Source: Nanobdellota archaeon
GTDB lineage: Archaea > Nanobdellota > Nanobdellia > Pacearchaeales > GW2011-AR1
Direction of reading: 5' to 3'
DNA: 64,000 nucleotides
Assembly (NCBI GenBank): GCA_030698805.1
Contig: JAUYMA010000004.1
Location: forward strand, 19,065-83,064
Shown: one piece after another, positions 1 to 64,000 of the stretch
Numbering within the stretch: position 1 is the stretch's first letter
Layout of the letters: every line of letters starts with the position of its first letter
Translations under genes and position numbers: made by a program
The notes under the pieces: generated by a model
What the model was told of the DNA's origin: nothing
The model's input: the letters and a program-made list of their open reading frames with translations, nothing else
Database searches by the model: none

Positions 1-609
1 TCTCTCATTCCCTATAACTAAAATATTTGCGCCAAATATAACTGGAATGGAAAGCAAGAAAGAAAATCTTGCCGCGGCCTTAGGGCTTAATCCTAATAAC
101 ATCCCTGAAGCCATAGTTGTGCCGCTTCTAGATATACCTGGCAAAATAGAAAATATTTGTGCAATTCCTATAAGTAAAGAATCCTTATAACTCAGATTCT
201 CTTTTCTTGGCTTAATATCGTGAGAGGAAATAAGTAATAAAAGTCCAGTTATCCCAAATCCAATGGCAGTAATATACAGATTATTAAACACGCCTTCGAA
301 AAGATCCATAAAAATAAAACCAACTATTCCTGCAGGAATTGTAGCAATAAGCAGCAATAAACCAGTTCTTCCATTTTCAGTGTCAAACTCAAACCTAATA
401 ACATCTCGAATGATATCTACAATATCTTTTCCAAAATAAACAAAAACAGCCATTAGAGTTCCAAAATGCAAAGCCACTTCAAAGGTTAATCCTCCTTGGT
501 AATCTAATAATTTTTCAAAAATAACTAAATGCCCAGAACTCGAAATTGGCAGCCATTCAGTGATACCCTGCACAATAGCCAAAATTAAGGCTGAAATAAT
601 CTCATTCAT
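1..609 (-). CDS. uppP: undecaprenyl-diphosphate phosphatase (UppP/BacA), first ~203 codons; C-terminus lies outside the window
   Basis: Hand translation of the minus strand from ATG at 607-609 gives MNEIISALILAIVQGITEWLPISSSGHLVIFEKLL...ILPGISRSGTTMASGMLLGL. EWLPISSSGH and SRSG are BacA/UppP signatures. The frame stays open to base 1, so it is absent from the ORF track. Confidence 0.8.
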   Translation of the reverse strand, partial: MNEIISALILAIVQGITEWLPISSSGHLVIFEKLLDYQGGLTFEVALHFGTLMAVFVYFGKDIVDIIRDVIRFEFDTENGRTGLLLLIATIPAGIVGFIFMDLFEGVFNNLYITAIGFGITGLLLLISSHDIKPRKENLSYKDSLLIGIAQIFSILPGISRSGTTMASGMLLGLSPKAAARFSFLLSIPVIFGANILVIGNER

Positions 610-700
610 TAAAAGATTAATTATAAACAATTAATAAATATTCTTGCTCTCTAAATCCTACTTCTCGCATTATGATAAATAAAAAAAAGGAAGAAAAAAA

Positions 701-856
701 TTACTTTCCCCTAAGTCTGCATACCCAGCACAGATGGCCTTTTATTCTGGATAAAGAGGGTGTATTCCATCCCCCTTCAAGCTTCCCCTCTTTTACCCCC
801 TCTAAGTCATAGCTTAGATCAAAAAGCTCTCCGCACATTGCACACTTAGCAGGCAT
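701..856 (-). CDS. small CxxC...CxxC zinc-ribbon protein (51 aa), function unknown
   Basis: Hand translation: MPAKCAMCGELFDLSYDLEGVKEGKLEGGWNTPSLSRIKGHLCWVCRLRGK. Two CxxC pairs. Below the ORF-track size cutoff. Confidence 0.35.
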   Translation of the reverse strand: MPAKCAMCGELFDLSYDLEGVKEGKLEGGWNTPSLSRIKGHLCWVCRLRGK

Positions 857-1093
857 TACTAAGGTTTGTAGGGCTTTCATATCAAACCTAGCAAAGCCTT
901 ATTTATATACAATTAACAAAGTTTAAAATATTTTTTTCATGACCTTTATTTTTATATAGTGAGTCACGTCAAAAAGACAAATAACAGTAATCATAAAATA
1001 AAACAAAGGCAAGCAAATTATCCGAAGAAAAAAAGCCTGTCACTTTAGAAAGGCAGGTGTAAATGTCAGAAGTAACATCATACAAGATTAAAT

Positions 1094-1648
1094 TTATTTC
1101 AAAGTTATATAAATAAATCGAGTATAATTATTAGAATTATTCTCGATATTCCTGTCTACAATATTTAATCCATACTTATTCATTCCAAATTCACTACCGA
1201 CAGCCATCACGTGCATCAACCCTTCCTGCATAATCTCCCGCATAGTTAAAGCAGTGCTGTCTACTTCAACTTTTTTAATCCTTGGAAACTCTCTCCCTAA
1301 ATATTGAGAGCATTCTCTTAAAGCAGTATCTCTCGATCTAACTTCCATTATCTTTGACTTTCCTGATTGAGGGTGTATTCCCGCACAAATCTCAATCTTA
1401 AGCTCTAGAGTGTCAAGAGTAATAAAATTCCCTTCTTCTAATCCCCTTACCGTGTCTCCGTAGTCCCCAGCAAGAGTGTTATGCAAAGGCAAAACTGCCG
1501 CATCGAATCTTTTATCCTTCAAACTCTGAAAAATTTCTTTTATAGAAAGAAAAGGCGCTTTCTTGGCCTTCTCGTCTCTTACTCTGAGAAAATCGTCTAC
1601 TGCTTGCTCAGTATATGTTCCCTCAGGCCCAAGATATCCAACTATCAT
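1094..1648 (-). CDS. prephenate dehydratase (PDT) domain protein lacking the ACT regulatory domain
   Basis: N-terminal [13 protein letters not shown], internal [15 protein letters not shown] and C-terminal NNYTRFIYI match the PDT domain pattern (G-x-G-[ST]-[FY]-[ST], ENS-like segment, TRF). Only 184 aa. ATGA overlap with the upstream ORF. Confidence 0.7.
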
Positions 1649-1983
1649 CCTAACTTGCTTCCATTGGGGACTTTTCTCTCCGGAACAGCGAGGATAACTT
1701 CCCTTTTTTCGTTATAAAATCCAGTTGTCAAACATTCAGAGAAAAAAGGTCCAATCTGTTTCTTTGGGAAGTTAACAACTCCAATAATCTGCTTTCCGAT
1801 TAGATCTTCCTTCTTGTACAAATGAACAATTTGCGCACTTGACTTCCTCATTCCTATCTCTGACCCAAAATCAATCTCAAGTTTATAAGCCGCCTTCTTC
1901 GCTTCTGGAAAGTCTTCTACTTTTACAATTGTTCCAACTCTCAATTCTACTTTTTCAAAATCATTCCAGTTTATTGTTTCCAT
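1645..1983 (-). CDS. stand-alone tRNA-binding OB-fold protein (CsaA/Trbp111/EMAP-II-like)
   Basis: [32 protein letters not shown]...SSAQIV...[18 protein letters not shown] is the classic tRNA-binding domain pattern. I trimmed the track ORF to Met27 (ATG 1983), 1 nt after the LeuRS stop. Confidence 0.75.
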
Positions 1984-1984
1984 C

Positions 1985-4675
1985 CTACTCAACATAAATC
2001 CCTGGCTTTCCAGGCTTTGCCTTTCCTGCCTTGCCTTCAGGATCATACTTATTCTTGTCATTTACCGCAAAGATTTTAACTTCTTTCTGAACTCTTCTAC
2101 TCAACAGCTCTGCATTGTAATGCTCAAGCTCGAAAGGCATCACGTAAACATACACTTTCTCCCCTTCTTTCCTAGTCTTCTCCTTTACAATACTCAAAAC
2201 ATTCAATACGTCTGCAACTGTCTTATCTACCCCCTTCTCACTTTCTTCAAGCTTTGTATCTATTTTATTTTCCTCAACTTGGGGCCACTCGGCTAAAGAA
2301 ATAAATTCTTTTTTGCCAATTTTATTCCAAAGTTCCTCTGCAACATGAGGGCAGAATGGAGCAATTATTTTAATCTGTATCTCTATAAAATCATTCAATA
2401 CTCCTTGATTTGATCCTCCTCGGTTTATGTATTCCTTCAAAACTCTCTGCATCTGGAAGAACAGTTTGTCAAAAGCTGTCCTAAACATCATGTTTTCCAT
2501 TGCTTCACTTCCTTCTTTCAAGTATCTATTAATAGAAGAAACAAATAATCTATCACTCCTGCTCAACTCAGCCTTCTTAGCTTTCTTATAATTTAATCTA
2601 GCAAACTCAAAAAATCCGTGAATCTTCTGAGTAACAATCTCTACGTTTGCAAAACCAAAATTAGGATCATCCAATCCTTCTCCCCCCATCATCAATCCTG
2701 CTCTTACCGAGTCGGCACTATGTTTCTCAAGCACTTGCCTTATAGTAAAGAAATTCCCCTTGCTCTTGCTCATCTTGTCTCCTTCTACCAAAAGCCATCC
2801 ATTTACACTAAAAGACTTAGGCCAATGTTTCTCAGGAAATATTGCTGCGTGATTAAACATGCAGAAAGAAAGATGGTTCTGGACTAAGTCTTTTCCGGAA
2901 CTTCTTACATCAAATGGGTACCAGTATTCAAATTCTTTTCTCATTTTGTCCATCTCCTTGCTTCCCTTGCCTTCTCCCAATAAGACATAGTCAAAAAACG
3001 AGTCATCTATTTTATCTAAAGGATATTCCTTGATTAAATGAGCTATTGTATAATATGCCATGTATATGGTCGAGTCCGAAAGGGATTCAATAACCCAATG
3101 CTCATCCCAAGGGAGCTTTGTCCCGGCCCCATGATGGTGTGTGCATGCCCAATCATTAAGCCATCCAATCACGTAATTAAACTGCTGCCTAACTAAATCT
3201 GGATACAATTTCATTCCTTCCAATTCTTTTCTTACTTTTTCTTTCCATTCTTTGTCCCCATACTTCAAGAACCATTGATCTGAAACAATTTTCACCACGC
3301 TAGGGGTTAGGCATCTGCATACTACTTTGCCGCTTAATTCATAGAAAATCTCTAGTAGCCCTTTCTTAATCATATCTTCTTTCATCTTCTCCTTTGCCTC
3401 CTTTACTTTCATTCCTGAATATTCTCCACAGTTATTAAGCAAAATCCCATTATGGTAGCCTTCCTTGTAAACTTCCTGCGTAAGAGAATCAAGCTTAGGG
3501 TCTTCCTGGTTTACAACACCTGATTCCTCAACTACTTTTACAGCTGCCTTGTCCCCATACTTCTCTGTTTTGATAATGGGTATTATCTCTATGTCTTCAA
3601 TCTCCTCAATTTGTTCTATGCTAAAGCCCAACTTGTTCTTCTCAGTTTCCTTCATCTCCTGCATATTCCTTAAAGCGATATAATCATAAGGTGCATCACT
3701 TGGCACAGAGGTAACTAGTCCTGTTCCCATTGTTGGGTCAACAAATCTTGCAGGTAATATCATGATTTTTCTACCTATCAATGGAGCTTCACAATGCTTC
3801 CCAATAAGATCTTTTCCTGAGATATATTCCATCATCTTTGTATCTTTCTCCTGCAGTTCTAATTTGTCCAGACATTCTTTGCTTACAATCCAAGTCTCGT
3901 TGCCAATTCTTGCTTTTACATAATTGGCATCAGGGTTTACCCAAAAATTAGTCTGTCCAAACACAGTTTCAGGCCTCAATGTGGCTGCAATTAAATAAGA
4001 ATCTCCAAACTTAAACTTTAATAGATAATACTCTTGCGGTGTCTCTCCTTCACCTTCTGCCCTATCGTGATCTCCTACAACCATCTTATCTTTAACACAC
4101 CACACAACAGGCCTCTTTCCCTTCACAACTAACCCTTTTTCTCTTAGTTTGTTAAATTGCCATCTAATAAATTTATCATAATATGGATTCAAATCAGTAG
4201 TTACAAAACTTCTCCTCCAATCTACGCTCGCGCCAATTCTTGATAAATCCTCTTGAGCAGCAGGAACAAATGTGTCCATCCAATGCTTAACTTCTCCAAA
4301 CTTCAAGATTTCTTTTTCGGAGAAGCCCATAGTCTTCATAATTTGAATTTGCTTCTCTTCTTTTTCCCTTATTCTTTGCGCAGCAGCCCATACGGGGGTC
4401 CCAGTGCAATGCCATCCCTGAGGAAACAATACATTAAACCCATTCATTCTCTTATACCTTGCAGCTACATCAACTCGAGTAACAGAAAACGCATGTCCTA
4501 AATGTAAGTGCCCATTGATATAAGGATAAGGAAAATTAATGAAAAACTTATTTCTTTTGTCAGGTACTGCCTCAAAAACCTTTGCTTCTTCCCATCTCCT
4601 CTGCCATTTTTTCTCGATCTCATTAAAACTAAAAATATTAGGTTCAGAATCAGAGAATGTAGATTTTTTAGGCAT
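1985..4675 (-). CDS. leuS: leucyl-tRNA synthetase (archaeal/eukaryotic type)
   Basis: 896 aa. Class I HIGH-type motif ([12 protein letters not shown]), KMSKS motif ([10 protein letters not shown]) and an editing-domain-sized insertion. Confidence 0.95.
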
Positions 4676-4709
4676 ATTGTCTTTGAGAAAAGCAGAAATT
4701 TAAAGGTTT

Positions 4710-5069
4710 CTAAAAGTCTAAACTTATATTCAGCAGGCCTTTTTTCTTCAATTGAATAATGGATGAAGAGTTATACTGAAAAATAATATCTGCTTTATTG
4801 TTATCATCTGCCCACGGTTTAACTAAAACCACATCTTTTGGCCTCAGCCACATGCTTCTCTTGAATCGGCCTGGGACTCTGCAATTTCTAGACTTATTGT
4901 CACTACATTTCACTTCCATTCTATTCCCTCCAAGTCTCTGAACAACTATCCCTATTAATTCGCCTTGTCGTGGTAATTTAACTCTTGCAGGCCCTGCTTG
5001 CTGCTCGGCCGGTTGTTCAGAATTCCCAACCGACGTTTCTACTTCTTCAAACTCTCCGTAATCTCCCAT
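4710..5069 (-). CDS. eif1a: translation initiation factor aIF1A
   Basis: S1-like OB core GELIGIVVQRLGGNRMEVKCSDNKSRNCRVPGRFKRSMWLRPKDVVLVKPW...ADIIFQY is typical of eIF1A/aIF1A. Confidence 0.85.
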   Translation of the reverse strand: MGDYGEFEEVETSVGNSEQPAEQQAGPARVKLPRQGELIGIVVQRLGGNRMEVKCSDNKSRNCRVPGRFKRSMWLRPKDVVLVKPWADDNNKADIIFQYNSSSIIQLKKKGLLNISLDF

Positions 5070-5103
5070 GAATATTGTTATAGACCTAGTTTTTTAAACC
5101 TGT

Positions 5104-5919
5104 TTATTTGTTCTTTTTGCCTTTATTCTTATGTAACAAACTTAAATAATAGTTTTTAAAGAAAATAAGGAAGAATGGAACAATGAAAAGAGAGGCTATA
5201 AAATCAGTTAACCAATTCATTAAGCTAGAAAGGATGAAAAGAGATTTGCTCATGTAGCCATTAGTAGTAGCATATAAAATATTCATAATAGAGAATGGTA
5301 ATTCCAAAAGAGAGACTACTATTGACACTCCTGCCCCCACTAACATCACTAGGATGAAATATCCAAAGGTCTTCCACCATCGGCCTTTAACCATATGGAA
5401 ACTTATCTTCAAAGAACCTATAATACCTTTATTTTGGCTGACAAATATAAAAGCTCCAAATATCCAAAATATAGCAAAGATTATGCCTGGAATAATGAAT
5501 AATATTAATAAAAGAATAACAAAAATAAGGCTCACTATTTCAAATCCTAGAAAAGCCCAGAAATTATTTTTTGCAGCATGAGTAAGTTCCGATGAAGTAT
5601 ATTTGTCTTTCTTCAAACTAACCGTAATAATTCCTTTCAGAATATAAATCGTTAGAAGAATAGAAACTAATGTAAAAATTGAACTCAATATGAAATAACC
5701 TGATAAGGTATTAAATAAATCAAAAGAAGATAACTGGGCCGCAATTTGGGGGTTGCCCAATATAGCCCATACCTCAGGATTAGAAGTAATATAGACAATA
5801 CTTATAATGGCTAAGATGAGAGTCGGCAATGCCAAGAAAATAAGCATAAATTTAAAGAAAGATCCAAAATTTTCCCAATACTCTTTCCAGCTCTTGCCAA
5901 AAATTTCCCCAAAGTTCAT
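5104..5919 (-). CDS. polytopic membrane protein, unknown function
   Basis: 271-aa ORF with about 6 long hydrophobic segments. No motif recognised. Confidence 0.5.
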   Translation of the reverse strand: MNFGEIFGKSWKEYWENFGSFFKFMLIFLALPTLILAIISIVYITSNPEVWAILGNPQIAAQLSSFDLFNTLSGYFILSSIFTLVSILLTIYILKGIITVSLKKDKYTSSELTHAAKNNFWAFLGFEIVSLIFVILLLILFIIPGIIFAIFWIFGAFIFVSQNKGIIGSLKISFHMVKGRWWKTFGYFILVMLVGAGVSIVVSLLELPFSIMNILYATTNGYMSKSLFILSSLMNWLTDFIASLFIVPFFLIFFKNYYLSLLHKNKGKKNK

Positions 5920-6018
5920 ATTGAGATTAGCAAAATAACATATTTAAATGTATCTTAGATTTACTAGATTCTAGTAAGAAAACCTAAAACTTAAATACAT
6001 GCCATCATTGATTTAACT

Positions 6019-6531
6019 ATGATAACGGCTTATTTTTCAGGAGATAAAATATTTTCTAATTCAGAAGAAGCATTTTCCCTCTATGAAAAGTCTTGTTTTG
6101 GAGAAAAGAAAGAAAGCAGGATAGAATATGCTTTATTTGAAGCGCTCTTTTTAGTGCGGGAAAGAAAAATGCAGGTGCTATCTGGAAAGAAGATTATACA
6201 TTTAGACAGTCTGATAAAGAAACTTAGAAAAATAGACAAAAAATTAGAAACGAAATTTACAGTATATTGCGATCTAAGAAAAGCAGGGTATATAGTTAAA
6301 ACTGCCCTGAAATTTGGGGCTGAATTCAGGGTTTATGAGAAAGGAATTCACCCAGGGGAAGATCACGCCCGTTGGATTTTATATACCTCAAAAGAGCATG
6401 ATCAGTTATCCTGGCATGATTTTGCTGCAAAGAATAGAATCGCCCACTCTACAAAGAAAAATCTTTTGATAGCAGTTGTAGATGAAGAAGGAGATGTTTC
6501 CTATTATGAAGTTTCTTGGATTAAGCCTTAA
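6019..6531 (+). CDS. endA: tRNA-splicing endonuclease (short, homotetramer-type size)
   Basis: 170 aa. YCDLRKAGYIVKTALKFGAEFRVYEKG...HARWILY matches the EndA catalytic domain. Confidence 0.85.
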   Translation: MITAYFSGDKIFSNSEEAFSLYEKSCFGEKKESRIEYALFEALFLVRERKMQVLSGKKIIHLDSLIKKLRKIDKKLETKFTVYCDLRKAGYIVKTALKFGAEFRVYEKGIHPGEDHARWILYTSKEHDQLSWHDFAAKNRIAHSTKKNLLIAVVDEEGDVSYYEVSWIKP

Positions 6532-7082
6532 TCTTCCGTCTTTAAAGAAACTACTTTGCCCACTATCTGTTCCGCAAGTACTAGACCATAATTAGTGCTG
6601 TCATAACTAATTTCTCGATTGTCGCCAAAAACAAGATAATAGCCCTTGGGCAATGTATTGTTAAAATACTCTAATTGCTTGAGCAAAAGGTAAAGATCTT
6701 CTTTCCTAAAAGATTCGCCTTTGATATAATCCTCTTCTAAAATTTTATCATTCAAATATATCCTACTATTATTGCCAAAAACAATTTTATCCCCTGGAAT
6801 AGCTATAACCCTTTTTACATCTTCAAAGTCGCGGGTTTTGAATTTCATTACTATAATATCTCCCCTGTTTACCTGATGGTCTTTATAATATCCATATTCT
6901 ACCAATACCCTCTGACCTTCTTTTAACGTTGGAATCATAGAATCTCCATTTATTTCCCTTTCCACTTTCTGTCCTGATTGTTTAGAAATTACTAGGAACA
7001 TAACAGTTAATACAACAAGGAATCCTAATAAAAATAAAATAATCTTACCCTTACTTAATTTATTAGAGAAATATGAAGACAT
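6528..7082 (-). CDS. signal peptidase I, bacterial (Ser/Lys, S26A) type
   Basis: N-terminal TM. Box B GDSMIPTL (Ser), box D KRVIAIPGDKI (Lys), box E GDNREISYDS. Start trimmed to Met24 (ATG 7082) because the track ORF overlaps the upstream gene. Confidence 0.8.
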   Translation of the reverse strand: MSSYFSNKLSKGKIILFLLGFLVVLTVMFLVISKQSGQKVEREINGDSMIPTLKEGQRVLVEYGYYKDHQVNRGDIIVMKFKTRDFEDVKRVIAIPGDKIVFGNNSRIYLNDKILEEDYIKGESFRKEDLYLLLKQLEYFNNTLPKGYYLVFGDNREISYDSTNYGLVLAEQIVGKVVSLKTED

Positions 7083-7092
7083 AAATAATAAA

Positions 7093-7623
7093 TTAATTTG
7101 CTGCACCGCCAGAGTTGGCAGGATCATAAGCTGGAAGATCTGCGGCGCCACCTGAACTGACAGGATCTGGAGAAGTCTCTGTCAGCGTATCTGCTGAAGC
7201 CTGTTGATCAAAGTTTGTTTGTGATTCAGTTGCTGCTCCATTATCCTCGTTCGGGTCAGGTGATGAAGATTGAGGGCTAGCAGCGCCGCCAGAAGTTTCA
7301 TCTGGATTCGAGGCCTCCAAGGATGCTGCTCCGCCATCATCATTGACTGTGGAAGGCAAAGTGACTACTTGTTCTGCAGCGACTTGATTTTCTTGAGTAA
7401 GATTGTCAGAATTATTAGAGGCAGGTAATTGAGAGAAGTCTCTAGTTGCAGGCGGTCCTGCGGGAGAAAAACTCTCTTTATCTCCACCTTTTGCCTTAAA
7501 ATAAACAAAGATTGTACCTACGAGAATAATAACTAACAAAGCAATAATTCCAATAATTAAAAATATTTCGGATTTAGATCTAGAATTATTTTCTATTGGA
7601 CTAATTAAATCTTCTTCTCCCAT
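7093..7623 (-). CDS. membrane-anchored low-complexity acidic/Ser/Pro-rich protein with reiterated (S/D)GGAA motif
   Basis: One TM (IFLIIGIIALLVIILVGTIFVYF), then a disordered-looking tail with DDGGAAS, TSGGAAS, EDNGAAT, SSGGAAD and NSGGAAN. Confidence 0.5.
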   Translation of the reverse strand: MGEEDLISPIENNSRSKSEIFLIIGIIALLVIILVGTIFVYFKAKGGDKESFSPAGPPATRDFSQLPASNNSDNLTQENQVAAEQVVTLPSTVNDDGGAASLEASNPDETSGGAASPQSSSPDPNEDNGAATESQTNFDQQASADTLTETSPDPVSSGGAADLPAYDPANSGGAAN

Positions 7624-7646
7624 ATTATTATAAAAATAAAATAATT

Positions 7647-8399
7647 TTAACTGATATTGTCAACTTTCCAGCAAGTTTTCCCTACGTGAGTATTATGATA
7701 CTGTTGAATAGTTATTGTATCAGTACCATAAGAAAACCAGTTCCAATAATCTAGTTGGCCAATCATTAATCCGTAAGGTGCTTGCGCGACATAGGTCCAG
7801 CCATTACCTGAGCCACCGGTGATATCAAAGACATTATAACCGGTACAATCTGCGCCCTCATCCATTGCTAAAACAGTTGATCTTGGAGGCCTCACTTCAG
7901 AAGCATCATAAGTTTTCCAACAGATATATCCGCCCCAAGATTCAGGGACTCTCCCTCTTATAGCGCTACCTACGCTAGATGCCCAATTCCAATCCTGCAA
8001 ACCTCCTAGAAAAAGATTATCTTCGGCAATTTGAACATAAGCATAACCATTCCATCCAGCCATTTCACCTAAAGTTTTTTTATCAAATCCTACAGGGCAA
8101 ACATTATTTTCCTCTAAAATAACGACAGTATAAGTTCTTCCGGAGCTTCCTCCGCCACTTCCTCCAGAAGCTTGAAGCTCGGATGCACTCAATCCGCCAA
8201 CCTTATCAGCATTATCCACAGCGCCATTATCATTAGAGTCAACACTTACTCCGGATCCAGCCGTAGTAGAAATTTGTTGTAATGGGTGCCAAGACCTTGT
8301 AGAATCAAAAGCTGCTGAAGCAAAAAATATTCCAGCAAGTAATACAAAAATAGATGCAAAGAGGAGTAATCTCAAACCACCTTTTTTTGAAACGACCAT
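7647..8399 (-). CDS. secreted/anchored protein, unknown function (Gly/Ser linker plus Trp/Tyr-rich globular domain)
   Basis: N-terminal basic leader plus hydrophobic segment (MVVSKKGGLRLLLFASIFVLLAGIFFASA). VDNADKVGGLSASEL motif resembles tail-fibre-like repeats. GGSGGGSSG linker. Confidence 0.5.
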   Translation of the reverse strand: MVVSKKGGLRLLLFASIFVLLAGIFFASAAFDSTRSWHPLQQISTTAGSGVSVDSNDNGAVDNADKVGGLSASELQASGGSGGGSSGRTYTVVILEENNVCPVGFDKKTLGEMAGWNGYAYVQIAEDNLFLGGLQDWNWASSVGSAIRGRVPESWGGYICWKTYDASEVRPPRSTVLAMDEGADCTGYNVFDITGGSGNGWTYVAQAPYGLMIGQLDYWNWFSYGTDTITIQQYHNTHVGKTCWKVDNIS

Positions 8400-8575
8400 A
8401 AGTATTAATTAAACTTAGAGTATTTAAACTTTTCTCAAAAAGCAGGATAGAAGTAAAAATCCGCTGTTAAATAATCAAATATTTATTAGCCTCGATAAAG
8501 TATATAATAAAAATAAAATTTTATTTTTGTAAGTAAACCATAAATATTTATAACACTTACTTACTTTCTACAAAT

Positions 8576-9478
8576 ATGCCTGCAGATATAGCAAAACTAA
8601 TAAGAGATAAAGAGATCATCATGGCCCATATCAACAAGAATGGTCCCAGCCTCCCAGTGCACCTAGCGCGAGCCGCCAATTTAAGCATTCTCTTTGCTTC
8701 AGCCTTCTTGTCTGAATTGTATTCAGAGGGAAAGATAAAAATGAGCAATATGAAAGTAGGAAGCTCTTCGTTATATTATATTCAGGGTCAAGAACAGCAA
8801 CTGGAAAATTTTATCGATTACTTAAATCAAAAGGAAAAAGAAGCCTTCCATCTATTAAAATCCAAAAGAATACTTGTAGATTCAGAACAAACTCCTCCTA
8901 TTCGAGTAGCGTTGCGGGCAATAAAGGATTTTGCTATCCCCTTGAGAGTTAAAGTCAATGAAGAAGAAAAATTAATGTGGAAATATTTCGCGCTGGAAGA
9001 AAGCGAATTTAATTCACTGCTCCAGGGGTTCTCGCCTCAAAAAGAGGAAAAAGTGGAAAAAGAAGGAGATGCCTCTGAAGAAAAGCAGAAAACAATTGCT
9101 CCAAATAAAGAAGAAAGCAAAGAAGTTACTAGCCCTCAAAAAAAAGAGATCAAAAAGGAAAAAGAAACCGATTTCATAAAAAAAACCAAATATTACTTGG
9201 AGAAAAAAGATTTAGAGATTATTTCTATCTTTCTGGAGAAGAAAAAAGAGCTTCTAGGTATAATAAGGGCCAATTCTCTATTTGGTAAACAGGAATATTA
9301 TCTGATTGCCAAAGACAAGAAAAAAATAACTGAAGTGGAATTAGATTTGGCCTTAGAAAAATCTCAGGCAGAGAAGATGCCTGTCCTAATCATGGCTCCG
9401 GGCGAATTGGACAAAAAAGCGTCTATGCGAATTTTAGGCCTTAGAAATCTTATTAAGTTCATCAATCCCGAGATTTAA
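8576..9478 (+). CDS. winged-helix-like protein with K/E-rich linker, unknown function
   Basis: 300 aa. The N-terminal segment ...SLPVHLARAANLSILFASAFLSELYSEGKIKMSNMKVGSSSLYY has a wHTH-like pattern. The central part is a lysine/glutamate low-complexity linker. Call is tentative. Confidence 0.45.
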   Translation: MPADIAKLIRDKEIIMAHINKNGPSLPVHLARAANLSILFASAFLSELYSEGKIKMSNMKVGSSSLYYIQGQEQQLENFIDYLNQKEKEAFHLLKSKRILVDSEQTPPIRVALRAIKDFAIPLRVKVNEEEKLMWKYFALEESEFNSLLQGFSPQKEEKVEKEGDASEEKQKTIAPNKEESKEVTSPQKKEIKKEKETDFIKKTKYYLEKKDLEIISIFLEKKKELLGIIRANSLFGKQEYYLIAKDKKKITEVELDLALEKSQAEKMPVLIMAPGELDKKASMRILGLRNLIKFINPEI

Positions 9479-9522
9479 GATCGCACGAAAAGCTTTAAAT
9501 AACCTCTTTTTCTGCTTTCTTT

Positions 9523-9759
9523 ATGGGAAGAATCAAATCACTAATGGTTAAAAGGGCTGCAAAACAGCTTATTGGAAATCCAGAACTGGTTCAAGCTTTT
9601 AACGAAGACTTCACAGTTAATAAGAAAGCTTTAGGTAGTCTGATGCCGAGTAAGCCAATCCGGAATAAGATAGCCGGCTATATCGCGCGATTGAAAAAAG
9701 CAGAAAAAATTCAAAAGCTGGCAGCTGAAAAACCTGCTGTTAAACCTATTTCCGCTTAG
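9523..9759 (+). CDS. rps17e: ribosomal protein S17e (eS17)
   Basis: MGRIKSLMVKRAAKQLI...FNEDFTVNKK...NKIAGYIARL matches the S17e N-terminal consensus. Confidence 0.9.
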   Translation: MGRIKSLMVKRAAKQLIGNPELVQAFNEDFTVNKKALGSLMPSKPIRNKIAGYIARLKKAEKIQKLAAEKPAVKPISA

Positions 9760-9982
9760 AAAGTAAGATTCGATCTATCTTAGCCTCTATTCTCTTCATA
9801 TCTTTCTTTATGTTATATACTTCCCGCATTCTCTTTCGATTCATTAAGTAAGAAACTACCTGCATGACAATCCAAATTATGATTACCAATCCTATTGCTT
9901 GCAGCCATAATCCTATCTGTCCGAGTTGAGTTATAACATCTCCAGAAGGCCCTAAAATGCCAAGTCCCTTTTCATAAACCAT
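9746..9982 (-). CDS. small single-TM protein, unknown function
   Basis: 78-aa ORF with one hydrophobic helix (LWLQAIGLVIIIWIVMQVV) and a basic tail. Confidence 0.35.
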   Translation of the reverse strand: MVYEKGLGILGPSGDVITQLGQIGLWLQAIGLVIIIWIVMQVVSYLMNRKRMREVYNIKKDMKRIEAKIDRILLSKRK

Positions 9983-10024
9983 TTTATTGTAAATATCTTA
10001 AAGATTATTAACCTTTCCAACACG

Positions 10025-10032
10025 CTTAAAAA
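10025..10032 (+). promoter_or_regulatory. TATA-like box (CTTAAAAA) at -31..-24 of tRNA-Met
   Basis: Same spacing as at all other tRNA genes in the window. Confidence 0.45.
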
Positions 10033-10055
10033 CCCTATAGCTTTCAAATTTTTAA

Positions 10056-10127
10056 GGCTCTGTAACTCAGTGGTAGAGTGCGGCTCTCATGAGGCCGAAG
10101 CCGGGAGTTCAATTCTCCCCAGAGCCA
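10056..10127 (+). tRNA. tRNA-Met (anticodon CAT; elongator or Ile2-type, not initiator)
   Basis: Manual cloverleaf: acceptor GGCTCTG/CAGAGCC, D ACTC/GAGT, anticodon stem CGGCT/GGCCG, loop CTCATGA, T arm GGGAG-TTCAATT-CTCCC, discriminator A. G1-C72, so not an archaeal initiator. No encoded CCA. Confidence 0.9.
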
Positions 10128-11378
10128 TTACTTCTCTTTTACTCTAATAAATAATAAAAATGAAGCTACAAAAAAGAACAGCAAAGAAAACATTGCAAGT
10201 CTCTGATTTCCCATAAATGAAGAAATGGCTCCAAATAAAAGGGGACCTATAACTGCAGATACCTTGCTTGCGAAACTATTGAACCCGAATAAACTAAACC
10301 TTTCTTTCTCCGGAATAATATTGCTATACCACGATCTTGCTACCGACTGGCTCCCTCCTATTGTCAAGCCTGTAAGGAAAGCGATTATGTAAGCAAATAA
10401 AGTATTTTTGGGAGGCGCTATAACCAGGAGAATCACAACCATAATCCAAACAACGATTGAAAAAAGCAATATTCTTTTCTGTCCCTTTTTATCTGCAAGA
10501 GCTCCAAATAAAAGGGAGGCCGGAATTGCTACAACTTGAACAATAAGAGCGATTATGACTATTTCTGAGATAGACAATAAAAGAGTTTGTTTTGCGTAAA
10601 GGGAAGTAAAAGCAAATATGGTCACTAGTGCGTCATTCATTAAATAAAATGCAATTAAAAATAAAGAGATATTTTTCCGTCTCTTAAAGCCTTTCAGAGT
10701 ATCGAGCACTTTTCTGAAACTGATTTTTACCAAATTATAAAGGCTTTCTTTTCCTCTTTTGTGATTATCCTTGAGAGAAATAAATAAGGGGATAGAAAAT
10801 ATAATGAAAAATAATGCAGTAAGTGGAAAAGTTAATTTATATAATATAGGAGATTCATATCCTCGAGAATAGAAAGGGTGCAATAATAACATCACGATAA
10901 TCCCTCCCAAATAACCCAGGCTATATCCCAATCCTGATATTTTTCCAGTAGATTTCTTAGAGGCAAAATGTGCAAGAAAAGAGTCGTAAATGGACTGGGC
11001 CAATAAGAAGAAAAAATAGGATATAATAAATATAATTGAAGCAAAAATTAAGCTATTAGAATTAGTAAAGAAAAGTAGAGAGGCTGTAAAAGCCGCAAGG
11101 AGTGTCACGGCTATAAATTTTCTTTTCTTCTTAGACTCATAATCCATAACTGCCCCTACCAGTGGAGAGAGCAATCCTGCTAAAACCACTGCGATACCTC
11201 CGATCAGCCCCCAATAAAAATCTCCTAAAGCAGGCCCTGCTATGACTTCCTTGTAATATAGGGGGAAAACTAGGCTTAATATTAGAACAGAATAAGCTGA
11301 GTTGCCAAAGTCAAAAAAAGCCCATGATAGGGCTTTCTTCTTATCAGTTTTTCCAAAAAACCTTTCAAGGACTCTCAT
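10128..11378 (-). CDS. MFS transporter (UMF1/Atg22-like)
   Basis: 416 aa with about 12 hydrophobic segments. N-terminal LSWAFFDFGNSAYSV motif is typical of this MFS subfamily. Confidence 0.75.
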   Translation of the reverse strand: MRVLERFFGKTDKKKALSWAFFDFGNSAYSVLILSLVFPLYYKEVIAGPALGDFYWGLIGGIAVVLAGLLSPLVGAVMDYESKKKRKFIAVTLLAAFTASLLFFTNSNSLIFASIIFIISYFFFLLAQSIYDSFLAHFASKKSTGKISGLGYSLGYLGGIIVMLLLHPFYSRGYESPILYKLTFPLTALFFIIFSIPLFISLKDNHKRGKESLYNLVKISFRKVLDTLKGFKRRKNISLFLIAFYLMNDALVTIFAFTSLYAKQTLLLSISEIVIIALIVQVVAIPASLLFGALADKKGQKRILLFSIVVWIMVVILLVIAPPKNTLFAYIIAFLTGLTIGGSQSVARSWYSNIIPEKERFSLFGFNSFASKVSAVIGPLLFGAISSFMGNQRLAMFSLLFFFVASFLLFIRVKEK

Positions 11379-11402
11379 AAAAAATCCAGCACAAATAAGT
11401 TT

Positions 11403-11903
11403 TTAACTCTTAGCCCAAACTTTTCTCTTTCCGGTTCTTAAGTAAATGTCTAACATCTCCAACTCTTCATAAATGCCGGCTATAAGGTCATAATTTTTAG
11501 CCTCTTCCAGATTTACCCATGCTAGTTCTGTCAGAGCTTTGGCCAGCTTAACTTCCCCTTCTTTTGCCTCCGCATATAAACTGATGATCAAGCAGGGAAT
11601 GCCATCCGAGCGCGTATAAACCATACTTGTGATATACCCTATATTTTGAATGTCTAAATCTGTTTCTTCTTTTATTTCCCTAGCTAGAACCTCCTCAACA
11701 ACATTGTACCAATGCTCTTCAGTATCTTTCTTCCTTAAGGCATAATCTAAAACCTTGAGCTTCCCTCCTGGGACAGTCCATTTCCCAGGAAAAGCAGGCT
11801 CCCATTCTGCCCTTTTTGCAATAAGATATTTGCCGTCTTTTACCACTATTCCCGTTACAACAATGTAATGAGCTTGATTCTTATCGTACTTTATTTCATC
11901 CAT
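11403..11903 (-). CDS. Nudix hydrolase (intact Nudix box with insertion)
   Basis: PGGKL...(insert)...VLAREIKEETDLDI carries the RE-x-x-EE-x-G/D catalytic signature. Confidence 0.8.
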   Translation of the reverse strand: MDEIKYDKNQAHYIVVTGIVVKDGKYLIAKRAEWEPAFPGKWTVPGGKLKVLDYALRKKDTEEHWYNVVEEVLAREIKEETDLDIQNIGYITSMVYTRSDGIPCLIISLYAEAKEGEVKLAKALTELAWVNLEEAKNYDLIAGIYEELEMLDIYLRTGKRKVWAKS

Positions 11904-11954
11904 TTCAAATTACCATAATTTTTATATATAAATTCTAGCTCAAAAAATTTGACT

Positions 11955-12560
11955 ATGGAAAAGAAAATACTTTCTTTATTCCTTTTTAATAAAGAATTAA
12001 AGTTTAGCGAAATAGAAAAGCAGCTCTCAATTAGATCGAACAAATTAGCTTATCATCTGCATAACCTTATAAAAAAAGAGATATTAATCAAAACCGGAGA
12101 GGCCTATAAATTGAGTGATGCATCGGAAAATATTATTCCTTACTTATCAGAAAATCAATCCCCTCTTCCAGTCTTGCTCATTCATCTAGGGAACAAAAAT
12201 AAGGCTTTCTTGTATAAAAGAGAAAAAAGGCCATATAAAGATTACCTCTCTCTTCCAGGCGGGAGACTCCTTAATGGAGAGTCAATTATTGAGGCGGCAA
12301 AGAGAATAATGCTAAAAAAATTCAATATAAGAATTTTGTCCCCTAAAATAAAATTAGTTTCGCTGGAGCATGTAAAAACTAGGGGAAGAACCGTTTATTC
12401 CTTCCTGCTTATTTTGATTAAAGCCGAAACAAAAGAGAAAATTTCATTCTTTAATATAGATAAAAATAAGAAAAAGATAATTCAAAGCGATTACTTTCTA
12501 ATAAAATCGCAGGGCCAAAATAACTTGAATGTCAAAGTGTTAGTATCACGAAATTATTAA
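11955..12560 (+). CDS. wHTH (ArsR/MarR-like) domain fused to a degenerate Nudix domain; putative ligand-sensing regulator
   Basis: N-terminal LKFSEIEKQLSIRSNKLAYHLHNLIKKEILIK (wHTH). C-terminal LSLPGGRLLNGESIIEAAKRIMLKKFNI has G-x5-E-x7-R, but the REx2EE glutamates are replaced by IMLKK. Start moved to ATG 11955 (the track uses TTG 11949). Confidence 0.6.
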   Translation: MEKKILSLFLFNKELKFSEIEKQLSIRSNKLAYHLHNLIKKEILIKTGEAYKLSDASENIIPYLSENQSPLPVLLIHLGNKNKAFLYKREKRPYKDYLSLPGGRLLNGESIIEAAKRIMLKKFNIRILSPKIKLVSLEHVKTRGRTVYSFLLILIKAETKEKISFFNIDKNKKKIIQSDYFLIKSQGQNNLNVKVLVSRNY

Positions 12561-12582
12561 GAAAACATTTTATAGGCAATAA

Positions 12583-13386
12583 TTATGCCTTTTCACCATG
12601 CAAGGCTTTTCGCAATAATTGACGGTTTACTTCTTCTCTTCGCAGATCAGAAGGGAACAAAACATCCCAAACCGACTTTCTTTCTTTTTTATCGCTTAAA
12701 ACCGAGCTTAACTTCCTTATCTCTTTAGCGAATCTAGACCTCTTATTATAAACTGAAATAGGCTTTCTATGAAAGAGGGCTTTTAATCCAGTAGAATCTT
12801 CTGGAATCCTAGCCACTACTGGCAAATCCATCACTACTTCGATATCCTGCAAATTTATCTCGTATCTTGGATTTTTTATTTTATTCAAGATGATGCCATA
12901 AACTTTCTTTCCCCTTTGCTTGGCAATCTTAGCAGCTCTTAAAGAACAACTTAAAGTAGGATAATCAGGAGTAGAAACAATAAACAATCCATCTGAAGCA
13001 AGTACTGTAGAAAGAATTTCATCATTTACATTAGGAGAGGAATCAATAATTATAAAATCGTAATCTCTTTTTACTGTTTTGAGCCGGTCTTTAAGCTTTA
13101 GCATATTAAATTTCCCATTATAAAAATAACTTCCAGGCACCACATCAACGCCGAATCTACTGTGGATGGTATCACTTAATCTCACCCTCCCAGCCAAAAC
13201 ATCATGGATAGTCGATTCTGGTTCCACAATATCCATGTGTAATCCTAAATTTGGGGCAGAATAATTTGCATCGACAAGGAGAACTTTCTTATCGTGTATG
13301 ATGGACAAGGCAGAAGCCAATGAAGCAGAAATGGTTGTTTTACCAACTCCTCCTTTTATAGAAATCATCCCTATCACCTTACTCAT
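12583..13386 (-). CDS. MinD/ParA-family P-loop ATPase
   Basis: Deviant Walker A SIKGGVGKTTISASLA, Walker B-like FIIIDSSP, 267 aa. Confidence 0.8.
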   Translation of the reverse strand: MSKVIGMISIKGGVGKTTISASLASALSIIHDKKVLLVDANYSAPNLGLHMDIVEPESTIHDVLAGRVRLSDTIHSRFGVDVVPGSYFYNGKFNMLKLKDRLKTVKRDYDFIIIDSSPNVNDEILSTVLASDGLFIVSTPDYPTLSCSLRAAKIAKQRGKKVYGIILNKIKNPRYEINLQDIEVVMDLPVVARIPEDSTGLKALFHRKPISVYNKRSRFAKEIRKLSSVLSDKKERKSVWDVLFPSDLRREEVNRQLLRKALHGEKA

Positions 13387-13434
13387 AATATTATTATTGA
13401 AAATCTATTTAAAAGTGTTTCTACTCCCCTATTG

Positions 13435-13725
13435 ATGAAAAAACCGCTTATAAAGGATCCAGATTTAAGAACTGCGATAAATGAAGCTGACATAAACTTC
13501 AAAGGCCCCTCATTACGGGGGATAAGGGAAAAGCAACAAGCGTTAGATAAAGCTAGAGAATGGTACTGGGAACAGGCAAGGAGATTAGAAAGATATCATG
13601 AAAAAGCTTCTGATGAGACTCTTGGGCCTAAAATAGGCCATTTACTAGAAAATCAATATAGTAATATAAAATCAGTTATAAATGATCAATTCCGCGATTC
13701 TGTAAAAGAAAGAAGGCATTATTGA
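13435..13725 (+). CDS. hypothetical protein
   Basis: 96-aa ORF from ATG 13435, charged and helical-looking. No motif recognised. Confidence 0.3.
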   Translation: MKKPLIKDPDLRTAINEADINFKGPSLRGIREKQQALDKAREWYWEQARRLERYHEKASDETLGPKIGHLLENQYSNIKSVINDQFRDSVKERRHY

Positions 13726-13726
13726 G

Positions 13727-13797
13727 TGGACCCGCCGAGAATCGAACTCGAGTCTATCCCATGCCATGGGATCATCTTACCACTGGACCACGGGCCC
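13727..13797 (-). tRNA. tRNA-Ala (anticodon GGC)
   Basis: Reverse complement GGGCCCG...CGGGTCC-A with the G3:U70 Ala identity pair. Anticodon stem ATCCC/GGGAT, loop ATGGCAT, T arm TCGAG-TTCGATT-CTCGG. Confidence 0.85.
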
Positions 13798-13820
13798 TTC
13801 AAAATCTATGAAAAAGGCCC

Positions 13821-13828
13821 ATTATAAA
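13821..13828 (-). promoter_or_regulatory. TATA-like box (TTTATAAT) at -31..-24 of tRNA-Ala
   Basis: Fixed spacing shared by all nine tRNA genes. Confidence 0.45.
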
Positions 13829-13835
13829 TTTAATG

Positions 13836-14399
13836 CTAATAAGAACTGAACTTTATTTCGGCATCTGCCATTTTCTTGTAGAAATCCAAATCGGTTTTAT
13901 GTTCATAAGCGGTATAAAATAGTTGATCCATTCCTGTCCAAGCCGTAAACCATCCGGCAGGTTCTAAAAGAGTCTCAAAAAAATGTATTGCAAAGTTTTT
14001 CATGTTCAAAGAGGATAAATAAGAAGCTACAAAAATGAAAAGTACTCCTAATAAAGCCATAACCAAGCCTTTTCTTTTAATAGCATTCACTTCCCCCTCA
14101 AGAACATGGTGATGTCTCCGGAAATGTTCTCTCAGCCTTTTCTTTATTATTGTTTCGTGTTCAAAGCTGCGATGATGTTTAGAGATTAAAAACCTCAATT
14201 CGTAAATTCCCTTCTTATCTCTTGCAGCTCTCTTCGCTTCTAATAAGAAGTCATCTGACAGAGATCTTTCACCATAATGTCTTGGATCAAAATTTGAGAA
14301 AATACTGTTATAATCTCTGATAAGCAAACTAACTTCACTTTTAGAAAGCAGCGATTCTGTTAAAGCCTTTTCACCATCTAAATCTCTATTCTCTTCCAT
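13836..14399 (-). CDS. hypothetical membrane protein (two C-terminal TM segments)
   Basis: 187-aa ORF. Soluble charged N-terminal half, His-rich RRHHHV, then two hydrophobic helices. Confidence 0.45.
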   Translation of the reverse strand: MEENRDLDGEKALTESLLSKSEVSLLIRDYNSIFSNFDPRHYGERSLSDDFLLEAKRAARDKKGIYELRFLISKHHRSFEHETIIKKRLREHFRRHHHVLEGEVNAIKRKGLVMALLGVLFIFVASYLSSLNMKNFAIHFFETLLEPAGWFTAWTGMDQLFYTAYEHKTDLDFYKKMADAEIKFSSY

Positions 14400-14430
14400 C
14401 CTCTTTTATTTCCTTAAGAGCCTTGACAAA

Positions 14431-15354
14431 TTAACTTTTCTCGGCAGCAGCAACCTTTGCTCTTAATTTGTCTTCTAATTTAAGCTTCTCGATTAGTTCC
14501 TTATATCTATTCCTGATAGTTACTTCTGTAATGCCTGCAACATCTGCAACTTCTCTCTGAGTTTTCTTCTCGTCATTCATCAATGCAGCTACGTATAATG
14601 CCGCGGCTGCAACTCCTGCCGGGCCTCTCCCGGAAGTAAGCTCTGATATGTCTGCTTTTTTCAGTATTCTAAGCGCTTCATTTTGAGCCTTTGGAGATAA
14701 GTGTAAAATTGAGGAAAATCTTGAAACATAATCTTTGGGAGAGCTGGGAGTAACTTTGATCCTCAGTTTTCTCACTATAAATCGATATGTTCTGCCAATT
14801 TCTTTTCTCTCAACATCAGATGCAGCTGCTATTTCATCTAAAGTTCTGGGAATATTATAGCTTCTGCAAGCGGCATAAATGCATGCGGCAATTACCGATT
14901 CCATACTTCTACCTCTGACAAGTCCTCTTTGCAATACGAAATTGTAAACTCTTGAAGACTCATCTCTTACTACTGAAGGCAAACTTAAGAAACTAGCGAC
15001 TCTCCTCAATTCAGCCATTGCAAGCCTAAGGTTTCTTTCGATAGATGTAGAAACTCTTTCCTGCCATTTTTTTAATCTTAAGAATTTTCTAGTCTGCCCT
15101 GCTTCTAATTTGTAGATATCAGATATCTCGCCTACATTGGTAGTAAGCCCTTTATCAAACTTTTGTAGAGAAATAGGCGCGCCCCCTCTTCCTTTTTTAT
15201 CGCTTTTATCAAACTGCCCCCCTGCATCCTGGCCAGTATCCACCATCTTTTCTTCGACGATAAGGCCGCAATCATTGCAAATGATCTCGCCTTTTTGATC
15301 ATCATATGTGAGGCTGACACTTCCACATTCCGGGCATCTTCTTACGTAAGTCAT
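14431..15354 (-). CDS. tfb: transcription initiation factor B (TFB/TFIIB)
   Basis: N-terminal zinc ribbon CPECGS...CNDCG followed by two cyclin-fold repeats (e.g. GRSMESVIAACIYAACR, GPAGVAAAALYVAA). Confidence 0.95.
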   Translation of the reverse strand: MTYVRRCPECGSVSLTYDDQKGEIICNDCGLIVEEKMVDTGQDAGGQFDKSDKKGRGGAPISLQKFDKGLTTNVGEISDIYKLEAGQTRKFLRLKKWQERVSTSIERNLRLAMAELRRVASFLSLPSVVRDESSRVYNFVLQRGLVRGRSMESVIAACIYAACRSYNIPRTLDEIAAASDVERKEIGRTYRFIVRKLRIKVTPSSPKDYVSRFSSILHLSPKAQNEALRILKKADISELTSGRGPAGVAAAALYVAALMNDEKKTQREVADVAGITEVTIRNRYKELIEKLKLEDKLRAKVAAAEKS

Positions 15355-15411
15355 AGAAATTCACCAAAAGGTTTAAAAATCTATGCTTTGAACATTATTT
15401 AAAGCTTTCGG

Positions 15412-15780
15412 TTACTTTTTTTCTTCTAAAAGAACTGCATTGACACAGCCTTCTTGGCTTGGTCTATTGGTTATTCTGGCCTTTCCTAAAGAAGTTGCAA
15501 TAATCGCACCTTTCATTAATCTATTTTGACGTGCAAAAAACCTATTCTGAGGCGTTTCCTCGACGTTAATAATCTCTGCCCTTTGAGACTTTCCCTTATT
15601 AACAATATTAGCATAATCCTCTCTTAGAAGAATAGTTTTAATATTTCCACCTGTAACTCTCAAAGCTTTTCTTTTAGTATCTCCCAATACTGCTTCTCTC
15701 ACTTGTCCAGATCTTTCAAATAATTTTGTCTTTCTAAATGAGTGGTATTTCCCGCCTGATATCTTTCTGCCTTTATTCAT
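15412..15780 (-). CDS. rps8e: ribosomal protein S8e (eS8)
   Basis: MNKGRKISGGKYHSFRKTK...VTGGNIKTILLR...KGAIIATSLGKARITNRPSQEGCVNAVLL matches S8e. Confidence 0.9.
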   Translation of the reverse strand: MNKGRKISGGKYHSFRKTKLFERSGQVREAVLGDTKRKALRVTGGNIKTILLREDYANIVNKGKSQRAEIINVEETPQNRFFARQNRLMKGAIIATSLGKARITNRPSQEGCVNAVLLEEKK

Positions 15781-15814
15781 AAAAATACTGTTAAAAGTTA
15801 GTTTAAATATCTTT

Positions 15815-16453
15815 TTATTTTATCGGCCTTGCATATAATTCAAGAGAAGGAGGATGCAGGTACTTAGACGCCCCTATCCCTTCTAACTCGCCCGCAATTA
15901 TCTCAGCCATTTCTCTTTCGGCAGTAGAAAGATCTGAATTGATAAGGTGATATTGACTATGTTCTCTGCCCGTTACTATTTCACTATAAGCTTCTCTCAT
16001 CCTAATAGGAATTGCTTCCATTTTTTCTCCTCTCTGAAGCAATCTCTCTTCCAATATTGCAATATTTGGAGGATAAATAAATATAGTCGCGCAAGAGTCA
16101 AGATTTCTCTTTAAGGCAATCAGACCTTGAATATCTACAATGAATAAAGCGCTTTTATTAATTCCTCGAATACGCCTTATCTCGCTTACATGATTGCCAT
16201 ACATATTTCCATAAATCTCTGCCCATTCAAGAAATCTCCCTGCCCCAACATCTTGAACAAATTGTGCCCTATCAAAGAAATGATAATCTATTCCATTTCT
16301 TTCCATCTCCCCATTATCTCTCAATCTCGGATCTCTAGTGGTGGTAGTAATGACTCTCTCTAATTCTGGAAATTTACTAATCATCCTATCAACAAGAGTA
16401 GTTTTACCAGCTCCTGAAGCGCCAGATATTACGAATGGTTTGAATTTTTCCAT
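15815..16453 (-). CDS. gmk: guanylate kinase-like P-loop kinase
   Basis: P-loop ISGASGAGKTTL, then TTTTRDPR...GIDYHF, as in guanylate kinases. Confidence 0.75.
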   Translation of the reverse strand: MEKFKPFVISGASGAGKTTLVDRMISKFPELERVITTTTRDPRLRDNGEMERNGIDYHFFDRAQFVQDVGAGRFLEWAEIYGNMYGNHVSEIRRIRGINKSALFIVDIQGLIALKRNLDSCATIFIYPPNIAILEERLLQRGEKMEAIPIRMREAYSEIVTGREHSQYHLINSDLSTAEREMAEIIAGELEGIGASKYLHPPSLELYARPIK

Positions 16454-16520
16454 ATTGAAAGGCTGCGTTTAAAGGCTTTAAAAAAATTGTGGGAATAAGA
16501 AAAGTTAGAAAGATTATTTT

Positions 16521-17021
16521 CTAATAAACTTCGATAGGAAGTATAATTCTCTGATCATTTCCATCATTTACTTCTATAGAAATATATATTATCGACCCAG
16601 GTTGAGGTTTTGCAAAATTCTTATTAAAAAACTCATTAAGACTGCTCCTAGCTTCTCGATTAATTTGGATCTGACTCTCAATAGATAATTGAATTGTATT
16701 TTCTTCAATAACCGGGTCTGTCTCAGGCACTTCAATAACCGGGTCTGTCTCAACCACTTCAATAACTTCCTCAGATTCTTCAAAGGGAGGAATAGAGCCA
16801 TACCCTGATCCGTATCCTGAACCGTAACCAGATCCATAACCTGAGCCATACCCTGAGCCATAATCTTCCCCATAACCGCTTATAACAAAAGAAGTAAGAT
16901 TGGAATCAAAAAAAGAGAATAGGAAAAATAGGAAAAATAAAAAACTAGCTATAAATGTAAAAAAGTAGTCAAACTTATTCCTCTTATTTGCTTTATTTTT
17001 CTTCATTATATTAACCCCCAT
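16521..17021 (-). CDS. anchored/secreted repeat protein with (GYGS)n tract and tandem VIEVxETDP repeat
   Basis: TM FFFTFIASFLFFLFFLFSFF, then GYGEDYGSGYGSGYGSGYGSGYGSGYGS, then VIEVVETDPVIEVPETDPVIEEN. An alternative start at Met6 (17006) would give a 1-nt TAATG overlap with the upstream gene. Confidence 0.55.
   Translation of the reverse strand: MGVNIMKKNKANKRNKFDYFFTFIASFLFFLFFLFSFFDSNLTSFVISGYGEDYGSGYGSGYGSGYGSGYGSGYGSIPPFEESEEVIEVVETDPVIEVPETDPVIEENTIQLSIESQIQINREARSSLNEFFNKNFAKPQPGSIIYISIEVNDGNDQRIILPIEVY
16704..16766. repeat. 27-nt tandem repeat (2 full copies plus a 9-nt partial), coding
   Basis: ttcaataaccgggtctgtctcaggcac / ttcaataaccgggtctgtctcaaccac / ttcaataac. Encodes VIEV(P/V)ETDP units. 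Confidence 0.85.
16795..16880. repeat. imperfect 12-nt tandem repeat, coding for (GYGS)n
   Basis: Units such as gccataccctga / tccgtatcctga / accgtaaccaga / tccataacctga / gccataccctga are visible directly. Confidence 0.8.
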
Positions 17022-17704
17022 TTCTGAGCTTTATCTAACAAGCAGGAATTCTTCGAGTCTCCGCTCTTGAATAAACAGGATAATTTAACCATTCCTCTCT
17101 CTAAAAAAGAAACGCCTGATAGTATTTCTCTGCTATTCTTGCATTGATCATCTGTACAGATATTGCTTGCACATTCATAATTATTTTTACATTCTAGGCC
17201 ATTTTGTTTTTGCAAACTAATTATTTTATTTATGCCACAATATTTTTTCTCTTTTCCAGAATCCAAAGCAAATCTCTGGCCTTCTCCAAAACATTTATCA
17301 TTAGTAAAACACCCCTCACACTGATTTCCAGTACTCTGTTGCATGCTGTCTGTCAAATCCTGCTCAGCAAAAATTGCACCTGTCTCGTTCGAATCTTGAG
17401 ATCCTTCCATGTTGATCCCAGAATCGCACCTTCCTTGATTGCATGCAAGCTCACACTGATGATACTCGGCGGCACTTCTCCCATCATTACAAGTGAACTC
17501 AACCAAATAATTGCTATTTGGGCTATCTAAGCAAAAGTCCTGTAAAATGACGCCGTTACTCAAAGAAACTATTCCTACAGAAGAATAAGAAAGTCCGTCA
17601 GAATCACTTATGCAAGTAGGGGAATTTTCACCTGAAACATTTGTAAGGAAGGTAAATATAAAAGTGAGAGCAAACAACCCTAAATAAATATTCCACCTCA
17701 TCAT
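17006..17704 (-). CDS. secreted cysteine-rich protein
   Basis: Signal peptide MMRWNIYLGLFALTFIFTFLTNVSG. 20+ Cys. N-terminal C-x-DSDG...D-x-C...EFTC module plus EGF-like CxxC spacing in the C-terminal half. Confidence 0.55.
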   Translation of the reverse strand: MMRWNIYLGLFALTFIFTFLTNVSGENSPTCISDSDGLSYSSVGIVSLSNGVILQDFCLDSPNSNYLVEFTCNDGRSAAEYHQCELACNQGRCDSGINMEGSQDSNETGAIFAEQDLTDSMQQSTGNQCEGCFTNDKCFGEGQRFALDSGKEKKYCGINKIISLQKQNGLECKNNYECASNICTDDQCKNSREILSGVSFLERGMVKLSCLFKSGDSKNSCLLDKAQKWGLI

Positions 17705-17816
17705 AAGGAGATGTTTGGCCCTCTTATATATTTTTCGCTCGTATTTGAATAATATAATCTAAAATATAAAAAACAACTAGCGATAAGTTTAAATACGTAG
17801 TAATTTCTCTGCAAAT

Positions 17817-18062
17817 ATGGTAAACGGAATAGAAAGACCTCTTGATTTACTAAATGCTTCGAAGGGAAAAGAAGTATTAGTGCAGTTGAAAGGTGAAAAA
17901 CAGTTTGTTGGAACTCTTTTAGCATTTGATATCCACATAAATATTGTATTAGATAATGCCAAGGAAATGGATAACGGTCAAGCAAAGAAAAACATTGGTT
18001 TAACCTTCTTACGTGGAGATACAATAATCTATATCTCCCCTGCTTCAACTTCTTTAAAATAA
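17817..18062 (+). CDS. Sm-like archaeal protein (SmAP/LSm)
   Basis: Sm1 (VLVQLKGEKQFVGTLLAFDIHINIVLDNAKE) and Sm2 (FLRGDTIIYISP) motifs. Confidence 0.9.
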   Translation: MVNGIERPLDLLNASKGKEVLVQLKGEKQFVGTLLAFDIHINIVLDNAKEMDNGQAKKNIGLTFLRGDTIIYISPASTSLK

Positions 18063-18119
18063 TTAAAGATGCTTTCTTAAAAGATGTTGCTCCGATAACT
18101 AGGTATTTCTTCGGATCAA

Positions 18120-18557
18120 TTAGAAACGAAAGATTTCTATAAATTTCTCAATAAATTTTCTAGTTGAGGAATTAAGATTTAAAGTGAAAGATTTCCGAGG
18201 ATTAATCCAAACATATTCCTGGAGTTCCTCGTTTAATTTTACTTCATTGCTTTTGGCTTTAGCGGAGTAGTTAAGAAAGATCATATGTTTCTTCGAATTA
18301 TAGTCTTCAGGAAATATGCTTTCATCTACGCTGATCAATTGAATATTCTCAATGTCTAAATGGGTTTCTTCCTTAACCTCTCTTTTCACACCTTCCTCCA
18401 AGCTTTCTCCCAAATCAAGCTTTCCTCCTGGAACTACCCACTGATCTTTCCATTTATGCGACCTAGCAAGGAAGATATTGTTTTCATGATTATAAATGAT
18501 AACTCCCATAATCACTCTAGGAACCTCTGAATTTTGCTTGCGAGAATTTTCAGTCAT
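18120..18557 (-). CDS. Nudix hydrolase
   Basis: Canonical Nudix box PGGKLDLGESLEEGVKREVKEETHLDI. Confidence 0.8.
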   Translation of the reverse strand: MTENSRKQNSEVPRVIMGVIIYNHENNIFLARSHKWKDQWVVPGGKLDLGESLEEGVKREVKEETHLDIENIQLISVDESIFPEDYNSKKHMIFLNYSAKAKSNEVKLNEELQEYVWINPRKSFTLNLNSSTRKFIEKFIEIFRF

Positions 18558-19453
18558 ATGATAATTGAGTCCAAGTCTTTAACTAAGATTGAATTCTTGA
18601 AGAAATTTTTAGCCTCATTAAGAATTATTTTAGGATTATGTTCGTACCGCTGCGATAGATGGGTCAAGACCAACTTCTTTGCGCTTGCTTTCTTGGCAAT
18701 TTGCGCGGCTTCTTGAGCAGTCAAATGCTTATATTCTTTAGCTTGCCCGATTTCTGTAGAAGAAAAACTAGCTTCGCTCACCAATAAATCTGCTCCTTTG
18801 GCAATAGAAAAGGCTTTATCATTTAAAGCGCTATCCAAGATGAAAACTACCTTCTTGCCTTTATCTGTATAAGAAACGTCCTTAACTTTAATCTTCTTTC
18901 CATTAAAGACAATATCTTTGCCCTGTTGAAGGTCCTTCAATAAAGGAGAATTAGGTAATTTTAGCTTCTTTAATTTACTTTTATCAAGTCTCCTTTTATC
19001 TTTGAGAATAAAGCTATATGCATTGCAAGGTATTCCATGTTCCATATTTTGGGCCTCTAATAAGAACTCATTGCGGTCAATAAAAACGCCTGGACCAATT
19101 TCATTTACTTCCACTCTTATCTTTAATCCAAATATCATAGATTCAACTAAAGAAAACATTTTTTTAGTGCCTTTGGGCCCATATATCTTGAGAACTCCTT
19201 TATATTCAGACATGGCGAGGGTCTGCAACAGACCTGGCAAGCCTAAAACGTGATCTCCATGCCAATGCGTTATTAAAATTCTTGTAAGTTTGCAAGGACT
19301 TATGCCTGCATAGCGAAATTGCCTTTGTGTGCCTTCTCCGCAATCTATTAGAATATTCTCGTCTCTAAAACTTAACAAAATAGAAGTATGATTCCTCATC
19401 TTAGTAGGAATTGCATTACCTGTTCCTAAAAATGTAAGCTTAATGTTTTCCAT
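18554..19453 (-). CDS. rnz: ribonuclease Z (tRNA 3' endonuclease, metallo-beta-lactamase fold)
   Basis: LTFLGTGNAIPT...ITHWHGDHVLGLPGLL (HxHxDH). Start trimmed to MENIKLTFLG (ATG 19453). Confidence 0.9.
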   Translation of the reverse strand: MENIKLTFLGTGNAIPTKMRNHTSILLSFRDENILIDCGEGTQRQFRYAGISPCKLTRILITHWHGDHVLGLPGLLQTLAMSEYKGVLKIYGPKGTKKMFSLVESMIFGLKIRVEVNEIGPGVFIDRNEFLLEAQNMEHGIPCNAYSFILKDKRRLDKSKLKKLKLPNSPLLKDLQQGKDIVFNGKKIKVKDVSYTDKGKKVVFILDSALNDKAFSIAKGADLLVSEASFSSTEIGQAKEYKHLTAQEAAQIAKKASAKKLVLTHLSQRYEHNPKIILNEAKNFFKNSILVKDLDSIII

Positions 19454-19547
19454 ATGCCAGAAAACATATTTTAATTTATATATGTTGCTAAACCTGCTAA
19501 CTTTCTCAAGAAGCAAGGTTTAAAAGAAATAAAGTCCTTAAGTTATA

Positions 19548-19898
19548 ATGGTAAAAAAAAGAGTAATAAAATTTTTCACATTCCTTTTTCTATTTGCTAT
19601 TTGCCTAGTTTTAATCCAAACAATGTTATTTGGGAAAATCTACATCTTGAAGGGATCTCCGCTGGAGTCAGAGAATTTTAAAGAGCCAGAATTGCCCACG
19701 GCCAAAACTTCTATAATGACTTCTTTTGCGATTGCAGAAGAAGGAGGGGCCGATTTCTCCATGTTCACAATTATTATTTTGTCAGGTATTTTATTTATTA
19801 TAGTTATAAAGTTTATTTATAGCCATGACAAGAGAATAAAAAATGAATTTATTTCTAGCAGAACTGATAGAGGCTTAATAAAGTTAGATCTCCCATAA
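19548..19898 (+). CDS. hypothetical membrane protein (two TM)
   Basis: 116-aa ORF with N-terminal and central hydrophobic helices. Confidence 0.4.
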   Translation: MVKKRVIKFFTFLFLFAICLVLIQTMLFGKIYILKGSPLESENFKEPELPTAKTSIMTSFAIAEEGGADFSMFTIIILSGILFIIVIKFIYSHDKRIKNEFISSRTDRGLIKLDLP

Positions 19899-19902
19899 TT
19901 TT

Positions 19903-20307
19903 CTAATCTGCAAAGCATTCTTTAGGCAACCTATATAAAATTTCATTTTCTAATTTCATATGTTCTCTTAAATTTTTGATCATTTTCAGGCCTGAACTCG
20001 TTAATGCTTCTTTCATTTTAATTTCGCTCCCAGAACCTAAAGCCTCAAGTAAGTCTTTTTTGTACCTTTTCAGCTTTCCGCATGAAAATAGTATTGGATG
20101 GTAAGGAATACCATACCCTTTTTCCTTTAATTTTTTAAATAAGAATTTTTCCTCTCCCTCATGCCAGTCCCACAATTCATTGACTTTTTTAAAAGTATGG
20201 GTAAAATTGGGGTAATTTATATCTTCTTCAGAAATAATAACTTCTAATTCCAGAAGATCCTGTTCTATCTGATCATGAATTTTCTTTAATTCATTTATGT
20301 TCAGCAT
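19903..20307 (-). CDS. hypothetical helical protein (possibly hemerythrin-like; weak)
   Basis: Start trimmed to MLNINELKK (ATG 20307). H/E-rich helices (WDWHEGEEKFLF, LREHMKLENEIL) are suggestive only. Confidence 0.3.
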   Translation of the reverse strand: MLNINELKKIHDQIEQDLLELEVIISEEDINYPNFTHTFKKVNELWDWHEGEEKFLFKKLKEKGYGIPYHPILFSCGKLKRYKKDLLEALGSGSEIKMKEALTSSGLKMIKNLREHMKLENEILYRLPKECFAD

Positions 20308-20369
20308 ATAGATAACAAGAAAAGAAGTATAAAAACTCTCGCCCTTCAATAAATCACAGGATAACAACG

Positions 20370-20377
20370 TTTAAATA
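20370..20377 (+). promoter_or_regulatory. TATA-like box (TTTAAATA) at -31..-24 of tRNA-Arg(TCT)
   Basis: Fixed spacing shared by all nine tRNA genes. Confidence 0.45.
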
Positions 20378-20400
20378 ATATTTTTTGAGTATATTTTCAT

Positions 20401-20475
20401 GCTCCCATAGCTCAGCCTGGATAGAGCACCGGACTTCTAATCCGGGGGTCGCAGGTTCAAATCCTGTTGGGAGCG
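20401..20475 (+). tRNA. tRNA-Arg (anticodon TCT)
   Basis: Acceptor GCTCCCA/TGGGAGC, D GCTC/GAGC, anticodon stem CCGGA/TCCGG, loop CTTCTAA, T arm GCAGG-TTCAAAT-CCTGT, discriminator G. Confidence 0.9.
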
Positions 20476-20476
20476 C

Positions 20477-20485
20477 TTTCTTTTT
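20477..20485 (+). terminator. oligo-T tract directly after tRNA-Arg (archaeal-type termination signal)
   Basis: tttcttttt begins 2 nt after the discriminator base. Confidence 0.35.
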
Positions 20486-20572
20486 ATTAAAAAGGATTTG
20501 AATATTGAATAGGAGTTATTGAACCTCGGTTCAATCTGTCGGGAGTGTTTATTCACATTAAAATTCTAAAAG

Positions 20573-20580
20573 TTTAAAAG
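20573..20580 (+). promoter_or_regulatory. TATA-like box (TTTAAAAG) at -31..-24 of tRNA-Cys
   Basis: Fixed spacing shared by all nine tRNA genes. Confidence 0.45.
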
Positions 20581-20603
20581 CTCTAGAAAGTATTCTGCCC
20601 CGT

Positions 20604-20676
20604 GCGCACGTGGCACAATGGTTACTGCGGTCGGTTGCAGCCCGACTTCTTCCAGGTTCGATTCCTGGCGTGCGCT
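20604..20676 (+). tRNA. tRNA-Cys (anticodon GCA)
   Basis: Acceptor GCGCACG/CGTGCGC, anticodon stem GTCGG/CCGAC, loop TTGCAGC, T arm CCAGG-TTCGATT-CCTGG, discriminator U as expected for Cys. Confidence 0.9.
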
Positions 20677-20737
20677 TCTGCCCCTATCCATAAATTTATA
20701 AGGCTAAAAGGCAAGTGTATGAATACAAGGAGGAAAC

Positions 20738-20887
20738 ATGGCAACACAAGGATATTGCGTAAAGTGCAAGATGAAGGTTGATATAAAGGACCCTGTAGAG
20801 TCCACAACTTCTAAAGGCACCAAAATTGCAAAAGGAAAGTGTCCAAACTGCGGTACAACTGTATGCAGGATGGGCGGATTAAAGTAA
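20738..20887 (+). CDS. small zinc-ribbon protein (DUF5679-like, 49 aa)
   Basis: Hand translation: MATQGYCVKCKMKVDIKDPVESTTSKGTKIAKGKCPNCGTTVCRMGGLK. The CxxC...CxxC layout recalls this family. GGAGGA lies 7-8 nt upstream of the ATG. Confidence 0.55.
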   Translation: MATQGYCVKCKMKVDIKDPVESTTSKGTKIAKGKCPNCGTTVCRMGGLK

Positions 20888-20944
20888 AGTTATTTTTTAA
20901 TTTATTTTATTTTTAGAATAGTTTAAATAGAAGTTTTTTGAGTT

Positions 20945-22507
20945 ATGAATATGACAGATAGGGCGTCAAAGGAATCTAATGATGAAAATAAAGCTGCAAA
21001 GGAGCAGGCTACAAAGGAATTTACTAGTTTTGTTCAAGATAAAGGATTAATCTGGGGTCCAGAGCCAGAAATATATGGGGGCTTGGCAGGATTTTATACT
21101 TATGGCCCTATGGGGAAACTACTAAAGAACAAAGTTGAGAATTCTGTAAGAAGAATATTCCAAAGTAATGAGCTATGGGAATTAGAGGGCCCTACAATAA
21201 TGCCAGACATAGTCTGGAAAGCTTCAGGCCATTTAGATACTTTTAATGATCCTATAATTTACACTAAAGATAAGAAAGAATCTTATCGTGCAGACAAACT
21301 TCTAGAAGAAAAGGGTATAAAAATTGATAAATTTGATGATACCTTCTTGCTTGAATTGATTAAGAAACATAAAATAAAATCTCCAAATGGAAAAGAATTG
21401 GAGCTGAATATTGAAAGACAAAGTCTCATGTTAAAAACTAAAGTGGCTGGCACAGAAGCTTCGATGAGGCCTGAAACTGCAACTGTAACCTATCTACCTT
21501 TTCCAAGATTCTTTAATTTCTTCAGAAGGCAGCTTCCTATAGGAGTTTTCCAGATTGGAAAAGCTTACAGAAATGAAATTTCTCCAAGGCAAAGCGTGAT
21601 TAGGGGAAGAGAATTTACACAAGCAGAAGGGCAACTATTCTTAGATCCTTTGAAAAAAAATAATTGGGAAAAATACAATTCTATCAAGGAGTTAAAATTG
21701 CCCTTTTGGACAAAAGAACAACAGAAAGAAGGCAAGGACCCTATAGATATAACAATTAAACAAGCTATAGACAAAAACCACGTTAAAAGTCAGGCTTATG
21801 TCTGGTGTCTCTGGCTTGCTTACAACCAATTTGTTTCGATGGGTATTCCTGCTGAGAGAATTAGATTAAGACAGCATCTAGATGACGAAAAAGCATTCTA
21901 TGCAGATGATGCTTGGGACATTGAAATAAAACTCAACTCTTTGGGATGGACTGAATGTTGTGGAGTTCATGATCGAACCGATTACGACTTAAAACAACAC
22001 TCAAAGTTTTCAGGTCAAAAGTTAGAGGCAATTAGAGAAAATGGGGAGAGATTTGTACCCCATGTATTAGAGATCGCTTTTGGTACTGACCGGCCCACAT
22101 ATGCCTTAATAGACTTATTTTATGAAAAAAAGAGCGAAGAAGAAGGAAAAACAGTATTTAAAATTCCATATCACATGGCCCCTGTAGACGTCTCAATTTT
22201 TCCTTTAATGAAAAAAACTGAACTTATAGAGGTAGCAGAACAAGTAAAGAAAGAAATAGAAAAGTTTTATGTCGTAGATTATGATTTAACAGGTAGTATT
22301 GGTAGGAGATATCTAAGAAGCGCCACAGTGGGGACACCTTTTGCAATAACTATTGATTATGATAGCCTAGAAAAGAAAGATGTAACTTTAAGGGACAGAG
22401 ATAGTGAAAAACAAATAAGAGTCAAAATCTCGGAACTGTTGGATACTTTAAGAAAACTGATTAACTCTCAAATATCTTTCGAAAAAGCAGGTTCTTCTGT
22501 CAAATAA
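20945..22507 (+). CDS. glyS: glycyl-tRNA synthetase (archaeal/eukaryotic alpha2 type)
   Basis: 520 aa. GLAGFYTYGPMGKLLKNKV, FRNEISPR..VIRGREFTQAE (class II motif 2) and a C-terminal anticodon-binding domain. Confidence 0.95.
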   Translation: MNMTDRASKESNDENKAAKEQATKEFTSFVQDKGLIWGPEPEIYGGLAGFYTYGPMGKLLKNKVENSVRRIFQSNELWELEGPTIMPDIVWKASGHLDTFNDPIIYTKDKKESYRADKLLEEKGIKIDKFDDTFLLELIKKHKIKSPNGKELELNIERQSLMLKTKVAGTEASMRPETATVTYLPFPRFFNFFRRQLPIGVFQIGKAYRNEISPRQSVIRGREFTQAEGQLFLDPLKKNNWEKYNSIKELKLPFWTKEQQKEGKDPIDITIKQAIDKNHVKSQAYVWCLWLAYNQFVSMGIPAERIRLRQHLDDEKAFYADDAWDIEIKLNSLGWTECCGVHDRTDYDLKQHSKFSGQKLEAIRENGERFVPHVLEIAFGTDRPTYALIDLFYEKKSEEEGKTVFKIPYHMAPVDVSIFPLMKKTELIEVAEQVKKEIEKFYVVDYDLTGSIGRRYLRSATVGTPFAITIDYDSLEKKDVTLRDRDSEKQIRVKISELLDTLRKLINSQISFEKAGSSVK

Positions 22508-22521
22508 TCCCTTGAGTTAAA

Positions 22522-22529
22522 TTTAAAAC
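22522..22529 (+). promoter_or_regulatory. TATA-like box (TTTAAAAC) at -31..-24 of tRNA-Leu
   Basis: Fixed spacing shared by all nine tRNA genes. Confidence 0.45.
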
Positions 22530-22552
22530 CATTATATTGATAGGTTCTTTAT

Positions 22553-22636
22553 GCGGGGATGCCAGAGTGGTCTAATGGGACGGATTTAGGCTCCGTTGGC
22601 TCAGTGCCTTCCTAGGTTCAAATCCTAGTCCCCGCA
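22553..22636 (+). tRNA. tRNA-Leu (anticodon TAG), long variable arm
   Basis: Acceptor GCGGGGA/TCCCCGC, anticodon stem ACGGA/TCCGT, loop TTTAGGC, variable arm TGGCTCAGTGCCTTC, T arm CTAGG-TTCAAAT-CCTAG, discriminator A. Confidence 0.9.
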
Positions 22637-22722
22637 TTTACATTTCTGGCATTTTCATGTGATGTGAAACCAGATGAATCTTTAAATCTTAGTTTTCTCT
22701 TAAATTGAATATAAATAATACC

Positions 22723-23253
22723 ATGAAAAAAATAATATTCTTTGATGCAGATGGAACTCTTTGGTATCCAAGAGAAACTAAGTATGAACAACACCCAGTT
22801 TGGATTTATAGAACGTACATCAATGAACATGAGGCGAGAAAAAGATTCGTTATCGTACCTACCGTTCTTAAAACTTTAAAGAAGCTAAAGGGGCTGAAAA
22901 TTAAGCTGATTCTATTGTCCACACATCCAAAATCTCCAAAAGAAGCGAACCCTATGCTAAAAAGGTCTCTGGAATATCACAAGCTAACTAATCTATTTGA
23001 TGAAGTCCATGCTACAAAAGACCATTATGAATCCAAAGGAGAATTTATTCTGAGTATATTAAAAAAATACAAATTAAAAAAGAAAGAGGCTTTGATGGTT
23101 GGAGATAGTTATGAATGGGACTATAAACCCGCTAGAGATGTTGGCGTAGAAGCACTATTAATTAAAACTAATTATAAAAAGAATCATCCAAGTACCAAAA
23201 AAGTTAGAAGAACAATTCGTAGGCTAAAAGATATATTTGAATTTCTAAAGTAA
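22723..23253 (+). CDS. HAD-superfamily hydrolase
   Basis: Motif I FFDADGTLW at the N-terminus; motif IV-like VGDSYEWD. Start moved to ATG 22723. Confidence 0.75.
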   Translation: MKKIIFFDADGTLWYPRETKYEQHPVWIYRTYINEHEARKRFVIVPTVLKTLKKLKGLKIKLILLSTHPKSPKEANPMLKRSLEYHKLTNLFDEVHATKDHYESKGEFILSILKKYKLKKKEALMVGDSYEWDYKPARDVGVEALLIKTNYKKNHPSTKKVRRTIRRLKDIFEFLK

Positions 23254-23285
23254 TATACTGCAAGGAGAATATTCTTAATCTCATC

Positions 23286-23323
23286 AGGATGCCAAAAACT
23301 TGGAGTCTTTAGTCCCCGCATTT
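23286..23323 (+). pseudogene. collapsed tRNA-Leu-like remnant / direct repeat of the tRNA-Leu 3' end
   Basis: aggatgccaaaaacttggagtctttagtccccgcattt. ggatgcca matches tRNA-Leu positions 5-12. tagtccccgcattt (23310-23323) is an exact 14-nt copy of 22626-22639 (the tRNA 3' end plus 3 flanking nt). Confidence 0.35.
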
Positions 23324-23392
23324 CATCTAAAAATATATCAAAACACGATGCGCCACCACCTCCTTTAGGATGTAGTTTGAAGAAGCGCTCGT

Positions 23393-23503
23393 GCCATCAA
23401 AAACTGAAAGTTTTTGAGGCCGTCTCAAGAATAAAATATTCTTGAGGTTTGGATGCTCAAGGAGTCACCACGTCTTTTAAGACGTGGTTTTCTAAGACTC
23501 CTT
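23393..23503 (+). other. hairpin-dense non-coding segment (candidate structured RNA or protein-binding palindromes)
   Basis: Three near-perfect hairpins in 111 nt. H1 23393-23420: gcc-a-tcaaaaact/gaa/agtttttga-ggc. H2 23424-23446: ctcaagaata/aaa/tattcttgag. H3 23459-23503: outer aaggagtc/gactcctt enclosing accacgtctt/tt/aagacgtggt. Confidence 0.3.
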
Positions 23504-23544
23504 AACATAATAATATTTAATAACTATTAATTTAGTTCAGAACC

Positions 23545-24636
23545 ATGAGAAAAAAGATTTTATTTCTTTATAATGGGGGAACTATTGGCCAAGTTCCGGA
23601 AAAAAAAGAAGATGGCTCTTCCGTACTCGTGCCTCCAAAAAACTCTGAAGTGTTCAGAATAGCCTGCGAACCAATAATCAACGAACTAAACCAGGATTCT
23701 GAAATAATCTTTGAACACGTCACCTCCAAAGACAGTACAAATATGACTCCAAATGACTGGGAAAAATTGATATTTCGAATTAAAAAGGCTCAAGAGGAAG
23801 AGAAGTATGATGGAGTAGCCATTGCCCATGGTACCGATACTTTAGCATATACTTCAACCGCATTATCTCTTGCCTTGCATGGAAAATATCCTACAAAAAC
23901 AGGGCTAAAAATACCTATATGTATAACCGGCGCGCAAAATCCAATTTATCAGCCTGGAGGAGATGGAAGATTCAACCTAGAAAATCTATTTAGAACATTG
24001 AATAAGGCGATAGACACGGGCATTGCTGATGTGATGGTTAATTTTTGGGATAAAGTCTTTTTAGGAAGTAGAATATTGAAAGTGAGTGAAAAAGACTTTG
24101 ATGCTTTTAATTCTCCAAGTTTTCCTCCCGTAGGGACCATTGATGCTAAAGGAGTTACCTTGGACACTAGATTACTCAAGAAAAAATCTAATGCAGAAGA
24201 TAAGATTATGCTAGCGCCAAAATTTGGCAGAGGCGTTATAAGTTTTGAATTAACTCCTGGAACTGATCCAAATGTCGTCCTTGGTTTTATAACAAATGGC
24301 GGAATTTCCGCTCTAATCTTAAAATCTTTAGGAGAAGGTAATGTTTGTAATGAAGGTCAGTATAATCTTATACCTGTAATAAAACAAGCTTCTGAAGAAT
24401 ATTTGACCCCTATATTTATTACAACGAAATTTGTATCGGGGGGAGCGGGCGCAGCACATTACTCAACAGGATATGAACCAATTAAAGCAGGAGGCATTCC
24501 TTGTTATGATCATACCGATATCGCGGTAGATGTCAAAGTTAGATGGTTAATAGGTAACTCTATGTGTTCTTCAATTGAAGATTACAAAAAAGCTATGAAA
24601 ACTAGTTATGCTGGAGAAGTTACAGCTCAACTCTGA
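23545..24636 (+). CDS. L-asparaginase family protein (type I / GatD-like core)
   Basis: YNGGTIGQ (nucleophile Thr) and AHGTDTLAYTS motifs, 363 aa. Confidence 0.75.
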   Translation: MRKKILFLYNGGTIGQVPEKKEDGSSVLVPPKNSEVFRIACEPIINELNQDSEIIFEHVTSKDSTNMTPNDWEKLIFRIKKAQEEEKYDGVAIAHGTDTLAYTSTALSLALHGKYPTKTGLKIPICITGAQNPIYQPGGDGRFNLENLFRTLNKAIDTGIADVMVNFWDKVFLGSRILKVSEKDFDAFNSPSFPPVGTIDAKGVTLDTRLLKKKSNAEDKIMLAPKFGRGVISFELTPGTDPNVVLGFITNGGISALILKSLGEGNVCNEGQYNLIPVIKQASEEYLTPIFITTKFVSGGAGAAHYSTGYEPIKAGGIPCYDHTDIAVDVKVRWLIGNSMCSSIEDYKKAMKTSYAGEVTAQL

Positions 24637-24728
24637 TATTCAATTCTGGATAATTCTATCACTTGTATGACTTTCTTTCAGAATTCTCTATAACAAAGAA
24701 TTTTAAACAAACTTTCCTTCTATTAAGT

Positions 24729-25781
24729 ATGGTTAAATTTACAGTTTTTTCACAGCCCAAAAAGATCTATTCCAAAATGCTCCAAGATATCAAGGAAGCG
24801 AGAAAATACATATATCTTGAGACTTACATTTATAATCAAGATGCAATAGGGGCCGCTTTCAGGGACGCTTTGATAAAAAAAGCAAGGCAAGGTGTGCAAG
24901 TCAGGCTATTATTAGATTCTTGGGGGTCGACTGCTAAAAAGAAATATTTTAGATCCCTTATAGAAGCAGGCGGAGAAGTCAAATATTTTCGAGAGCTACG
25001 ATACGTTCTAAGGGCATTTAACAAGAATCATGAAAGAAATCATCGTAAACTTTTGGTCATCGATAATCGAATATCTTATGTGGGTTCGGCCAATATAACC
25101 TCTTCTTGTTTAAAATGGAGGGAGTTAGTGATAAGAATCAGGGGTTCGCTTTCGCCTACTCTAGCAAAATCATTTAAGCATAATTGGAGAAGCTCAGATC
25201 ACTTCGCAGAAGAAAAAGTGCAGGAATTACTCCATCATAGCTTCGAGATTCTTCAAGACCTCCCTTCCCCATTAAGGCGCAAAACTGAAAGAAGATACAC
25301 TAGTTTGATAAAACAAGCAAAAAAAAGCATTTTTATCATCACTCCCTATTTTATTCCGTCTGTAGGCATCAGAAGAGCCTTCGCAGAAGCTGCAAAAAAC
25401 GGAGTGAAGATAAAGATTGTCATCCCCCATATATCAGATGTCCGTATAGTCGATATTGTAAGGAACAGATACATTGGAAGTTTGCACAAAAAAGGCCTGG
25501 AATTTTATTATTATAAGCCTGAGACTCTGCATTCTAAGCTCTTAATTGTTGACGAGGAATTCTTCCTTCTAGGCTCATCAAATCTAGACTACCGAAGTTT
25601 CCTTCACCAATATGAATTAAACATCCTAGGCAAAGATAAAAAAATAATAATTGCATTGGTAGACTATTTTGAGAAAACCTTAAAGAACACTATTCCTTTC
25701 AGCTATCTGGAATGGAAAAATCGATCATCCTTTATAAGAACCATAGAAAGACTTATTGCACGAATTGCAAAATACCTATAA
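24729..25781 (+). CDS. phospholipase D-family protein with two HKD motifs (cardiolipin-synthase-like)
   Basis: HRKLLVIDNRISYVGSANI and HSKLLIVDEEFFLLGSSNLD. Start moved to ATG 24729. No N-terminal TM segment in that version. Confidence 0.75.
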   Translation: MVKFTVFSQPKKIYSKMLQDIKEARKYIYLETYIYNQDAIGAAFRDALIKKARQGVQVRLLLDSWGSTAKKKYFRSLIEAGGEVKYFRELRYVLRAFNKNHERNHRKLLVIDNRISYVGSANITSSCLKWRELVIRIRGSLSPTLAKSFKHNWRSSDHFAEEKVQELLHHSFEILQDLPSPLRRKTERRYTSLIKQAKKSIFIITPYFIPSVGIRRAFAEAAKNGVKIKIVIPHISDVRIVDIVRNRYIGSLHKKGLEFYYYKPETLHSKLLIVDEEFFLLGSSNLDYRSFLHQYELNILGKDKKIIIALVDYFEKTLKNTIPFSYLEWKNRSSFIRTIERLIARIAKYL

Positions 25782-25817
25782 TTCTATTCAATAAAAACTT
25801 AAATACTGGATTGATTA

Positions 25818-26117
25818 ATGATAAAAATGAAAAGTCTTCAGTATCTTGCATCAAGTAATCATGTTAAGGTAAATCATGTATTAGAAGCTATTGAGGAATT
25901 CGCCACGAAAGGTGTTTCTTTTGATGTTAATCTGACAAAAAGAGTAATTGACAAGGCCCCATTGGAGTGGCGGCATTTAACCACTCTAAGAGGTTATTTT
26001 ACTCAAGGATTAAATAAAAGAATGGATTCTCCTCTTGAGTGTCAGCCGGAAACTCAGGATTATCATCTCCTTTTAAACTACATTCGCCAGAAAATAGATG
26101 AAAGATTCATAGGATGA
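25818..26117 (+). CDS. hypothetical protein
   Basis: 99-aa ORF convergent with the giant gene. No motif recognised. Confidence 0.3.
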   Translation: MIKMKSLQYLASSNHVKVNHVLEAIEEFATKGVSFDVNLTKRVIDKAPLEWRHLTTLRGYFTQGLNKRMDSPLECQPETQDYHLLLNYIRQKIDERFIG

Positions 26118-26124
26118 TCCTTTC

Positions 26125-29100
26125 TTATTTAACTATCTTTAATTCTCGTCCAGCTGTATTTTCAGTAGAGGTTTCTATAAAGGCAAGGTTTAATTCATTA
26201 TAATTAAACTCGGAAATTTGATCTTTCTTATCTGGAAGAATTGATAACCTATATCTCCCATCAGCTAAAAGCCGAACTATTCCGATTAAATCATCAGTCG
26301 AGTTATAAATTTTATTAGCTGTAATGTAAATTCCAGTAAGCTTGCTATCATACTTTATATTCATTTTAATTCCTTCATCAATCTTATATCCTTCTTCAGT
26401 ACCCTCTATAGTAAATACTGGAATTGTGCTTATAGGTTCAGCATTTTCATTTATAGGAGGCGTGACCACATTATTTTTAGGGGCAACATCTGAAGGAGGG
26501 ACACCCCCTTGGATATTTGCCTTCTCACTCTTCAATTTTCCTCTTGCAAAAACATCTAAAACTCTGGCCTTGATAAGCAAAAGTTCGGCTTTCTGCTTAT
26601 TTAGATATGTCTTGATAATGATATCCTCTATATTGCCAAGCAAAGTCCTAACTTCTCCCTCTGTAGGAGCATTATCCTTAGATTCGAACCTCTTGCTGAC
26701 GCTCTTCAGTTCTTCACTAAATTCAAATATCTTAGCATTTATTTGATCTTCAGACAATACTTCTCCCTTGCCTTGAAGGATAGAGATCTGTCTCTCCTCT
26801 AACTCGCTTAAAGTTTCATTTCTTACTAGTTCATTCCCGGCAGTAATTGCTTTATCAACACTCTTTTTATCGAGCCAACATCTTATTTGAGGGTCATCAC
26901 AATACCCCACATCTTGGAACCTTGTAGGATCAGTCGATATTCCAGGATTATTAGTTGCGCAAATTCTCACAATTCCTCGCTTGTAATCTTCAGGCAATAT
27001 GCTTTCTTCCAAAGCAAATTGAGGATTAGTGTTGGCCAAGATAGCCGCTGGATTAACTCCTCCGCTCACGCATTCTCTTTCAGACCCAATGTCTGTCCTT
27101 TCAATCTCACCTTGCACATATTTGTCTCTTACATAATTAACAGCAAAACTACTTGATACTTGTTTGAATCCGCAATTTTCTTCTCCATTTATAGAAACAC
27201 ATAATTCCTTATAGCCTGAAGGGGCTGCAAGATCAAGTGTCTGAGTATTATAATCTCCCTTGGAGATGAATCCCTGGGCGACTGTATATTCTACCGGAAC
27301 AGAGATGTAAGAGCCTTGAGGGGGATCCTTCAAATAAACTCTATAACTTACTCCTGCATCTCTTCCGGCAAAGATGTGATAAAATATTTTATATTGATCG
27401 AAAGGATGCAATGCGGCGTCATTTAATTTTATAGAACTAAACCATGCGTGGAATTGAGGAGGGCTATCAGGTTCTATTAAATTATCAAATTTAGTTGGGG
27501 CTTTAGCCGAGATAAATGCCTTGCAGAATGGAGTGCCAACTTCCTCCACAGATCTTATCTGGAATGCCTTCAATGAATTTACCGCATAAGTATTTTTGAA
27601 ATAGTTTACAGAGTTTTGCATGTTATTCCATGCTCCTTGCACTGTCAGATATTCTCCTCCTCCTCTCGCACTCTTTCCCCTATAAATGGAATCAACAAGT
27701 TTAGGCAGTATAACATTTGCAGCAGGAGCAGCTTGTCTCCAAAAGAACTCGCATAAGTAAATTGATGTTATCTGATCACAAATCCCTACAACTCTGCCAC
27801 TATCTACACTTTCTTGTAGGCAACTCCTGTAGCTCTTCAGGATGGAAACATATGAATCAATACCTGCGTGTATGCCAGAAAGACAAACAGGAATAGCAAT
27901 TTTTTCTTTTATATTAGGTAAGCAAAGTAGAGTGCTCCCAACTATCCCGCTTTGTATAACATCTGCAACCTGATAGTTTCCTCCAAGATTGCATCTGCTT
28001 GCCGGGCAAATAACTGGATCACAAACATTAAACAACGCATAACAGTCTTTAGGATCCATAAAGTCCTGACACTGCACGGTGGGAATATTTGCAGCCGCAG
28101 TAACATCATTTATCTTAAATCCGTTTACAACAATTTGTTTGTTCCCATACTGATTTGCAGCTTCTTCTAGGGCGCGTTTAGCTCGGTCTATTAAAGCTCT
28201 TACTTCTCTCGAGTCAGTAATTCCTGGAAAAGAATAAGACTGGCCACTATAAGTATTAAATTGTTCACATATATCGTCTCCTAACCCCTCATTAAACTGC
28301 TCCTTGCCATTTCTGCCTACATTGCACAACCAGAAATTAGCAACTCTCCCATTGGACTCAAATGCTCCAACCGAAGCTCCTCCAAAGGCAGGTAAAGTTT
28401 GCCTTGTAGCTACATACCATCCTCTATTCACATCGAAAGGAACTAATGCAGGCATTCCCTTGTAAGGTTCATTATCATAATACCGAGCTTTAGGATTCAA
28501 ATATTTGTTATTGTAAGTTGTAGAAGACTTCGAAATAATCTTTCCAACATGAAAGACACTTACAAAATTATTAATTTCATTTTGGCTCAAAGCGGCCCCC
28601 TGAGGATCCTCACTTTCATTGACTTTCACCATACTTTTGATACCGTAATTTCCCTGAGAATCTATCTCTACTCCAGCTGCATAATAACCTGGATCAATAG
28701 GTTTGGCCCCCCGAATTCCTTCTGTATTCAAAGAAGAAGTGTGGAAAAACATTGCGTCCTTTACATTTTGATTGCCTGGGCCTTCAGTCAAAGATTTAGC
28801 CAATCGATCATTAATTCTATTTATTGAAATAACGTTCCCATCAATGTTTTGCTGTTTATCGCTCTTTAGTTCAACAGGAGCTCTTGCATTAATCCCAGAA
28901 CTTTGCTTCAATTTTTCATTTAATATTTGATTATCTTGGACTCTCTCAAAAATACTTTGTAATTCCTGTTGAGAATCATTTGAAACCCCATCCAGACCTT
29001 TCTTCCTCAAAATTAAATTCAATTCCATCTCTCTAAGTTGTTCATAGCTGTATTCTGCATCTTCATATCCCTTTTCATTCTTAAGAATCTCGCTAACACT

Positions 29101-31638
29101 TACATCTTTGCCATTTACCCTTACTTTCTCAGACCCATATTTTTCTAAAAGGTGTCCCCTATAATTGTTTACTGAAGTATCCCTATTAACTGTCTTATCT
29201 CCTAAAAATCCCTCTTCCTGATAAACTTCTTCATTTGTTTTTATGTTATTATTAACTTCATTTATAGCGTCCTTATAAGCAGCTACATCCTTGTTGATAT
29301 TTGTAGATTCTCCTAAATAGCAATCATTCAAATTAGAATAGCTTCCTCTATCAACCATCTGCTGGCATTTAGTAGTCCATCCATTGTCTCCCCTCATTAC
29401 TTTCTGCCTTGCCAATCCCTCTCCGCTTAATCCTGTGACAAAATTCTTTATTGTTAATACTCCTGCTGTGGCAAAGCATGCTCCTTTCAATCCTTTTACA
29501 ACTTTACCAAGGTTATCTGCGATATTCTCCCATTTTGCAATAGTCTTATTTAGTCTCTCTATTTTCTCCAAGGATTTTTCAGGATTTAATTTTATCAATC
29601 TTTTCTCAATTCCTATATTAACGCTAAGATTAGCCACACTCTCTGGCCCATAGGTAATTGGATTAAGCCTTATCATAGCTACTTTCTCTATATTTGTCTT
29701 GTCTAGTTTAATTTGTGTGCCACATACGCTAATAACTCTTTCGTCATTTAAGCTCAAGCTTATTCTTCCCTGTTCTTTAAAGATAAAACCTCCTTGGTTG
29801 TCAGAACCCACTTTACAAATAGGAGTCACAAGAGCACTATTGGTCTCTACTCTCTCAACTCTAAACTTTCCAACTTGATTGCCATTTAAGGTTAAGTTCC
29901 CAATGGTGCCTTCTTCAATTACTTCAATATTATTGCCAATTGCAAAAGTAGCTGTAGATATTTTTTCAGGTTTAGACAAACTCCTAACTCTTAATGTTCG
30001 ATATTTTCCTTCCAAATAAATAACATCACTTGCATTTTCAGTATTTACCAAAGCAATCTTATCGAGTTCGTTCTGATATTTCTGCCTGCTCTTGGAATCC
30101 GGATAATTATTAAGGAGCTTGCTAATTAGGCGCGCCGCTTCATCGCTTCTAGATGAGTCTAGAGCCAAGTTAATTGCATATTCCAAAGCTTGTTCGCCAT
30201 AGAATCCAGTAGAATTTGCTATTCTAGTATCGGGATATTCTTCAGCAATACGTTCATATTCTTCTATAGCCTCGTCTATCGCTCCAACACTTTCACCGAT
30301 TTCATAATCGGGCTTCTGAATTTTATTAGGAGAGTTAAAGAGAGTATTATGATAAGCAATTAATCCGCTTCGAATCATATCCAGATTCCTTACCTTTTCA
30401 TCAAATTTGTCTTCTCCCACAACATAACCTGGAATTTCTTCCCAGTCAAGTTCTTCCCAATTATATTTAAGCAATTTACCCTCAAAATTCACGCCATAAA
30501 TAAAATTATTATCTAAAGCGATAGAGGTTATATTAGTCTCGTTGTTAAATCTTGGTATTTTTCCCTCAAATTGCGGAAAATTCAATCCTAATCTTAAAAC
30601 TACTCTTTTTGAACCACAATCTACTGTAACACTTCCTGTATTAAGGGTATCATTTACTTCTATATCCCTGACTACACACCTTCCATTTAGGAAATCACTG
30701 CCCTCATACACTTCAAACACATCACTGCTCCCTCCAGGATCTCCAAGTTCAAGCCTCGCTTTGTTCTCGGATTTTATAAATCCAGCATAGTCTGCTCTCA
30801 ATCCCGCTCGGCAATAACTACCTGGTAAGAATATATCATTAGAAGGCCTTCCTTGAATGATTCTAGTTTGAGTAACTAATCTATCCCCTTGATAAATTCC
30901 AATATCTGCATAATCGGACTCTGCTTCTAGTAACCTCAAATAATAACGCCCATTCCAAAAACTCTGTTTGTTTTTTTCTTCCCTTTCCCATTCTTCATCA
31001 CTCACGGGACTTAAAACAAACTCTGCCCTTCCAACTCCTAAAGTATTCTCCGTATCATAGAATATCCTGGCAGTGAGATTGACATTTACAAATTCAGGTA
31101 ACTTTTCCTCAATTTCATTTCTCTTTAATACAACCACGACATATCCAATATTTCTATCAATCGGACTGCCCAATAATTTTTCTCTGGAATTCAAGGCCAC
31201 CCTAGATGGATGGAATCCCACATCCAAAACCTCTTGAGGTTTCTTAGAATCAAAAGTTATCCTCCTTATTTTAGTTATGTCTACAAGAGGATTAATTTTA
31301 ATGGCTTCTATTTGACAAAATACAGGAACATTCTGTTCGGCCAATAAATCGCTTCTTACTACCGCCGGTTGGCATCCCCCAGTAGGAATTCTTAACAGGA
31401 TATCTTGCCTCCCTACGCAAATATCCTGGCCCTCTATTTTAGGATAAAAAGTATCGAACCCTAAAAAGCCTCCTCCTGAAGAAGAATAATAATTTTCAAA
31501 GCTGGGTCTTGAAATCCCTGGATTAGAAGATATAGTAGATGCATAACTACTGCCGCTGAATTGCGCAGCACCTGCCAGATGCAAGGCTAAAAAGAATAAA
31601 GCCATGCAAATAACAATTTTCAATTCTCGATTATTCAT
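26125..31638 (-). CDS. giant secreted protein (1837 aa), no recognisable family
   Basis: Uninterrupted 5.5-kb ORF. Signal peptide MNNRELKIVICMALFFLALHLAGAAQF. TPR-like helical stretch, a 10-Cys cluster and a coiled-coil-like C-terminal third. 8-nt ATGAATAA overlap with the upstream gene. Confidence 0.7.
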   Translation of the reverse strand: MNNRELKIVICMALFFLALHLAGAAQFSGSSYASTISSNPGISRPSFENYYSSSGGGFLGFDTFYPKIEGQDICVGRQDILLRIPTGGCQPAVVRSDLLAEQNVPVFCQIEAIKINPLVDITKIRRITFDSKKPQEVLDVGFHPSRVALNSREKLLGSPIDRNIGYVVVVLKRNEIEEKLPEFVNVNLTARIFYDTENTLGVGRAEFVLSPVSDEEWEREEKNKQSFWNGRYYLRLLEAESDYADIGIYQGDRLVTQTRIIQGRPSNDIFLPGSYCRAGLRADYAGFIKSENKARLELGDPGGSSDVFEVYEGSDFLNGRCVVRDIEVNDTLNTGSVTVDCGSKRVVLRLGLNFPQFEGKIPRFNNETNITSIALDNNFIYGVNFEGKLLKYNWEELDWEEIPGYVVGEDKFDEKVRNLDMIRSGLIAYHNTLFNSPNKIQKPDYEIGESVGAIDEAIEEYERIAEEYPDTRIANSTGFYGEQALEYAINLALDSSRSDEAARLISKLLNNYPDSKSRQKYQNELDKIALVNTENASDVIYLEGKYRTLRVRSLSKPEKISTATFAIGNNIEVIEEGTIGNLTLNGNQVGKFRVERVETNSALVTPICKVGSDNQGGFIFKEQGRISLSLNDERVISVCGTQIKLDKTNIEKVAMIRLNPITYGPESVANLSVNIGIEKRLIKLNPEKSLEKIERLNKTIAKWENIADNLGKVVKGLKGACFATAGVLTIKNFVTGLSGEGLARQKVMRGDNGWTTKCQQMVDRGSYSNLNDCYLGESTNINKDVAAYKDAINEVNNNIKTNEEVYQEEGFLGDKTVNRDTSVNNYRGHLLEKYGSEKVRVNGKDVSVSEILKNEKGYEDAEYSYEQLREMELNLILRKKGLDGVSNDSQQELQSIFERVQDNQILNEKLKQSSGINARAPVELKSDKQQNIDGNVISINRINDRLAKSLTEGPGNQNVKDAMFFHTSSLNTEGIRGAKPIDPGYYAAGVEIDSQGNYGIKSMVKVNESEDPQGAALSQNEINNFVSVFHVGKIISKSSTTYNNKYLNPKARYYDNEPYKGMPALVPFDVNRGWYVATRQTLPAFGGASVGAFESNGRVANFWLCNVGRNGKEQFNEGLGDDICEQFNTYSGQSYSFPGITDSREVRALIDRAKRALEEAANQYGNKQIVVNGFKINDVTAAANIPTVQCQDFMDPKDCYALFNVCDPVICPASRCNLGGNYQVADVIQSGIVGSTLLCLPNIKEKIAIPVCLSGIHAGIDSYVSILKSYRSCLQESVDSGRVVGICDQITSIYLCEFFWRQAAPAANVILPKLVDSIYRGKSARGGGEYLTVQGAWNNMQNSVNYFKNTYAVNSLKAFQIRSVEEVGTPFCKAFISAKAPTKFDNLIEPDSPPQFHAWFSSIKLNDAALHPFDQYKIFYHIFAGRDAGVSYRVYLKDPPQGSYISVPVEYTVAQGFISKGDYNTQTLDLAAPSGYKELCVSINGEENCGFKQVSSSFAVNYVRDKYVQGEIERTDIGSERECVSGGVNPAAILANTNPQFALEESILPEDYKRGIVRICATNNPGISTDPTRFQDVGYCDDPQIRCWLDKKSVDKAITAGNELVRNETLSELEERQISILQGKGEVLSEDQINAKIFEFSEELKSVSKRFESKDNAPTEGEVRTLLGNIEDIIIKTYLNKQKAELLLIKARVLDVFARGKLKSEKANIQGGVPPSDVAPKNNVVTPPINENAEPISTIPVFTIEGTEEGYKIDEGIKMNIKYDSKLTGIYITANKIYNSTDDLIGIVRLLADGRYRLSILPDKKDQISEFNYNELNLAFIETSTENTAGRELKIVK

Positions 31639-33484
31639 TTAAAATAAATACTCTCCCGCCTTCAAAGGCCTCATAATTATATTGTAATCCTTCTAAAGAA
31701 TTTGGAACCGGCATAGATGGAACACTCAACACTAATAACCCTTTTTCAAGAGAGTCTGCAAACAAATAGACTTCTGCCTGGCCTCCCCCTATAAGCGCCT
31801 TCTCAATTTTGGATTCTGGAATATTTATATCGAAACACTGTTCCTTTGTAGATCCGAAGAATCCCAATATTCCAGAGCTTGTTATCTCCGTACATTCCCT
31901 CTTACTGCTTGCTGGAATAGTTATGCTTGAATTGCCGTACACATATACGCTCACATTATAATATCCCTCTGCTAATTCTGTTTTATTATTGTCCGGTAAA
32001 GCAGCAGCTGCTCTCCTCTCTCCTTCAAAATAAACAATTGCTTCTCCTCCTAAATCAGCTCCTCCAGATCTAACTTTAATTTCCACATCATATAGCTTAT
32101 CCAATATTAAATCTACACCTCCTGCAGAATTGCTTGAAAAGTATTTCTGGCTATCTTTATATCCTTCAGCCTTCGCTTTTATTAATCCTGAAAGACAAGC
32201 TGGAGCCTTTCCTTCAAATACTCCATTGACACTCTCACCTAATTCACACTCTTGTTCAAAACAAGTATAGCTTATATTGGCATTCACCTTGTTTAATTCT
32301 ACATCGTAAATTTCAACCTTAACATCTTGAGTCTTATATTGACATACATCAAATTCTTCATCAGTCTGCTCTAAGCCGTCTAACTGAGAGTAAGGAGTTT
32401 GTCTAGGGACATTTTTATCGATTACTACTGCTACGGGAAACTGAAAGATCTCATTATTACTATAGACTTGAATCATAACCGGAAAATTAATATCATAGAC
32501 GAAATGATATGGTGCGTAACAGAAACCCATTATTCCTAATCCAGCCTCATTGCCGATAGGTTTGGCAACCATTAACTCGCCTTCACCACCATGAATCTCT
32601 ATTTTAGTAGGCCACTCTTGAGAATATAAGAAGTTGACTGCCCCATCAGACTTCTCATTTATTATAAAATATTTATTCTCTTTCTTCTGAAGATTGTAAT
32701 TTCCGCTTTTCAGTTTTAAGTGAGCTACATTAGCTTCTAATCCGTCCTTAATTTCTTGCATTACTTCTCTTGATTTCCAAATTGTGGGAGAACAATCAAG
32801 CTCTACTCCGTCAACTGGAGCATAAAGTCTTAAGACGTCCTCCGCATATTGCTCTAAAAACGACTCGTTTTTTTCTTTTTGATAAATCCTCAGAGCATCA
32901 TTATAAAATTTTCCAAATTCGCTGGCCATTTCAGCCCTGTGCTCTCTCTTTTGGGCAGAACTACCATTCTTAGAAACGCTCATATCAGCTAGTATATTTA
33001 TAAGGACTTTCTCATCCCCGATATCCACCTTGACTTCGGGAGTTCCAATATCAATTGAGTACCCTCGAGCATACAAATTATCAAAATTGCAATCAACGTT
33101 CTGCTCAATAAAATTCTCTAATTCTTTTTCTATCTCTGATTTCTTGGGAACTTGTTCTTTGATAATTCCATTAGCAGTGATGTAATACCAATAAGGAACC
33201 TCAAAACCTAAGAAATCCAAGTGAGAAGAAGATGGTGCATACTCGCTGCCTGGAGAAAACTCTCCAATATCTATCCTGCCTCCTTGGCTTCCCGCCAAAT
33301 CCAGACCTTGTCTAGCGGTCTCTTCAATGCAAGATCTATATTGGTTGAAAACTGCATCGAATTCGGATGCTTGGTTCTTTATAGAATCTTGAGGCTTTAA
33401 GATTAAAAATAGGGCAAGACCGATAATTATAACTCCTAATATAACGAATAATGCCAGTTGCCCTCTTTTATTAAATTTAATCAT
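31631..33484 (-). CDS. 617-aa surface protein with class III (type IV pilin-like) signal-peptide layout
   Basis: From ATG 33484: MIKFNKRGQLALFVILGVIIIGLALFLIL (basic leader, G-Q, about 22 hydrophobic residues). The rest is unassignable. The track ORF start (33517) is a non-ATG upstream extension. Confidence 0.65.
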   Translation of the reverse strand: MIKFNKRGQLALFVILGVIIIGLALFLILKPQDSIKNQASEFDAVFNQYRSCIEETARQGLDLAGSQGGRIDIGEFSPGSEYAPSSSHLDFLGFEVPYWYYITANGIIKEQVPKKSEIEKELENFIEQNVDCNFDNLYARGYSIDIGTPEVKVDIGDEKVLINILADMSVSKNGSSAQKREHRAEMASEFGKFYNDALRIYQKEKNESFLEQYAEDVLRLYAPVDGVELDCSPTIWKSREVMQEIKDGLEANVAHLKLKSGNYNLQKKENKYFIINEKSDGAVNFLYSQEWPTKIEIHGGEGELMVAKPIGNEAGLGIMGFCYAPYHFVYDINFPVMIQVYSNNEIFQFPVAVVIDKNVPRQTPYSQLDGLEQTDEEFDVCQYKTQDVKVEIYDVELNKVNANISYTCFEQECELGESVNGVFEGKAPACLSGLIKAKAEGYKDSQKYFSSNSAGGVDLILDKLYDVEIKVRSGGADLGGEAIVYFEGERRAAAALPDNNKTELAEGYYNVSVYVYGNSSITIPASSKRECTEITSSGILGFFGSTKEQCFDINIPESKIEKALIGGGQAEVYLFADSLEKGLLVLSVPSMPVPNSLEGLQYNYEAFEGGRVFILNE

Positions 33485-33626
33485 TCTTTTCCCTCTTATT
33501 GTTTCGAGTTTTCTCAACTTTGTCTTTAATAAGCCTTAAAATTTCGCTATTTATATCCTGGTTAATACTTCCTTTAAACCTTTCCCACAGGGATTCATCC
33601 TCTATAAGCAGAAGATACTTTTTCAT
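33477..33626 (-). CDS. 49-aa ribbon-helix-helix-like (CopG/Arc-like) mini-protein
   Basis: Hand translation: MKKYLLLIEDESLWERFKGSINQDINSEILRLIKDKVEKTRNNKREKND. Strand-helix-helix pattern with a basic tail. agagg lies 6-10 nt upstream of the ATG. 8-nt ATGATTAA overlap with the 617-aa gene. Confidence 0.4.
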   Translation of the reverse strand: MKKYLLLIEDESLWERFKGSINQDINSEILRLIKDKVEKTRNNKREKND

Positions 33627-33663
33627 TTGAGCCTCTTTTTAATACTTCTAGCTAATTGCCAGT

Positions 33664-33671
33664 TATATAAA
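33664..33671 (-). promoter_or_regulatory. TATA-like box (TTTATATA) upstream of the RHH/617-aa/1837-aa genes
   Basis: Located in the only intergenic gap of the module (33627-33703), 38-45 nt upstream of the RHH ATG. Confidence 0.35.
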
Positions 33672-33703
33672 AACCTTTCTTATTAACTAACTTACTTAAT
33701 AAC

Positions 33704-34282
33704 TTACTTAGTAAGCGATAATCTATCCATGAAAAGTGTTATCACGATCAAAATCGCTAAAAAAATAATCTCAACCAGCCCCAAAACATAAAAGAAATAT
33801 AGATTCTCCTTGTTTTCTTCTCCCTGTGAAGGAAGATTTACATCTAGTTTAATCCATATTCCCAATCCCGCGTCTGCATTTTCAGCTTCCAGAAAAAGCA
33901 CACCATGAAAATATCCTGATTGATTAGCTTTTAAGCATACAAGAAGATCATCCTCTAAAAAAATAGTAATATCACGAGCATATTTGCTTTCTATGCCTAA
34001 ATCTTCTGCGTTTTTATCATATAATGAAATATCTCTCATTGGATTAGTGCTCCATTTATCATAAATTTTCAATAAGTTGGGTAGGCCATCTCCTTTCAAT
34101 TTTAAATTTTGGCATATAAATTCTCCAGGCTTTGTTTTGAAATGCATCTCTGGAGGGGAAGCGCTCAATCTAAAAGCCAGAGTTGTATTGGTCAAGAAAA
34201 TGGCTAGAAAAATTAATAGTAAACAACAAATTTTTAGTTTACTGGGAGACTGCAAAAAATTTAACATTGGTTGTGTGCCCAT
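33704..34282 (-). CDS. signal-peptide protein with beta-sandwich-like ectodomain and C-terminal TM anchor
   Basis: 192 aa. N-terminal hydrophobic KICCLLLIFLAIFLTNTTLA. LSASPPEMHFKTKPGEFICQNLKLKG (PapD/MSP-like strand pattern). C-terminal YFFYVLGLVEIIFLAILIVITLF. Confidence 0.5.
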   Translation of the reverse strand: MGTQPMLNFLQSPSKLKICCLLLIFLAIFLTNTTLAFRLSASPPEMHFKTKPGEFICQNLKLKGDGLPNLLKIYDKWSTNPMRDISLYDKNAEDLGIESKYARDITIFLEDDLLVCLKANQSGYFHGVLFLEAENADAGLGIWIKLDVNLPSQGEENKENLYFFYVLGLVEIIFLAILIVITLFMDRLSLTK

Positions 34283-34745
34283 TTAAATCTCTAAGAATTG
34301 TAGAGGGATAATTCCGGAGGTCCATTTTTGCATAAATATAATCACTTTTATTCTCTCCTAATTTTGCAGGGGCAGATATATTAAAATTGAATATTCCTAT
34401 TTTAGAATAAGGTTCGGTGGTTCTTCTTTGAAAATAAGTATAATTGAATATATCTTCAGAAGAATCAGTCAATTTCGGAGTCACAATTATTCCCACATTG
34501 CCCGTATTGGTAACATTAATTCTTACATTAGAAGTTTGCCTTCCGTTTTCTACCTCTCCAAAATCTACTCTATCTTGAACCTCTAAGCTAATTACTGGAT
34601 CGTCTACTTGATCCCCTAGAACATCTACTTCAAAGATAGAAACATCCGCTGCATTAGAAGGCATGATAATAAATAAGAAGATTATAAAGGAAAATGTTCC
34701 TTTTGCTAAAAGTTTAACCCTATTGTCAATTATATACTGGCTCAT
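34239..34745 (-). CDS. secreted beta-sandwich-like protein (possibly TasA/camelysin-like)
   Basis: 168 aa. Signal-anchor FSFIIFLFIIMPSNA. DFGEVENGRQTSNVRINVTNTGNVGIIV and the C-terminal ...NVKFFAVSQ resemble the TasA/camelysin pattern (weak, by eye). Confidence 0.5.
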   Translation of the reverse strand: MSQYIIDNRVKLLAKGTFSFIIFLFIIMPSNAADVSIFEVDVLGDQVDDPVISLEVQDRVDFGEVENGRQTSNVRINVTNTGNVGIIVTPKLTDSSEDIFNYTYFQRRTTEPYSKIGIFNFNISAPAKLGENKSDYIYAKMDLRNYPSTILRDLNGHTTNVKFFAVSQ

Positions 34746-34811
34746 ATATAATAAAAAATATATATCCCATTTCTATTTAAAGATATGCGATCATTATAGA
34801 GTAAGAATAAG

Positions 34812-34882
34812 TGGCCCCACCAAGGATCGAACTTGGGCATGGTCCACGTCAAAGACCCGGTCTACCATTAGCCTATGGGGCC
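34812..34882 (-). tRNA. tRNA-Val (anticodon GAC)
   Basis: Reverse complement: acceptor GGCCCCA/TGGGGCC, anticodon stem GGTCT/GGACC, loop TTGACGT, T arm CCAAG-TTCGATC-CTTGG, discriminator A. One C:A mismatch in the D stem. Confidence 0.8.
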
Positions 34883-34905
34883 CAATTCTGTCAATTTACT
34901 TCCCT

Positions 34906-34913
34906 ATATAAGC
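34906..34913 (-). promoter_or_regulatory. TATA-like box (GCTTATAT; CTTATATA if shifted 1 nt) at -31..-24 of tRNA-Val
   Basis: Fixed spacing shared by all nine tRNA genes. Confidence 0.4.
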
Positions 34914-34969
34914 TTTTTTAACGGCTGTAAATCAATAAGCTTTTAATATATGATAAAATAGTAGTAAAG

Positions 34970-36784
34970 ATGGAGAAAATAGCTAAAGTTTGGGTCTCAG
35001 TTTTTAGCTTTCTATCATTAATAACAATAATTGAAAATTTCTTGCATTACAAAGATCTGAATAATGTATTATTCATTCTTTTAGCATTGGCTTCTAATTT
35101 TGCCTTGGCAATCTTAATCATCTCCCTTAACAATTTAATCTTCAAAAAGACAAGAAACAAGTACTATACTATAGCTTTAAACACAATATTTTTTATAATG
35201 ATCTCCTGGTATGTGGCAAGTACATTTATAAGATTTTTCTTTGGCAACTTTGCCTCCTTCTCAGGACTGGGATTTTATTGGATGTCTACCAGTTTGTGGT
35301 CCCTATCTCTAATATTTTTCATTGTTCTATTAATCTCTGCTACGCTTTCGACATTCATGTCTAGAAAGATAGAACCTCGCAAAGAAAGATCGTTAGATAA
35401 ATTAGCAGTAACAGTCCTATTTTACGTTTTTATCATGCTGATAATACCAAATTTTTATCTCCAACATGCTACCCCTTTCACTAACATTTTAGGGAGCAAT
35501 CCTTTAAAAATAGACGTTGTACCGGTATATCAAACCAATAGTTCTACCGAGGCTCTTTTGAAAGAAATAACTTATTCTGGAAAAAATCCCAATATAGTCA
35601 TTGTTATGCTTGAATCTCTTTCCCCTGATCACATTCATTACTATGGTTATGAAAAAAACATTACTCCCAACTTAGATTGGTTTTTTGACAATGGAATAGC
35701 TTTTGAAAATGCTTATTCCAGCGCCACCCATACTGAGTATTCTCAAACTTCTTTTTTATCATCAAGATATCCCCTTAAAAGTAGAATAAGAGATACTTTC
35801 AATGAAGATTACCCTCGAGATTTTATATGGGATATTCTTAAAAATAATAACTACACCACGGGCTATATTACCTCTCAAGATGATCGATGGTTAAATTTAG
35901 AAAGTTATTGGAAAAAAGAGAATCTTGACTTTTATTGGAGCGGATTCATGGATAAGAAAGCCTCTGAAGTCAAAGGAGTATTTGGCCTAAGAAACGATGA
36001 TAGCAGAACCTTAGAAATAGCTGAATCTTTTATCAATTCAAGCGAAAAGCCATTTTTCTTATATATGAATCTCCAATCTACACATTATCCTTATGTTTAC
36101 CCAGAAGAATATGCTATTTTCCAGCCGGATGAATTATCTCCTCTGACATTTTATACCTATGTACCTAAAAAAGATAATCAGGTAATTCTTAATAGATATG
36201 ACAATTCCATATACTATATGGATGCGCAAATCGGAAAGTTAAAGAAAGGCCTTGAAGATAAAGGTATTCTAAATAACACTATCGTAGTTATAATTGCGGA
36301 CCATGGAGAAATGATAGAAGAACAGCATGGAGATAGGTTCCATGGTTTAAACATTTATGAGGGCAATATAAAAGTGCCTTTAGTTATATTTGTGCCCGGG
36401 GAAAAGCCATCATTAATAAAGAATAGGGTAAAAAGCATAGATGTAGTGCCTACAATTTTAGAGATTATTAAATTTCAATCCTCAGAGATCTTTCAAGGTG
36501 AAACAATGAAAAAAGACTCTGAGATATTCATTATGGCTCAGAGTCAAAATTTTATTATGGGGATTATTAAAGATGATATTAAATATATTATAAATGTCAA
36601 TAATGATAAGCCTGATGAAGCTTATAATCTCACAGCAGATCCTGAAGAACTAAATAATATTCTAGAGAATGGAAATTATTCGCAATTTTTCCCTTATAGG
36701 CAAAGAATTCTATCCTGGTATGCTTGCCAAATCAATTACTATCAAAACGAAGGCTATAAATCAAATTCCTCCATTAAGTGCTAA
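34970..36784 (+). CDS. LtaS/phosphoglycerol-transferase-like membrane enzyme (alkaline-phosphatase superfamily)
   Basis: About 5 N-terminal TM helices plus an extracytoplasmic domain with IVIVMLESLSPD (metal Glu), SSATHTEYS (Thr nucleophile candidate; no CxPxR sulfatase motif) and IIADHGE. Confidence 0.75.
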   Translation: MEKIAKVWVSVFSFLSLITIIENFLHYKDLNNVLFILLALASNFALAILIISLNNLIFKKTRNKYYTIALNTIFFIMISWYVASTFIRFFFGNFASFSGLGFYWMSTSLWSLSLIFFIVLLISATLSTFMSRKIEPRKERSLDKLAVTVLFYVFIMLIIPNFYLQHATPFTNILGSNPLKIDVVPVYQTNSSTEALLKEITYSGKNPNIVIVMLESLSPDHIHYYGYEKNITPNLDWFFDNGIAFENAYSSATHTEYSQTSFLSSRYPLKSRIRDTFNEDYPRDFIWDILKNNNYTTGYITSQDDRWLNLESYWKKENLDFYWSGFMDKKASEVKGVFGLRNDDSRTLEIAESFINSSEKPFFLYMNLQSTHYPYVYPEEYAIFQPDELSPLTFYTYVPKKDNQVILNRYDNSIYYMDAQIGKLKKGLEDKGILNNTIVVIIADHGEMIEEQHGDRFHGLNIYEGNIKVPLVIFVPGEKPSLIKNRVKSIDVVPTILEIIKFQSSEIFQGETMKKDSEIFIMAQSQNFIMGIIKDDIKYIINVNNDKPDEAYNLTADPEELNNILENGNYSQFFPYRQRILSWYACQINYYQNEGYKSNSSIKC

Positions 36785-37471
36785 ATGAAAGAAAAAAACA
36801 ATATTTCCTGCATAATCCCTGCGTATAACGAAGGCAAAAGAATAGAGAGAGTATTGAAAGTTATTCAAAACCATCCCTCAATAAAGGAAATTATTGCAAT
36901 TAATGATGGTTCAACAGACAATACTGCCCAAATAATTAAAAAATTTAGGGGGATCAAGCTCATAAACCTGAAACAAAATAGAGGAAAAGCTTCAGCTCTA
37001 GCAGCAGGGATAAAAATGGCTAAGTATTCCCACCTCCTCTTTATTGATGCAGACCTGTTGAATCTCAGAAAAAAGGATATAAGCAACTTAATTGCACCTA
37101 TTAAAAAAAACGAGGCAGATGTATCTTTAAGCCTAAGAAAAAATGCTCCTTTACATTTTAAGCTCATAGGCCTAGACTTTCTTTCTGGAGAAAGGACAAT
37201 TCCAAAATGTCTATTCAGGGATCTTGAAGAATTAGAGAGGATACCTGGATGGGGGATAGAAGTTTATATGAATAAACAGATAGTTGAAAAAAAACTAAGG
37301 ATCAAAGTGGTGAATTGGAATAGAGTTATAAGTCCATATCCCTCCGTTAAATTTGGTTTTGTCAAGGGAAATATAAGGCTCTTATCTATGATCTTGCAAA
37401 TAATGCGCACAATAGGAGTATGGGGGATGCCATTACAGATCATGAAAATGCTAAGATTGAAAGTTAAATAA
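36785..37471 (+). CDS. family 2 glycosyltransferase (dolichyl/polyprenyl-phosphate sugar synthase-like)
   Basis: SCIIPAYNEGKRI, INDGSTDNT, FIDADL (DxD). Starts 1 nt after the LtaS-like stop. Confidence 0.85.
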   Translation: MKEKNNISCIIPAYNEGKRIERVLKVIQNHPSIKEIIAINDGSTDNTAQIIKKFRGIKLINLKQNRGKASALAAGIKMAKYSHLLFIDADLLNLRKKDISNLIAPIKKNEADVSLSLRKNAPLHFKLIGLDFLSGERTIPKCLFRDLEELERIPGWGIEVYMNKQIVEKKLRIKVVNWNRVISPYPSVKFGFVKGNIRLLSMILQIMRTIGVWGMPLQIMKMLRLKVK

Positions 37472-38060
37472 ATTTAACTACCTGATTATATATTTTTTTG
37501 AATATAAAATAAAATACAACGAGGAAAACTGCTAAGAAAATTATTAGATATTGGCCCAAATTAAAGAATTCTAAAATTCTTTCCGCTGCAAATCCAAAGT
37601 AATATCCCAAGGCTGTAAAAAAGATAGTTCTTGGCAGAGTAATGATTAGGGAATAAAAAATAAATTTCCTCAACGGGACCCTTAAAGCGCCAGAAAAGAG
37701 TAGACCTATGGTTGTTAAAGGCGGTGTAAATTTAACTAAAAAAAGAGTTTTTCCCAGATGATTCTTCAAATGCTTTTCCATCTTATTTATCCTGGATTTT
37801 CTTAAACCCAAATAATGGCCATATCTCTCAATTAAAGTTAATCTTGTGGCAAAACCAATAGTATAATGTAAGAAATCTGCGACTAAATCTCCTGCTAAAG
37901 AAAGAAAGAAAATAATCCATATATTAAGAAATCCCAATGATGCTGCGAAAGCGGCCGCAGTTGTGATAATGGGCCCTTCCACAACCATTATTAAGAAAAT
38001 TATAAAATAACTATGTTGCTGAACATAGCCTGACAGCTCGGGCAGAGTACTTGTCGACAT
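37464..38060 (-). CDS. DedA/VTT-family membrane protein
   Basis: 198 aa with multiple TM segments. FIIFLIMVVEGPIITTAAAFAASLG and ...FLVKFTPPLTTIGLLFSGALRVP are typical DedA core motifs. Confidence 0.75.
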   Translation of the reverse strand: MSTSTLPELSGYVQQHSYFIIFLIMVVEGPIITTAAAFAASLGFLNIWIIFFLSLAGDLVADFLHYTIGFATRLTLIERYGHYLGLRKSRINKMEKHLKNHLGKTLFLVKFTPPLTTIGLLFSGALRVPLRKFIFYSLIITLPRTIFFTALGYYFGFAAERILEFFNLGQYLIIFLAVFLVVFYFIFKKIYNQVVKFI

Positions 38061-38147
38061 CTTATCTCAAAATTCTAGAATTATTTAAAACTAATGGAAA
38101 AGATAAATAAGCCCATATTAACCTTACGTCTTTAATGAAGGGGATAC

Positions 38148-39224
38148 TTATTTGAAGTCAAGCTGTCTTTCACTTTCGCAGATAACTTTCATCGCATTCT
38201 TTATAGATTTTTCAGTCTTCCAAGGGCATTTTAGGCCTTTAAAATTTAAGGCGGCACGAATATCTTTTTGTAGATTTAGATCATTCTGAGAAGTATGATG
38301 AAAATACTTTCTATTTTCATAATAATCTCCTAGATACTCCTGTTCGGTCTGGCCAGGGGTAGGAATAAACAAAACATTTTTATTGCCTATTTCTGCAACT
38401 TCCATAACTGTAGTATATCCTGACCTTGTGATAATAAATTTAGCACGATTCATCATCTCAGCTTGTTTCTCTCTTTTAAGAAAACTATAAAAAGTAACAT
38501 TTTTTGTCTTCTCAAGTTTATTCTGTTCAGGTTTAGCTAAAGCAACGACGATTTTACCCTTGAGAGATAAAACCTGTTCGCGTATTTTCTTTTCCAATTC
38601 CCCTCTCCATGGCTCTGGACCTGAAAGAGTAACAAAAAAATCTATATCCTTAGGCATTTTCTTCTTTTTAACATGGGAAAGAATTCCGATGTAATGTACC
38701 TCTCCCTCATAAAAACGATTATAGCTTAAGTCTCCGCTGAGCTCCCTTCCAGGAAAATCAGGCACTATTACTTTTCCATATTTGCCCATTAATTTACCTA
38801 GGATTAACTCTACTATAACTTCTAAGAAAGGAACTCTGAACCTTAGTTGATGATTTATCAAAATAGAATTGTCGGGGCGATCATAAACATCTGCTCTGCA
38901 ATCGCTTACCACAAGATCATACTTTTCCTTTTTAATAATGGTTTTAATTCTATTTCTAAAAAAAGTTAGATTCTTCAGAACTGAGAAGAAAGAAAGCGCC
39001 GAATTAAGGATAAAAGAGGAAATATTTTTTCTGGGGATGGCTCCTTCAAGGACAATATCAAAGTAGATACATTTCTTCCTGAAGTAGTTTTTTAGCAACT
39101 TCATTGCTCTCCCGGCAGAAACAATATGTACTTCATCTCCTTTTTTTAACAAAGCAGATATTAATGGAATGGACCTAGTAGCATGGCCCAATCCCCAGTC
39201 AGAAACTCCAAATAAGACTTTCAT
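38148..39224 (-). CDS. GT-B glycosyltransferase (MurG/GT28-like)
   Basis: N-terminal DWGLGHATRSIPLI motif; C-terminal ITRSGYTTVMEVAEIGNKNVLFIPTPGQTEQ (nucleotide-sugar binding pattern). Confidence 0.7.
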   Translation of the reverse strand: MKVLFGVSDWGLGHATRSIPLISALLKKGDEVHIVSAGRAMKLLKNYFRKKCIYFDIVLEGAIPRKNISSFILNSALSFFSVLKNLTFFRNRIKTIIKKEKYDLVVSDCRADVYDRPDNSILINHQLRFRVPFLEVIVELILGKLMGKYGKVIVPDFPGRELSGDLSYNRFYEGEVHYIGILSHVKKKKMPKDIDFFVTLSGPEPWRGELEKKIREQVLSLKGKIVVALAKPEQNKLEKTKNVTFYSFLKREKQAEMMNRAKFIITRSGYTTVMEVAEIGNKNVLFIPTPGQTEQEYLGDYYENRKYFHHTSQNDLNLQKDIRAALNFKGLKCPWKTEKSIKNAMKVICESERQLDFK

Positions 39225-39294
39225 ATGGACAACAAGGCTAGGACACTTTTATACTTTTCGAAAAAGATATAAACTTGTGAAATAAATCAAATAA

Positions 39295-39588
39295 ATGCAA
39301 ATAGTCAATAATAGATATCTAGAAACGTTGTTTAGACTGATGTTATTATCCGCCATTGTCCATGTTACTCTCCTTATAATCTACTCAATGAAAATCAAAG
39401 ATTTATCTCCTTTGAATTACATCAGCATATTAGAGATCGACCTCTTCTTCCCATCAATCGTACAGAATGCTTCTGGTGCCTGGGCAGGATGGATTTTGCT
39501 CATAGTGCTCTACGTAGCGATATTCCACCTTATCCCTCCTGCCAAAACGCCAAAGTCTCGGAAGAATCTAAAAATTGCAAGAAAATAA
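39295..39588 (+). CDS. small membrane protein, unknown function
   Basis: 97-aa ORF with about 3 hydrophobic segments and a basic tail. Confidence 0.4.
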   Translation: MQIVNNRYLETLFRLMLLSAIVHVTLLIIYSMKIKDLSPLNYISILEIDLFFPSIVQNASGAWAGWILLIVLYVAIFHLIPPAKTPKSRKNLKIARK

Positions 39589-39618
39589 TTTTATAAAGGC
39601 CCTTTACCCCCTAAAAGG

Positions 39619-40218
39619 ATGGATTATAATAAGAGGTTATTAATCATATTTATTATCTTGCTATTGCCAATCGGACTTGGGGCACTTTACACAGGTAGCC
39701 AATTTATAATTGATTTTTTATTAGCAGTAGTCCTGCTTCTCTTACTTTATACATTGAGGGATAAAATAAAACTACATCCTTTCCATTATAGCTTAGTGGG
39801 GCTTACTCTTTTAGCCCACAATTCAGGATGGTGGGGCACCTATACAAAATACCCTTTTGGACTAGAATTTGATTTTTACTTGCACTTTCTTTCCGGGCTC
39901 ACAATAGGCTTGATAAGCTATAGATTCACTTCATCAAAAATGCACTATTCTAAAAAAGAGCGTTATATATCTTGCATAATCATTTTATTAGTGCTAATCT
40001 TCGCCCATGAGGGAGTTGAATATGCAGGGGGAGAGATTCTAGGAGATGGAGATGGAGTCCTATTTAGAGGTTCAGGAGACTTGGATGATCATGATACTCT
40101 TAAAGATTTAATTAATGGTTTTGTAGGTGGCATAATTGCATTGGGCGGATACTATCTTTATACTCGAGATAAATCCTTTTCTAAAAAAAGGATTAAACCT
40201 TTGAGGGCAAAAAGATAG
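39619..40218 (+). CDS. polytopic membrane protein, unknown function
   Basis: 199-aa ORF with about 5 hydrophobic segments. Acidic loop GDGDGVLFRGSGDLDDHD. Confidence 0.45.
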   Translation: MDYNKRLLIIFIILLLPIGLGALYTGSQFIIDFLLAVVLLLLLYTLRDKIKLHPFHYSLVGLTLLAHNSGWWGTYTKYPFGLEFDFYLHFLSGLTIGLISYRFTSSKMHYSKKERYISCIIILLVLIFAHEGVEYAGGEILGDGDGVLFRGSGDLDDHDTLKDLINGFVGGIIALGGYYLYTRDKSFSKKRIKPLRAKR

Positions 40219-40266
40219 TTCTTTTGAAACAACAAATTTATTAATCTCTTATTGGTTTTAGCGATA

Positions 40267-41307
40267 ATGAAAATAGTATATGGCATAGCTGGAGAAGGCC
40301 AGGGCCATCTCTCGCGTTCTAAAGAGATAGTAGATTACCTGAAGAAGAAAGGACATGAAATATTAGTTATTACTTATGGGCAAGCTTATTCCCCAATATC
40401 TAAAGACTACCCCGTCATAAAAATAAATGGAATCCACCCGATATTCAAAAAAAATAAGATGAGATTAATGAATTCTCTTAGGCATAATTCCTTAAGGGTA
40501 CTCAAAGACCTTAAAAGATGGAAAGAGATAAACAAGCAAATAAAAAAGTTTTGCCCTGATCTTTTCATAACTGATTTTGAACCTTTTACGGCGAGATTAG
40601 CCTATTACAATAAAAAGCCTCTGATAAGCATAGATAATCAGCATTTACTCCTGCAAGAGATTCCTAAAGATATTAAGAGCAATAACTATCGAGATTTTCT
40701 AGTGTCGAAATATGCCTCTAAATTTTGCGTACCTAAAGCAAAATTGTTTATTTTGCTTTCTTTATATAAGATAAAAATAAAGACTAAAAGGACAATTATA
40801 ATGGACCCTATAATAAGAAGTGAAATAAAAAAGCATAAACCTAGAAAAGGAAGTCACGTCTTAGTATATCTGAGTAAGGCTGATGATGGCCTCATAAAGA
40901 TTTTAAGAAATATCCCTGGGAGATTTATCATCTATGGATGTGATAGGAATGCAACTAATTCTAATTTAATATTCAAAAAAAACAATGAGGGATTTGTTAA
41001 AAACCTCTTATCCTGTAAGGCAGTAATTGCCACTGCTGGTTTCTCCCTGATCTCAGAATCAATTTTCCTAAAAAAGCCTTATTTCGCCCTTCCATATTAT
41101 CACTTTGAACAACTCCTAAATGCTCATTTTATTAAGAACAAAGGTTTTGGGGAATTCTCAAAAGTCCCTTCAGCAACTCAAATAATAACCTTTCTCAGCA
41201 ATTTGCCCACTTATGAAAAGAACCTTGGAAAGAAAGATTTAAGCAAAAGCAACTCCTTAGAATTGATAAACAAAGCCATAAATGACTGTGCCTCAAATAG
41301 GGGCTGA
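40267..41307 (+). CDS. GT-B glycosyltransferase (MJ1255/MurG-like family)
   Basis: N-terminal GIAGEGQGHLSRSKEI, C-terminal ATAGFSLISESIFLKKP. Start moved to ATG 40267. Confidence 0.7.
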   Translation: MKIVYGIAGEGQGHLSRSKEIVDYLKKKGHEILVITYGQAYSPISKDYPVIKINGIHPIFKKNKMRLMNSLRHNSLRVLKDLKRWKEINKQIKKFCPDLFITDFEPFTARLAYYNKKPLISIDNQHLLLQEIPKDIKSNNYRDFLVSKYASKFCVPKAKLFILLSLYKIKIKTKRTIIMDPIIRSEIKKHKPRKGSHVLVYLSKADDGLIKILRNIPGRFIIYGCDRNATNSNLIFKKNNEGFVKNLLSCKAVIATAGFSLISESIFLKKPYFALPYYHFEQLLNAHFIKNKGFGEFSKVPSATQIITFLSNLPTYEKNLGKKDLSKSNSLELINKAINDCASNRG

Positions 41308-41314
41308 AAAAACC

Positions 41315-41322
41315 TTTAAAAA
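41315..41322 (+). promoter_or_regulatory. TATA-like box (TTTAAAAA) at -31..-24 of tRNA-Thr
   Basis: Fixed spacing shared by all nine tRNA genes. Confidence 0.45.
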
Positions 41323-41345
41323 CCTCATCCAATAGAGATTTATAT

Positions 41346-41419
41346 GCCTCCATAGCTCAGTCGGTTAGAGCGGCAGTTTTGTAAACTGTAGGTCGGGGGT
41401 TCAATTCCCCCTGGAGGCT
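41346..41419 (+). tRNA. tRNA-Thr (anticodon TGT)
   Basis: Acceptor GCCTCCA/TGGAGGC, D GCTC/GAGC, anticodon stem GCAGT/ACTGT, loop TTTGTAA, T arm GGGGG-TTCAATT-CCCCC, discriminator U. Confidence 0.9.
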
Positions 41420-41426
41420 TATCATT

Positions 41427-41789
41427 ATGAAAGCAATTATTGATGTAAAAGTTAAAGACTTGGAGAGGGCTATTGAATTTTATACTGAAAAACTGGGATT
41501 GTCTTGCCGCCATAAAGACAAGGAATGGGCAGCAATTAAAGTAGGAGATGCTGAAATTCACCTTTACCTTCATGCAGGAATTACCTCTGGGCTTGAATTT
41601 TATGTTGATGATCTAGATAATGAAGTTAAAAAATTAAAAAAGAAAGGAGTTGATTTTTTCTCAAATAAAAAGATGGTTAATTTTATAAGTGTGGACAAAA
41701 ATCAGATAACTACCTTTCCTTGGGGGAGAAATGCCTTTTTCAAAGATTCTGAAGGCAATCAACTAGCCTTAGTTAAAGATTTTGAATAA
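41427..41789 (+). CDS. glyoxalase/bleomycin-resistance (VOC) family protein
   Basis: VKVKDLERAIEFYTEKLGL... and C-terminal FFKDSEGNQLALV are typical VOC beta-alpha-beta-beta-beta modules. Confidence 0.7.
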   Translation: MKAIIDVKVKDLERAIEFYTEKLGLSCRHKDKEWAAIKVGDAEIHLYLHAGITSGLEFYVDDLDNEVKKLKKKGVDFFSNKKMVNFISVDKNQITTFPWGRNAFFKDSEGNQLALVKDFE

Positions 41790-41792
41790 GAA

Positions 41793-42041
41793 CTAAACTT
41801 TCTTCCACTCTAAAATATCTCTAAATGCGTACTCTCTATAATCTCTCTTATCTAAATCCCATACCTTCAATAACCATTGATCTCCTGTGTGATATTCATT
41901 GTGGCCGTAATATATCTTTAAGGGGATGATTTTCCTATCCTTAACTTCCCCCTTATAATTTCTATAAACCACTTCCATTGCCATATCCTCGGCTTTCTTG
42001 CTTCCTAAGATCTGAACAATCTCATCAGGCATTTCATCCAT
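41793..42041 (-). CDS. stand-alone WYL-like domain protein (82 aa)
   Basis: VVYRNYKGEVKDRKIIPLKIYY...QWLLKVWDLDKRDYREYAFRDILEW follows the WYL-domain pattern (Y-x-G-x(3)-R-x-I-x-P ... W-[YL]-L ... R-x-[FY] ... I). Confidence 0.4.
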   Translation of the reverse strand: MDEMPDEIVQILGSKKAEDMAMEVVYRNYKGEVKDRKIIPLKIYYGHNEYHTGDQWLLKVWDLDKRDYREYAFRDILEWKKV

Positions 42042-42101
42042 ACAAAATTGAAATCAGTTAACTATTAAAATTCTATTGTTGTGTACAATAAGAGGTAGAA
42101 T

Positions 42102-42707
42102 ATGGAGTCCATTGATGCAACGCAGTCATTAAAACAACTCGAAGAAGAGTGCAAAAAAGCAGACCTGCCCCTAAAGCAAAGCGCAACTAACCTAGTTTTT
42201 GGCAAAGGCAACCCTAACGCCGACATAATGTTTGTCGGAGAAAGCCCTGGAAATAATGAAGACTTGCAAGGAATGCCGTTTGTAGGGGCTGCAGGAAAGA
42301 ACCTAGACAAATTATTGAATACAGTTGGATTATCTATGCAGGATGTGTACATAGCAAATATTCTGAAATATCGCCCGCCTCAAAACAGGCCCCCGCAAGA
42401 AGAAGAAATAAGGGCGCACACACCCTGGCTCATAAAGCAGATAAAGGAAATAAAGCCAAAAGTTGTTTGTTCCCTTGGAAACTATGCAACTAAATTTTTC
42501 CTGTCAGGTCTTAATCCAGAAAAGATGAAAAATCAACCAGGCATAACGCAAATACATGGAAAAGTTCAAGATATTGAATTTGAAGGTATGAAGTTCAAGC
42601 TAATTCCACTATTCCATCCGGCGGCAATCATTTACAACAGGGCTTTGATTACATTATGGGAAAAAGACATGGAAATCGTTAAAGAGATTACTAATAAGAA
42701 ACAATAA
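42102..42707 (+). CDS. udg: uracil-DNA glycosylase, family 4
   Basis: [42 protein letters not shown] and ...FHPAAIIY motifs. Confidence 0.9.
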
Positions 42708-42724
42708 AACTCTCCCCTACAGGT

Positions 42725-42874
42725 TTATACTTCAGATAAATCTATCTTGTCTTTCACATTTCCCAGCCGAAGAAACTTATAATGGGCGCTTTTTGTAGGT
42801 TTCCCACACTTAGGGCATCGTTGTTTAAAAGTGTAAACTGCTTCCTCATGTCCTGCACATTTTAGAATCTTCAT
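42725..42874 (-). CDS. nop10: H/ACA RNP protein Nop10 (49 aa)
   Basis: Hand translation: MKILKCAGHEEAVYTFKQRCPKCGKPTKSAHYKFLRLGNVKDKIDLSEV. The YT-x(4)-CP-x-CG-x(2)-T-x(2)-AH pattern and the position immediately downstream of aIF2alpha match the conserved archaeal arrangement. Confidence 0.7.
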   Translation of the reverse strand: MKILKCAGHEEAVYTFKQRCPKCGKPTKSAHYKFLRLGNVKDKIDLSEV

Positions 42875-42875
42875 T

Positions 42876-43577
42876 TTAGTCTTCCTTTATTTCAAAAAAA
42901 GCTTTCTTCTCTTTGGCCTTTTTCCCCATATTATTTAGAACTTCATCTATTTTAGTATTGACCTCTTTAAACTCCTTCCCCTTAGAGGTTATAGAGAACT
43001 GGGAAGATCCTAAATAATGGATTTCCATCTCTCCTGGAACATTTAAAATTTCTTTTAAGTCTTCCAAACCTTGATCTGAAAAAGACTTTAATGTGAATAT
43101 TTTTTTAGATTCCTTTTCCTTTTCTTTCTTTTCCAAAAGTAAACCTGCTACTTTCTTAGCCTCTTCTTTGCTAAGATATTTTTCCAGTATATTAGGGTCT
43201 TCTCTTGATTCATCATAAAGTCTCCACAATTCCTCTCGGGATTTTATCTTAGCCAGGATTTCTTCATAATTCGGAAAGACTGCTTTTAATAAAGAAACCA
43301 TGGTTCTTTCTTTAGTATATCTCTCCTTAATTTCCTCTTTCTCCTTTGTAGTTACTCTCCTAAGGCTTAGTTGAATATGGCCATTCATTATCTTTAATAC
43401 CTTGCAGACAACCTTTTTATTGGGGGCAACATATTCTCTTAAGTTCCTTATCCTTCCCGCCGCAACTTCTGATAAAACCATGCTTCCTTCACCGTTCCCT
43501 TCAACATCCAGAAATATAGTTGTTCCCTCAACTCTTTTCACCGTGCACATTACTAAATCGTCTTCTTTTATCTCCAT
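42876..43577 (-). CDS. eif2a: translation initiation factor aIF2 alpha subunit
   Basis: N-terminal S1/OB (DDLVMCTVKRVEGTTIFLDV...GSMVLSEVAAGRIRNLREYV), then helical and alpha-beta domains. Sits in the S27e-aIF2a-Nop10 context. Confidence 0.85.
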   Translation of the reverse strand: MEIKEDDLVMCTVKRVEGTTIFLDVEGNGEGSMVLSEVAAGRIRNLREYVAPNKKVVCKVLKIMNGHIQLSLRRVTTKEKEEIKERYTKERTMVSLLKAVFPNYEEILAKIKSREELWRLYDESREDPNILEKYLSKEEAKKVAGLLLEKKEKEKESKKIFTLKSFSDQGLEDLKEILNVPGEMEIHYLGSSQFSITSKGKEFKEVNTKIDEVLNNMGKKAKEKKAFFEIKED

Positions 43578-43744
43578 AAAATCGCCTCGATCATTGCTCG
43601 AATTTTAGTCTTGCCGCCTGCAGGTTTGGTAAGTAAGTAATTGCACTTCCTGCATTTGATGCTTAAAGAAGATTTCCCAAATACAATATGCCTCTGCCTA
43701 CATCGGGGGCATACTATTTTTAAGAATTTACTCTTAGACTCCAT
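43568..43744 (-). CDS. rps27e: ribosomal protein S27e (eS27)
   Basis: Hand translation: MESKSKFLKIVCPRCRQRHIVFGKSSLSIKCRKCNYLLTKPAGGKTKIRAMIEAILWR. C4 zinc ribbon and the TKPAGGKTKI motif. 10-nt overlap with the aIF2alpha start. Confidence 0.8.
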   Translation of the reverse strand: MESKSKFLKIVCPRCRQRHIVFGKSSLSIKCRKCNYLLTKPAGGKTKIRAMIEAILWR

Positions 43745-43791
43745 GAATATTAGACAAAATGACTTTTTTTAAACCTTTAGATGCTTAATTC

Positions 43792-45111
43792 CTATTGTAC
43801 TTTCATCAACCCTACATCTAAAACTTTCTTTAATTCTTCTATAAATACGGTCTCATGCTCTTTGGAAATAAGGCATCCTGCCGCATTTGGGTGCCCCCCC
43901 ACTTCGCCACCTAGTTGGATTACTACCTTATTTAAGACCTCTCTGACATTTCGGCCCTCTCTTCCAGAAATCCTAGCCGATACTTTTATCTTATCCTCAT
44001 TATACGCTAAGGCAATGATAATAGTGCCCTCTGAATAAACTGGGGAATGGGATATTATAGACGCGACTGTGCCGATAATAGTATCCTTAATATTGTTTCT
44101 CGCATTGATTATGAGATAATTGTTACCTAAAATTTTCTCTGATTCTTCTACATATTTCAAAGCGTACATCAAATGCTGTTTATATTCTATATAGATTCTC
44201 TCCGCTTCTTCCTTAGACTTCTTATTCCCCAAACAAAATCCCAAGGCAATATCTGAATAACCCATCCTGCTACAGGCGTTAATCAAGGCAGATATCTCCC
44301 TAGCATCTTCCAATTTATTAAAAAGTTTGACCAAATAAAGATTCCCAATGAATCCTCGAGTTTTATCTTCTCCCGCAAATTTGAGCATAATCGCGGTTAT
44401 CAGCGCCCTCATTTCTTCTTCGGTTAACTCGTAAAGGGCCTTGAATTTTCCATCTTTTCTTTCAATATTGGCATCTTTTAAAAGTTCCATAACTCCCTTA
44501 TGACTGCCAGTGACTCCAGGGATATAAGGATTAGAAGAATATTCTAATGCCCTGTCTAAAGGCCTTGTTGAAGGGTAAAGGAGTAAGCCTTTTTTTACCA
44601 CGCACTCTGCATCTTTAAGTATTTCATCATAAGTTTTGCTTAATTCTTTCTCTAATAAATCACCAACCATCCCTATAATTGCAAGACCTGCAAGATCTCT
44701 GTTTGCTACAGAAAGAGTTTTAGCAAAAAGATAACTTACTCCCGCTCCTGAAACCATGTCTCCTTTCTGTAATAAAGGATTCACCATAAAGACATTTTCT
44801 GGAATTTCTTGGATAATTTCATGATGGTCGAATATGAATACTTCGGTATTTTTTTTCTTCAAATGATCTAAACTTCCAGAAGCCAAATCTAGGAAAATAA
44901 GCACTTCTTTCTCGGAGAGATTGGCAATATAATTTTCATCCAGGCCCTTAACGACTTCCAATGAGAATTTCTTCCCCCACCTATGTAAGGCTCGGGAAAA
45001 AATAGCTGCTGAAGTAATCCCATCAGTATCAAAATGACTGATTACTCTTAAAGACTTAACCTTGCTTAATTGGTCGATTCTCTCGATTGCGGATTTAATT
45101 TTCTCTAACAT
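43792..45111 (-). CDS. DHH-family phosphoesterase (archaeal RecJ/GAN/Cdc45-like)
   Basis: SHFDTDGITSAAIFSRAL (motif I/II), FIFDHHE (DHH) and C-terminal DHHA1-like GGHPNAAG. Confidence 0.75.
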   Translation of the reverse strand: MLEKIKSAIERIDQLSKVKSLRVISHFDTDGITSAAIFSRALHRWGKKFSLEVVKGLDENYIANLSEKEVLIFLDLASGSLDHLKKKNTEVFIFDHHEIIQEIPENVFMVNPLLQKGDMVSGAGVSYLFAKTLSVANRDLAGLAIIGMVGDLLEKELSKTYDEILKDAECVVKKGLLLYPSTRPLDRALEYSSNPYIPGVTGSHKGVMELLKDANIERKDGKFKALYELTEEEMRALITAIMLKFAGEDKTRGFIGNLYLVKLFNKLEDAREISALINACSRMGYSDIALGFCLGNKKSKEEAERIYIEYKQHLMYALKYVEESEKILGNNYLIINARNNIKDTIIGTVASIISHSPVYSEGTIIIALAYNEDKIKVSARISGREGRNVREVLNKVVIQLGGEVGGHPNAAGCLISKEHETVFIEELKKVLDVGLMKVQ

Positions 45112-45209
45112 CTTTTTTATAAAAAATTTTAGTCTTGCAGCTTTTTAAGCTTAATTATAGATTATACTTTCAGTATTAGTATCCGGTAAGTTCATATTTT
45201 CAATTAAAA

Positions 45210-45548
45210 TTAATCCTTAACAAGCCAGAGCTTCTTAGTAAGTGATCTCTTAGCGCTATAATCATGATTATTATGAATAATATGTTTCTCAAGCTTGGCA
45301 ATCTTCTCTTTTACCATATCTTTCTTAGTTCTTGTAGAGACGCCTGCGTCTTTTAGTATTTGAGTGATCTTCTTTCCCACTAGACGGTCTTTAGGAACTC
45401 CATGTTTGTCCCTTAAAATTAACCCTATCTTTGCAGGTTGCTCCCCTTGCTTGCCTAAATCTACAATAATTTTTTCTATTTCTGCAGGCTTCAAGCTGGC
45501 CCATTGCTGTTTGTTTTCTTCAACATTCTCTTCTTTCTTTTCAACCAT
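45210..45548 (-). CDS. rps15: ribosomal protein S15 (uS15/S13e)
   Basis: ...IEKIIVDLGKQGEQPAKIGLILRDKHGVP...LEKHIIHNNHDYSAKRSLTKKL. Start trimmed to MVEKKEEN (ATG 45548). Confidence 0.9.
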   Translation of the reverse strand: MVEKKEENVEENKQQWASLKPAEIEKIIVDLGKQGEQPAKIGLILRDKHGVPKDRLVGKKITQILKDAGVSTRTKKDMVKEKIAKLEKHIIHNNHDYSAKRSLTKKLWLVKD

Positions 45549-45788
45549 GAATTTTCCTGGAAATCTAGTATTAAAAAGCTTGTGGTTGTGATTTTTTCTG
45601 GCAAAATTTAAAATCAAAAGCATGAACGTCTTTTCTGAACAGAAAATACGGCGGATTTTCTAAGACTCTTTGAAATAAGATAGATTCCTAAGAAAATAGC
45701 AAGTTTTAAAAAGCGTCTATTTCTGCTATCTTAACAGCGTATCCTTGTGCGAACTGGTAGGTCAAGGCTAGCTTATTTCCAGATTATA

Positions 45789-46118
45789 ATGAAATTACCT
45801 AAAGAAGTAAAAAGATATTGCCCGTACTGCAAGCAGCACACAGCTCAAGCTCTTTCAACACAAAAGCAGAGATCAAGATCATCCACTCATCCGCTTTCTA
45901 GAGGGGGAAAATCGAGAGTAGAAGCCAGGGGATTTAGAGTGGGATATGGAAATCAAGGTAGATATTCTAAGAAAGGAGTCAAAGATTATAAAATGAAGAC
46001 CAAAATCACCAAGAGGATCCCTATTTTATATAAATGTAAAATTTGTAATAAAACCAAAGGGATTAAAAAAGCAATTAGGTCTTCAAGAATAGAAATAGGA
46101 GAAAAAATATCCAGATAA
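45789..46118 (+). CDS. rpl44e: ribosomal protein L44e (eL42)
   Basis: MKLPKEVKRYCPYCKQHT...GYGNQGRYSKKG...YKCKICNKT zinc-ribbon pattern. Start moved to ATG 45789. Confidence 0.85.
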   Translation: MKLPKEVKRYCPYCKQHTAQALSTQKQRSRSSTHPLSRGGKSRVEARGFRVGYGNQGRYSKKGVKDYKMKTKITKRIPILYKCKICNKTKGIKKAIRSSRIEIGEKISR

Positions 46119-46119
46119 A

Positions 46120-46665
46120 ATGGCAAAGTCAAAAAAAATAGCTAAGAAAACCTTCTTTGATGTGAAAGCTCCAATAACTTCCGCGAAAATATCCTTATAC
46201 GCTTCCTCGCTAGAGGAGCTAGATGGTAAGATAATAACCCTAGATTTGACAAGAAGCCTGAGGGGAAAGAGCTTTGAATTAAAATTAAAAGTGAAAAAAG
46301 ACCAAGATTCCTTGACTTCAGAACCAATAGGTCTAGAATTAATGGGATCATATATCAGAAAGATGATCCGTGGAGGCACAGATTATGTAGAAGATTCTTT
46401 CAAGGTCGAATCAAAGGATGGATTAGTGATAGTTAAACCATTTATGATAACTAGAAAAAAGGTTTCTAGAGGAGTTAGAAATAAAATAAGAGAAGCAACG
46501 AAAAAGCACTTGGAATCTCACATTAAAACTCGCACAACAAAAGAACTATTCAACGAAGTCATAACGAATAAAATACAAAAAGACCTATCCCTAAAGATTA
46601 AAAAAATTTATCCTCTAGCTTTGTGTGAATTAAGAACATTGAAGATAGTTGAAGAAAAAAAGTAA
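46120..46665 (+). CDS. rps3ae: ribosomal protein S3Ae (eS1)
   Basis: KKTFFDVKAPITSAKISLYAS...GKIITLDLTRSLRGKSFELKLKV matches S3Ae. Starts 2 nt after the L44e stop. Confidence 0.9.
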   Translation: MAKSKKIAKKTFFDVKAPITSAKISLYASSLEELDGKIITLDLTRSLRGKSFELKLKVKKDQDSLTSEPIGLELMGSYIRKMIRGGTDYVEDSFKVESKDGLVIVKPFMITRKKVSRGVRNKIREATKKHLESHIKTRTTKELFNEVITNKIQKDLSLKIKKIYPLALCELRTLKIVEEKK

Positions 46666-46732
46666 TTCCACTGTAATTTTATATATTCTGGATTGTCAAA
46701 GATTTTAAAAGCTCCTTATTCTTAATGAAAGA

Positions 46733-46882
46733 ATGGAAGAGATAAAATCCTGCCAAAAATGCCAGGGTAAAAAGAGAATTATAGGAAAAGACGGAACAAT
46801 TAGGCCCTGTTGGGATTGCCTAAATTCTGGAGAAATGGACCAGCATTCCAAAAACCCTAAAGATTCCGGAATTCAAATATAA
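46733..46882 (+). CDS. small DnaJ-type CxxCxG zinc-finger protein (49 aa)
   Basis: Hand translation: MEEIKSCQKCQGKKRIIGKDGTIRPCWDCLNSGEMDQHSKNPKDSGIQI. Confidence 0.35.
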   Translation: MEEIKSCQKCQGKKRIIGKDGTIRPCWDCLNSGEMDQHSKNPKDSGIQI

Positions 46883-46968
46883 TTTATTGAAAAAGGAGGA
46901 ATTTCTATCCTCGTTATGAGAGTCATTATAACTAATATATTTATAAAGATCTTCAAATTAAAAAATGA

Positions 46969-49900
46969 ATGTGGGAAAAGAGGATTGTAATGTATTTTTT
47001 GTTCGCGATCTTTTTCATCAGCGGAGCCATGGCGCAGTCTCCAGACATAAACTTAAGCGAACTAAACGAGTTTATCCCCTATAGTTATATAATAGAATTC
47101 AAAGAACCCTCTATTCTAGAAAAAGAAGTTCTATTAGATGAACAGGTGGAAAGGATAAAAAAACAGAGCCAAATACTTACAGAGCAAGGGAGAGAAAGCC
47201 CGGCTAAGTTATTGAGTAATCAGGCAAGTCAAATCGAAGAGAAAAAGGAATCCATTATTGGGAAGCATCAGGAAGTATTGGAAGAAGAACACGAAAAAGC
47301 GCTAAGAGATATCCGAATAAAATTGGACAATAAAAATCCAACTATAAGTGGAAAAGTGGTTTATTCTTCTAAATTGTGGCTGGGAAATGTAATAAGAAGA
47401 TTCACCGGATACAATATTTATGATTATCCTACTGAGAAAATTTCTGAGAAAGAATATTACAGAGTCTTCAATGGAATAGTTCTAAATAATGTGTCTATAA
47501 ATGAGCTAGAAAAGATTAACAAATCAACCTATGTTTCTAGAATATATCCTAATATGAGGGTAAAATCTTTGATGGTCGATTCCATACATTTAGTAAATGC
47601 AAGTGTTTTATGGGAAAGAGACTCTCAAGGAGAGAGATGCGAAGATAGTGGAAAAGAATGTTTGACTGGAAAAGGAATAAAAATCGCTGTAATTGACACA
47701 GGTATAGATTATAGGCATCCGGATCTGGGAGGGTGTTTCGGAGAAGGATGCAAAGTTGAAGGAGGATATGATTTTGTCAATAGAGATTCTGACCCTCTTG
47801 ATGACCAAGGGCATGGAACGCATGTTGCAGGAACAATTTCGGCTAATAGAAAAGTCATAAAAGAAGGGGCAATATATATTACTCCTACATTGCATTGGGA
47901 ATTCAACAATTCTTTCGTCGATAACATTCAAGACATTGAAGGCAAGAATCAAGGAAATGTAACTTTTATCAATGAGGGATTTGGACTTAAGGGAATTGAA
48001 TTTAATAATGGATCGATCAGGATTAATTCAGATAGCCTCAATAAAAATTCTTTTACGATATCTGCGTGGGTTAAGCCTATGGACTCTAAACAGGGAGGCA
48101 TATTTGAAAAAACGATTGGAGAGAGAGTAAATAGTCAGTACCTTTTATTCATAGAAAATGGAAGATATTATTTTAGAATTGCGACCCCACAGGGGATAAG
48201 AAGTATTAGTTATCCGCTTTCTTCTCATAAATGGGAACATCTTGCAGGAGTCTATAATGGGTCCGCAATAAAGCTTTATCAAAATGGGATATTGGTCAAT
48301 TCTACAAAGGCAGGAAACATATTGACTGGATTAGGCCCTGCTTATATTGGAAAACTAGGAGGGGGAATATATCCTCTAAGAGGAAAAATAGATGAAGTTA
48401 TTTTTCATGATAGGGCTCTCTCTCAAAAGGAAATAATACTTTTGTCTGACTTGCAGGCAGAGAAATCTATAAATTCTGAATTAAAAATAGGAATTAAAGG
48501 AGTAGCTCCAGATTCAATTCTATATGCATATAAAGTTTTGGGAGCAGATGGAGGTGGAAATTTTGAAGATGTAATTTCTGGCATAGAAAGAGCAGTAGAC
48601 CCGAACAATGACTTTAATTTTAACGATTCTGTAGATATTATTAGCATGAGTCTGGGAGGCCCGGGCACTCCAGACGATCCGGTGAGTAAAGCTGCAGATA
48701 ATGCTGTTTCAAAGGGAGTTATTGTTGTTGTCGCGGCTGGAAATTCAGGCCCTTCTAAAGAGACAATTGGCTCTCCAGGAATGGCTAGAAAAGTTATAAC
48801 TGTGGGGGCGATAAATAAAAGTTATAGCTTGGCTTATTTCAGTTCACGTGGCCCAGTTTTATGGGGAGGGCAAGGATTAATAAAACCCGATATTTTAGCC
48901 CCGGGCGTTGCAATATACTCTACAACTCCAGAAGGGAAATATGAGGCTTTTAGTGGAACTTCCATGGCTACCCCTCATGTTGCAGGCATAGCTGCATTAA
49001 TGAAGCAAGCCCATAAGGATTGGGCTCCTGAAGAGATAAAGATGGCCTTAAAAGGGAATGCTATTAATGTAGAGAGTCTGAGCCCAAACGAACAAGGTAA
49101 CGGCATTATGAATGGATGGGCTAGCGTATATTCGCAAAAGCCAAGTAAAGTTTTCCTTTCAATTTCTAAAAAGAAAGGGGATTTAGAAATTAGCGCTGAA
49201 TTGCCAAAGGAGTTTACTGCTGAAAATATTGCCCTCTATTATTCTGAAGGTTATGGGGAAAAGGAATGGGCTGAAATGATATTAGAAGAAAAGGACTTAA
49301 AGAAAGGCAAATTATCAAAGAGTATTGATGCTTTCAAACTTAAAGACGGCCCTTATGCATTTAGAATAAAAACAAGGGAAGGTTCTTCTTTCGGCCAGGA
49401 TGATGCTATTATTTTCATTGATAATCTTAATATCTCTGGAATTGGCAATTATGAAATTTACAGGCCAGGGGAGATTAATAAAATTTACTTGAATATCGAA
49501 GCTTTAGAGCATACTTATAAAGATTTTAAGAATTATATTATAGAATATAGTCTTAACAATAGCAACCTTGAATGGAAAACCCAAGGGCTAATGTTATGTG
49601 AGCCTGGAGGAGAAGGAATCAGTTATGAAATGGTTGGCAATGACTTGTGTGAAAGAAGAAGAGGTTATGAAAGATTTTTCATATGGAACACTTCTGAAAT
49701 TGCTTCAGGAATTTATAATCTAAGGCTAAGAGTAAACTATACTCACTCACAAGTTGAAGAGCAGATTTCTTATATTTATTTTGATAAAGATTTGAAGGAA
49801 GGATGGCCTCAAAGGATATATGCTGGAAATTATAGCACTCATGCCGGAGATATAGTCCCAATTGTTTTTGATTTAGATAAGGATGGAGATCAGGAGATTA

Positions 49901-52194
49901 TAATAAATAAAGGGAGAAATGGATATGACCCTTACATGACTTTAGTTGTTTATCATGGAAACGGCTCAATATATTGGGAAAGAACCTTAGGAGAAGAATT
50001 TCTGAATGGAAGTTTTGGCACCTCTTTAAATGTTCTGCCCACGATAGGGGATTTGGATGGAGATAAAAGTCCAGATATTGTAGTGATGCTAGCAGACTAC
50101 ACCAAAGCTTCGGCTGAAGGGGGAAGAGTTTATGCAGTCAATGCCACAGGTAGCATAAAACCAGGATACCCTATAACTGTAGCAAATGATAGGTTGCCCC
50201 AGATAGTAGTAGCTGATTTGGATGGAGATAAAAGTGATGAGATTATAATCCAGACTAACTTCCTCTCAAATTCTGCATATCCTGAAGAAATAATTATTAT
50301 TAGTAATAAGTCCATAAAGAATAGATGGAATCTGCCTTACGGAAATTTAGGCAATGATGAAATGGTCCCTACCATTGGTAATTTTGATAGTGATGATGAT
50401 TTAGAAATTGTTTCTCTAAGAACTATCGGGTGGCCACCCACTACTGATTATTGGCAAGGGTATACAAATCTGCTTTTTGGTAGGACTACCACTAAAGGCG
50501 CGATCTACGTCTACAACCTAGATGGAAGCATAGTAGAAGGTTGGCCACTAGCAATGGGGGGCCCTACTGGCTTTTTCGCAACCCCCTCCATAGGAGATTT
50601 GGATGGAGACGGCACTTCAGAAATTATAGCAAGTTACATTAATTATTCTACAGGCACCTATGTAACTGCATATAAAAGAAATGGAGAGATAGTAGAGGGA
50701 TTTCCATTCCTTATTGAATTAATTGACTTGCCACCTTACACCGTAAAAGTAATAAGAAGTCCTGAAAAATCATTTACATTGAATGATCTAGATGGAGATA
50801 GAAAATTAGAGATTATATTTACTACAAGTGGGAGTTATGAAATAGGGTACCCTGTTTATGTCTTATATTCTAATGGGACGCTTATGAGCGGATGGCCAAA
50901 TGCTGCGGAAGGCGGAGCATATAAAAATTATGCGCCCACTATAGCTGATGTTGATGGAGATGGAAATCTAGATATATTGGCTACTGCAGGAAGTGTATTT
51001 CCGATAGCTAGATATGATCCTTACAGAGATAAACTCAACCTTTCACTTGAAGGAGGAATATGGGCCTGGCATTTAAACGGGACAAGAATAATGGGATATC
51101 CTAAGGGGTTGCATTACAATTCCTTTGCCCCCCCTACTATAGCTGATGTTGATGGAGATGGGCTAATGGACCTAATCGGCTCTTCCGCTTACGATTATGA
51201 CCTTATAAGGATGGAACCTAAAGGATATGGAAGTCTACATGTTTGGGAAACAAATGTAACTTATCCTCTATCACACGAACAATGGGGAATGTTCAGAAAA
51301 GATGCGGGAAGAACTGCTTGTTATGAATGCGAAAATAAAGATTTTGAGGGAACGACTCAATTAAGAGAATCTCAAGATGTGGAAGAAGAGTTTACAATTA
51401 AGAAAGGAGAAAGAGTTAAGCTTATTTTTAAAGAAACTGTGAATTTAACTAGGATAAAGAAAAATCCTGCTCTAATGAATAATATTATTTTATCCCAGAA
51501 TAAAGTTAGTATTAATACTGAAAGAGTTCCTGAATTAAATAAATCTGCAGAATTAACATTTAAGGATGTAAGGGTGAATGAACCTTATATATTGTATAAC
51601 AACCAATCTTGTCCTGCTGAGATTTGCACTTCCCAGTACAATTCTTCTAGTCGAATTCTGATTTTAAATGTGAATCATTTCTCAACTTTTGAAGTGATAG
51701 AGTCCCCAATATGTGGAGATGGAATTTGTCAGGCCGCAATAGAAGAGTCTTGTTCGAGTTGCTCTTTAGATTGTGGAGAATGCCTCTCTATAGGGGACAG
51801 CCCTCCTTCTTCAGGGAGAGGTAGTAGATCAAGTAGCAGAAGTGGAGAATTATGTATCCCAAATGAAAAATGCACCTTAGGGGCCTGTATTGATGAAATA
51901 CAAGTAAAAGAGTGTAGGGACCTCAATAATTGCGAGGGATCTTTAGTTACTCAAGAAAACTTAGGCTGTAACATTTTCTTCGAGCCTCTGAGCGAAGAAA
52001 TAGAAGGGGATAGCAAGCAAGAGGATACAACAGTTCTAGAAGGATGGGGAGAGATAGAAGAGAAGCCAAATATGTTAAATTATATAAAAATAGGAATTGC
52101 TGTAGGCATTGTGATGCTAATCGCAATTATTTTAATAATATATATAAAGAGAAAACAATCTCCTTCTATTTATCAAAACGATGCTGAAGAATAA
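46969..52194 (+). CDS. giant membrane-anchored subtilisin-like serine protease (S8) with LamG-like insertion, FG-GAP/VCBS repeat region and Cys-rich stalk
   Basis: Signal peptide. Catalytic Asp AVIDTGIDYRHPDL (codon at 47695), His HGTHVAGTISA (47812), Ser GTSMATPHVAGIAAL (48961). About 200 aa of LamG-like sequence between His and the SMSLGG oxyanion segment. Eight D-x-D-G-D repeats (49860-51240). CGDGICQ...CSSCSLDCGEC. C-terminal TM plus KRKQ. Confidence 0.85.
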   Translation: MWEKRIVMYFLFAIFFISGAMAQSPDINLSELNEFIPYSYIIEFKEPSILEKEVLLDEQVERIKKQSQILTEQGRESPAKLLSNQASQIEEKKESIIGKHQEVLEEEHEKALRDIRIKLDNKNPTISGKVVYSSKLWLGNVIRRFTGYNIYDYPTEKISEKEYYRVFNGIVLNNVSINELEKINKSTYVSRIYPNMRVKSLMVDSIHLVNASVLWERDSQGERCEDSGKECLTGKGIKIAVIDTGIDYRHPDLGGCFGEGCKVEGGYDFVNRDSDPLDDQGHGTHVAGTISANRKVIKEGAIYITPTLHWEFNNSFVDNIQDIEGKNQGNVTFINEGFGLKGIEFNNGSIRINSDSLNKNSFTISAWVKPMDSKQGGIFEKTIGERVNSQYLLFIENGRYYFRIATPQGIRSISYPLSSHKWEHLAGVYNGSAIKLYQNGILVNSTKAGNILTGLGPAYIGKLGGGIYPLRGKIDEVIFHDRALSQKEIILLSDLQAEKSINSELKIGIKGVAPDSILYAYKVLGADGGGNFEDVISGIERAVDPNNDFNFNDSVDIISMSLGGPGTPDDPVSKAADNAVSKGVIVVVAAGNSGPSKETIGSPGMARKVITVGAINKSYSLAYFSSRGPVLWGGQGLIKPDILAPGVAIYSTTPEGKYEAFSGTSMATPHVAGIAALMKQAHKDWAPEEIKMALKGNAINVESLSPNEQGNGIMNGWASVYSQKPSKVFLSISKKKGDLEISAELPKEFTAENIALYYSEGYGEKEWAEMILEEKDLKKGKLSKSIDAFKLKDGPYAFRIKTREGSSFGQDDAIIFIDNLNISGIGNYEIYRPGEINKIYLNIEALEHTYKDFKNYIIEYSLNNSNLEWKTQGLMLCEPGGEGISYEMVGNDLCERRRGYERFFIWNTSEIASGIYNLRLRVNYTHSQVEEQISYIYFDKDLKEGWPQRIYAGNYSTHAGDIVPIVFDLDKDGDQEIIINKGRNGYDPYMTLVVYHGNGSIYWERTLGEEFLNGSFGTSLNVLPTIGDLDGDKSPDIVVMLADYTKASAEGGRVYAVNATGSIKPGYPITVANDRLPQIVVADLDGDKSDEIIIQTNFLSNSAYPEEIIIISNKSIKNRWNLPYGNLGNDEMVPTIGNFDSDDDLEIVSLRTIGWPPTTDYWQGYTNLLFGRTTTKGAIYVYNLDGSIVEGWPLAMGGPTGFFATPSIGDLDGDGTSEIIASYINYSTGTYVTAYKRNGEIVEGFPFLIELIDLPPYTVKVIRSPEKSFTLNDLDGDRKLEIIFTTSGSYEIGYPVYVLYSNGTLMSGWPNAAEGGAYKNYAPTIADVDGDGNLDILATAGSVFPIARYDPYRDKLNLSLEGGIWAWHLNGTRIMGYPKGLHYNSFAPPTIADVDGDGLMDLIGSSAYDYDLIRMEPKGYGSLHVWETNVTYPLSHEQWGMFRKDAGRTACYECENKDFEGTTQLRESQDVEEEFTIKKGERVKLIFKETVNLTRIKKNPALMNNIILSQNKVSINTERVPELNKSAELTFKDVRVNEPYILYNNQSCPAEICTSQYNSSSRILILNVNHFSTFEVIESPICGDGICQAAIEESCSSCSLDCGECLSIGDSPPSSGRGSRSSSRSGELCIPNEKCTLGACIDEIQVKECRDLNNCEGSLVTQENLGCNIFFEPLSEEIEGDSKQEDTTVLEGWGEIEEKPNMLNYIKIGIAVGIVMLIAIILIIYIKRKQSPSIYQNDAEE

Positions 52195-52202
52195 GAGTAA
52201 AA

Positions 52203-52275
52203 TAGCCCCACCCGGATTCGAACCGGGGTCCCAGGCGCCAAAGGCCTGTATCCTTGACCACTAGACTATGGGGCT
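52203..52275 (-). tRNA. tRNA-Gln (anticodon TTG)
   Basis: Reverse complement: acceptor AGCCCCA/TGGGGCT (A1-U72), anticodon stem CAGGC/GCCTG, loop CTTTGGC, T arm CCCGG-TTCGAAT-CCGGG, discriminator A. Confidence 0.9.
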
Positions 52276-52298
52276 GTATCTTTCTAATAATTAGGCCA

Positions 52299-52306
52299 TT
52301 TATAAG
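52299..52306 (-). promoter_or_regulatory. TATA-like box (CTTATAAA) at -31..-24 of tRNA-Gln
   Basis: Fixed spacing shared by all nine tRNA genes. Confidence 0.45.
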
Positions 52307-52348
52307 AGTTTTGCTAATATTTATTAACAATTTAATGCACAAGACATC

Positions 52349-52858
52349 ATGAAAATAGTCCTTTATATGGCAATGACTGTAAATGGCTACATTGCGGGAA
52401 AAGAAAATGAAACGCCTTGGTCCCAAGAAGAGTGGAGCTCCTATGCTGAAGCAGTAAAAAGGAGCAAAGCGATTATCATTGGCAGAAACACTTATGAGCT
52501 AATGCGAAGAGAAAAAGAATTTGAAAAAATAGGCAACCCTAGAACAATTGTAGTATCTAAAAAGATAAAATCCTCGGAAAAAAGCAATTTCGCTTTTGTT
52601 AATAATCCAAAAGAGGCAATCTCATTATTAGAAAAAGAGGATTATGAAGAAGTCCTAGTTGCTGGAGGAAGCAAATTGAATAGCTCCTTTATAAAAGAGA
52701 ATCTTATAGACGAAATATATCTAGATATTGAACCCCATCTTTTTGGAAATGGCATAAAACTTTTTACAGAAGATGATTTCTCCGCAGGGTTAGAATTAAT
52801 AAGCACAAAGCTAATCTCGAAAAACGAAATTCAGCTCCACTATAAGATAATTAAGTAA
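52349..52858 (+). CDS. dihydrofolate-reductase-like / RibD C-terminal domain reductase
   Basis: MKIVLYMAMTVNGYIAG...IIIGRNTYE...LVAGGSKLNSSFIKENLIDEIYLDIEPHLFGNG. Confidence 0.75.
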   Translation: MKIVLYMAMTVNGYIAGKENETPWSQEEWSSYAEAVKRSKAIIIGRNTYELMRREKEFEKIGNPRTIVVSKKIKSSEKSNFAFVNNPKEAISLLEKEDYEEVLVAGGSKLNSSFIKENLIDEIYLDIEPHLFGNGIKLFTEDDFSAGLELISTKLISKNEIQLHYKIIK

Positions 52859-53467
52859 TTAATAAGCCTGCTTATACCTTCCTCTTTTCTCAACTTTCTC
52901 AAATCTTTTCATTACTTCATTCCAACCTTTAGAAACTTTATATCCCTGTAAAACTGCATCAAAATATCTATCAAAATACTTAAAATGTTTAGCTTCCAAA
53001 GCCTGTTTAATTAAATGCAAATCAACAGCTTTGTCTTCGGCATTGTGAGATTCAAAGCCTAATCCAAAATCAATAAAGTAAACGCTCTCTTCTTTCAGGA
53101 TCATATTAGAAGTAGTGAGATCTCCATGAATAATTCCAGAATCATGTAGTTTAGCGATATTTTCCCCAATTTTTCTGCATATTTCTACTGCGTTTCTCAA
53201 ACCATCTAGAGATTCTGACAATTTCTTTCCTTTAATGAACTCCATCTGAATAATCTTCTCCTTTTCATTTAGTTTAATCAACTGAGGAGAATTTATTATT
53301 TTTCCAGCTTTTTCTAATAGCTTTGCTTCTTTTCTTGTCCTTTGTTTCCTCAATTTCTCATCTAGTTCTAGCAACCGGTAACCTTTCATTATCCTATCTT
53401 TAGTAAGAGTTTTACCTTTTTTATACAATATAGCTTCCGCGCCTTGCGCTATTATTTTTTGTTTCAT
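52859..53467 (-). CDS. bud32: Bud32/PRPK-type small protein kinase (KEOPS subunit)
   Basis: 202 aa. QGAEAILYK (degenerate G-loop), catalytic IIHGDLTTSNMIL, IDFGLG. Confidence 0.85.
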   Translation of the reverse strand: MKQKIIAQGAEAILYKKGKTLTKDRIMKGYRLLELDEKLRKQRTRKEAKLLEKAGKIINSPQLIKLNEKEKIIQMEFIKGKKLSESLDGLRNAVEICRKIGENIAKLHDSGIIHGDLTTSNMILKEESVYFIDFGLGFESHNAEDKAVDLHLIKQALEAKHFKYFDRYFDAVLQGYKVSKGWNEVMKRFEKVEKRGRYKQAY

Positions 53468-53865
53468 TAGTTTAACTTATATCTTGTTCGAAAAACATCC
53501 TCTGGAATCCCGAAGGGCCTTAAGACATAACCTGTTCTAGCTGAAGCATAAGCATCTACTTTGGCTTCATCATCGGGGCTATCAAAATGCCTGCTTATGA
53601 TATGGTGGCCGTACTCATGCCTGTCAACAAAGGCAGTTTTAGAAGATGACAAACCTTCTACAATTCTTCTTCTTTGTGTTACAAGATTATAATCTCCCAG
53701 AACTCCTTCAGGCATTTGAGAGGCGGACACATGTTCGACTGGAGAATCAACCTCTTCTCCCTCTCTATCTACCCCCCTAACTTCATATTTCCATCTGGAA
53801 GAATAATCAAAATAAAGAGGATTTTTCTTATTATCTGCTTTATCAGGTAAAATATTATAAAACAT
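53467..53865 (-). CDS. 132-aa hypothetical protein with HExxH(x5)H zinc-peptidase-like motif
   Basis: ...TAFVDRHEYGHHIISRHFDSPDDE... No signal peptide. 1-nt overlap with the bud32 start. Begins 5 nt after the srp54 stop. Confidence 0.45.
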   Translation of the reverse strand: MFYNILPDKADNKKNPLYFDYSSRWKYEVRGVDREGEEVDSPVEHVSASQMPEGVLGDYNLVTQRRRIVEGLSSSKTAFVDRHEYGHHIISRHFDSPDDEAKVDAYASARTGYVLRPFGIPEDVFRTRYKLN

Positions 53866-53870
53866 GTCAG

Positions 53871-55229
53871 TTACATCCTCATCCTTCTTCCAAATTTCTT
53901 AGCAAGCTTCATCATTGTCTTTTGATCCAGTTCTCCCCCTTCAACAATCTTTGCCTGCGAGCTCATCATTTCTTTTAGCATTTTATATTGTTTTATTAAC
54001 ATTCTGATATCTGAAGTTGAAGTCCCCGATCCTTTCGCCACTCTTTGAATCCTAGAGGTTTCTTTTTCTAATATCTCTGGATTTTCAATCTCAACTTGAG
54101 TCATACTATTTATAGCATGTTTCCATCGCTTAACTTTTTCTTGCTGTACCTGCATAGCTTCATTAGGAATCTTAGCTTTTCCTAATCCTGGAATCATGCC
54201 AACAAGTTTATCAAGCGAACCTATATTTTCCATAGAGTCTAGTTGAGTTTGTAAGTCTCGTAAGGTAAATTTTCCTTCTTGTAACTTTTTTTGAGTCTCT
54301 TCAATTTTGTCCTTATCAACGACTGATTGAATTTTCTCCATTAAAGCCTTCAAATCTCCCATACCTAACAACCTTGATAAAAAGGCTTCAGGATCAAATG
54401 TCTCCAAATCTGACGCTTTTTCTCCTGTGCCTATAAAAACCACCGGGGCCTTGACTTCAGCACAGGCGGTTAGCGCTCCCCCTGCCTTTGCAGTAGAATC
54501 CATCTTAGTAATTATTACCCCTGTGATATTTACAGAATCTTTAAAAGTCTGAGCTTGTTTTTTAGCAGTTTGTCCTACATCCGCGCTCATGACTAAAAAA
54601 GTCTCAGTAGGTTTAGCCAATTTAGAGATTTCTTTTATTTCCTCAATCAAATCTTCAGATAAAGCATCTCTGCCTGCGCTGTCAATAATCACTAACCCAT
54701 AATCTTCGATTTCATCTTTATATTTTTTCCAGATTTTCTTGGGATCTTTCTCACCAGGAAGGATGAATGATTTAATGTTAAGTTTATCACACAATTGCTT
54801 AAGTTGCTCTGCTGCAGCAGGTCTATGCACATCCAGCCCAACAGCACAAACCCTGCTTCCTCGCTTAGAGTAATAAGAAGCTAGTTTAGAGATCGTAGTC
54901 GTCTTTCCTTGCCCGTATAAACCAAGCATAAGCCATACATTTTTTTTCTGAATTTGAATCTCTCTCTTCTCGCCTAAAAGATTCAATAACTCATCGTGCA
55001 ATAATTTTATTACATGCTCTTTCTTTTCAATACCTTTAATCCTCTCTTCTAAAGCGGCTTGTTTTATCTTCTTACTTATCTCTAATACTAAAGAGACGTT
55101 CACATCTGCTTCGATAAGTGCCCTTTGCAAATCCTTTACAATTTGGTCAACTAAATTCTTGTCAAGAAAGATGGCATTGGCTATCTTATCTGTTGTTTTT
55201 TTCAAGGCATTAGACAGCTTATCTAACAT
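53871..55229 (-). CDS. srp54: signal recognition particle protein SRP54
   Basis: N domain, G domain (GLYGQGKTTTISKLA, DSAGR, TKMD) and Met-rich M domain. Confidence 0.95.
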   Translation of the reverse strand: MLDKLSNALKKTTDKIANAIFLDKNLVDQIVKDLQRALIEADVNVSLVLEISKKIKQAALEERIKGIEKKEHVIKLLHDELLNLLGEKREIQIQKKNVWLMLGLYGQGKTTTISKLASYYSKRGSRVCAVGLDVHRPAAAEQLKQLCDKLNIKSFILPGEKDPKKIWKKYKDEIEDYGLVIIDSAGRDALSEDLIEEIKEISKLAKPTETFLVMSADVGQTAKKQAQTFKDSVNITGVIITKMDSTAKAGGALTACAEVKAPVVFIGTGEKASDLETFDPEAFLSRLLGMGDLKALMEKIQSVVDKDKIEETQKKLQEGKFTLRDLQTQLDSMENIGSLDKLVGMIPGLGKAKIPNEAMQVQQEKVKRWKHAINSMTQVEIENPEILEKETSRIQRVAKGSGTSTSDIRMLIKQYKMLKEMMSSQAKIVEGGELDQKTMMKLAKKFGRRMRM

Positions 55230-55288
55230 AAAAAATCAAGCCCAAGAGGGGTTAATAAATTTGTGGTTTGTAGTTTTAAGCTTGATAA

Positions 55289-56271
55289 TCAAATAAAGAA
55301 AATGAACAATGCAATATAAATAAGAGGTATGGCAATAAACATAGTATATTCTGTCCGACTATGGACTCTCTTAACCAATGCCTCATTCTTGCGTTCAATT
55401 AACTCCAGCATCATTACATTTAAAGCAAAACTCACTAAAATAACAAAATAAGTCAGTATCATGAACCTATCTGCGAAAGTAAGATAACCTACTGGAGGAA
55501 TTTGATTACTTAAAGAAACATGGAACATCACTGAAGCGATTAATGCTGATCCAACCATGCTCAACCTAGTGGTAATCTTATCAGGATCTAAAATAAAGCT
55601 CGAAAGCATAACTACTATGATAAACATTACGGGAAGAAAGGTTTTAAGAAAAGAGTTAAAAGCGATCCTATTAATGGGAATAGTCAAAATATATTGGGAG
55701 TAAGTTTCATTATAAACTGAATAATAATGTTCTTTAATTTCCACCGTCACGTTTTGAATGTGCCAGCCTGTAAAACTAATAGACGGATCAATACCAGTTT
55801 CCTCATAAAGTGGAAAATAGTTCAAAATATCGATTGTGTTTCTCTTATCCTCTAATATAATTTGCATTTTCTGTTCGTCAAATGAAAATTTCTTTAGGTT
55901 AATAGGACTCGATAGCTGGGCTTGGATCCTATAAAACTTTTCATTAGGGGAATCCAATGATTTTCTCAAAGCTGCTTGCCCGCCCGTTAATAAACTCGAA
56001 TTCCTGCGAACTACAATTCACTTGACATTTAAGAGAGAGGTAGAAATCAACCGTGAAAGACCCTGTAGAAATATCAAACTTTCCAAGGTTTAAAATATAA
56101 ACTCCTACAAAAACTGAGGCATTAGAGGTTCTCTCAATCCCTGATTCTGAATCATTTGAATTAGAAAGATCATAGCTAAGCAGACTTGTTGAAATCTGTG
56201 AAGTAGCTAATTTTGGCACAACTAATAAGATTAACAAAGCACATAAAATAAAACATAACTACTTTTTTCAT
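55289..56271 (-). pseudogene. pentameric ligand-gated ion channel (GLIC/ELIC-like) homologue interrupted by two frameshifts
   Basis: Three collinear reading-frame pieces. Signal peptide MKKVVMFYFMCFVNLISC (from ATG 56271). Ectodomain start ...VFVGVYILNLGKFDISTGSFTVDFYLSLKCQ (track ORF 55944-56237). Rest of the ectodomain with LKKFSFDEQKMQIILED plus TM1-TM3 and a last helix (track ORF 55289-55969). Total about 327 codons, the usual prokaryotic pLGIC size. Confidence 0.65.
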
Positions 56272-56348
56272 TAAAATTCTAGAAAATCAGATCCTTTTAA
56301 ATTTTCTGATATTTGAAAGATTTTAATAGTATCGCCCCATAGAGTGTT

Positions 56349-56816
56349 ATGCCAAAAGTCAGCTCAGGATTACTGATGTATAAATTTCACCAAGGATTTT
56401 TAAAAGTCTTTTTGGTGCATCCTGGGGGTCCATTCTTTAAAGACAAAGATCTAGGATGGTGGAGTATCCCTAAAGGCGAGGTTGAAGAGGGGGAAAATTT
56501 ACTTCAGACTGCTATTAGAGAGATAGAAGAAGAAACAGGTATAATTCCAAAAGGTCCATACATAGAACTGGGGCAAATAAAGCAAAAGGCAGGTAAAATA
56601 GTAAATTGCTGGGCATTTGAAGGGGATTGGTCAGGCTTGTTGATATGCAAAAGCTGGGTAAGTCTGCCTGCAAGAAACGGGGCCTATATAAAATTCCCCG
56701 AAGTAGATAAGGCAGGATTTTTTCTAGTTGAAGAAGCAAAGAAGAAAATAAACCAGGCGCAAAAAGAATTAATAGAAAGATTAGAATCTAAGTTGCAAAT
56801 TCCCTCTGCTCTGTAA
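56349..56816 (+). CDS. Nudix hydrolase
   Basis: WWSIPKGEVEEGENLLQTAIREIEEETGI is an intact Nudix box. Confidence 0.75.
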   Translation: MPKVSSGLLMYKFHQGFLKVFLVHPGGPFFKDKDLGWWSIPKGEVEEGENLLQTAIREIEEETGIIPKGPYIELGQIKQKAGKIVNCWAFEGDWSGLLICKSWVSLPARNGAYIKFPEVDKAGFFLVEEAKKKINQAQKELIERLESKLQIPSAL

Positions 56817-57609
56817 GCCATCGTAATGCCTCTTCTCTGCCGCGTTTAAGAATAGTAAATTTCCAGAAATCATAATGTTTAAATCCTGTAGGGAAGAGGA
56901 TTGAATCTTTTGTATAGGGTCTCCCCACCTCCAAGAAATGAGCGACATCAGGCTTCTGGTAAGGGGCGACCACTGCATGTCCTGTCTGAAAAAAAGGAGC
57001 GATGAGGGTATATTTAGAGATTAAATCTGCCATATTAGTCCCTGCTACAGGAGGTCTATTCCTTTCAGTCTGCCAGCCCTTATGAAATGCAGAATTTCCT
57101 GCAAATAATTCATGGAGAGATTCGCATAAGGCGCTATATTTATCAAGGTAACTTAATAGCTGTGATTCCACAGTTTGTTTATTCTTCGCTTCATGTAATA
57201 ATCCTACATAATCGAAGCCTGCCACCTTAGAGGGCCATTTTTTTCCTAATGTTCCAATAGCCTTCTCTTCTTCAGCTTCGAGGATTCTTTTCTCATCATC
57301 GCTCATATTAAGTTTAACACTGAAAACAACATCCCCCCTCTCACTTTCAGTCTCAGGATCATCATGAACTAAAGCAAGAACTCTCGCTCTCTCCAAATCA
57401 AACGAAGGCAGGGCAGAAAGAATAACAGGGGTAAGTTCCTCAATTAAATATAATAATTCAGTGCCATGCATCTCCAAGTCATGACTATAATAGGGAGGGC
57501 CAACAACAGGAGTATTCCATCTCTTTATTCTCCTTAATGCCTCTTTCCTTCCAATAAAGCCCTGTGATTCAATAAATTCATGATCGATGCCATCAAGAAC
57601 GTTTAACAT
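56788..57609 (-). CDS. HD-domain phosphohydrolase (YfbR-like N-terminal half) with extra C-terminal domain
   Basis: SHDLEMHGTELLYL ... RVLALVHDDPETESERGDV (H...HD...D pattern), 273 aa. Confidence 0.55.
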   Translation of the reverse strand: MLNVLDGIDHEFIESQGFIGRKEALRRIKRWNTPVVGPPYYSHDLEMHGTELLYLIEELTPVILSALPSFDLERARVLALVHDDPETESERGDVVFSVKLNMSDDEKRILEAEEEKAIGTLGKKWPSKVAGFDYVGLLHEAKNKQTVESQLLSYLDKYSALCESLHELFAGNSAFHKGWQTERNRPPVAGTNMADLISKYTLIAPFFQTGHAVVAPYQKPDVAHFLEVGRPYTKDSILFPTGFKHYDFWKFTILKRGREEALRWLTEQREFAT

Positions 57610-57658
57610 AAAAACATATTGGCTTTACCTTTTTTAATGATTATTGCACGATGGAATA

Positions 57659-58972
57659 CTATTCTAATCCCAAATTTTTTAATACTATTTTCTTGCTAAA
57701 AATTTCCATATCCCCATAGTCCTGGCCCGTCCCTAGGAAATAAATAGGTTTGCCAGTTACATGACTTACAGATAAAACTGCCCCTGCTTTTTCATCAATG
57801 TCTGCTTTGCTCAGGATTATGCCGTCTATGCCTGCACTTTCATTGAAGCTCCTTGCTTGCTCAACAGCGTCATTTCCTGTGATGCTTTCTCCAACAAAAA
57901 TCTTCAGATCAGGCTTACTTACTCTCACAATTTTTTCCATCTCCTTAAGCAAGTTCTCTTTTGTGTACATCCTGCCTGCAGTATCTATTAAAACAACTTT
58001 TATTTTGTGAGCTTCTGCATATTTTCGGGCTTCAAATGCGACAGACGCAGGGTCAGAACCATAAGAGCTAGCTATGACTGGAACACCTATTCTTTCGCCG
58101 TGTGTTTTTAACTGTTCAATGGATGCGGCTCTAAATGTATCGCCAGCAGCAAGGACGCATTGGATTCCCTTTTCCTTCAACATGTAAGCTATTTTAGCAA
58201 TACTAGTTGTCTTCCCGGTACCATTTATTCCAAAAAAGAGAATAGTAAAGATCCCCTCCTTATTTTTTATATCTTCAAACAGATTTGGAGGCTCTATTAA
58301 CAGATCTAAAATAGATTCTTTCAAAGCCTCTAAAACCTTTTTTTCTGCTTCCGCCTTTTTGATTTGCTGCCCCACTAATTTTTTAGCTAAATTTTCCTTA
58401 ATTTTGTCTACCGCTTCCAGAGCCACATTACTTTCGAGTAAAGTTATTTCTAAATCAGTAAATATCTTATCAAATTGCTCCTGATCAAGTTCAGACGCAG
58501 ATATTTTACTAACAAGCTTTTTAAAGAAACCCTCTTCTTTAGGAACCTCTTCAATTTCCTTTTCCTCTTCAGCTTCTTCAACAGATTCTGGCTGCGCCTC
58601 TTCTTCTTCTTTCTCTTTTTTCTTAAATAACTTGGAAAAAAATCCTGCTTTCTCTTCTTCCTGAACTTCCTCAGCCTTTCCAACTTCTTCTTTATCTTCG
58701 GCCCTCGTCTCTCCTATTTCTTTCTTTTCAACACTCTGCTCTACAACTTTCTCAATCTCTTCAGCTTCTTTCTTCTGAATCTCCTCAGTTTTAGCGGCCT
58801 TAACCGCTTTCTTCGTTACCTCTTTCTTCTTATCTTTGGCGGTCCTCTTACTCTCTTTTTTAGGAGCTTCTTTCTTCTTTTCCTTATCTTTCTTCCCAAC
58901 CTTGCTTTTTTCCTTTTCAACATCCTCTTTTCCAATCCATCCTGTAAGCTTCTTCTTTAAAAAATCGAACAT
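57659..58972 (-). CDS. ftsY: SRP receptor FtsY
   Basis: K/E-rich acidic-basic N-terminal region, then NG domain (FFGINGTGKTTSIAKIA, DTAGR, SKAD). Confidence 0.95.
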   Translation of the reverse strand: MFDFLKKKLTGWIGKEDVEKEKSKVGKKDKEKKKEAPKKESKRTAKDKKKEVTKKAVKAAKTEEIQKKEAEEIEKVVEQSVEKKEIGETRAEDKEEVGKAEEVQEEEKAGFFSKLFKKKEKEEEEAQPESVEEAEEEKEIEEVPKEEGFFKKLVSKISASELDQEQFDKIFTDLEITLLESNVALEAVDKIKENLAKKLVGQQIKKAEAEKKVLEALKESILDLLIEPPNLFEDIKNKEGIFTILFFGINGTGKTTSIAKIAYMLKEKGIQCVLAAGDTFRAASIEQLKTHGERIGVPVIASSYGSDPASVAFEARKYAEAHKIKVVLIDTAGRMYTKENLLKEMEKIVRVSKPDLKIFVGESITGNDAVEQARSFNESAGIDGIILSKADIDEKAGAVLSVSHVTGKPIYFLGTGQDYGDMEIFSKKIVLKNLGLE

Positions 58973-59021
58973 ATCCCTTAAAACCTTTAGGCATTTATTA
59001 AATTAACTCTTAAGAAAAAGA

Positions 59022-59687
59022 TTAAACTCTTACCCTATAGGACAGTGCCCTATCAAAAGGCTGCTCTATTTGCATCATTTCCGCGATAGATAACTGTTCA
59101 AAATAACGGCGCAGTGGTCTGATAGAATTGCCATGGGCAGAAATTGCAATATTCACTGGTTGCTTTCTCAATATCTTAAAGAGATCTTTAAGAAAGGAAT
59201 TGACGCGTTTTTCTACATCTTGAACAGACTCTCCCCTTGGGGGCCTTACATGGTAGCTTCGGCGTACAACCTTTAGTTCTGCCTCTCCGACTCTTCTGAT
59301 AAAATCTCCTCTTTCTTTTCCGTTTAGATGATCAATTTTATGCCAATGTAGCAAGGTCTTATAATCCTCCTTACCTTCCCGTTTAATAAAGGCTTGATGA
59401 CTTCTTCCTTGCAAGGATCCATAAGAACGTTCTCTCAATCTCTTATCTACTAGTATCTTGGTAAAACGATGATATTTCAAAACCTCTCTTAAAGTCTGTT
59501 GAGCCCTAATAAGGTCTGAAGTGAATGCTAAATCAATTTTCTTGCTTTTTAATTGCGAGGCAATAGCCTTGGCATCCTTAAATCCGGCAGGGCTTAATCT
59601 AGAGTTCTTCCAACCCGTAAAACGATGCTGTTGGTTGAAGAAAGTTCGGCCATGCCTAAAAAGATAAATATTCACTTCTTTTTTCAT
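59022..59687 (-). CDS. histidine phosphatase (phosphoglycerate-mutase superfamily)
   Basis: IYLFRHGRTFFNQQHRFTGW (RHG motif) and ISAHGNSIR. Start set to ATG 59687 (the track ORF begins at an upstream GTG). Confidence 0.8.
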   Translation of the reverse strand: MKKEVNIYLFRHGRTFFNQQHRFTGWKNSRLSPAGFKDAKAIASQLKSKKIDLAFTSDLIRAQQTLREVLKYHRFTKILVDKRLRERSYGSLQGRSHQAFIKREGKEDYKTLLHWHKIDHLNGKERGDFIRRVGEAELKVVRRSYHVRPPRGESVQDVEKRVNSFLKDLFKILRKQPVNIAISAHGNSIRPLRRYFEQLSIAEMMQIEQPFDRALSYRVRV

Positions 59688-59789
59688 ATATCTATCTAGG
59701 GTCTTCCTATTAAAAGTTTTACTCTTAGCCACTTAAGGATAAATTCAGACTACAATCATTTTTATAAACCACTAATTAATTCTTATATT

Positions 59790-60350
59790 ATGTTAAGTTA
59801 CAATGATCTATATGAGTTATTAAGAAAAGAAAAATATGCTGAACTATTGCAACCTCTGCCTAAAAATTTTATCCAAGAAGTATCTGAATATCTAAACGAT
59901 AAAAAATTCCAGTCTTCCAAGGAGGAAGACCTGTTTGCAGACTCTGTCGCAAGATCGAAAAAACAGCTGGAAAATTCAATCTCTATATTCAAAGAGTTAA
60001 TGAGATTAAGAAAGAAAAAGATTCTTAATTTAGTATTCGTAGCTACGGAAACCGGCATGATGAAAAGAGATTATGAAAATATGCTCGCTTTCGAGAAAGA
60101 TACTTTCGATAAATTAGTTAGGGCTTTGGAAGAAGGCGACAAAGAACTCGCGAGAAATATGAATTCAAAAAAAGAAAGTGAAAAGCATACAAATAAACTG
60201 ATACTTTTCAATCAAAATGTAGACCTGTTTATGGATTTAAATGGAAATTCTATTGGCCCTTTCACGGCAGGCCAGATCGCCAATTTAGATCTAGAAGTAT
60301 CCACTATTCTAGTTTCGAGTGGCAAGGCCCGATTTGTAGACGAAGATTAG
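59790..60350 (+). CDS. GINS subunit (Gins51/Sld5-like)
   Basis: N-terminal LYELLRKEKYAELLQPLPKNFIQEVSEYL pattern and a size (186 aa) typical of archaeal GINS51. Confidence 0.55.
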   Translation: MLSYNDLYELLRKEKYAELLQPLPKNFIQEVSEYLNDKKFQSSKEEDLFADSVARSKKQLENSISIFKELMRLRKKKILNLVFVATETGMMKRDYENMLAFEKDTFDKLVRALEEGDKELARNMNSKKESEKHTNKLILFNQNVDLFMDLNGNSIGPFTAGQIANLDLEVSTILVSSGKARFVDED

Positions 60351-60352
60351 TT

Positions 60353-60526
60353 TCATGCCTTACCAAAAGCTAAAGCTGAACTAGCAATCTTCTCATAAAA
60401 TAGATCGTCAATACATTCAATTTCTTCGGATAGACTTACCTTACTCGAAGCGGAACTCTCTTCAAATTCTACATCGAGTAACTCATCTATACCTTCAATT
60501 TGTATTGTCTGCTGGGTTTTAGTCAT
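60353..60526 (-). CDS. 57-aa acidic hypothetical protein
   Basis: Hand translation: MTKTQQTIQIEGIDELLDVEFEESSASSKVSLSEEIECIDDLFYEKIASSALAFGKA. Perfect AGGAGG 8 nt upstream of the ATG. Confidence 0.35.
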   Translation of the reverse strand: MTKTQQTIQIEGIDELLDVEFEESSASSKVSLSEEIECIDDLFYEKIASSALAFGKA

Positions 60527-60584
60527 TTAAATACCTCCTATCTAATTTAATTATAGAGAATTTTCATTCTCCAAACGAAGAATT

Positions 60585-60743
60585 TTAATTAAAATTCTTT
60601 GTCATACCCTGATTAAACTCTCGCTCTGTGCTCATCCCTCTTGCAGGTTCCACTAAAAGCAAATAAGCTCCAAAGTAATAATTGCGCCAAACCTTTGCTT
60701 CTCGAGCTCTTCTTATCTCAACCGTTCTGTTTTTATTTCTCAT
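60585..60743 (-). CDS. 52-aa basic hypothetical protein
   Basis: Hand translation: MRNKNRTVEIRRAREAKVWRNYYFGAYLLLVEPARGMSTEREFNQGMTKNFN. GGAGGTG 4 nt upstream of the ATG. Confidence 0.35.
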   Translation of the reverse strand: MRNKNRTVEIRRAREAKVWRNYYFGAYLLLVEPARGMSTEREFNQGMTKNFN

Positions 60744-60907
60744 TTGCACCTCCGCCTCTAATAAATAGGTTATTTATTACTACGTTGCTAAACAAAAATC
60801 CCTAAGTGAGATAAAGAAGGGCAGTTCACAAATTTTAAAAACCGAATTTTAAGTCACCTTGAAAGTGGTACAGTAATGTTTAAAACCCTTCATTCCGAGA
60901 CTTTGGA

Positions 60908-61477
60908 ATGATTATAGAACATACTTTAGTATTGCTTAAACCTGATACTATCCAAAGGAGTATAATTGGAAAGATCGTGACTAAATTTGAAGATGCAGGT
61001 CTCAAAATTGTAGCAATGAAAATGCTATGGGCCTCTGAAGATCAAGTAGAAAGGCATTATCCCTTTGATGAATTATGGGCTAAGCAGGTATATGAGAAAA
61101 CAAAAAAAGTATATGAAGAAAGTGGGAAAAAATTCGAATATAAAGATCATGTAGAGCATGGACAAACCATAAGAAAATGGTTAATGGATTTCTTAAGAGA
61201 AGGGCCCATCTTAGCTATCGTTTTAGAAGGTCCGCATTCTGTAGAGATAGTTCGAAAGATGGTTGGATCGACAGAACCTAGACAAGCTGCCCCGGGTACC
61301 TTGAGAGGAGATTTTGCGGTAGTAGAGTCCTATGCCCTTGCCGATGCCAAAAAGCGCCCTCTGAGAAATCTTATTCATGCGTCAGATACCGTAGAGAATG
61401 CAAAGAGAGAAATTGCAGTATGGTTTGATAACAAAGAGATACAGAAGTATACGAAAGAACTTGATACGCATTTTTAA
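60908..61477 (+). CDS. ndk: nucleoside diphosphate kinase (long form with internal insertion)
   Basis: TLVLLKPDTIQRSIIGKIVTKFEDAGLKIVAMKM ... GTLRGDFA ... NLIHASD (active-site His). About 40 extra residues after the first third. Confidence 0.9.
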   Translation: MIIEHTLVLLKPDTIQRSIIGKIVTKFEDAGLKIVAMKMLWASEDQVERHYPFDELWAKQVYEKTKKVYEESGKKFEYKDHVEHGQTIRKWLMDFLREGPILAIVLEGPHSVEIVRKMVGSTEPRQAAPGTLRGDFAVVESYALADAKKRPLRNLIHASDTVENAKREIAVWFDNKEIQKYTKELDTHF

Positions 61478-61515
61478 TAAGAAATATTTATTAACTTTCC
61501 TTATGAAATAGCGAC

Positions 61516-62232
61516 ATGTATGAATATCTAATCGGGGCGATTATAGTTTTTCTTGTTTGGACAATATTCTTCTTCGTAAGAAAAGATCTACGAAAGCCCA
61601 TAGTCTGGACGGGTACATTTTATTTGACATTTAATCTTATTCTTGCCATAATGTGGCATGTTGTGGATAGATTTGTAGATATTGGCCAGCCCATTGTGCC
61701 TTCCTATTGGAACCCTCCTACATTGTTCAGCCTCACTCGCATAACTGGATTTATGGGAATAGAAGATGTTCTTTTCATCTTTTTCATGGGGGGAATAGGG
61801 GCCGCAACATATGAGATATTTCTCCATAAAAAAATCAATTTAAAAAGAACGTATCGGCCTCATTTCATCGCGCTTACAATGACTTTTATATTATTTTTTG
61901 TTTTTGCATATGCTCTTCCTATAAACATTATTTATCCTTATAGTTTCGCAACAATTTGCGGAGCAGTAATAGTTCTATTTGAACGTAGAGATCTTATTAA
62001 GCATTCGTTATTGGGGGGAATAGTCTTTGTGGTAATGTATTTAATTGCCTATTTTTTATATAATCTGGCTTTTCCGGACTTTATTACGAGCTTTTACAGT
62101 CAAGAAGTTCTAGAAGGCATATCTCTCTTAGGCATCCCTTTTGAAGAATTGCTATATGCTTTTAGTTTTGGACTTTTGTGGGCTCCATTATATGAATATG
62201 CTCATGGCGAAAAGTGTGTAGATGAAAAGTAA
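61516..62232 (+). CDS. polytopic membrane protein, possibly a lycopene-cyclase-domain (CrtYc/d-like) protein
   Basis: 238 aa with about 7 TM segments. Two copies of a hPhEE-like motif (MGIEDVLFIFF, GIPFEELLYAF). Tentative. Confidence 0.45.
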   Translation: MYEYLIGAIIVFLVWTIFFFVRKDLRKPIVWTGTFYLTFNLILAIMWHVVDRFVDIGQPIVPSYWNPPTLFSLTRITGFMGIEDVLFIFFMGGIGAATYEIFLHKKINLKRTYRPHFIALTMTFILFFVFAYALPINIIYPYSFATICGAVIVLFERRDLIKHSLLGGIVFVVMYLIAYFLYNLAFPDFITSFYSQEVLEGISLLGIPFEELLYAFSFGLLWAPLYEYAHGEKCVDEK

Positions 62233-62252
62233 AAATTGCTTCAACCATTAAG

Positions 62253-62260
62253 CCTAAAAA
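62253..62260 (+). promoter_or_regulatory. TATA-like box (CCTAAAAA) at -31..-24 of tRNA-Arg(GCG)
   Basis: Fixed spacing shared by all nine tRNA genes. Confidence 0.4.
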
Positions 62261-62283
62261 CTCCCTAATCTCCTTTATCTTAT

Positions 62284-62357
62284 GCCCCTATAGTTCAGCC
62301 TGGATAGAACACGGCCTTGCGGAGGCTGTAACCTCGGTTCAAATCCGAGTAGGGGCG
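62284..62357 (+). tRNA. tRNA-Arg (anticodon GCG)
   Basis: Acceptor GCCCCTA/TAGGGGC, D GTTC/GAAC, anticodon stem CGGCC/GGCTG, loop TTGCGGA, T arm CTCGG-TTCAAAT-CCGAG, discriminator G. Confidence 0.9.
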
Positions 62358-62358
62358 C

Positions 62359-62526
62359 TTATCTTCCTCGCTTTTTAGTCTCGCCTTTCATTCTTCTTGT
62401 CTTATTTGTCGTGGCGGCCGCTATTCTTTCAGCAGTTTTGGTTGATCTGCCTCTCCTTAAAACAGACTTCTTTATTTTTTCATATTGTCTTTTTCTCTTT
62501 GGACTTTTAACTCCTCTTGGTGGCAT
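62359..62526 (-). CDS. 55-aa highly basic small protein (KRQYE...AERIAAATxNK motif)
   Basis: Hand translation: MPPRGVKSPKRKRQYEKIKKSVLRRGRSTKTAERIAAATTNKTRRMKGETKKRGR. Starts 10 nt after the upstream small gene. Confidence 0.45.
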   Translation of the reverse strand: MPPRGVKSPKRKRQYEKIKKSVLRRGRSTKTAERIAAATTNKTRRMKGETKKRGR

Positions 62527-62535
62527 GTTCCCTCA

Positions 62536-62712
62536 TTACACTCTCCTTAGAAAATGTGCGATAATCGATATTACAAACAGGATTATAAATATGAAAAACA
62601 GCCACTTCGCGATAACTATGGACGTGCCTGCAATGGCTCCAAAACCAAATAGGGCAGCTATTAGAGCTACAACCAAAAATACAATTCCCCATGATAATAG
62701 TCCAGAAAACAT
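62536..62712 (-). CDS. UPF0391/DUF1328-like small membrane protein (58 aa)
   Basis: Hand translation: MFSGLLSWGIVFLVVALIAALFGFGAIAGTSIVIAKWLFFIFIILFVISIIAHFLRRV. The ALIAA-x-FGFGxIAG...IAK-x-LFFIF pattern is typical of this family. It replaces the two overlapping track ORFs here. Confidence 0.6.
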   Translation of the reverse strand: MFSGLLSWGIVFLVVALIAALFGFGAIAGTSIVIAKWLFFIFIILFVISIIAHFLRRV

Positions 62713-62789
62713 AACCCTTAAAAGAAGATTTATTATTTAAAACTTCGGAAAGTCTGATCATTTTGTCACTTTCCAAATATCAAGTAACC

Positions 62790-63779
62790 TTACCCTTCGT
62801 CTTTAACACCTTTTTCGGTGACAAAAAATTGAGCCTCATTATCTGGTAAATTAGGGGAGTCTATTAATTTTGCAACTCTGCTACCCTGCTTTCCCCTTCT
62901 TAAATACATTCTGTAAGTAGATGCATGAGCCACTATATTTCCACCAACTGCAGTAGTCGGATCCCCAAACATCATCGCTGGATTGGCCATTACCTGATTT
63001 GTCACATATATTGCCAGATTATGCATCTCAGCCATTCTCATTAAGCTATGTAGATATTTATTCAGCTTGTGTTGTCGGTCAGCTAATTCCCCTCGGCCTG
63101 TAAACTCTGCTCTAAAGTGAGCGGTTAAAGAATCAATGATAACTACTTTGATAGGTTCACCCTCTTTTACCATTTCATTTATCTTATCCACTAGCAACAT
63201 CTGATGATCCGAATTAAATGCCCTTGCAACTAAAATATTCTTTAATACTTTCTCAGGGTTTGCGCCCATACCCTCTGCAATTTGTCTTATTCTTTCCGGC
63301 CTAAAAGTTCCTTCTGTATCAATAAAGACTGCTTTGCCATTAGCCCCTCCTTTTTCTACAGGCAACTGGACATTCACCGCAAGCGTAAGCCCCAACTGCG
63401 TTTTCCCGCTACCAAAAGCCCCATATGCTTCAGTTAATGATTTAGTTTCTATCCCTCTTCCACCCAGGAGATTATTCATATTAGATGAACCTGTAGTGAT
63501 ATACATGATATTTTCTCTTTTTTTAGCAAACTCCATTCCATCTACAAAACCCAATTTAAGAAGCCCTCTTGCAGCCTGAATGGCTTTTCTAGCAACGGCT
63601 TCTCCAACCCCTGCCATTTCAGAAAGCGTGGCTGGACTCATGACTGCTAGCCCCATTAAATCATAAACTCCAGCAGCCTCCAATTTTGCAGCAATGCCTG
63701 GTCCAATACCTGGAACATCAGTTAGTTTAGTCTCAGCTTCTTTTTCTTCTTTAATCTCTTTTGCCTCAGATTTAGCCAT
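62790..63779 (-). CDS. radA: DNA repair and recombination protein RadA
   Basis: HhH ([19 protein letters not shown]), Walker [11 protein letters not shown], Walker B VVIIDS. Start trimmed to MAKSEAKE (ATG 63779). Confidence 0.95.
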
Positions 63780-63846
63780 GTCGAGAGAAAACAGGCTCAG
63801 TTTATAAACTTTATAGATATGAAAGATACATTTAATAAAAATAATT

Positions 63847-63999
63847 TTATTTCTTAGCGATATTCCATAAAAATTCAAAATAGGTTCTGAATCCCTGCGC
63901 AATATTTTCATTTTTTATCATGAAAGCATAAGGGTTCTCATCCCACAAGAATATATAGACATAATCTGCAAAAACGTCTATTGCGGCAGGACTTTTGAA
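63847..63999 (-). CDS. C-terminal 50 codons of a gene starting beyond the window (TrmB-type regulator C-terminus?)
   Basis: Hand translation of the open frame: ...[50 protein letters not shown]. The family call is weak. Confidence 0.35.
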
Positions 64000-64000
64000 T

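Follow-up and report, generated by a model that had tools for sequence, protein, structure and literature searches.

We showed that each of the nine tRNA genes in a 64-kb window of archaeal DNA (the whole stretch analysed, 64,000 nucleotides, from an uncultured groundwater DPANN archaeon of the Pacearchaeota/Woesearchaeota type) has its own promoter, placed at a single fixed distance from the tRNA. In our view this arrangement is best explained (probability roughly 0.55) by a rigid promoter geometry, in which transcription would start 29 nt past the beginning of the TATA octamer, i.e. at position -2 of the tRNA, so that a 2-nt mini-leader would be produced and later removed. The window sequence occurs in three sequencing runs, all of them DNA metagenomes, and a Logan contig reaching ~2 kb beyond the window contained no further tRNA.

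ARAGORN and the Rfam tRNA model agree that the window holds exactly nine tRNA genes (Table 1). Their 5' ends were set via acceptor-stem pairing, which places that of tRNA-Leu at 22553, in accordance with Rfam (22552 in ARAGORN). A previous sequence-only reading of the window had described tRNAs that all begin with a purine and encode neither CCA nor an intron, accompanied by genes for RNase Z and EndA. All of these observations were borne out: position +1 is G in eight genes and A in tRNA-Gln, ARAGORN and Rfam found an encoded CCA or intron in 0/9 genes, and both enzymes scored above the cut-offs of their family models. The window also encodes transcription factor B (TFB), a protein which reads the BRE and helps to set the start site.

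Table 1. Features of the window (octamers at -31..-24 of the tRNA unless stated otherwise; bases -3..+1 are given with a slash before +1; start sites are predictions)
Feature	Position	Strand	Remarks
tRNA-Met(CAT)	10056..10127	+	ARAGORN, Rfam (68.5 bits); TAA/G; start A 10054 (-2)
tRNA-Ala(GGC)	13727..13797	-	ARAGORN, Rfam; GAA/G; start A 13799 (-2)
tRNA-Arg(TCT)	20401..20475	+	ARAGORN, Rfam; CAT/G; start A 20399 (-2)
tRNA-Cys(GCA)	20604..20676	+	ARAGORN, Rfam; CGT/G; start G 20602 (-2)
tRNA-Leu(TAG)	22553..22636	+	Rfam ends, acceptor-stem pairing; TAT/G; start A 22551 (-2)
tRNA-Val(GAC)	34812..34882	-	ARAGORN, Rfam; start G 34883 (-1), preceded by T
tRNA-Thr(TGT)	41346..41419	+	ARAGORN, Rfam; TAT/G; start A 41344 (-2)
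tRNA-Gln(TTG)	52203..52275	-	ARAGORN, Rfam; TAC/A; start A 52277 (-2)
tRNA-Arg(GCG)	62284..62357	+	ARAGORN, Rfam; TAT/G; start A 62282 (-2)
tRNA-Met promoter (BRE + TATA)	10018..10032	+	CAACACG CTTAAAAA
tRNA-Ala promoter (BRE + TATA)	13821..13835	-	CATTAAA TTTATAAT
tRNA-Arg(TCT) promoter (BRE + TATA)	20363..20377	+	AACAACG TTTAAATA
tRNA-Cys promoter (BRE + TATA)	20566..20580	+	CTAAAAG TTTAAAAG
tRNA-Leu promoter (BRE + TATA)	22515..22529	+	AGTTAAA TTTAAAAC
tRNA-Val promoter (BRE + TATA)	34905..34920	-	GCTTATAT; best register CTTATATA at -30..-23
tRNA-Thr promoter (BRE + TATA)	41308..41322	+	AAAAACC TTTAAAAA
tRNA-Gln promoter (BRE + TATA)	52299..52313	-	CAAAACT CTTATAAA
tRNA-Arg(GCG) promoter (BRE + TATA)	62246..62260	+	CATTAAG CCTAAAAA
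Octamer of EndA	5990..5997	+	CTTAAATA; 29 nt before ATG
Octamer of glycyl-tRNA synthetase	20922..20929	+	TTTAAATA; 29 nt before ATG (20951)
Octamer of eIF-1A	5091..5098	-	TTTAAAAA; 29 nt before ATG (5069)
Octamer of 1741-aa subtilase	46940..46947	+	TTTATAAA; 29 nt before ATG (46969)
RNase Z (tRNA 3' end maturation)	18554..19516	-	likely ATG 19453; TIGR02651, 314.8 bits (cut-off 292.95); Pfam
EndA (tRNA splicing endonuclease, 170 aa)	6019..6531	+	PF01974, PF02778; TIGR00324, 92 bits (cut-off 59.6)
TFB	14431..15354	-	PF00382, PF08271; NF001658, 371 bits

The same reading had placed a TATA-like octamer at -31..-24 of all nine genes, with a 1-nt shift for tRNA-Val. We recovered the same octamers, each directly preceded by a purine-rich, BRE-like heptamer, and the shifted register does fit tRNA-Val better. 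A loose pattern built to cover the nine octamers, which occurs at 0.65% of intergenic positions, was found in the nine 80-nt upstream regions at -31 in every case, i.e. nine times, with single further occurrences at -39 and at -30; the probability of 9/9 at one offset is ~2e-20 by chance, or ~1e-18 after correction for 60 offsets. An A+T-rich octamer ~25-30 nt upstream of the start, a purine-rich BRE directly before it and a pyrimidine-purine initiator together make up an archaeal BRE/TATA promoter, and we identify the octamers as TATA boxes which, each together with its upstream BRE, belong to nine separate tRNA promoters. That they are merely chance A+T-rich stretches in a genome of 36% G+C is refuted by the above probability, and hundreds of genes have this motif upstream at a constant offset.

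The position of the transcription start can be calibrated within the same genome. In ~25 protein genes of the window this octamer precedes the A of the start codon ATG by exactly 29 nt, a spacing found in 298 of the 690 TATA-bearing genes of the window and its close relatives. Judging by this distance, the ~25 genes are transcribed as leaderless mRNAs; the base preceding the ATG in the 29-nt class is a pyrimidine in 71% of genes (C in 18%). In tRNA genes the octamer lies 31 nt before +1, i.e. 2 nt farther away than from the ATG of a leaderless mRNA, and the predicted start is therefore octamer+29, or position -2. Thus, of the earlier proposal that transcription begins at or within two nucleotides of +1, the distance (≤2 nt) stands and the start on +1 itself is not supported; tRNA genes of the Nanoarchaeum equitans type start on +1 or -1, and the calibration points to -2.

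The bases around the predicted start carry the argument further. The most common octamer offset is -31 (8/9 tRNA genes in the window and 28 of the 71 TATA-bearing tRNA genes in close relatives), and the genes of this class have a purine at -2 in 33/33 cases (A in 29), which follows a pyrimidine at -3 in 29/33 (C in 11). The start-site purine shifts along with the TATA box in the other classes: a purine occupies -3 in 5/9 genes of the -32 class (4/33 in the -31 class) and -1 in 6/9 genes of the -30 class (10/33 in the -31 class), while just 8/14 genes of the -29 class have a purine at -2 and 11/14 have a pyrimidine at -1. Taking all 67 tRNA promoters together, position -2 is a purine in 59 (p = 5e-11) and T in only 6, compared with 42% T at mRNA position -2 (p = 2e-9). 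When the three bases 5' of the start were compared with an mRNA-derived profile, a start at -2 was superior to one at +1 by 16.4 log-likelihood units. T at -1 is retained (69%) throughout every spacing class; U(-1) is favoured by bacterial RNase P. The purine at octamer+29 and its shift with the TATA box therefore suggest that most tRNA transcripts probably begin with pppA-U-G... and carry a 2-nt leader, the range within the clade being 0-3 nt.

Three considerations might speak against a start at -2. The consensus YAT/G can also be read as a pyrimidine at -1 followed by G at +1. A similar motif, the ATGC "box B", is found in the stable-RNA promoters of methanogens, at which, according to what Wich, Thomm and co-workers reportedly observed, initiation occurs at the G. 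Moreover, the TATA-to-start distance varies by ~1 nt in other archaea (in Haloferax 47% of starts lie at the mode and 78% within 1 nt; PMC4983044).

According to the model that we infer from these data, the constant position of the octamer would reflect a very rigid promoter geometry, both genome-wide and clade-wide. RNA polymerase would initiate at the purine found at octamer+29. In protein genes this purine would be the A of the ATG, yielding leaderless mRNAs; in most tRNA genes it would be the conserved A, or sometimes G, that follows a pyrimidine and occupies position -2. In the window, eight tRNAs would start out as pppA/G-N-tRNA, their 2-nt leader having the consensus AU, and the leader of tRNA-Val would be 1 nt long. 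Given these extra 5' bases, the tRNAs would probably still depend on a trimming enzyme. The likeliest candidate for this putative 5'-processing activity would be RNase P in some form, although the leader might instead be removed by a 5'-3' exonuclease or by a protein-only enzyme. RNase Z would trim the 3' trailer, and the addition of CCA would follow.

What counts against a -2 start combined with trimming is that no RNase P RNA or protein which could remove the leader was found among the window and the related loci. An Rfam scan of the window and 28 related loci (777 kb) at gathering scores matched tRNAs alone, and the lack of an RNase P RNA carries little weight because the scan found no SRP RNA or rRNA either. 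Domain searches identified no RNase P protein in the 64-kb window, which is only part of a genome and gives low sampling power, and the viral_contigs scan gave no match to such proteins. HMMs built from seed sequences of Rpp29, Rpp21, Pop5 and Rpp30 that had been validated against PDB produced no match with E < 0.1 in 2.07 Mb of related loci, again with low sampling power. In 66/66 related ribosomal operons no Rpp29 gene stands at its canonical place between SUI1 and S17, and the same tool recovered the order SUI1-Rpp29-S17 in a Methanocaldococcus control; among the 120 matches listed by a database search with Rpp29, methanogens and Thermococcales only were represented. The proteasome operon, examined as a route to Pop5 and Rpp30, yielded a beta subunit in a single locus (L040), with no adjoining RNase P subunit. 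In the literature searched we found no discussion of RNase P in Pacearchaeota or Woesearchaeota.

Another potential enzyme is HARP, a protein-only RNase P homologous to that of Aquifex; no window ORF gave a PIN match (~200-aa PIN_5, PF08745). A 237-aa clade-conserved protein encoded beside the ribosomal operon was considered as HARP and rejected, with a PIN_5 match in 1/23 members only (E = 0.03) and no PDB sequence or fold match. The RNase Z-NUDIX operon was likewise rejected as a 5'-end pathway, the two genes being adjacent in 1/25 relatives.

The evidence from relatives on independence from RNase P is mixed, as the empty Rpp29 slot is set against tRNA arrangements that call for 5' processing. 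Three loci (L007, L011 and L013) contain a promoterless tRNA-Cys located 2-3 nt behind tRNA-Arg, whereas tRNA-Cys of the window has its own promoter. In three others (L030, L045 and L129) the leaders are 49-64 nt long, the 5' end of the tRNA being duplicated upstream and the canonical TATA standing before that copy, and the tRNA-Tyr of L040 has C at +1 and T at -1 (no upstream purine). These cases imply that the relatives need a 5'-processing activity; in the N. equitans type, tRNAs with a pyrimidine at +1 have a purine at -1 and no tRNAs are co-transcribed. The window itself contains neither a C1 nor a co-transcribed tRNA gene of the relatives' type. G+C-rich, seemingly non-coding islands were also considered and set aside, having resolved into intron-containing tRNAs or a proline-rich ORF.

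Of the competing interpretations, the one that survives best, although we regard it as unlikely, is true leaderless tRNA transcription of the N. equitans kind, with a start at G/A +1, 31 nt from the octamer, no RNase P, and mature tRNAs with 5' triphosphates or dephosphorylated ends. It would account for the fixed spacing, the nine purine 5' ends, the vacant Rpp29 position (with its positive control) and the failure to detect any RNase P RNA or subunit in the sequences searched; T(-1)/G(+1) qualifies as a pyrimidine-purine initiator, and the 14/67 clade tRNA genes with the octamer at -29 would be leaderless under either model. However, on mRNAs these promoters have to start at octamer+29; selection for a direct +1 start predicts a spacing of 29 and yet the mode for tRNAs is 31; and neither the invariant -2 purine nor the pyrimidine at -3, with its enrichment in C, would find an explanation. 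The relatives' promoterless tandem tRNAs, long leaders and C1 tRNA-Tyr lacking a -1 purine are also at variance with it, as are the unencoded CCA, unlike N. equitans tRNA-His (PMC10100707), and the retention of RNase P by the N. equitans relative Nst1 (PMC3655853).

Less likely still is mixed initiation at A(-2) and G(+1), whereby part of each tRNA would be born mature and the rest trimmed. The consensus YAT/G, with purines after pyrimidines at both positions, and the flexibility of ~1 nt in archaeal start-site choice (PMC4983044) are consistent with this idea, but the ATG context in mRNAs would then give many starts inside the start codon. It is highly improbable that the 2-nt leader is transcribed and kept, so that the tRNAs function with AU added at their 5' end and never undergo 5' processing. 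In N. equitans one extra 5' nucleotide is indeed tolerated in three of the tRNAs (PMC3491384, PMC10100707) and our search found no processing enzyme; nevertheless, leaders vary by 0-3 nt among orthologous tRNAs of the clade, the 50-60-nt leaders and tandem tRNAs of the relatives cannot stay unprocessed, and there is no systematic pairing between the -1 base and the discriminator base.

A more far-reaching proposal, which we put forward as a doubtful one, is that a large and widespread DPANN clade, in which Rpp29 has already left its otherwise universal place in the operon, has lost canonical RNA-protein RNase P and combines rigid promoters with either non-RNase-P trimming of 0-3-nt leaders or direct initiation. 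This would be a second, and far commoner, case of life without the canonical enzyme; to our knowledge RNase P is nearly universal, N. equitans being the one accepted cellular exception. The rigid tRNA promoters and the empty Rpp29 locus make the limits of RNase P reduction and the removal of mini-leaders testable in an abundant environmental lineage. The 29-nt rule may also predict transcription starts, true start codons and primary ends of tRNAs in such unculturable genomes. It should be remembered that fixed spacing does not equal leaderless transcription unless the spacing is calibrated within the same genome.

Several known systems invite comparison. Methanogen tRNA and rRNA promoters, as reported by Wich, Thomm and co-workers, are said to carry a box A of the TTTATATA type ~25-30 nt upstream. 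The window promoters share the upstream box A and an ATGC-like motif at the tRNA start site; in the methanogen genes initiation was reportedly mapped by experiment and leaders vary, whereas here it is predicted from sequence. With the leaderless-mRNA promoters of Haloferax, Sulfolobus and Thermococcus (PMC4983044, PMC4247193) they have in common a fixed BRE/TATA distance and a predicted start on the A of the ATG after a pyrimidine, but their rigidity is unusually high (the above-mentioned 298/690 at a single offset) and the architecture is reused for tRNA genes, the tRNA body beginning at the position of the G of the ATG. The reduced RNase P of Pyrobaculum (type T) and of Nanoarchaeota Nst1 (PMC3655853, PMC4919917), whose short or odd RNAs and incomplete protein sets escape standard searches, would fit the missing Rpp29; however, Nst1 and Thermoproteaceae keep this protein, while here it is gone from the operon and no RNA was found. 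The fixed-distance precedent of N. equitans had been correctly cited in the sequence-only reading: in this organism (Randau et al. 2008) a separate box A/TATA (TTTAAA) precedes every tRNA gene, and the short distance between the two is strictly conserved (PMC3491384, PMC10100707). The window resembles it in having one promoter per tRNA gene at a fixed distance, purine 5' ends and a small-genome DPANN host. It differs in the unencoded CCA, in relatives with tandem tRNAs, long leaders and a C1 tRNA-Tyr, in the conserved initiator-like Y-A at -3/-2 and in a tRNA spacing 2 nt longer than that of the host's own leaderless mRNAs.

For the window, ARAGORN and the Rfam tRNA model returned the same nine tRNA genes. 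Their 5' ends, set from the 7-bp acceptor stem with the T-loop as anchor, reproduced the Rfam ends, and the acceptor-stem criterion shifted the start of tRNA-Leu. Remeasurement placed the upstream TATA-box octamers exactly where the sequence-only reading had put them, at -31 to -24 from tRNA +1; for tRNA-Val, which had been said to fit with a 1-nt shift, the better register is CTTATATA at -30 to -23, and the peak at -31 comprises eight of the nine. Each octamer is preceded by a BRE-like purine-rich heptamer. A loose pattern embracing all nine octamers matches 0.65% of intergenic positions, and its matches in the nine upstream regions number nine at -31, with one more at -39 and another at -30. 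Such a shared position would arise by chance with a probability of about 1e-18, which confirms the fixed-position observation. What had been said of the genes themselves also holds: the first base is G in eight and A in one, none of the nine encodes CCA or contains an intron, and the window carries RNase Z (314.8 bits to TIGR02651, cut-off 292.95) and EndA (92 bits to TIGR00324, cut-off 59.6). tRNA-Cys lies 127 nt behind tRNA-Arg(TCT), and each has a promoter of its own. The end of the RNase Z gene is overlapped by a NUDIX hydrolase gene, a pairing that a single relative out of 25 shares. In all, the window contains three or more clear NUDIX genes and one weak one.

Judged from its encoded proteins, which include eIF-1A, TFB, the ribosomal proteins S17e, S8e, S27e and S3Ae, SRP54, FtsY and RadA, the window is archaeal in origin; part of it is contained in a groundwater metagenome assembly. 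The genomes with the closest glycyl-tRNA synthetases (identity up to 76%) are MAGs tagged as Nanoarchaeota, Pacearchaeota or Woesearchaeota. Three sets of related DNA were used, namely 80 loci around the glycyl-tRNA synthetase gene (L002-L081), four ribosomal-operon loci obtained by protein look-up (L082-L085) and 80 more ribosomal-operon loci from metagenomes (L086-L165), which together with the window and an overlapping Logan contig (L001) amount to about 2.07 Mb. The window also encodes two very large proteins of no assigned family and a large subtilase, all three probably located at the cell surface, as well as a small membrane-anchored protein.

Positions of the features discussed (in the window unless a locus is named)
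Feature	Position	Strand	Remark
tRNA-Leu start	22553
Octamers 29 nt before an ATG (examples)	5091-5098, 5990-5997, 9494-9501, 20922-20929, 46940-46947, 60879-60886
GlyRS start codon	20951
RadA start codon	63779
RNase Z start codon (probable)	19453
Head-to-head gene pairs	11903-11955, 13386-13435		start codons 49-52 nt apart
RNase Z	18554-19516	-
NUDIX hydrolase	18120-18557	-	4-nt overlap with RNase Z end
Other clear NUDIX genes	11403-11903, 56349-56816
Weak NUDIX gene	11949-12560
Large protein	26125-31638	-	1837 aa
Large protein	31631-33517	-	628 aa
Subtilase	46969-52194	+	1741 aa; LamG and FG-GAP repeats
Membrane-anchored protein	16521-17021	-	perfect (GYGS)n repeat (GYGSGYGSGYGSGYGSGYGSGYGS)
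tRNA-Arg(TCT)-tRNA-Cys tandems	L082:~2174-2325		L007 = L082, L011, L013; also L083
tRNA genes with upstream self-copy			Cys L005, L025, L030, L045; Ser L129, L135, L143, L159; Met L009, L054; Thr L092
tRNA-Tyr(GTA)	L040:11571-11723		80-nt intron
Promoterless tRNA-Pro(TGG)			L058, L064, L070, L071, L074
Intron-bearing tRNA genes	L031:14110-14311, L035:20194-20391, L042:20232-20422		also L026, L029, L012, L017
Operon stretch S3-L29-SUI1-S17 lacking Rpp29	L082:10860-11643		65 others in L083-L165
Hypothetical protein	L082:4222-4935		homologues in 33 loci

Promoter geometry was calibrated on protein genes, upstream of whose first ATG an octamer-derived weight matrix was run for all long ORFs. One sharp peak was obtained, at -29 to -22 from the A of the ATG; 17-18 ORFs of the window fall in it under a strict threshold, and a looser threshold brings this to about 25. 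When the close relatives are added to the window, the octamer stands exactly at -29 in 298 of the 690 genes that carry a TATA box, and off-peak positions are few (66 at -30, 24 at -28). The genes of the -29 class give leaderless mRNAs, whose 5' end cannot lie beyond the A of the ATG. Among them, 71% have a pyrimidine at -1 (C in 18%, versus 6-11% at adjacent positions), which is the common archaeal initiator. The window genome is overwhelmingly leaderless and its promoter geometry unusually rigid; the 29-nt rule picks the true start codons of GlyRS and RadA, and probably that of RNase Z. In each of two head-to-head gene pairs, a single palindromic TATA region (TTTTTATATATAAAT, CTATTTAAAAG) seems to be common to both directions.

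Among the close relatives the tRNA octamers are found 28 times at -31, versus 9 at -32, 8 at -30 and 14 at -29. Since the mode is -31 for tRNA genes and -29 for mRNAs, the TATA box is 2 nt more distant from tRNA +1 than it is from the first base of an mRNA. The consensus upstream of tRNA +1 is Y(-3) A(-2) T(-1), followed by G(+1), and its purine shifts along with the TATA box across the spacing classes. In the -31 class (n = 33), position -2 is always a purine (29 A) and -3 is a pyrimidine in 29 genes (11 C). A purine occupies -3 in 5 of the 9 genes of the -32 class (versus 4/33 in the -31 class) and -1 in 6 of the 9 genes of the -30 class (versus 10/33), while in the -29 class (n = 14) -2 is a purine in just 8 genes and -1 a pyrimidine in 11. 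What remains constant, in tRNA and protein genes alike, is a pyrimidine-purine step whose purine lies 29 nt beyond the octamer's first base. With mRNA-derived frequencies at the three positions upstream of the start, the log-likelihood of a start at -2 exceeds that of a +1 start by 16.4 units; T at tRNA -2 was observed in 6 of 67 genes versus about 42% expected under a +1 start (p = 2e-9).

In our reading of these sequences, most tRNA transcripts would start pppA-U-G... and carry a 2-nt leader; for the window, leaders of 2 nt are predicted for eight tRNA genes and of 1 nt for Val. Truly leaderless tRNAs made in an RNase P-free cell, which the fixed spacing had brought to mind, are an unlikely alternative in view of the calibrated start at -2. 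Across the clade the leaders would range from 0 to 3 nt, with about one fifth of the tRNAs truly leaderless, and we hold mixed starts to be more doubtful still. Formally, the sequence YAT followed by G also admits a T(-1)/G(+1) initiator. T at -1 (69%) is retained in every spacing class, which suggests that it is recognised by a leader-cleaving activity. U(-1) is favoured by bacterial RNase P. A leader that simply stays on the tRNA is very improbable. The model that we prefer, with a probability of roughly 55%, is that transcription would start at tRNA -2 and that some activity would then remove the mini-leader.

Several arrangements in relatives, none of them present in the window, argue for an activity of this lineage that would remove longer leaders as well as very short ones. 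In the tRNA-Arg(TCT)-tRNA-Cys tandems, tRNA-Cys is promoterless and a spacer of 2-3 nt separates its +1 from the Arg discriminator; the MAG of one tandem is also one with the Rpp29-less operon described below. At about eleven tRNA genes, the opening 8-20 nt of the gene recur as a direct copy 49-64 nt upstream; in L030, L045 and L129 a canonical TATA stands at -31 of the upstream copy, and at tRNA-Thr of L092 a 60-nt unit is present at least three times. The copies can pair via an AGCT palindrome into a bulge-helix-bulge, cleavage of which would excise exactly one repeat, and the duplicated segment may represent a duplication-born intron or an EndA-processed leader. The tRNA-Tyr gene of L040 has C at +1 and TT at -2/-1 with a TATA about 29-30 nt upstream, so a purine is absent at the expected start, as is the extra -1 purine which N. 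equitans uses (PMC3491384). In more distant Woesearchaeota, tRNA-Pro(TGG) has no TATA and follows a Lys/Glu-rich ORF, 15-20 nt past its stop codon, which implies co-transcription with an mRNA; the promoter spacing of their other tRNAs varies, and their mRNA mode is -30. Intron-bearing tRNA genes, which ARAGORN overlooks without its intron option, are frequent in relatives (tRNA-Glu introns of 114-127 nt; other intron-containing genes 116-151 nt overall).

In the window the sole Rfam matches were tRNAs, with no RNase P RNA, and no ORF matched an RNase P protein family. In 28 loci of relatives, which make up 713 kb (777 kb with the window), only tRNAs reached Rfam gathering scores; SRP RNA and rRNA were missing too, so that a sample of this size gives the null result little weight. 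HMMs built from query sequences of Rpp29, Rpp21, Pop5 and Rpp30, validated against PDB, gave no match at E < 0.1 in the 2.07 Mb. The large ribosomal-protein operon is the usual site of Rpp29; according to Samanta et al. 2016 (PMC4919917), no other RNase P protein gene has so well conserved a locus. In Methanocaldococcus, taken as a control and analysed by the same tool, the order was L22-S3-L29-SUI1-Rpp29(PF01868)-S17-L14; the order in relatives is S3-L29-SUI1-S17-L14, with no Rpp29 between SUI1 and S17, which adjoin (gap of at most 95 nt) in 66/66 loci having both. Rpp29 has therefore been lost or relocated in this clade, which makes it more likely, short of proof, that RNase P is reduced or absent. 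eIF-RPP29 is still there in the 'Nanoarchaeota' single-cell genome AAA011-L22 (PMC4919917 and supplement), several lineages possessing RNase P have been reported with incomplete protein sets, and Nst1, a relative of N. equitans, retains a shrunken RNase P. In the literature searched, the RNase P of this clade is nowhere discussed. Within about 1.5 kb upstream of the L3 ribosomal operon, a conserved hypothetical protein of 232-238 aa is encoded. It has 2468 homologues, none of them named, and no Pfam family; its AlphaFold model is confident (pLDDT 89, pTM 0.89) and found no match by Foldseek against PDB (best E = 0.12, TM <= 0.17), and it is possibly a new clade-specific fold.

In N. equitans, box A (TTTAAA) lies 26-27 nt upstream of the tRNA, transcription starts at +1 (or -1), and the experimentally verified 5' ends bear triphosphates in the absence of RNase P (PMC3491384, PMC10100707). 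As in that organism, each tRNA of the window has its own promoter at a constant distance, and to this extent the proposed N. equitans-like leaderless transcription is supported; its start at +1 is not, as the mRNA calibration points to -2. Unlike in N. equitans, the octamer-to-tRNA distance in the window would not equal the start distance, which is the defining test, and the relatives differ from it in their tandem genes and at the -1 purine. The system would therefore be best described as a variant, with tRNA promoters that are rigid and near-leaderless and with a leader whose standard length is 2 nt; the clade to which it belongs has lost Rpp29 from its operon.

Follow-up and report, generated by a model that had tools for sequence, protein, structure and literature searches.

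We consider it an even chance that three genes of the window (the whole 64-kb stretch of DNA analysed), here named C, D and E, form the core operon of a cell-surface complex for contact with partner cells that is specific to one DPANN lineage, with genomes labelled Pacearchaeota, Woesearchaeota or Nanoarchaeota. ORF calling found these genes in a stack of five minus-strand ORFs, A to E.

34239..34745, minus strand: gene A, an ORF of 168 aa
33704..34282, minus strand: gene B, an ORF of 192 aa with a probable true start at 34267 according to orthologue alignments
33477..33626, minus strand: gene C, an ORF of 49 aa
31631..33484, minus strand: gene D, an ORF of 617 aa counted from its ATG
26125..31638, minus strand: gene E, an ORF of 1837 aa
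26719..28551, minus strand: the E core (aa 1030-1640), the most conserved part of E, with a median identity of 56% across loci

As called, A and B overlap by 44 nt; orthologue alignment suggests that the second ATG of B (34267) is the real start, leaving an overlap of 29 nt. A 77-nt gap containing TTTATATA (33664-33671) separates B from C. The C/D and D/E junctions are both 8-nt overlaps (ATGATTAA, 33477-33484, and ATGAATAA, 31631-31638), and D has an alternative TTG start at 33517 that would give a protein of 628 aa. The module is bounded by a tRNA-Val gene (GAC; 34811/34812-34882, minus strand) and by a convergent 99-aa ORF (25818-26117) that stops 7 nt from the stop codon of E. Hydropathy analysis showed that A, B, D and E each have a single hydrophobic segment at the N-terminus. 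These results agree with a sequence-only reading of the locus, which had placed the ORFs, the 8-nt overlaps, a TATA box and the boundaries at the same positions and had proposed that these four products begin with a signal or anchor segment. That reading could assign no product to a named family, and our profile and sequence searches likewise matched none of the module proteins to one in Pfam, NCBIfam, PHROGs, PADLOC or PDB sequences.

Comparison with related loci indicated that all five ORFs are real but that only part of the stack, previously described as a single module, is widely kept. D has more than 1398 database relatives and E more than 417, both counts being lower bounds because the searches were limited by a word prefilter; the E core gave 1068 representative-cluster matches, and none of the relatives of either protein carries a name. 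They come from MAGs labelled Pacearchaeota or Woesearchaeota and cover 538 species-level genomes. D and E were adjacent in all 85 fetched loci with room for the pair, confirming that gene order is kept in related DPANN genomes, and their relatives are intact in hundreds of independent assemblies, which argues against the long ORFs being assembly artefacts. C was found upstream of D-E in about 65 of 80 loci. A and B lay directly upstream in about one third of the loci having enough upstream sequence (20-21 of 64). The conserved unit is C-D-E, not all five genes, and the five-gene stack is limited to a sub-clade. The D-E overlap was 4 nt in 46 of 80 loci, and overlaps of 4 or 8 nt dominated at the C-D junctions. 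C, D and E are translationally coupled through these 4- or 8-nt overlaps, as had been suspected from the 8-nt overlaps in the window.

Across the same genome pairs, median identities were 56% for the E core, 48% for D and 67% for C, compared with 52% for S3Ae, 55% for L44e, 65% for S8e and 89% for TFB. By this measure, D and E change about as slowly as ribosomal proteins. Such housekeeping-like slowness of D and of the E core is unusual for adhesins and suits a structural envelope role equally.

A and B form an accessory pair, B being always paired with A in the related loci. A starts with a signal peptide or anchor, after which a small, beta-rich, secreted domain carrying a conserved NNTGN motif is predicted; it belongs to no family, the sole hints being sub-threshold matches to DUF1573/HYDIN Ig-like domains. 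B is a predicted type I membrane protein with a signal peptide, a beta-rich ectodomain, a C-terminal transmembrane helix and a short basic tail. Both may be small Ig-like accessory components of the surface, secreted or membrane-bound, placed upstream of the core operon in the sub-clade that includes the present genome. A was also considered as a fibre subunit of the SipW-dependent TasA/camelysin type, a possibility rejected when A and 18 aligned orthologues gave no Peptidase_M73/TasA or SipW-cognate match in Pfam or NCBIfam.

The gap between B and C holds the elements listed below.

33664..33684, minus strand: promoter core AATAAGAAAGGTTTTTATA, a BRE-like purine run and TATA box
33675..33718, no strand assigned: (T-W-A-S)n tetranucleotide-periodic tract of 44 nt, made of alternating TTAS/TAAS units
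33632..33639, minus strand: Shine-Dalgarno-like AAAGAGG, 5 nt upstream of the ATG of C

The C-D-E operon has its own BRE/TATA promoter. With up to 3 mismatches allowed, the promoter core occurs nowhere else in the window; of 67 distinct upstream regions, 58 retain it, at a distance of 26-69 nt from the start codon of C. The Shine-Dalgarno-like element recurs as AAAAGAGG in most orthologous loci. The (TWAS)n tract abuts the BRE/TATA on its upstream side, is interrupted by stop codons in each of the six frames and has the palindrome CTTACTAAGTAAG within it. The tract occurs once in the 64-kb window and was absent from 20 shuffles. Among 74 such tracts in 1.33 Mb of related loci, 68 lay no more than 140 nt upstream of C and 3 others occupied an equivalent operon position, placing 71 of the 74 at the operon; in these loci the tract was found wherever C was found. 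This distribution makes the tract a candidate operator, which would be a new cis-element. Tract, promoter and C are contiguous, and a few deletions, instead of a functional linkage, could explain why they are present or absent together.

C, the first gene of the operon, encodes a nearly invariant cytoplasmic protein of 44-49 aa, with the pattern MKKYLLLIEDE.LW..FK...DIN.EI followed by a basic tail in 67 distinct orthologues. It had been called RHH-like, a label that no profile search confirmed. Pfam gave no significant RHH match for the window C and 36 family members; the sole RHH hit was to Arc, from one of the 36 at E = 0.2, and a PDB profile search with C returned no RHH protein. Against approximate Arc and CopG sequences, hhalign of the C alignment gave a probability of 10% for Arc, at helix B (DINSEI vs VNSEI), and 0.9% for CopG. 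Like the RHH repressors omega, CopG and Arc, C is small, comes first in its operon and has a basic tail; an Arc-like '(V/I)NSEI' opens its putative second helix, and an array of short repeats, direct and inverted, abuts the promoter of its operon. It differs from them by the lack of a significant profile match, by a putative strand ('YLLLIE') unusually hydrophobic for a DNA-reading strand, and by a repeat period of 4/8 nt instead of 7 or about 10. We regard C as a candidate small regulator of the operon, a role that gains indirect support from the operator-like tract. It would most likely bind the (TWAS)n tract and set the expression level of the operon.

The AF2 model of D (pLDDT 85.6, pTM 0.69) predicted, after the signal, a linker, an alpha/beta domain (residues ~88-360), three tandem beta-sandwiches (386-590) and a terminal helix. 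Foldseek matched D to a TIE protein, a streptococcal ancillary pilin, PitA and SpaC (E = 1.7e-6 to 7e-5), and also to FimD. The best matches thus lie among TIE proteins and the tip or ancillary adhesins of Gram-positive sortase pili (6fwv, 4oq1, PitA 7w6b, SpaC 6m48), which likewise use strings of CnaB/transthyretin-like beta-sandwiches as a stalk under a head domain. The likeness is one of generic domain type only (TM 0.1-0.26, 7-10% identity); D has no sortase signal or evidence of isopeptide bonds, belongs to an archaeal envelope and is anchored N-terminally. We propose from the model that D is a membrane anchor and stalk with an adhesin-like or pilus-stalk-like beta-sandwich fold.

E has a Sec-type signal peptide and, by hydropathy, no membrane anchor. 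Its conserved blocks span aa 60-330, 480-560, 640-800 and 1040-1620, and about 25 of its 31 cysteines are invariant, the core holding the Cys-rich segment TQCQDFM..C..FNVCDPVICP.SRC... The protein has 13 N-glycosylation sequons in 1837 aa, which is no excess. No relative of E was found in Pfam or among PDB sequences, and Foldseek searches of PDB and BFVD returned nothing at E<=1e-3. The AF2 model of aa 640-1837 had a pLDDT of 70, falling below 50 in the most conserved, Cys-rich part. The C-terminal end of the protein behaves differently from this body.

26128..26541, minus strand: hypervariable C-terminal tail of E (about aa 1700-1837), delimited by orthologue comparison and the model

In the AF2 model the tail ends in a beta domain (aa 1742-1837, pLDDT >90). 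Tail length ranges from 105 to 1179 aa among orthologues. When cores were 60-70% identical, tail similarity was detectable by BLAST in just 4% of pairs, and the nearest relatives of the window E have cores 81-85% identical and tails 37-39% identical. Some tails carry a PF18013 lysozyme (2e-36) or a PF13365 trypsin-like peptidase (3e-13) domain; precomputed Pfam assignments place these enzyme-bearing tails in a small minority (about 3 of 120), and one such orthologue lies in a canonical C-D-E context. Compared with the body, the tail changes or is exchanged much more rapidly, and it occasionally bears effector domains. We propose that E is a giant ectodomain kept on the cell by D, with the tail as its distal, partner-contacting tip.

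A slow body with a swapped, sometimes enzyme-bearing C-terminal tail is also seen in phage receptor-binding or tail-fibre proteins and in CdiA/Rhs-type proteins. This is a functional analogy and not a homology family: E shows no homology to these proteins, with no BFVD match at E<=1e-3, no immunity gene or toxin motif of the CdiA/Rhs type was noted with it, and its locus is chromosomal, single and housekeeping-like. Closer in lineage, E resembles the SPEARE protein of Ca. Nanohaloarchaeum antarcticus (PMC6642349) and the giant murein-transglycosylase family fam00969 of Pacearchaeota/Woesearchaeota (PMC8204110), all being very large secreted DPANN proteins with a proposed role in cell-cell interaction in host-dependent DPANN. 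Some E orthologues share with fam00969 the possession of a peptidoglycan hydrolase domain. Unlike SPEARE and fam00969, the conserved E body lacks protease, nuclease, adhesin and SLT domains, and E is always accompanied by D, and usually by C, in a coupled operon.

D and E could instead build a two-component S-layer or envelope scaffold, the chief competitor of the contact reading, which we nonetheless judge unlikely. D would be the anchored stalk (SlaB-like) and E the outer canopy (SlaA-like) of a regular layer on wall-less cells, and the tail would be its exposed, fast-evolving face. The co-transcription of a smaller anchored D with a large, unanchored, secreted E recalls the adjacent SlaA/SlaB pair of Sulfolobales (PDB 8qox), with D as the smaller beta-sandwich stalk. 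In agreement with this, the sandwich stalk of D matched SlaB (8qox_B) at E = 6.4e-4, the presence of D-E in 538 species-level genomes and its housekeeping-like rate are as for an essential structural element, and the window yielded no alternative S-layer candidate. However, the SlaB match is weak (TM 0.12-0.15) and runs through generic sandwich domains, and E resembles neither SlaA nor any other S-layer protein of solved structure in the PDB, be it in sequence or in fold. The anchor of D is N-terminal and prepilin-like, whereas SlaB has a C-terminal transmembrane helix; the gene order is reversed in D-E, and E is Cys-rich with a hypervariable tail that in some orthologues bears a lysozyme or protease domain. 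To our knowledge, richness in cysteine and the lack of a sequon excess, as in E, are atypical of archaeal S-layer proteins. The dedicated small protein C and the operator-like tract, a further difference from SlaA/SlaB, suggest that expression is regulated and not simply constitutive. Homology to an ordinary family such as a standard S-layer protein would have spoken against the sequence-only reading; no homology to a characterised S-layer protein was found, and an S-layer-like role persists as a rival. In one metaproteome, few Pacearchaeota proteins were reported, some of them as 'hypothetical' (PMC11537232).

The N-terminus of D raises another possibility, which we consider distinctly improbable: D could act as a large adaptor of the minor-pilin type, cleaved by a class III signal peptidase, and E as a PilY1-like non-pilin adhesin, together forming the tip complex of a type IV filament whose machinery is encoded elsewhere. 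In the window D begins MIKFNKRG/QLALFVILGVIIIGLALFLIL, a [KR]-[GA]-Q motif followed by about 20 hydrophobic residues, which may be a class III/prepilin-like signal or a signal anchor. G8 and Q9 are at least 90% conserved in the family alignment, and the prepilin cleavage rule was obeyed across 114 homologue N-termini (G or A at -1, K or R at -2, Q at +1). With its short charged N-terminus, K/R at -2, G/A at -1 and ~20 hydrophobic residues, D has the composition of a class III signal peptide, as in archaeal pilins and archaellins. Minor-pilin/PilY1 operons also have a pilin-like gene followed by a large adhesin, and the order of D and E resembles them. On the other side, none of the Pfam models was matched when 10 D N-termini were scanned at E<=10: PF04021 Class_IIIsignal (best E = 7.3) and PF01917 Arch_flagellin (0.13) stayed far below cut-offs and PF07790 Pilin_N gave no match, although models of short hydrophobic stretches lack sensitivity, which makes this a weak test. 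In the AF2 model, a transmembrane helix (6-28) is followed by a linker (30-38, pLDDT <50) and a separate helix (43-66); the N-terminal helix is broken, unlike the canonical single pilin helix, and confidence in the linker is low. No beta-propeller was predicted in the modelled part of E, which is not PilY1-like. A simple motif scan of the 64-kb window, which belongs to a contig of at least 215 kb, and of ~1.3 Mb flanking 85 related loci found no ATPase, platform protein, major pilin or prepilin peptidase. Published views conflict: a 2026 preprint (10.64898/2026.04.22.720090), which reports that some Nanoarchaeota and DPANN have type IV filament systems including a PilY-like adhesin, favours a filament tip, and according to another preprint DPANN genomes lack type IV pilus systems.

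The enzyme domains on some E tails would also fit a surface-tethered degradative or scavenging platform, with E chiefly as a scaffold or enzyme acting on external polymers or dead cells, to the benefit of a metabolically minimal organism, and no specific host contact. Large surface hydrolases do exist in this genome, since a further giant surface protein of the window is a subtilase that has LamG and FG-GAP domains, and giant murein-transglycosylase proteins are known in the lineage (PMC8204110). We find this reading very unlikely: no catalytic domain is recognisable in the window E or in about 97% of the listed orthologues, searches with the conserved 1600-aa body matched nothing enzyme-like, and the turnover of the tail resembles the diversification of a recognition domain more than the conservation of an enzyme. 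Giant unannotated ORFs and tRNA-adjacent positions, both present here, sometimes mark integrated elements, but the conservation data effectively refute mobile or viral cargo as well as an assembly or annotation artefact: independent assemblies contain the ORFs in intact form, the GC content of the module matches its surroundings, its neighbours are housekeeping genes, other genomes repeat the macro-synteny with TFB, S8e, LSm and an RNase Z-like gene, no relative of D was found in 2.9 million IMG/VR contigs, and PHROGs and PADLOC gave no match.

We therefore return to C-D-E as a complex for partner-cell contact. The sequence-only reading had proposed an extracellular fibre or a host-attachment device. 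The fibre was not borne out, as nothing resembles a polymerising subunit and pilus machinery was not seen in the window or in the flanks of the 85 loci; a dedicated, co-translated module of secreted or anchored proteins was borne out, and the fold of D and the tail of E both fit an extracellular contact device. D would enter the membrane through its prepilin-like [KR]-[GA]-Q segment and project the alpha/beta domain on the stalk of three beta-sandwiches. E is Sec-exported and has no anchor of its own, so D would keep it attached to the cell, the two being present in roughly equal amounts; we infer this binding from operon coupling and the missing anchor of E only. The slow-evolving, disulfide-rich body of E may act as a shaft or scaffold, its fast-changing tail being the distal end that touches another cell and, in some species, bears a peptidoglycan hydrolase or protease. 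An anchored D and an E with a variable, sometimes enzymatic tip would thus fasten onto the envelope of a host or partner cell and might also breach it.

Pacearchaeota have been reported to be unusually strongly host-attached, with a genomic explanation lacking (preprint 10.1101/2020.05.14.094862); lineage-specific extracellular families of no known function were noted earlier (PMC8204110). The rapidly changing outer tip of E makes C-D-E a candidate for the means by which these small symbiotic DPANN cells of Pacearchaeota type hold their hosts. A stronger version, possible but held tentatively, is that C-D-E encodes a host-attachment and perhaps envelope-breaching or feeding organelle common to the entire Pacearchaeales-type lineage and unrelated to pili, S-layers or known adhesins, in which a prepilin-like anchored stalk carries a 200-kDa disulfide-rich protein whose swappable tip serves for recognition or as an effector, and C reads the (TWAS)n operator. 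If true, this would represent a new protein architecture together with a new mini-regulator acting on a tetranucleotide-periodic operator. The sequence of the E tip would then encode host specificity, so that the hosts of uncultured Pacearchaeota could be predicted from it or fished with recombinant tails.

We named the five stacked minus-strand genes returned by the ORF call A to E, from 5' to 3'.

Genes of the module in the window
34239-34745, minus strand: A, 168 aa
33704-34282, minus strand: B, 192 aa
33477-33626, minus strand: C, 49 aa
31631-33484, minus strand: D, 617 aa counted from the ATG
26125-31638, minus strand: E, 1837 aa

All coordinates agreed with those of the sequence-only reading, as did the 44-nt A/B overlap and the 77-nt gap between B and C. 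Direct reading of the sequence recovered the TTTATATA box at 33664-33671 and two 8-nt overlaps, ATGATTAA at C/D and ATGAATAA at D/E. The proposed boundaries also held: tRNA-Val(GAC) lies at 34811/12-34882 on the strand of the module, and the convergent 99-aa ORF ends 7 nt away from the stop of E. The signal or anchor start described for the four larger products was found by hydropathy as a single N-terminal hydrophobic segment in A, B, D and E; B has a C-terminal transmembrane helix besides, and no segment of E beyond its N-terminus exceeded the hydropathy threshold. B orthologues align from the second methionine (ML.FLQ, 34267), and the true start of B is probably this second ATG and not the one at 34282, which would bring the A/B overlap down to 29 nt. 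As an observation the earlier reading stands; its interpretation, an undescribed surface-appendage or attachment module with a ribbon-helix-helix (RHH)-like 49-aa ORF, stands only in part.

None of the five proteins scored above threshold in Pfam, NCBIfam, PHROGs or PADLOC. Pfam searches with individual members of the C, A and E families gave no consistent match, and PDB sequence searches with single sequences and profiles of D, E, C and A returned no relative. No description of these families was found in the searchable literature. An N-terminal 'SD.s.FE.n' motif had hinted that A was a fibre subunit like TasA, for which NCBIfam and Pfam gave no support. D had no relative among IMG/VR viral contigs, so a viral or mobile origin of the module was rejected. 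A mobile-element or artefact reading was likewise rejected, as the GC content of the module equals that of the surrounding DNA and the IMG/VR, PHROGs and PADLOC searches were negative.

Database searches restricted by a word prefilter returned more than 417 relatives of E and more than 1398 of D, typically 40-50% identical across more than 90% of their length and all named 'hypothetical' or not at all. An exhaustive HMMER scan of 1.84 billion cluster representatives with the E core (aa 1030-1640) gave 1068 matches, 913 of them at E<=1e-30. D relatives are encoded by 538 of the scanned species-representative genomes, and the MAGs that hold the nearest relatives of D and E bear the labels Nanoarchaeota, Pacearchaeota or Woesearchaeota. 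By these comparisons the genes are real and strongly conserved.

The organisation of the module was compared across 85 related loci. D and E are adjacent in every locus where the sequence reaches far enough, most often with a 4-nt overlap (46/80 loci); C directly precedes D in about 65 of 80 loci, mostly with an overlap of 4 or 8 nt. The frequency of these overlaps indicates that translational coupling is conserved and no local accident. A and B were found in 20-21 of the 64 loci with at least 1.5 kb of upstream sequence, a count unchanged after HMM iteration; where present they lie directly upstream on the same strand and nowhere else in the flanks. In loci without C the A-B pair adjoins D directly, with 4 nt between the stop of B and the start of D in one of them (L001). 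The complete five-gene order occurs in about ten distinct loci in addition to the window. Given the constant D-E adjacency, the frequency of C and the rarity of A-B, C-D-E forms the core and A-B an accessory pair of a sub-clade. One MAG, CAZVKQ01, carries two D-E copies (loci L017 and L085); the L017 copy has the repeat tract described below, no C, and a D apparently without its N-terminal 17 residues, and could be a duplicate in decay or a sign of heterogeneous strains.

Evolutionary rates were compared with those of other genes of the window.

Median identity to the window protein, each over one common genome set
TFB: 89%
FtsY: 67%
C: 67%
S8e: 65%
RNase Z-like: 57%
E core: 56%
L44e: 55%
E N-domain: 52%
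S3Ae: 52%
D: 48%
A: 34%
B: 31%

By these medians D and E evolve at a housekeeping-like rate, and A and B much faster.

The N-terminus of D in the window reads MIKFNKRG|QLALFVILGVIIIGLALFLIL. Comparison of 114 homologues showed K or R at position -2, G or A exclusively at -1 and Q at +1, ahead of about 20 hydrophobic residues. Archaeal class III (prepilin-type) cleavage sites, such as those in the 'RGQ...' N-termini of archaellins and pilins, are expected to show this substitution pattern; Pfam models did not recognise the one in D. The AF2 model of D, a good one by its scores (pLDDT 85.6, pTM 0.69), starts with a transmembrane helix (6-28), a low-confidence linker and a separate helix (43-66), unlike a pilin with its one long N-terminal helix. 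An alpha/beta domain (~88-360), three beta-sandwich domains (386-590) and a terminal helix follow. Foldseek against the PDB matched the B. anthracis TIE protein (1.7e-6), a streptococcal ancillary pilin (5.5e-6), PitA, SpaC, the FimD usher and the S-layer protein SlaB (6.4e-4), all with low TM scores (0.1-0.26). In its predicted fold D shares CnaB/transthyretin-like, stalk-type sandwiches with these proteins, and not a specific family.

E has a Sec-type signal peptide and no anchor. Its conserved blocks (aa 60-330, 480-560, 640-800 and 1040-1620) are interspersed with variable stretches (aa 330-470, 900-1030 and beyond ~1640), and many of its ~25 invariant cysteines fall within TQCQDFM..C..FNVCDPVICP.SRC. 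Pfam found no domain in the E of the window, nor in 25 diverse members of its family. The model, covering aa 640-1837 only (pLDDT 70, pTM 0.38), contains a helical bundle with a 52-residue helix bearing the conserved, small-residue-rich GLKGACFATAGVLT.KNF.TGLSG, mixed beta regions, a beta-sandwich (aa 1395-1495), a linker of coiled helix (aa 1603-1710) and a confident terminal beta domain (aa 1742-1837). The Cys-rich segment is helical and modelled with low confidence, yet it is the most conserved part. Searching this model against the PDB and BFVD gave no match at E<=1e-3, only generic Ig/FnIII-like sandwiches, and homology to viral fusion proteins, tail fibres, the S-layer protein SlaA or teneurin/Tc shells was rejected at this Foldseek sensitivity. 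Conserved hydrophobic, small-residue helices at aa 716-740 (window about 29419-29493) and aa 1196-1390 of this secreted protein, GLKGACFATAGVLT.KNF.TGLSG among them, combine low AF2 confidence with the highest conservation; they may form interfaces buried in an oligomer or act on membranes.

The most informative feature of E is its tail. Counted after the final conserved motif (..CWLD..), tail length varies between 105 and 1179 aa. Tail similarity was detectable by BLAST in only 4% of pairs with cores 60-70% identical and in only 37% of pairs with cores at least 70% identical; the closest relatives of the window protein have cores 81-85% and tails 37-39% identical. Enzyme domains occur in some tails, either a lysozyme of the phage-tail type (PF18013, 2e-36) or a peptidase resembling trypsin (PF13365, 3e-13), and precomputed Pfam annotations placed trypsin-like domains in the orthologues P0055 and P0116 and TSP_3 repeats in P0101. 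P0055 lies in the canonical neighbourhood (55-aa, 619-aa, giant). A slow body with a quickly replaced, occasionally enzymatic tip is, by analogy, the architecture of a recognition or effector protein, and the presence of a peptidoglycan hydrolase on the surface protein of an archaeon suggests bacterial partners.

C is near-invariant over MKKYLLLIEDE.LW..FK...DIN.EI, followed by a basic tail, and its 67 distinct orthologues span 42-60 aa. Its proposed RHH character found no confirmation: the Pfam RHH families were unmatched save by one member to Arc (E = 0.2), the PDB profile search found no RHH protein, and hhalign against Arc gave 10% probability, over helix B. Alignment of the DNA upstream of C revealed an element made of a (T-W-A-S)n tract, a conserved BRE/TATA directly downstream, an unconserved leader of 26-69 nt and the ribosome-binding site AAAAGAGG, in that order. 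The tract comprises ~40-45 nt of alternating TTAS/TAAS tetramers (consensus ..TtA.TaA.TtA.TaA.TtA.TaAgTTAaTAAGaAAGaTTTaTATA).

Tract in the window
33675-33718: repeat tract, 44 nt, abutting the BRE/TATA

It is the sole copy in the 64-kb window (0 in 20 shuffles), which likewise holds the strict palindrome TTACTNAGTAA and the extended BRE/TATA once each. Tracts also precede C in loci among L002-L085. Related loci totalling 1.33 Mb contain 74 tracts, of which 68 are found no more than 140 nt upstream of C and another 3 at the equivalent operon position; the tract is almost confined to this operon, and promoter and tract are operon-specific features. Tract and C were both present in 63 loci, both absent from 13, and in one locus C accompanied a weak tract; because tract, promoter and C are contiguous, a small number of deletions could yield this co-occurrence, and its Fisher p-value makes the link look stronger than it is. 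The tract has stop codons in all six frames and, like repeat arrays bound by small repressors, mixes direct and inverted short copies (unit 4/8 nt). We read it as a candidate operator for C-D-E; the protein most likely to bind it is C. A scan for bacterial-type promoters and terminators, irrelevant for an archaeon, gave counts at chance level.

The window also encodes LeuRS, aIF1A, TFB, S8e, S3Ae, L44e, SRP54, FtsY, RadA, a tRNA-splicing endonuclease, nine tRNAs and few metabolic genes, which fits a reduced DPANN archaeon. Macro-synteny downstream of E recurs in L001, L003, L004 and L005. Within a few kb downstream of E, several genomes have genes for TFB, S8e and an LSm protein together with an RNase Z-like gene of the beta-lactamase fold; in the window the distance from the 3' end of E is 7-12 kb for TFB, S8e and the RNase Z-like gene (14431-19516). 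The following downstream neighbours are not conserved beside E in the other loci.

Downstream neighbours of E
25818-26117, plus strand: 99-aa ORF, no family
24663-25781, plus strand: PLD-type (cardiolipin-synthase-like) enzyme
23545-24636, plus strand: asparaginase-family protein (GatD-like)

Just past tRNA-Val and divergent from the module are two envelope-modification genes, a multi-pass membrane protein with a sulfatase/LTA-synthase-like domain (34970-36784, plus strand, 2e-52) and an abutting GT2 glycosyltransferase (36785-37471, plus strand), which may or may not be linked functionally to the module. A type I signal peptidase (6528-7151, minus strand; Peptidase_S26, 2e-33) is the obvious candidate for cleaving the Sec-type signals of A, B and E. 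A cluster of small, unassigned secreted or anchored proteins is encoded at 16521-17021, 17006-17704, 7093-7623 and 7647-8399 (all minus strand): one has (GYGS)n repeats, one is Cys-rich, one has low-complexity 'GGAA', and one starts MVVSKKGG before a hydrophobic stretch; a Pfam scan of the 7647-8399 and 17006-17704 products found no family. A second giant ORF (46969-52194, plus strand, 1741 aa) has a signal peptide, a subtilase domain (Peptidase_S8, 4e-63) and LamG-like and FG-GAP repeats; it is unrelated to E and is another large surface protein of this minimal genome.

From these data we infer how the operon may function. D would sit anchored in the membrane, possibly following class III processing, and hold E, whose conserved body would form a shaft or scaffold and whose tail would touch partner cells; C would control transcription via the tract, and A and B would be accessory surface proteins. 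The serious alternative is that D and E build a two-component envelope resembling the SlaA/SlaB S-layer. Their universality, their slow evolution and the layout of an anchored stalk plus a large protein speak for it; the absent homology, the high number of cysteines, the tails with enzymes and the signs of regulation speak against it. That D and E form the tip complex of a type IV filament is unlikely: the N-terminus of D fits, but the machinery was not seen, a motif scan of the window and the flanks of the 85 loci finding no other pilin-like [KR]GQ N-terminus, no PibD-like peptidase (the window holds no class III peptidase) and no FlaI-like ATPase, a result for flanks that carries no information on whole genomes. 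A platform for scavenging enzymes is quite improbable, fitting the minority of tails that carry enzymes and those only.

Abundant and uncultured, DPANN of the Pacearchaeota type count among the cells with the most reduced metabolism known, and are said to lack type IV pili. Unusually strong attachment to hosts, which are larger cells, has been reported for Pacearchaeota without a known genomic basis (10.1101/2020.05.14.094862), and Pacearchaeota and Woesearchaeota are reported to share families specific to their lineage, mostly of extracellular or membrane proteins with no known function (PMC8204110); together, these reports give the proposed contact mechanism an ecological fit. The C-D-E operon is a concrete candidate for a contact apparatus because it occurs in hundreds of species, evolves as slowly as ribosomal proteins and has a tip that changes faster than everything around it. 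Giant surface proteins that are anchored and have a variable tip are already a known kind of system; new here are the proteins themselves, the way they are paired and the control region formed by C and the (TWAS)n tract. The operon offers a concrete handle on the host contact of a major uncultured archaeal lineage. If the contact reading is true, recombinant tails could serve as host-identifying probes and D and E as cryo-ET markers. The tract and C would together make up a new and compact archaeal regulator-operator pair. If the proteins form an S-layer rather than a contact device, a major radiation of archaea would turn out to have a new type of S-layer, non-homologous to known ones. Contact device or S-layer, either would give two large 'hypothetical' families a function.
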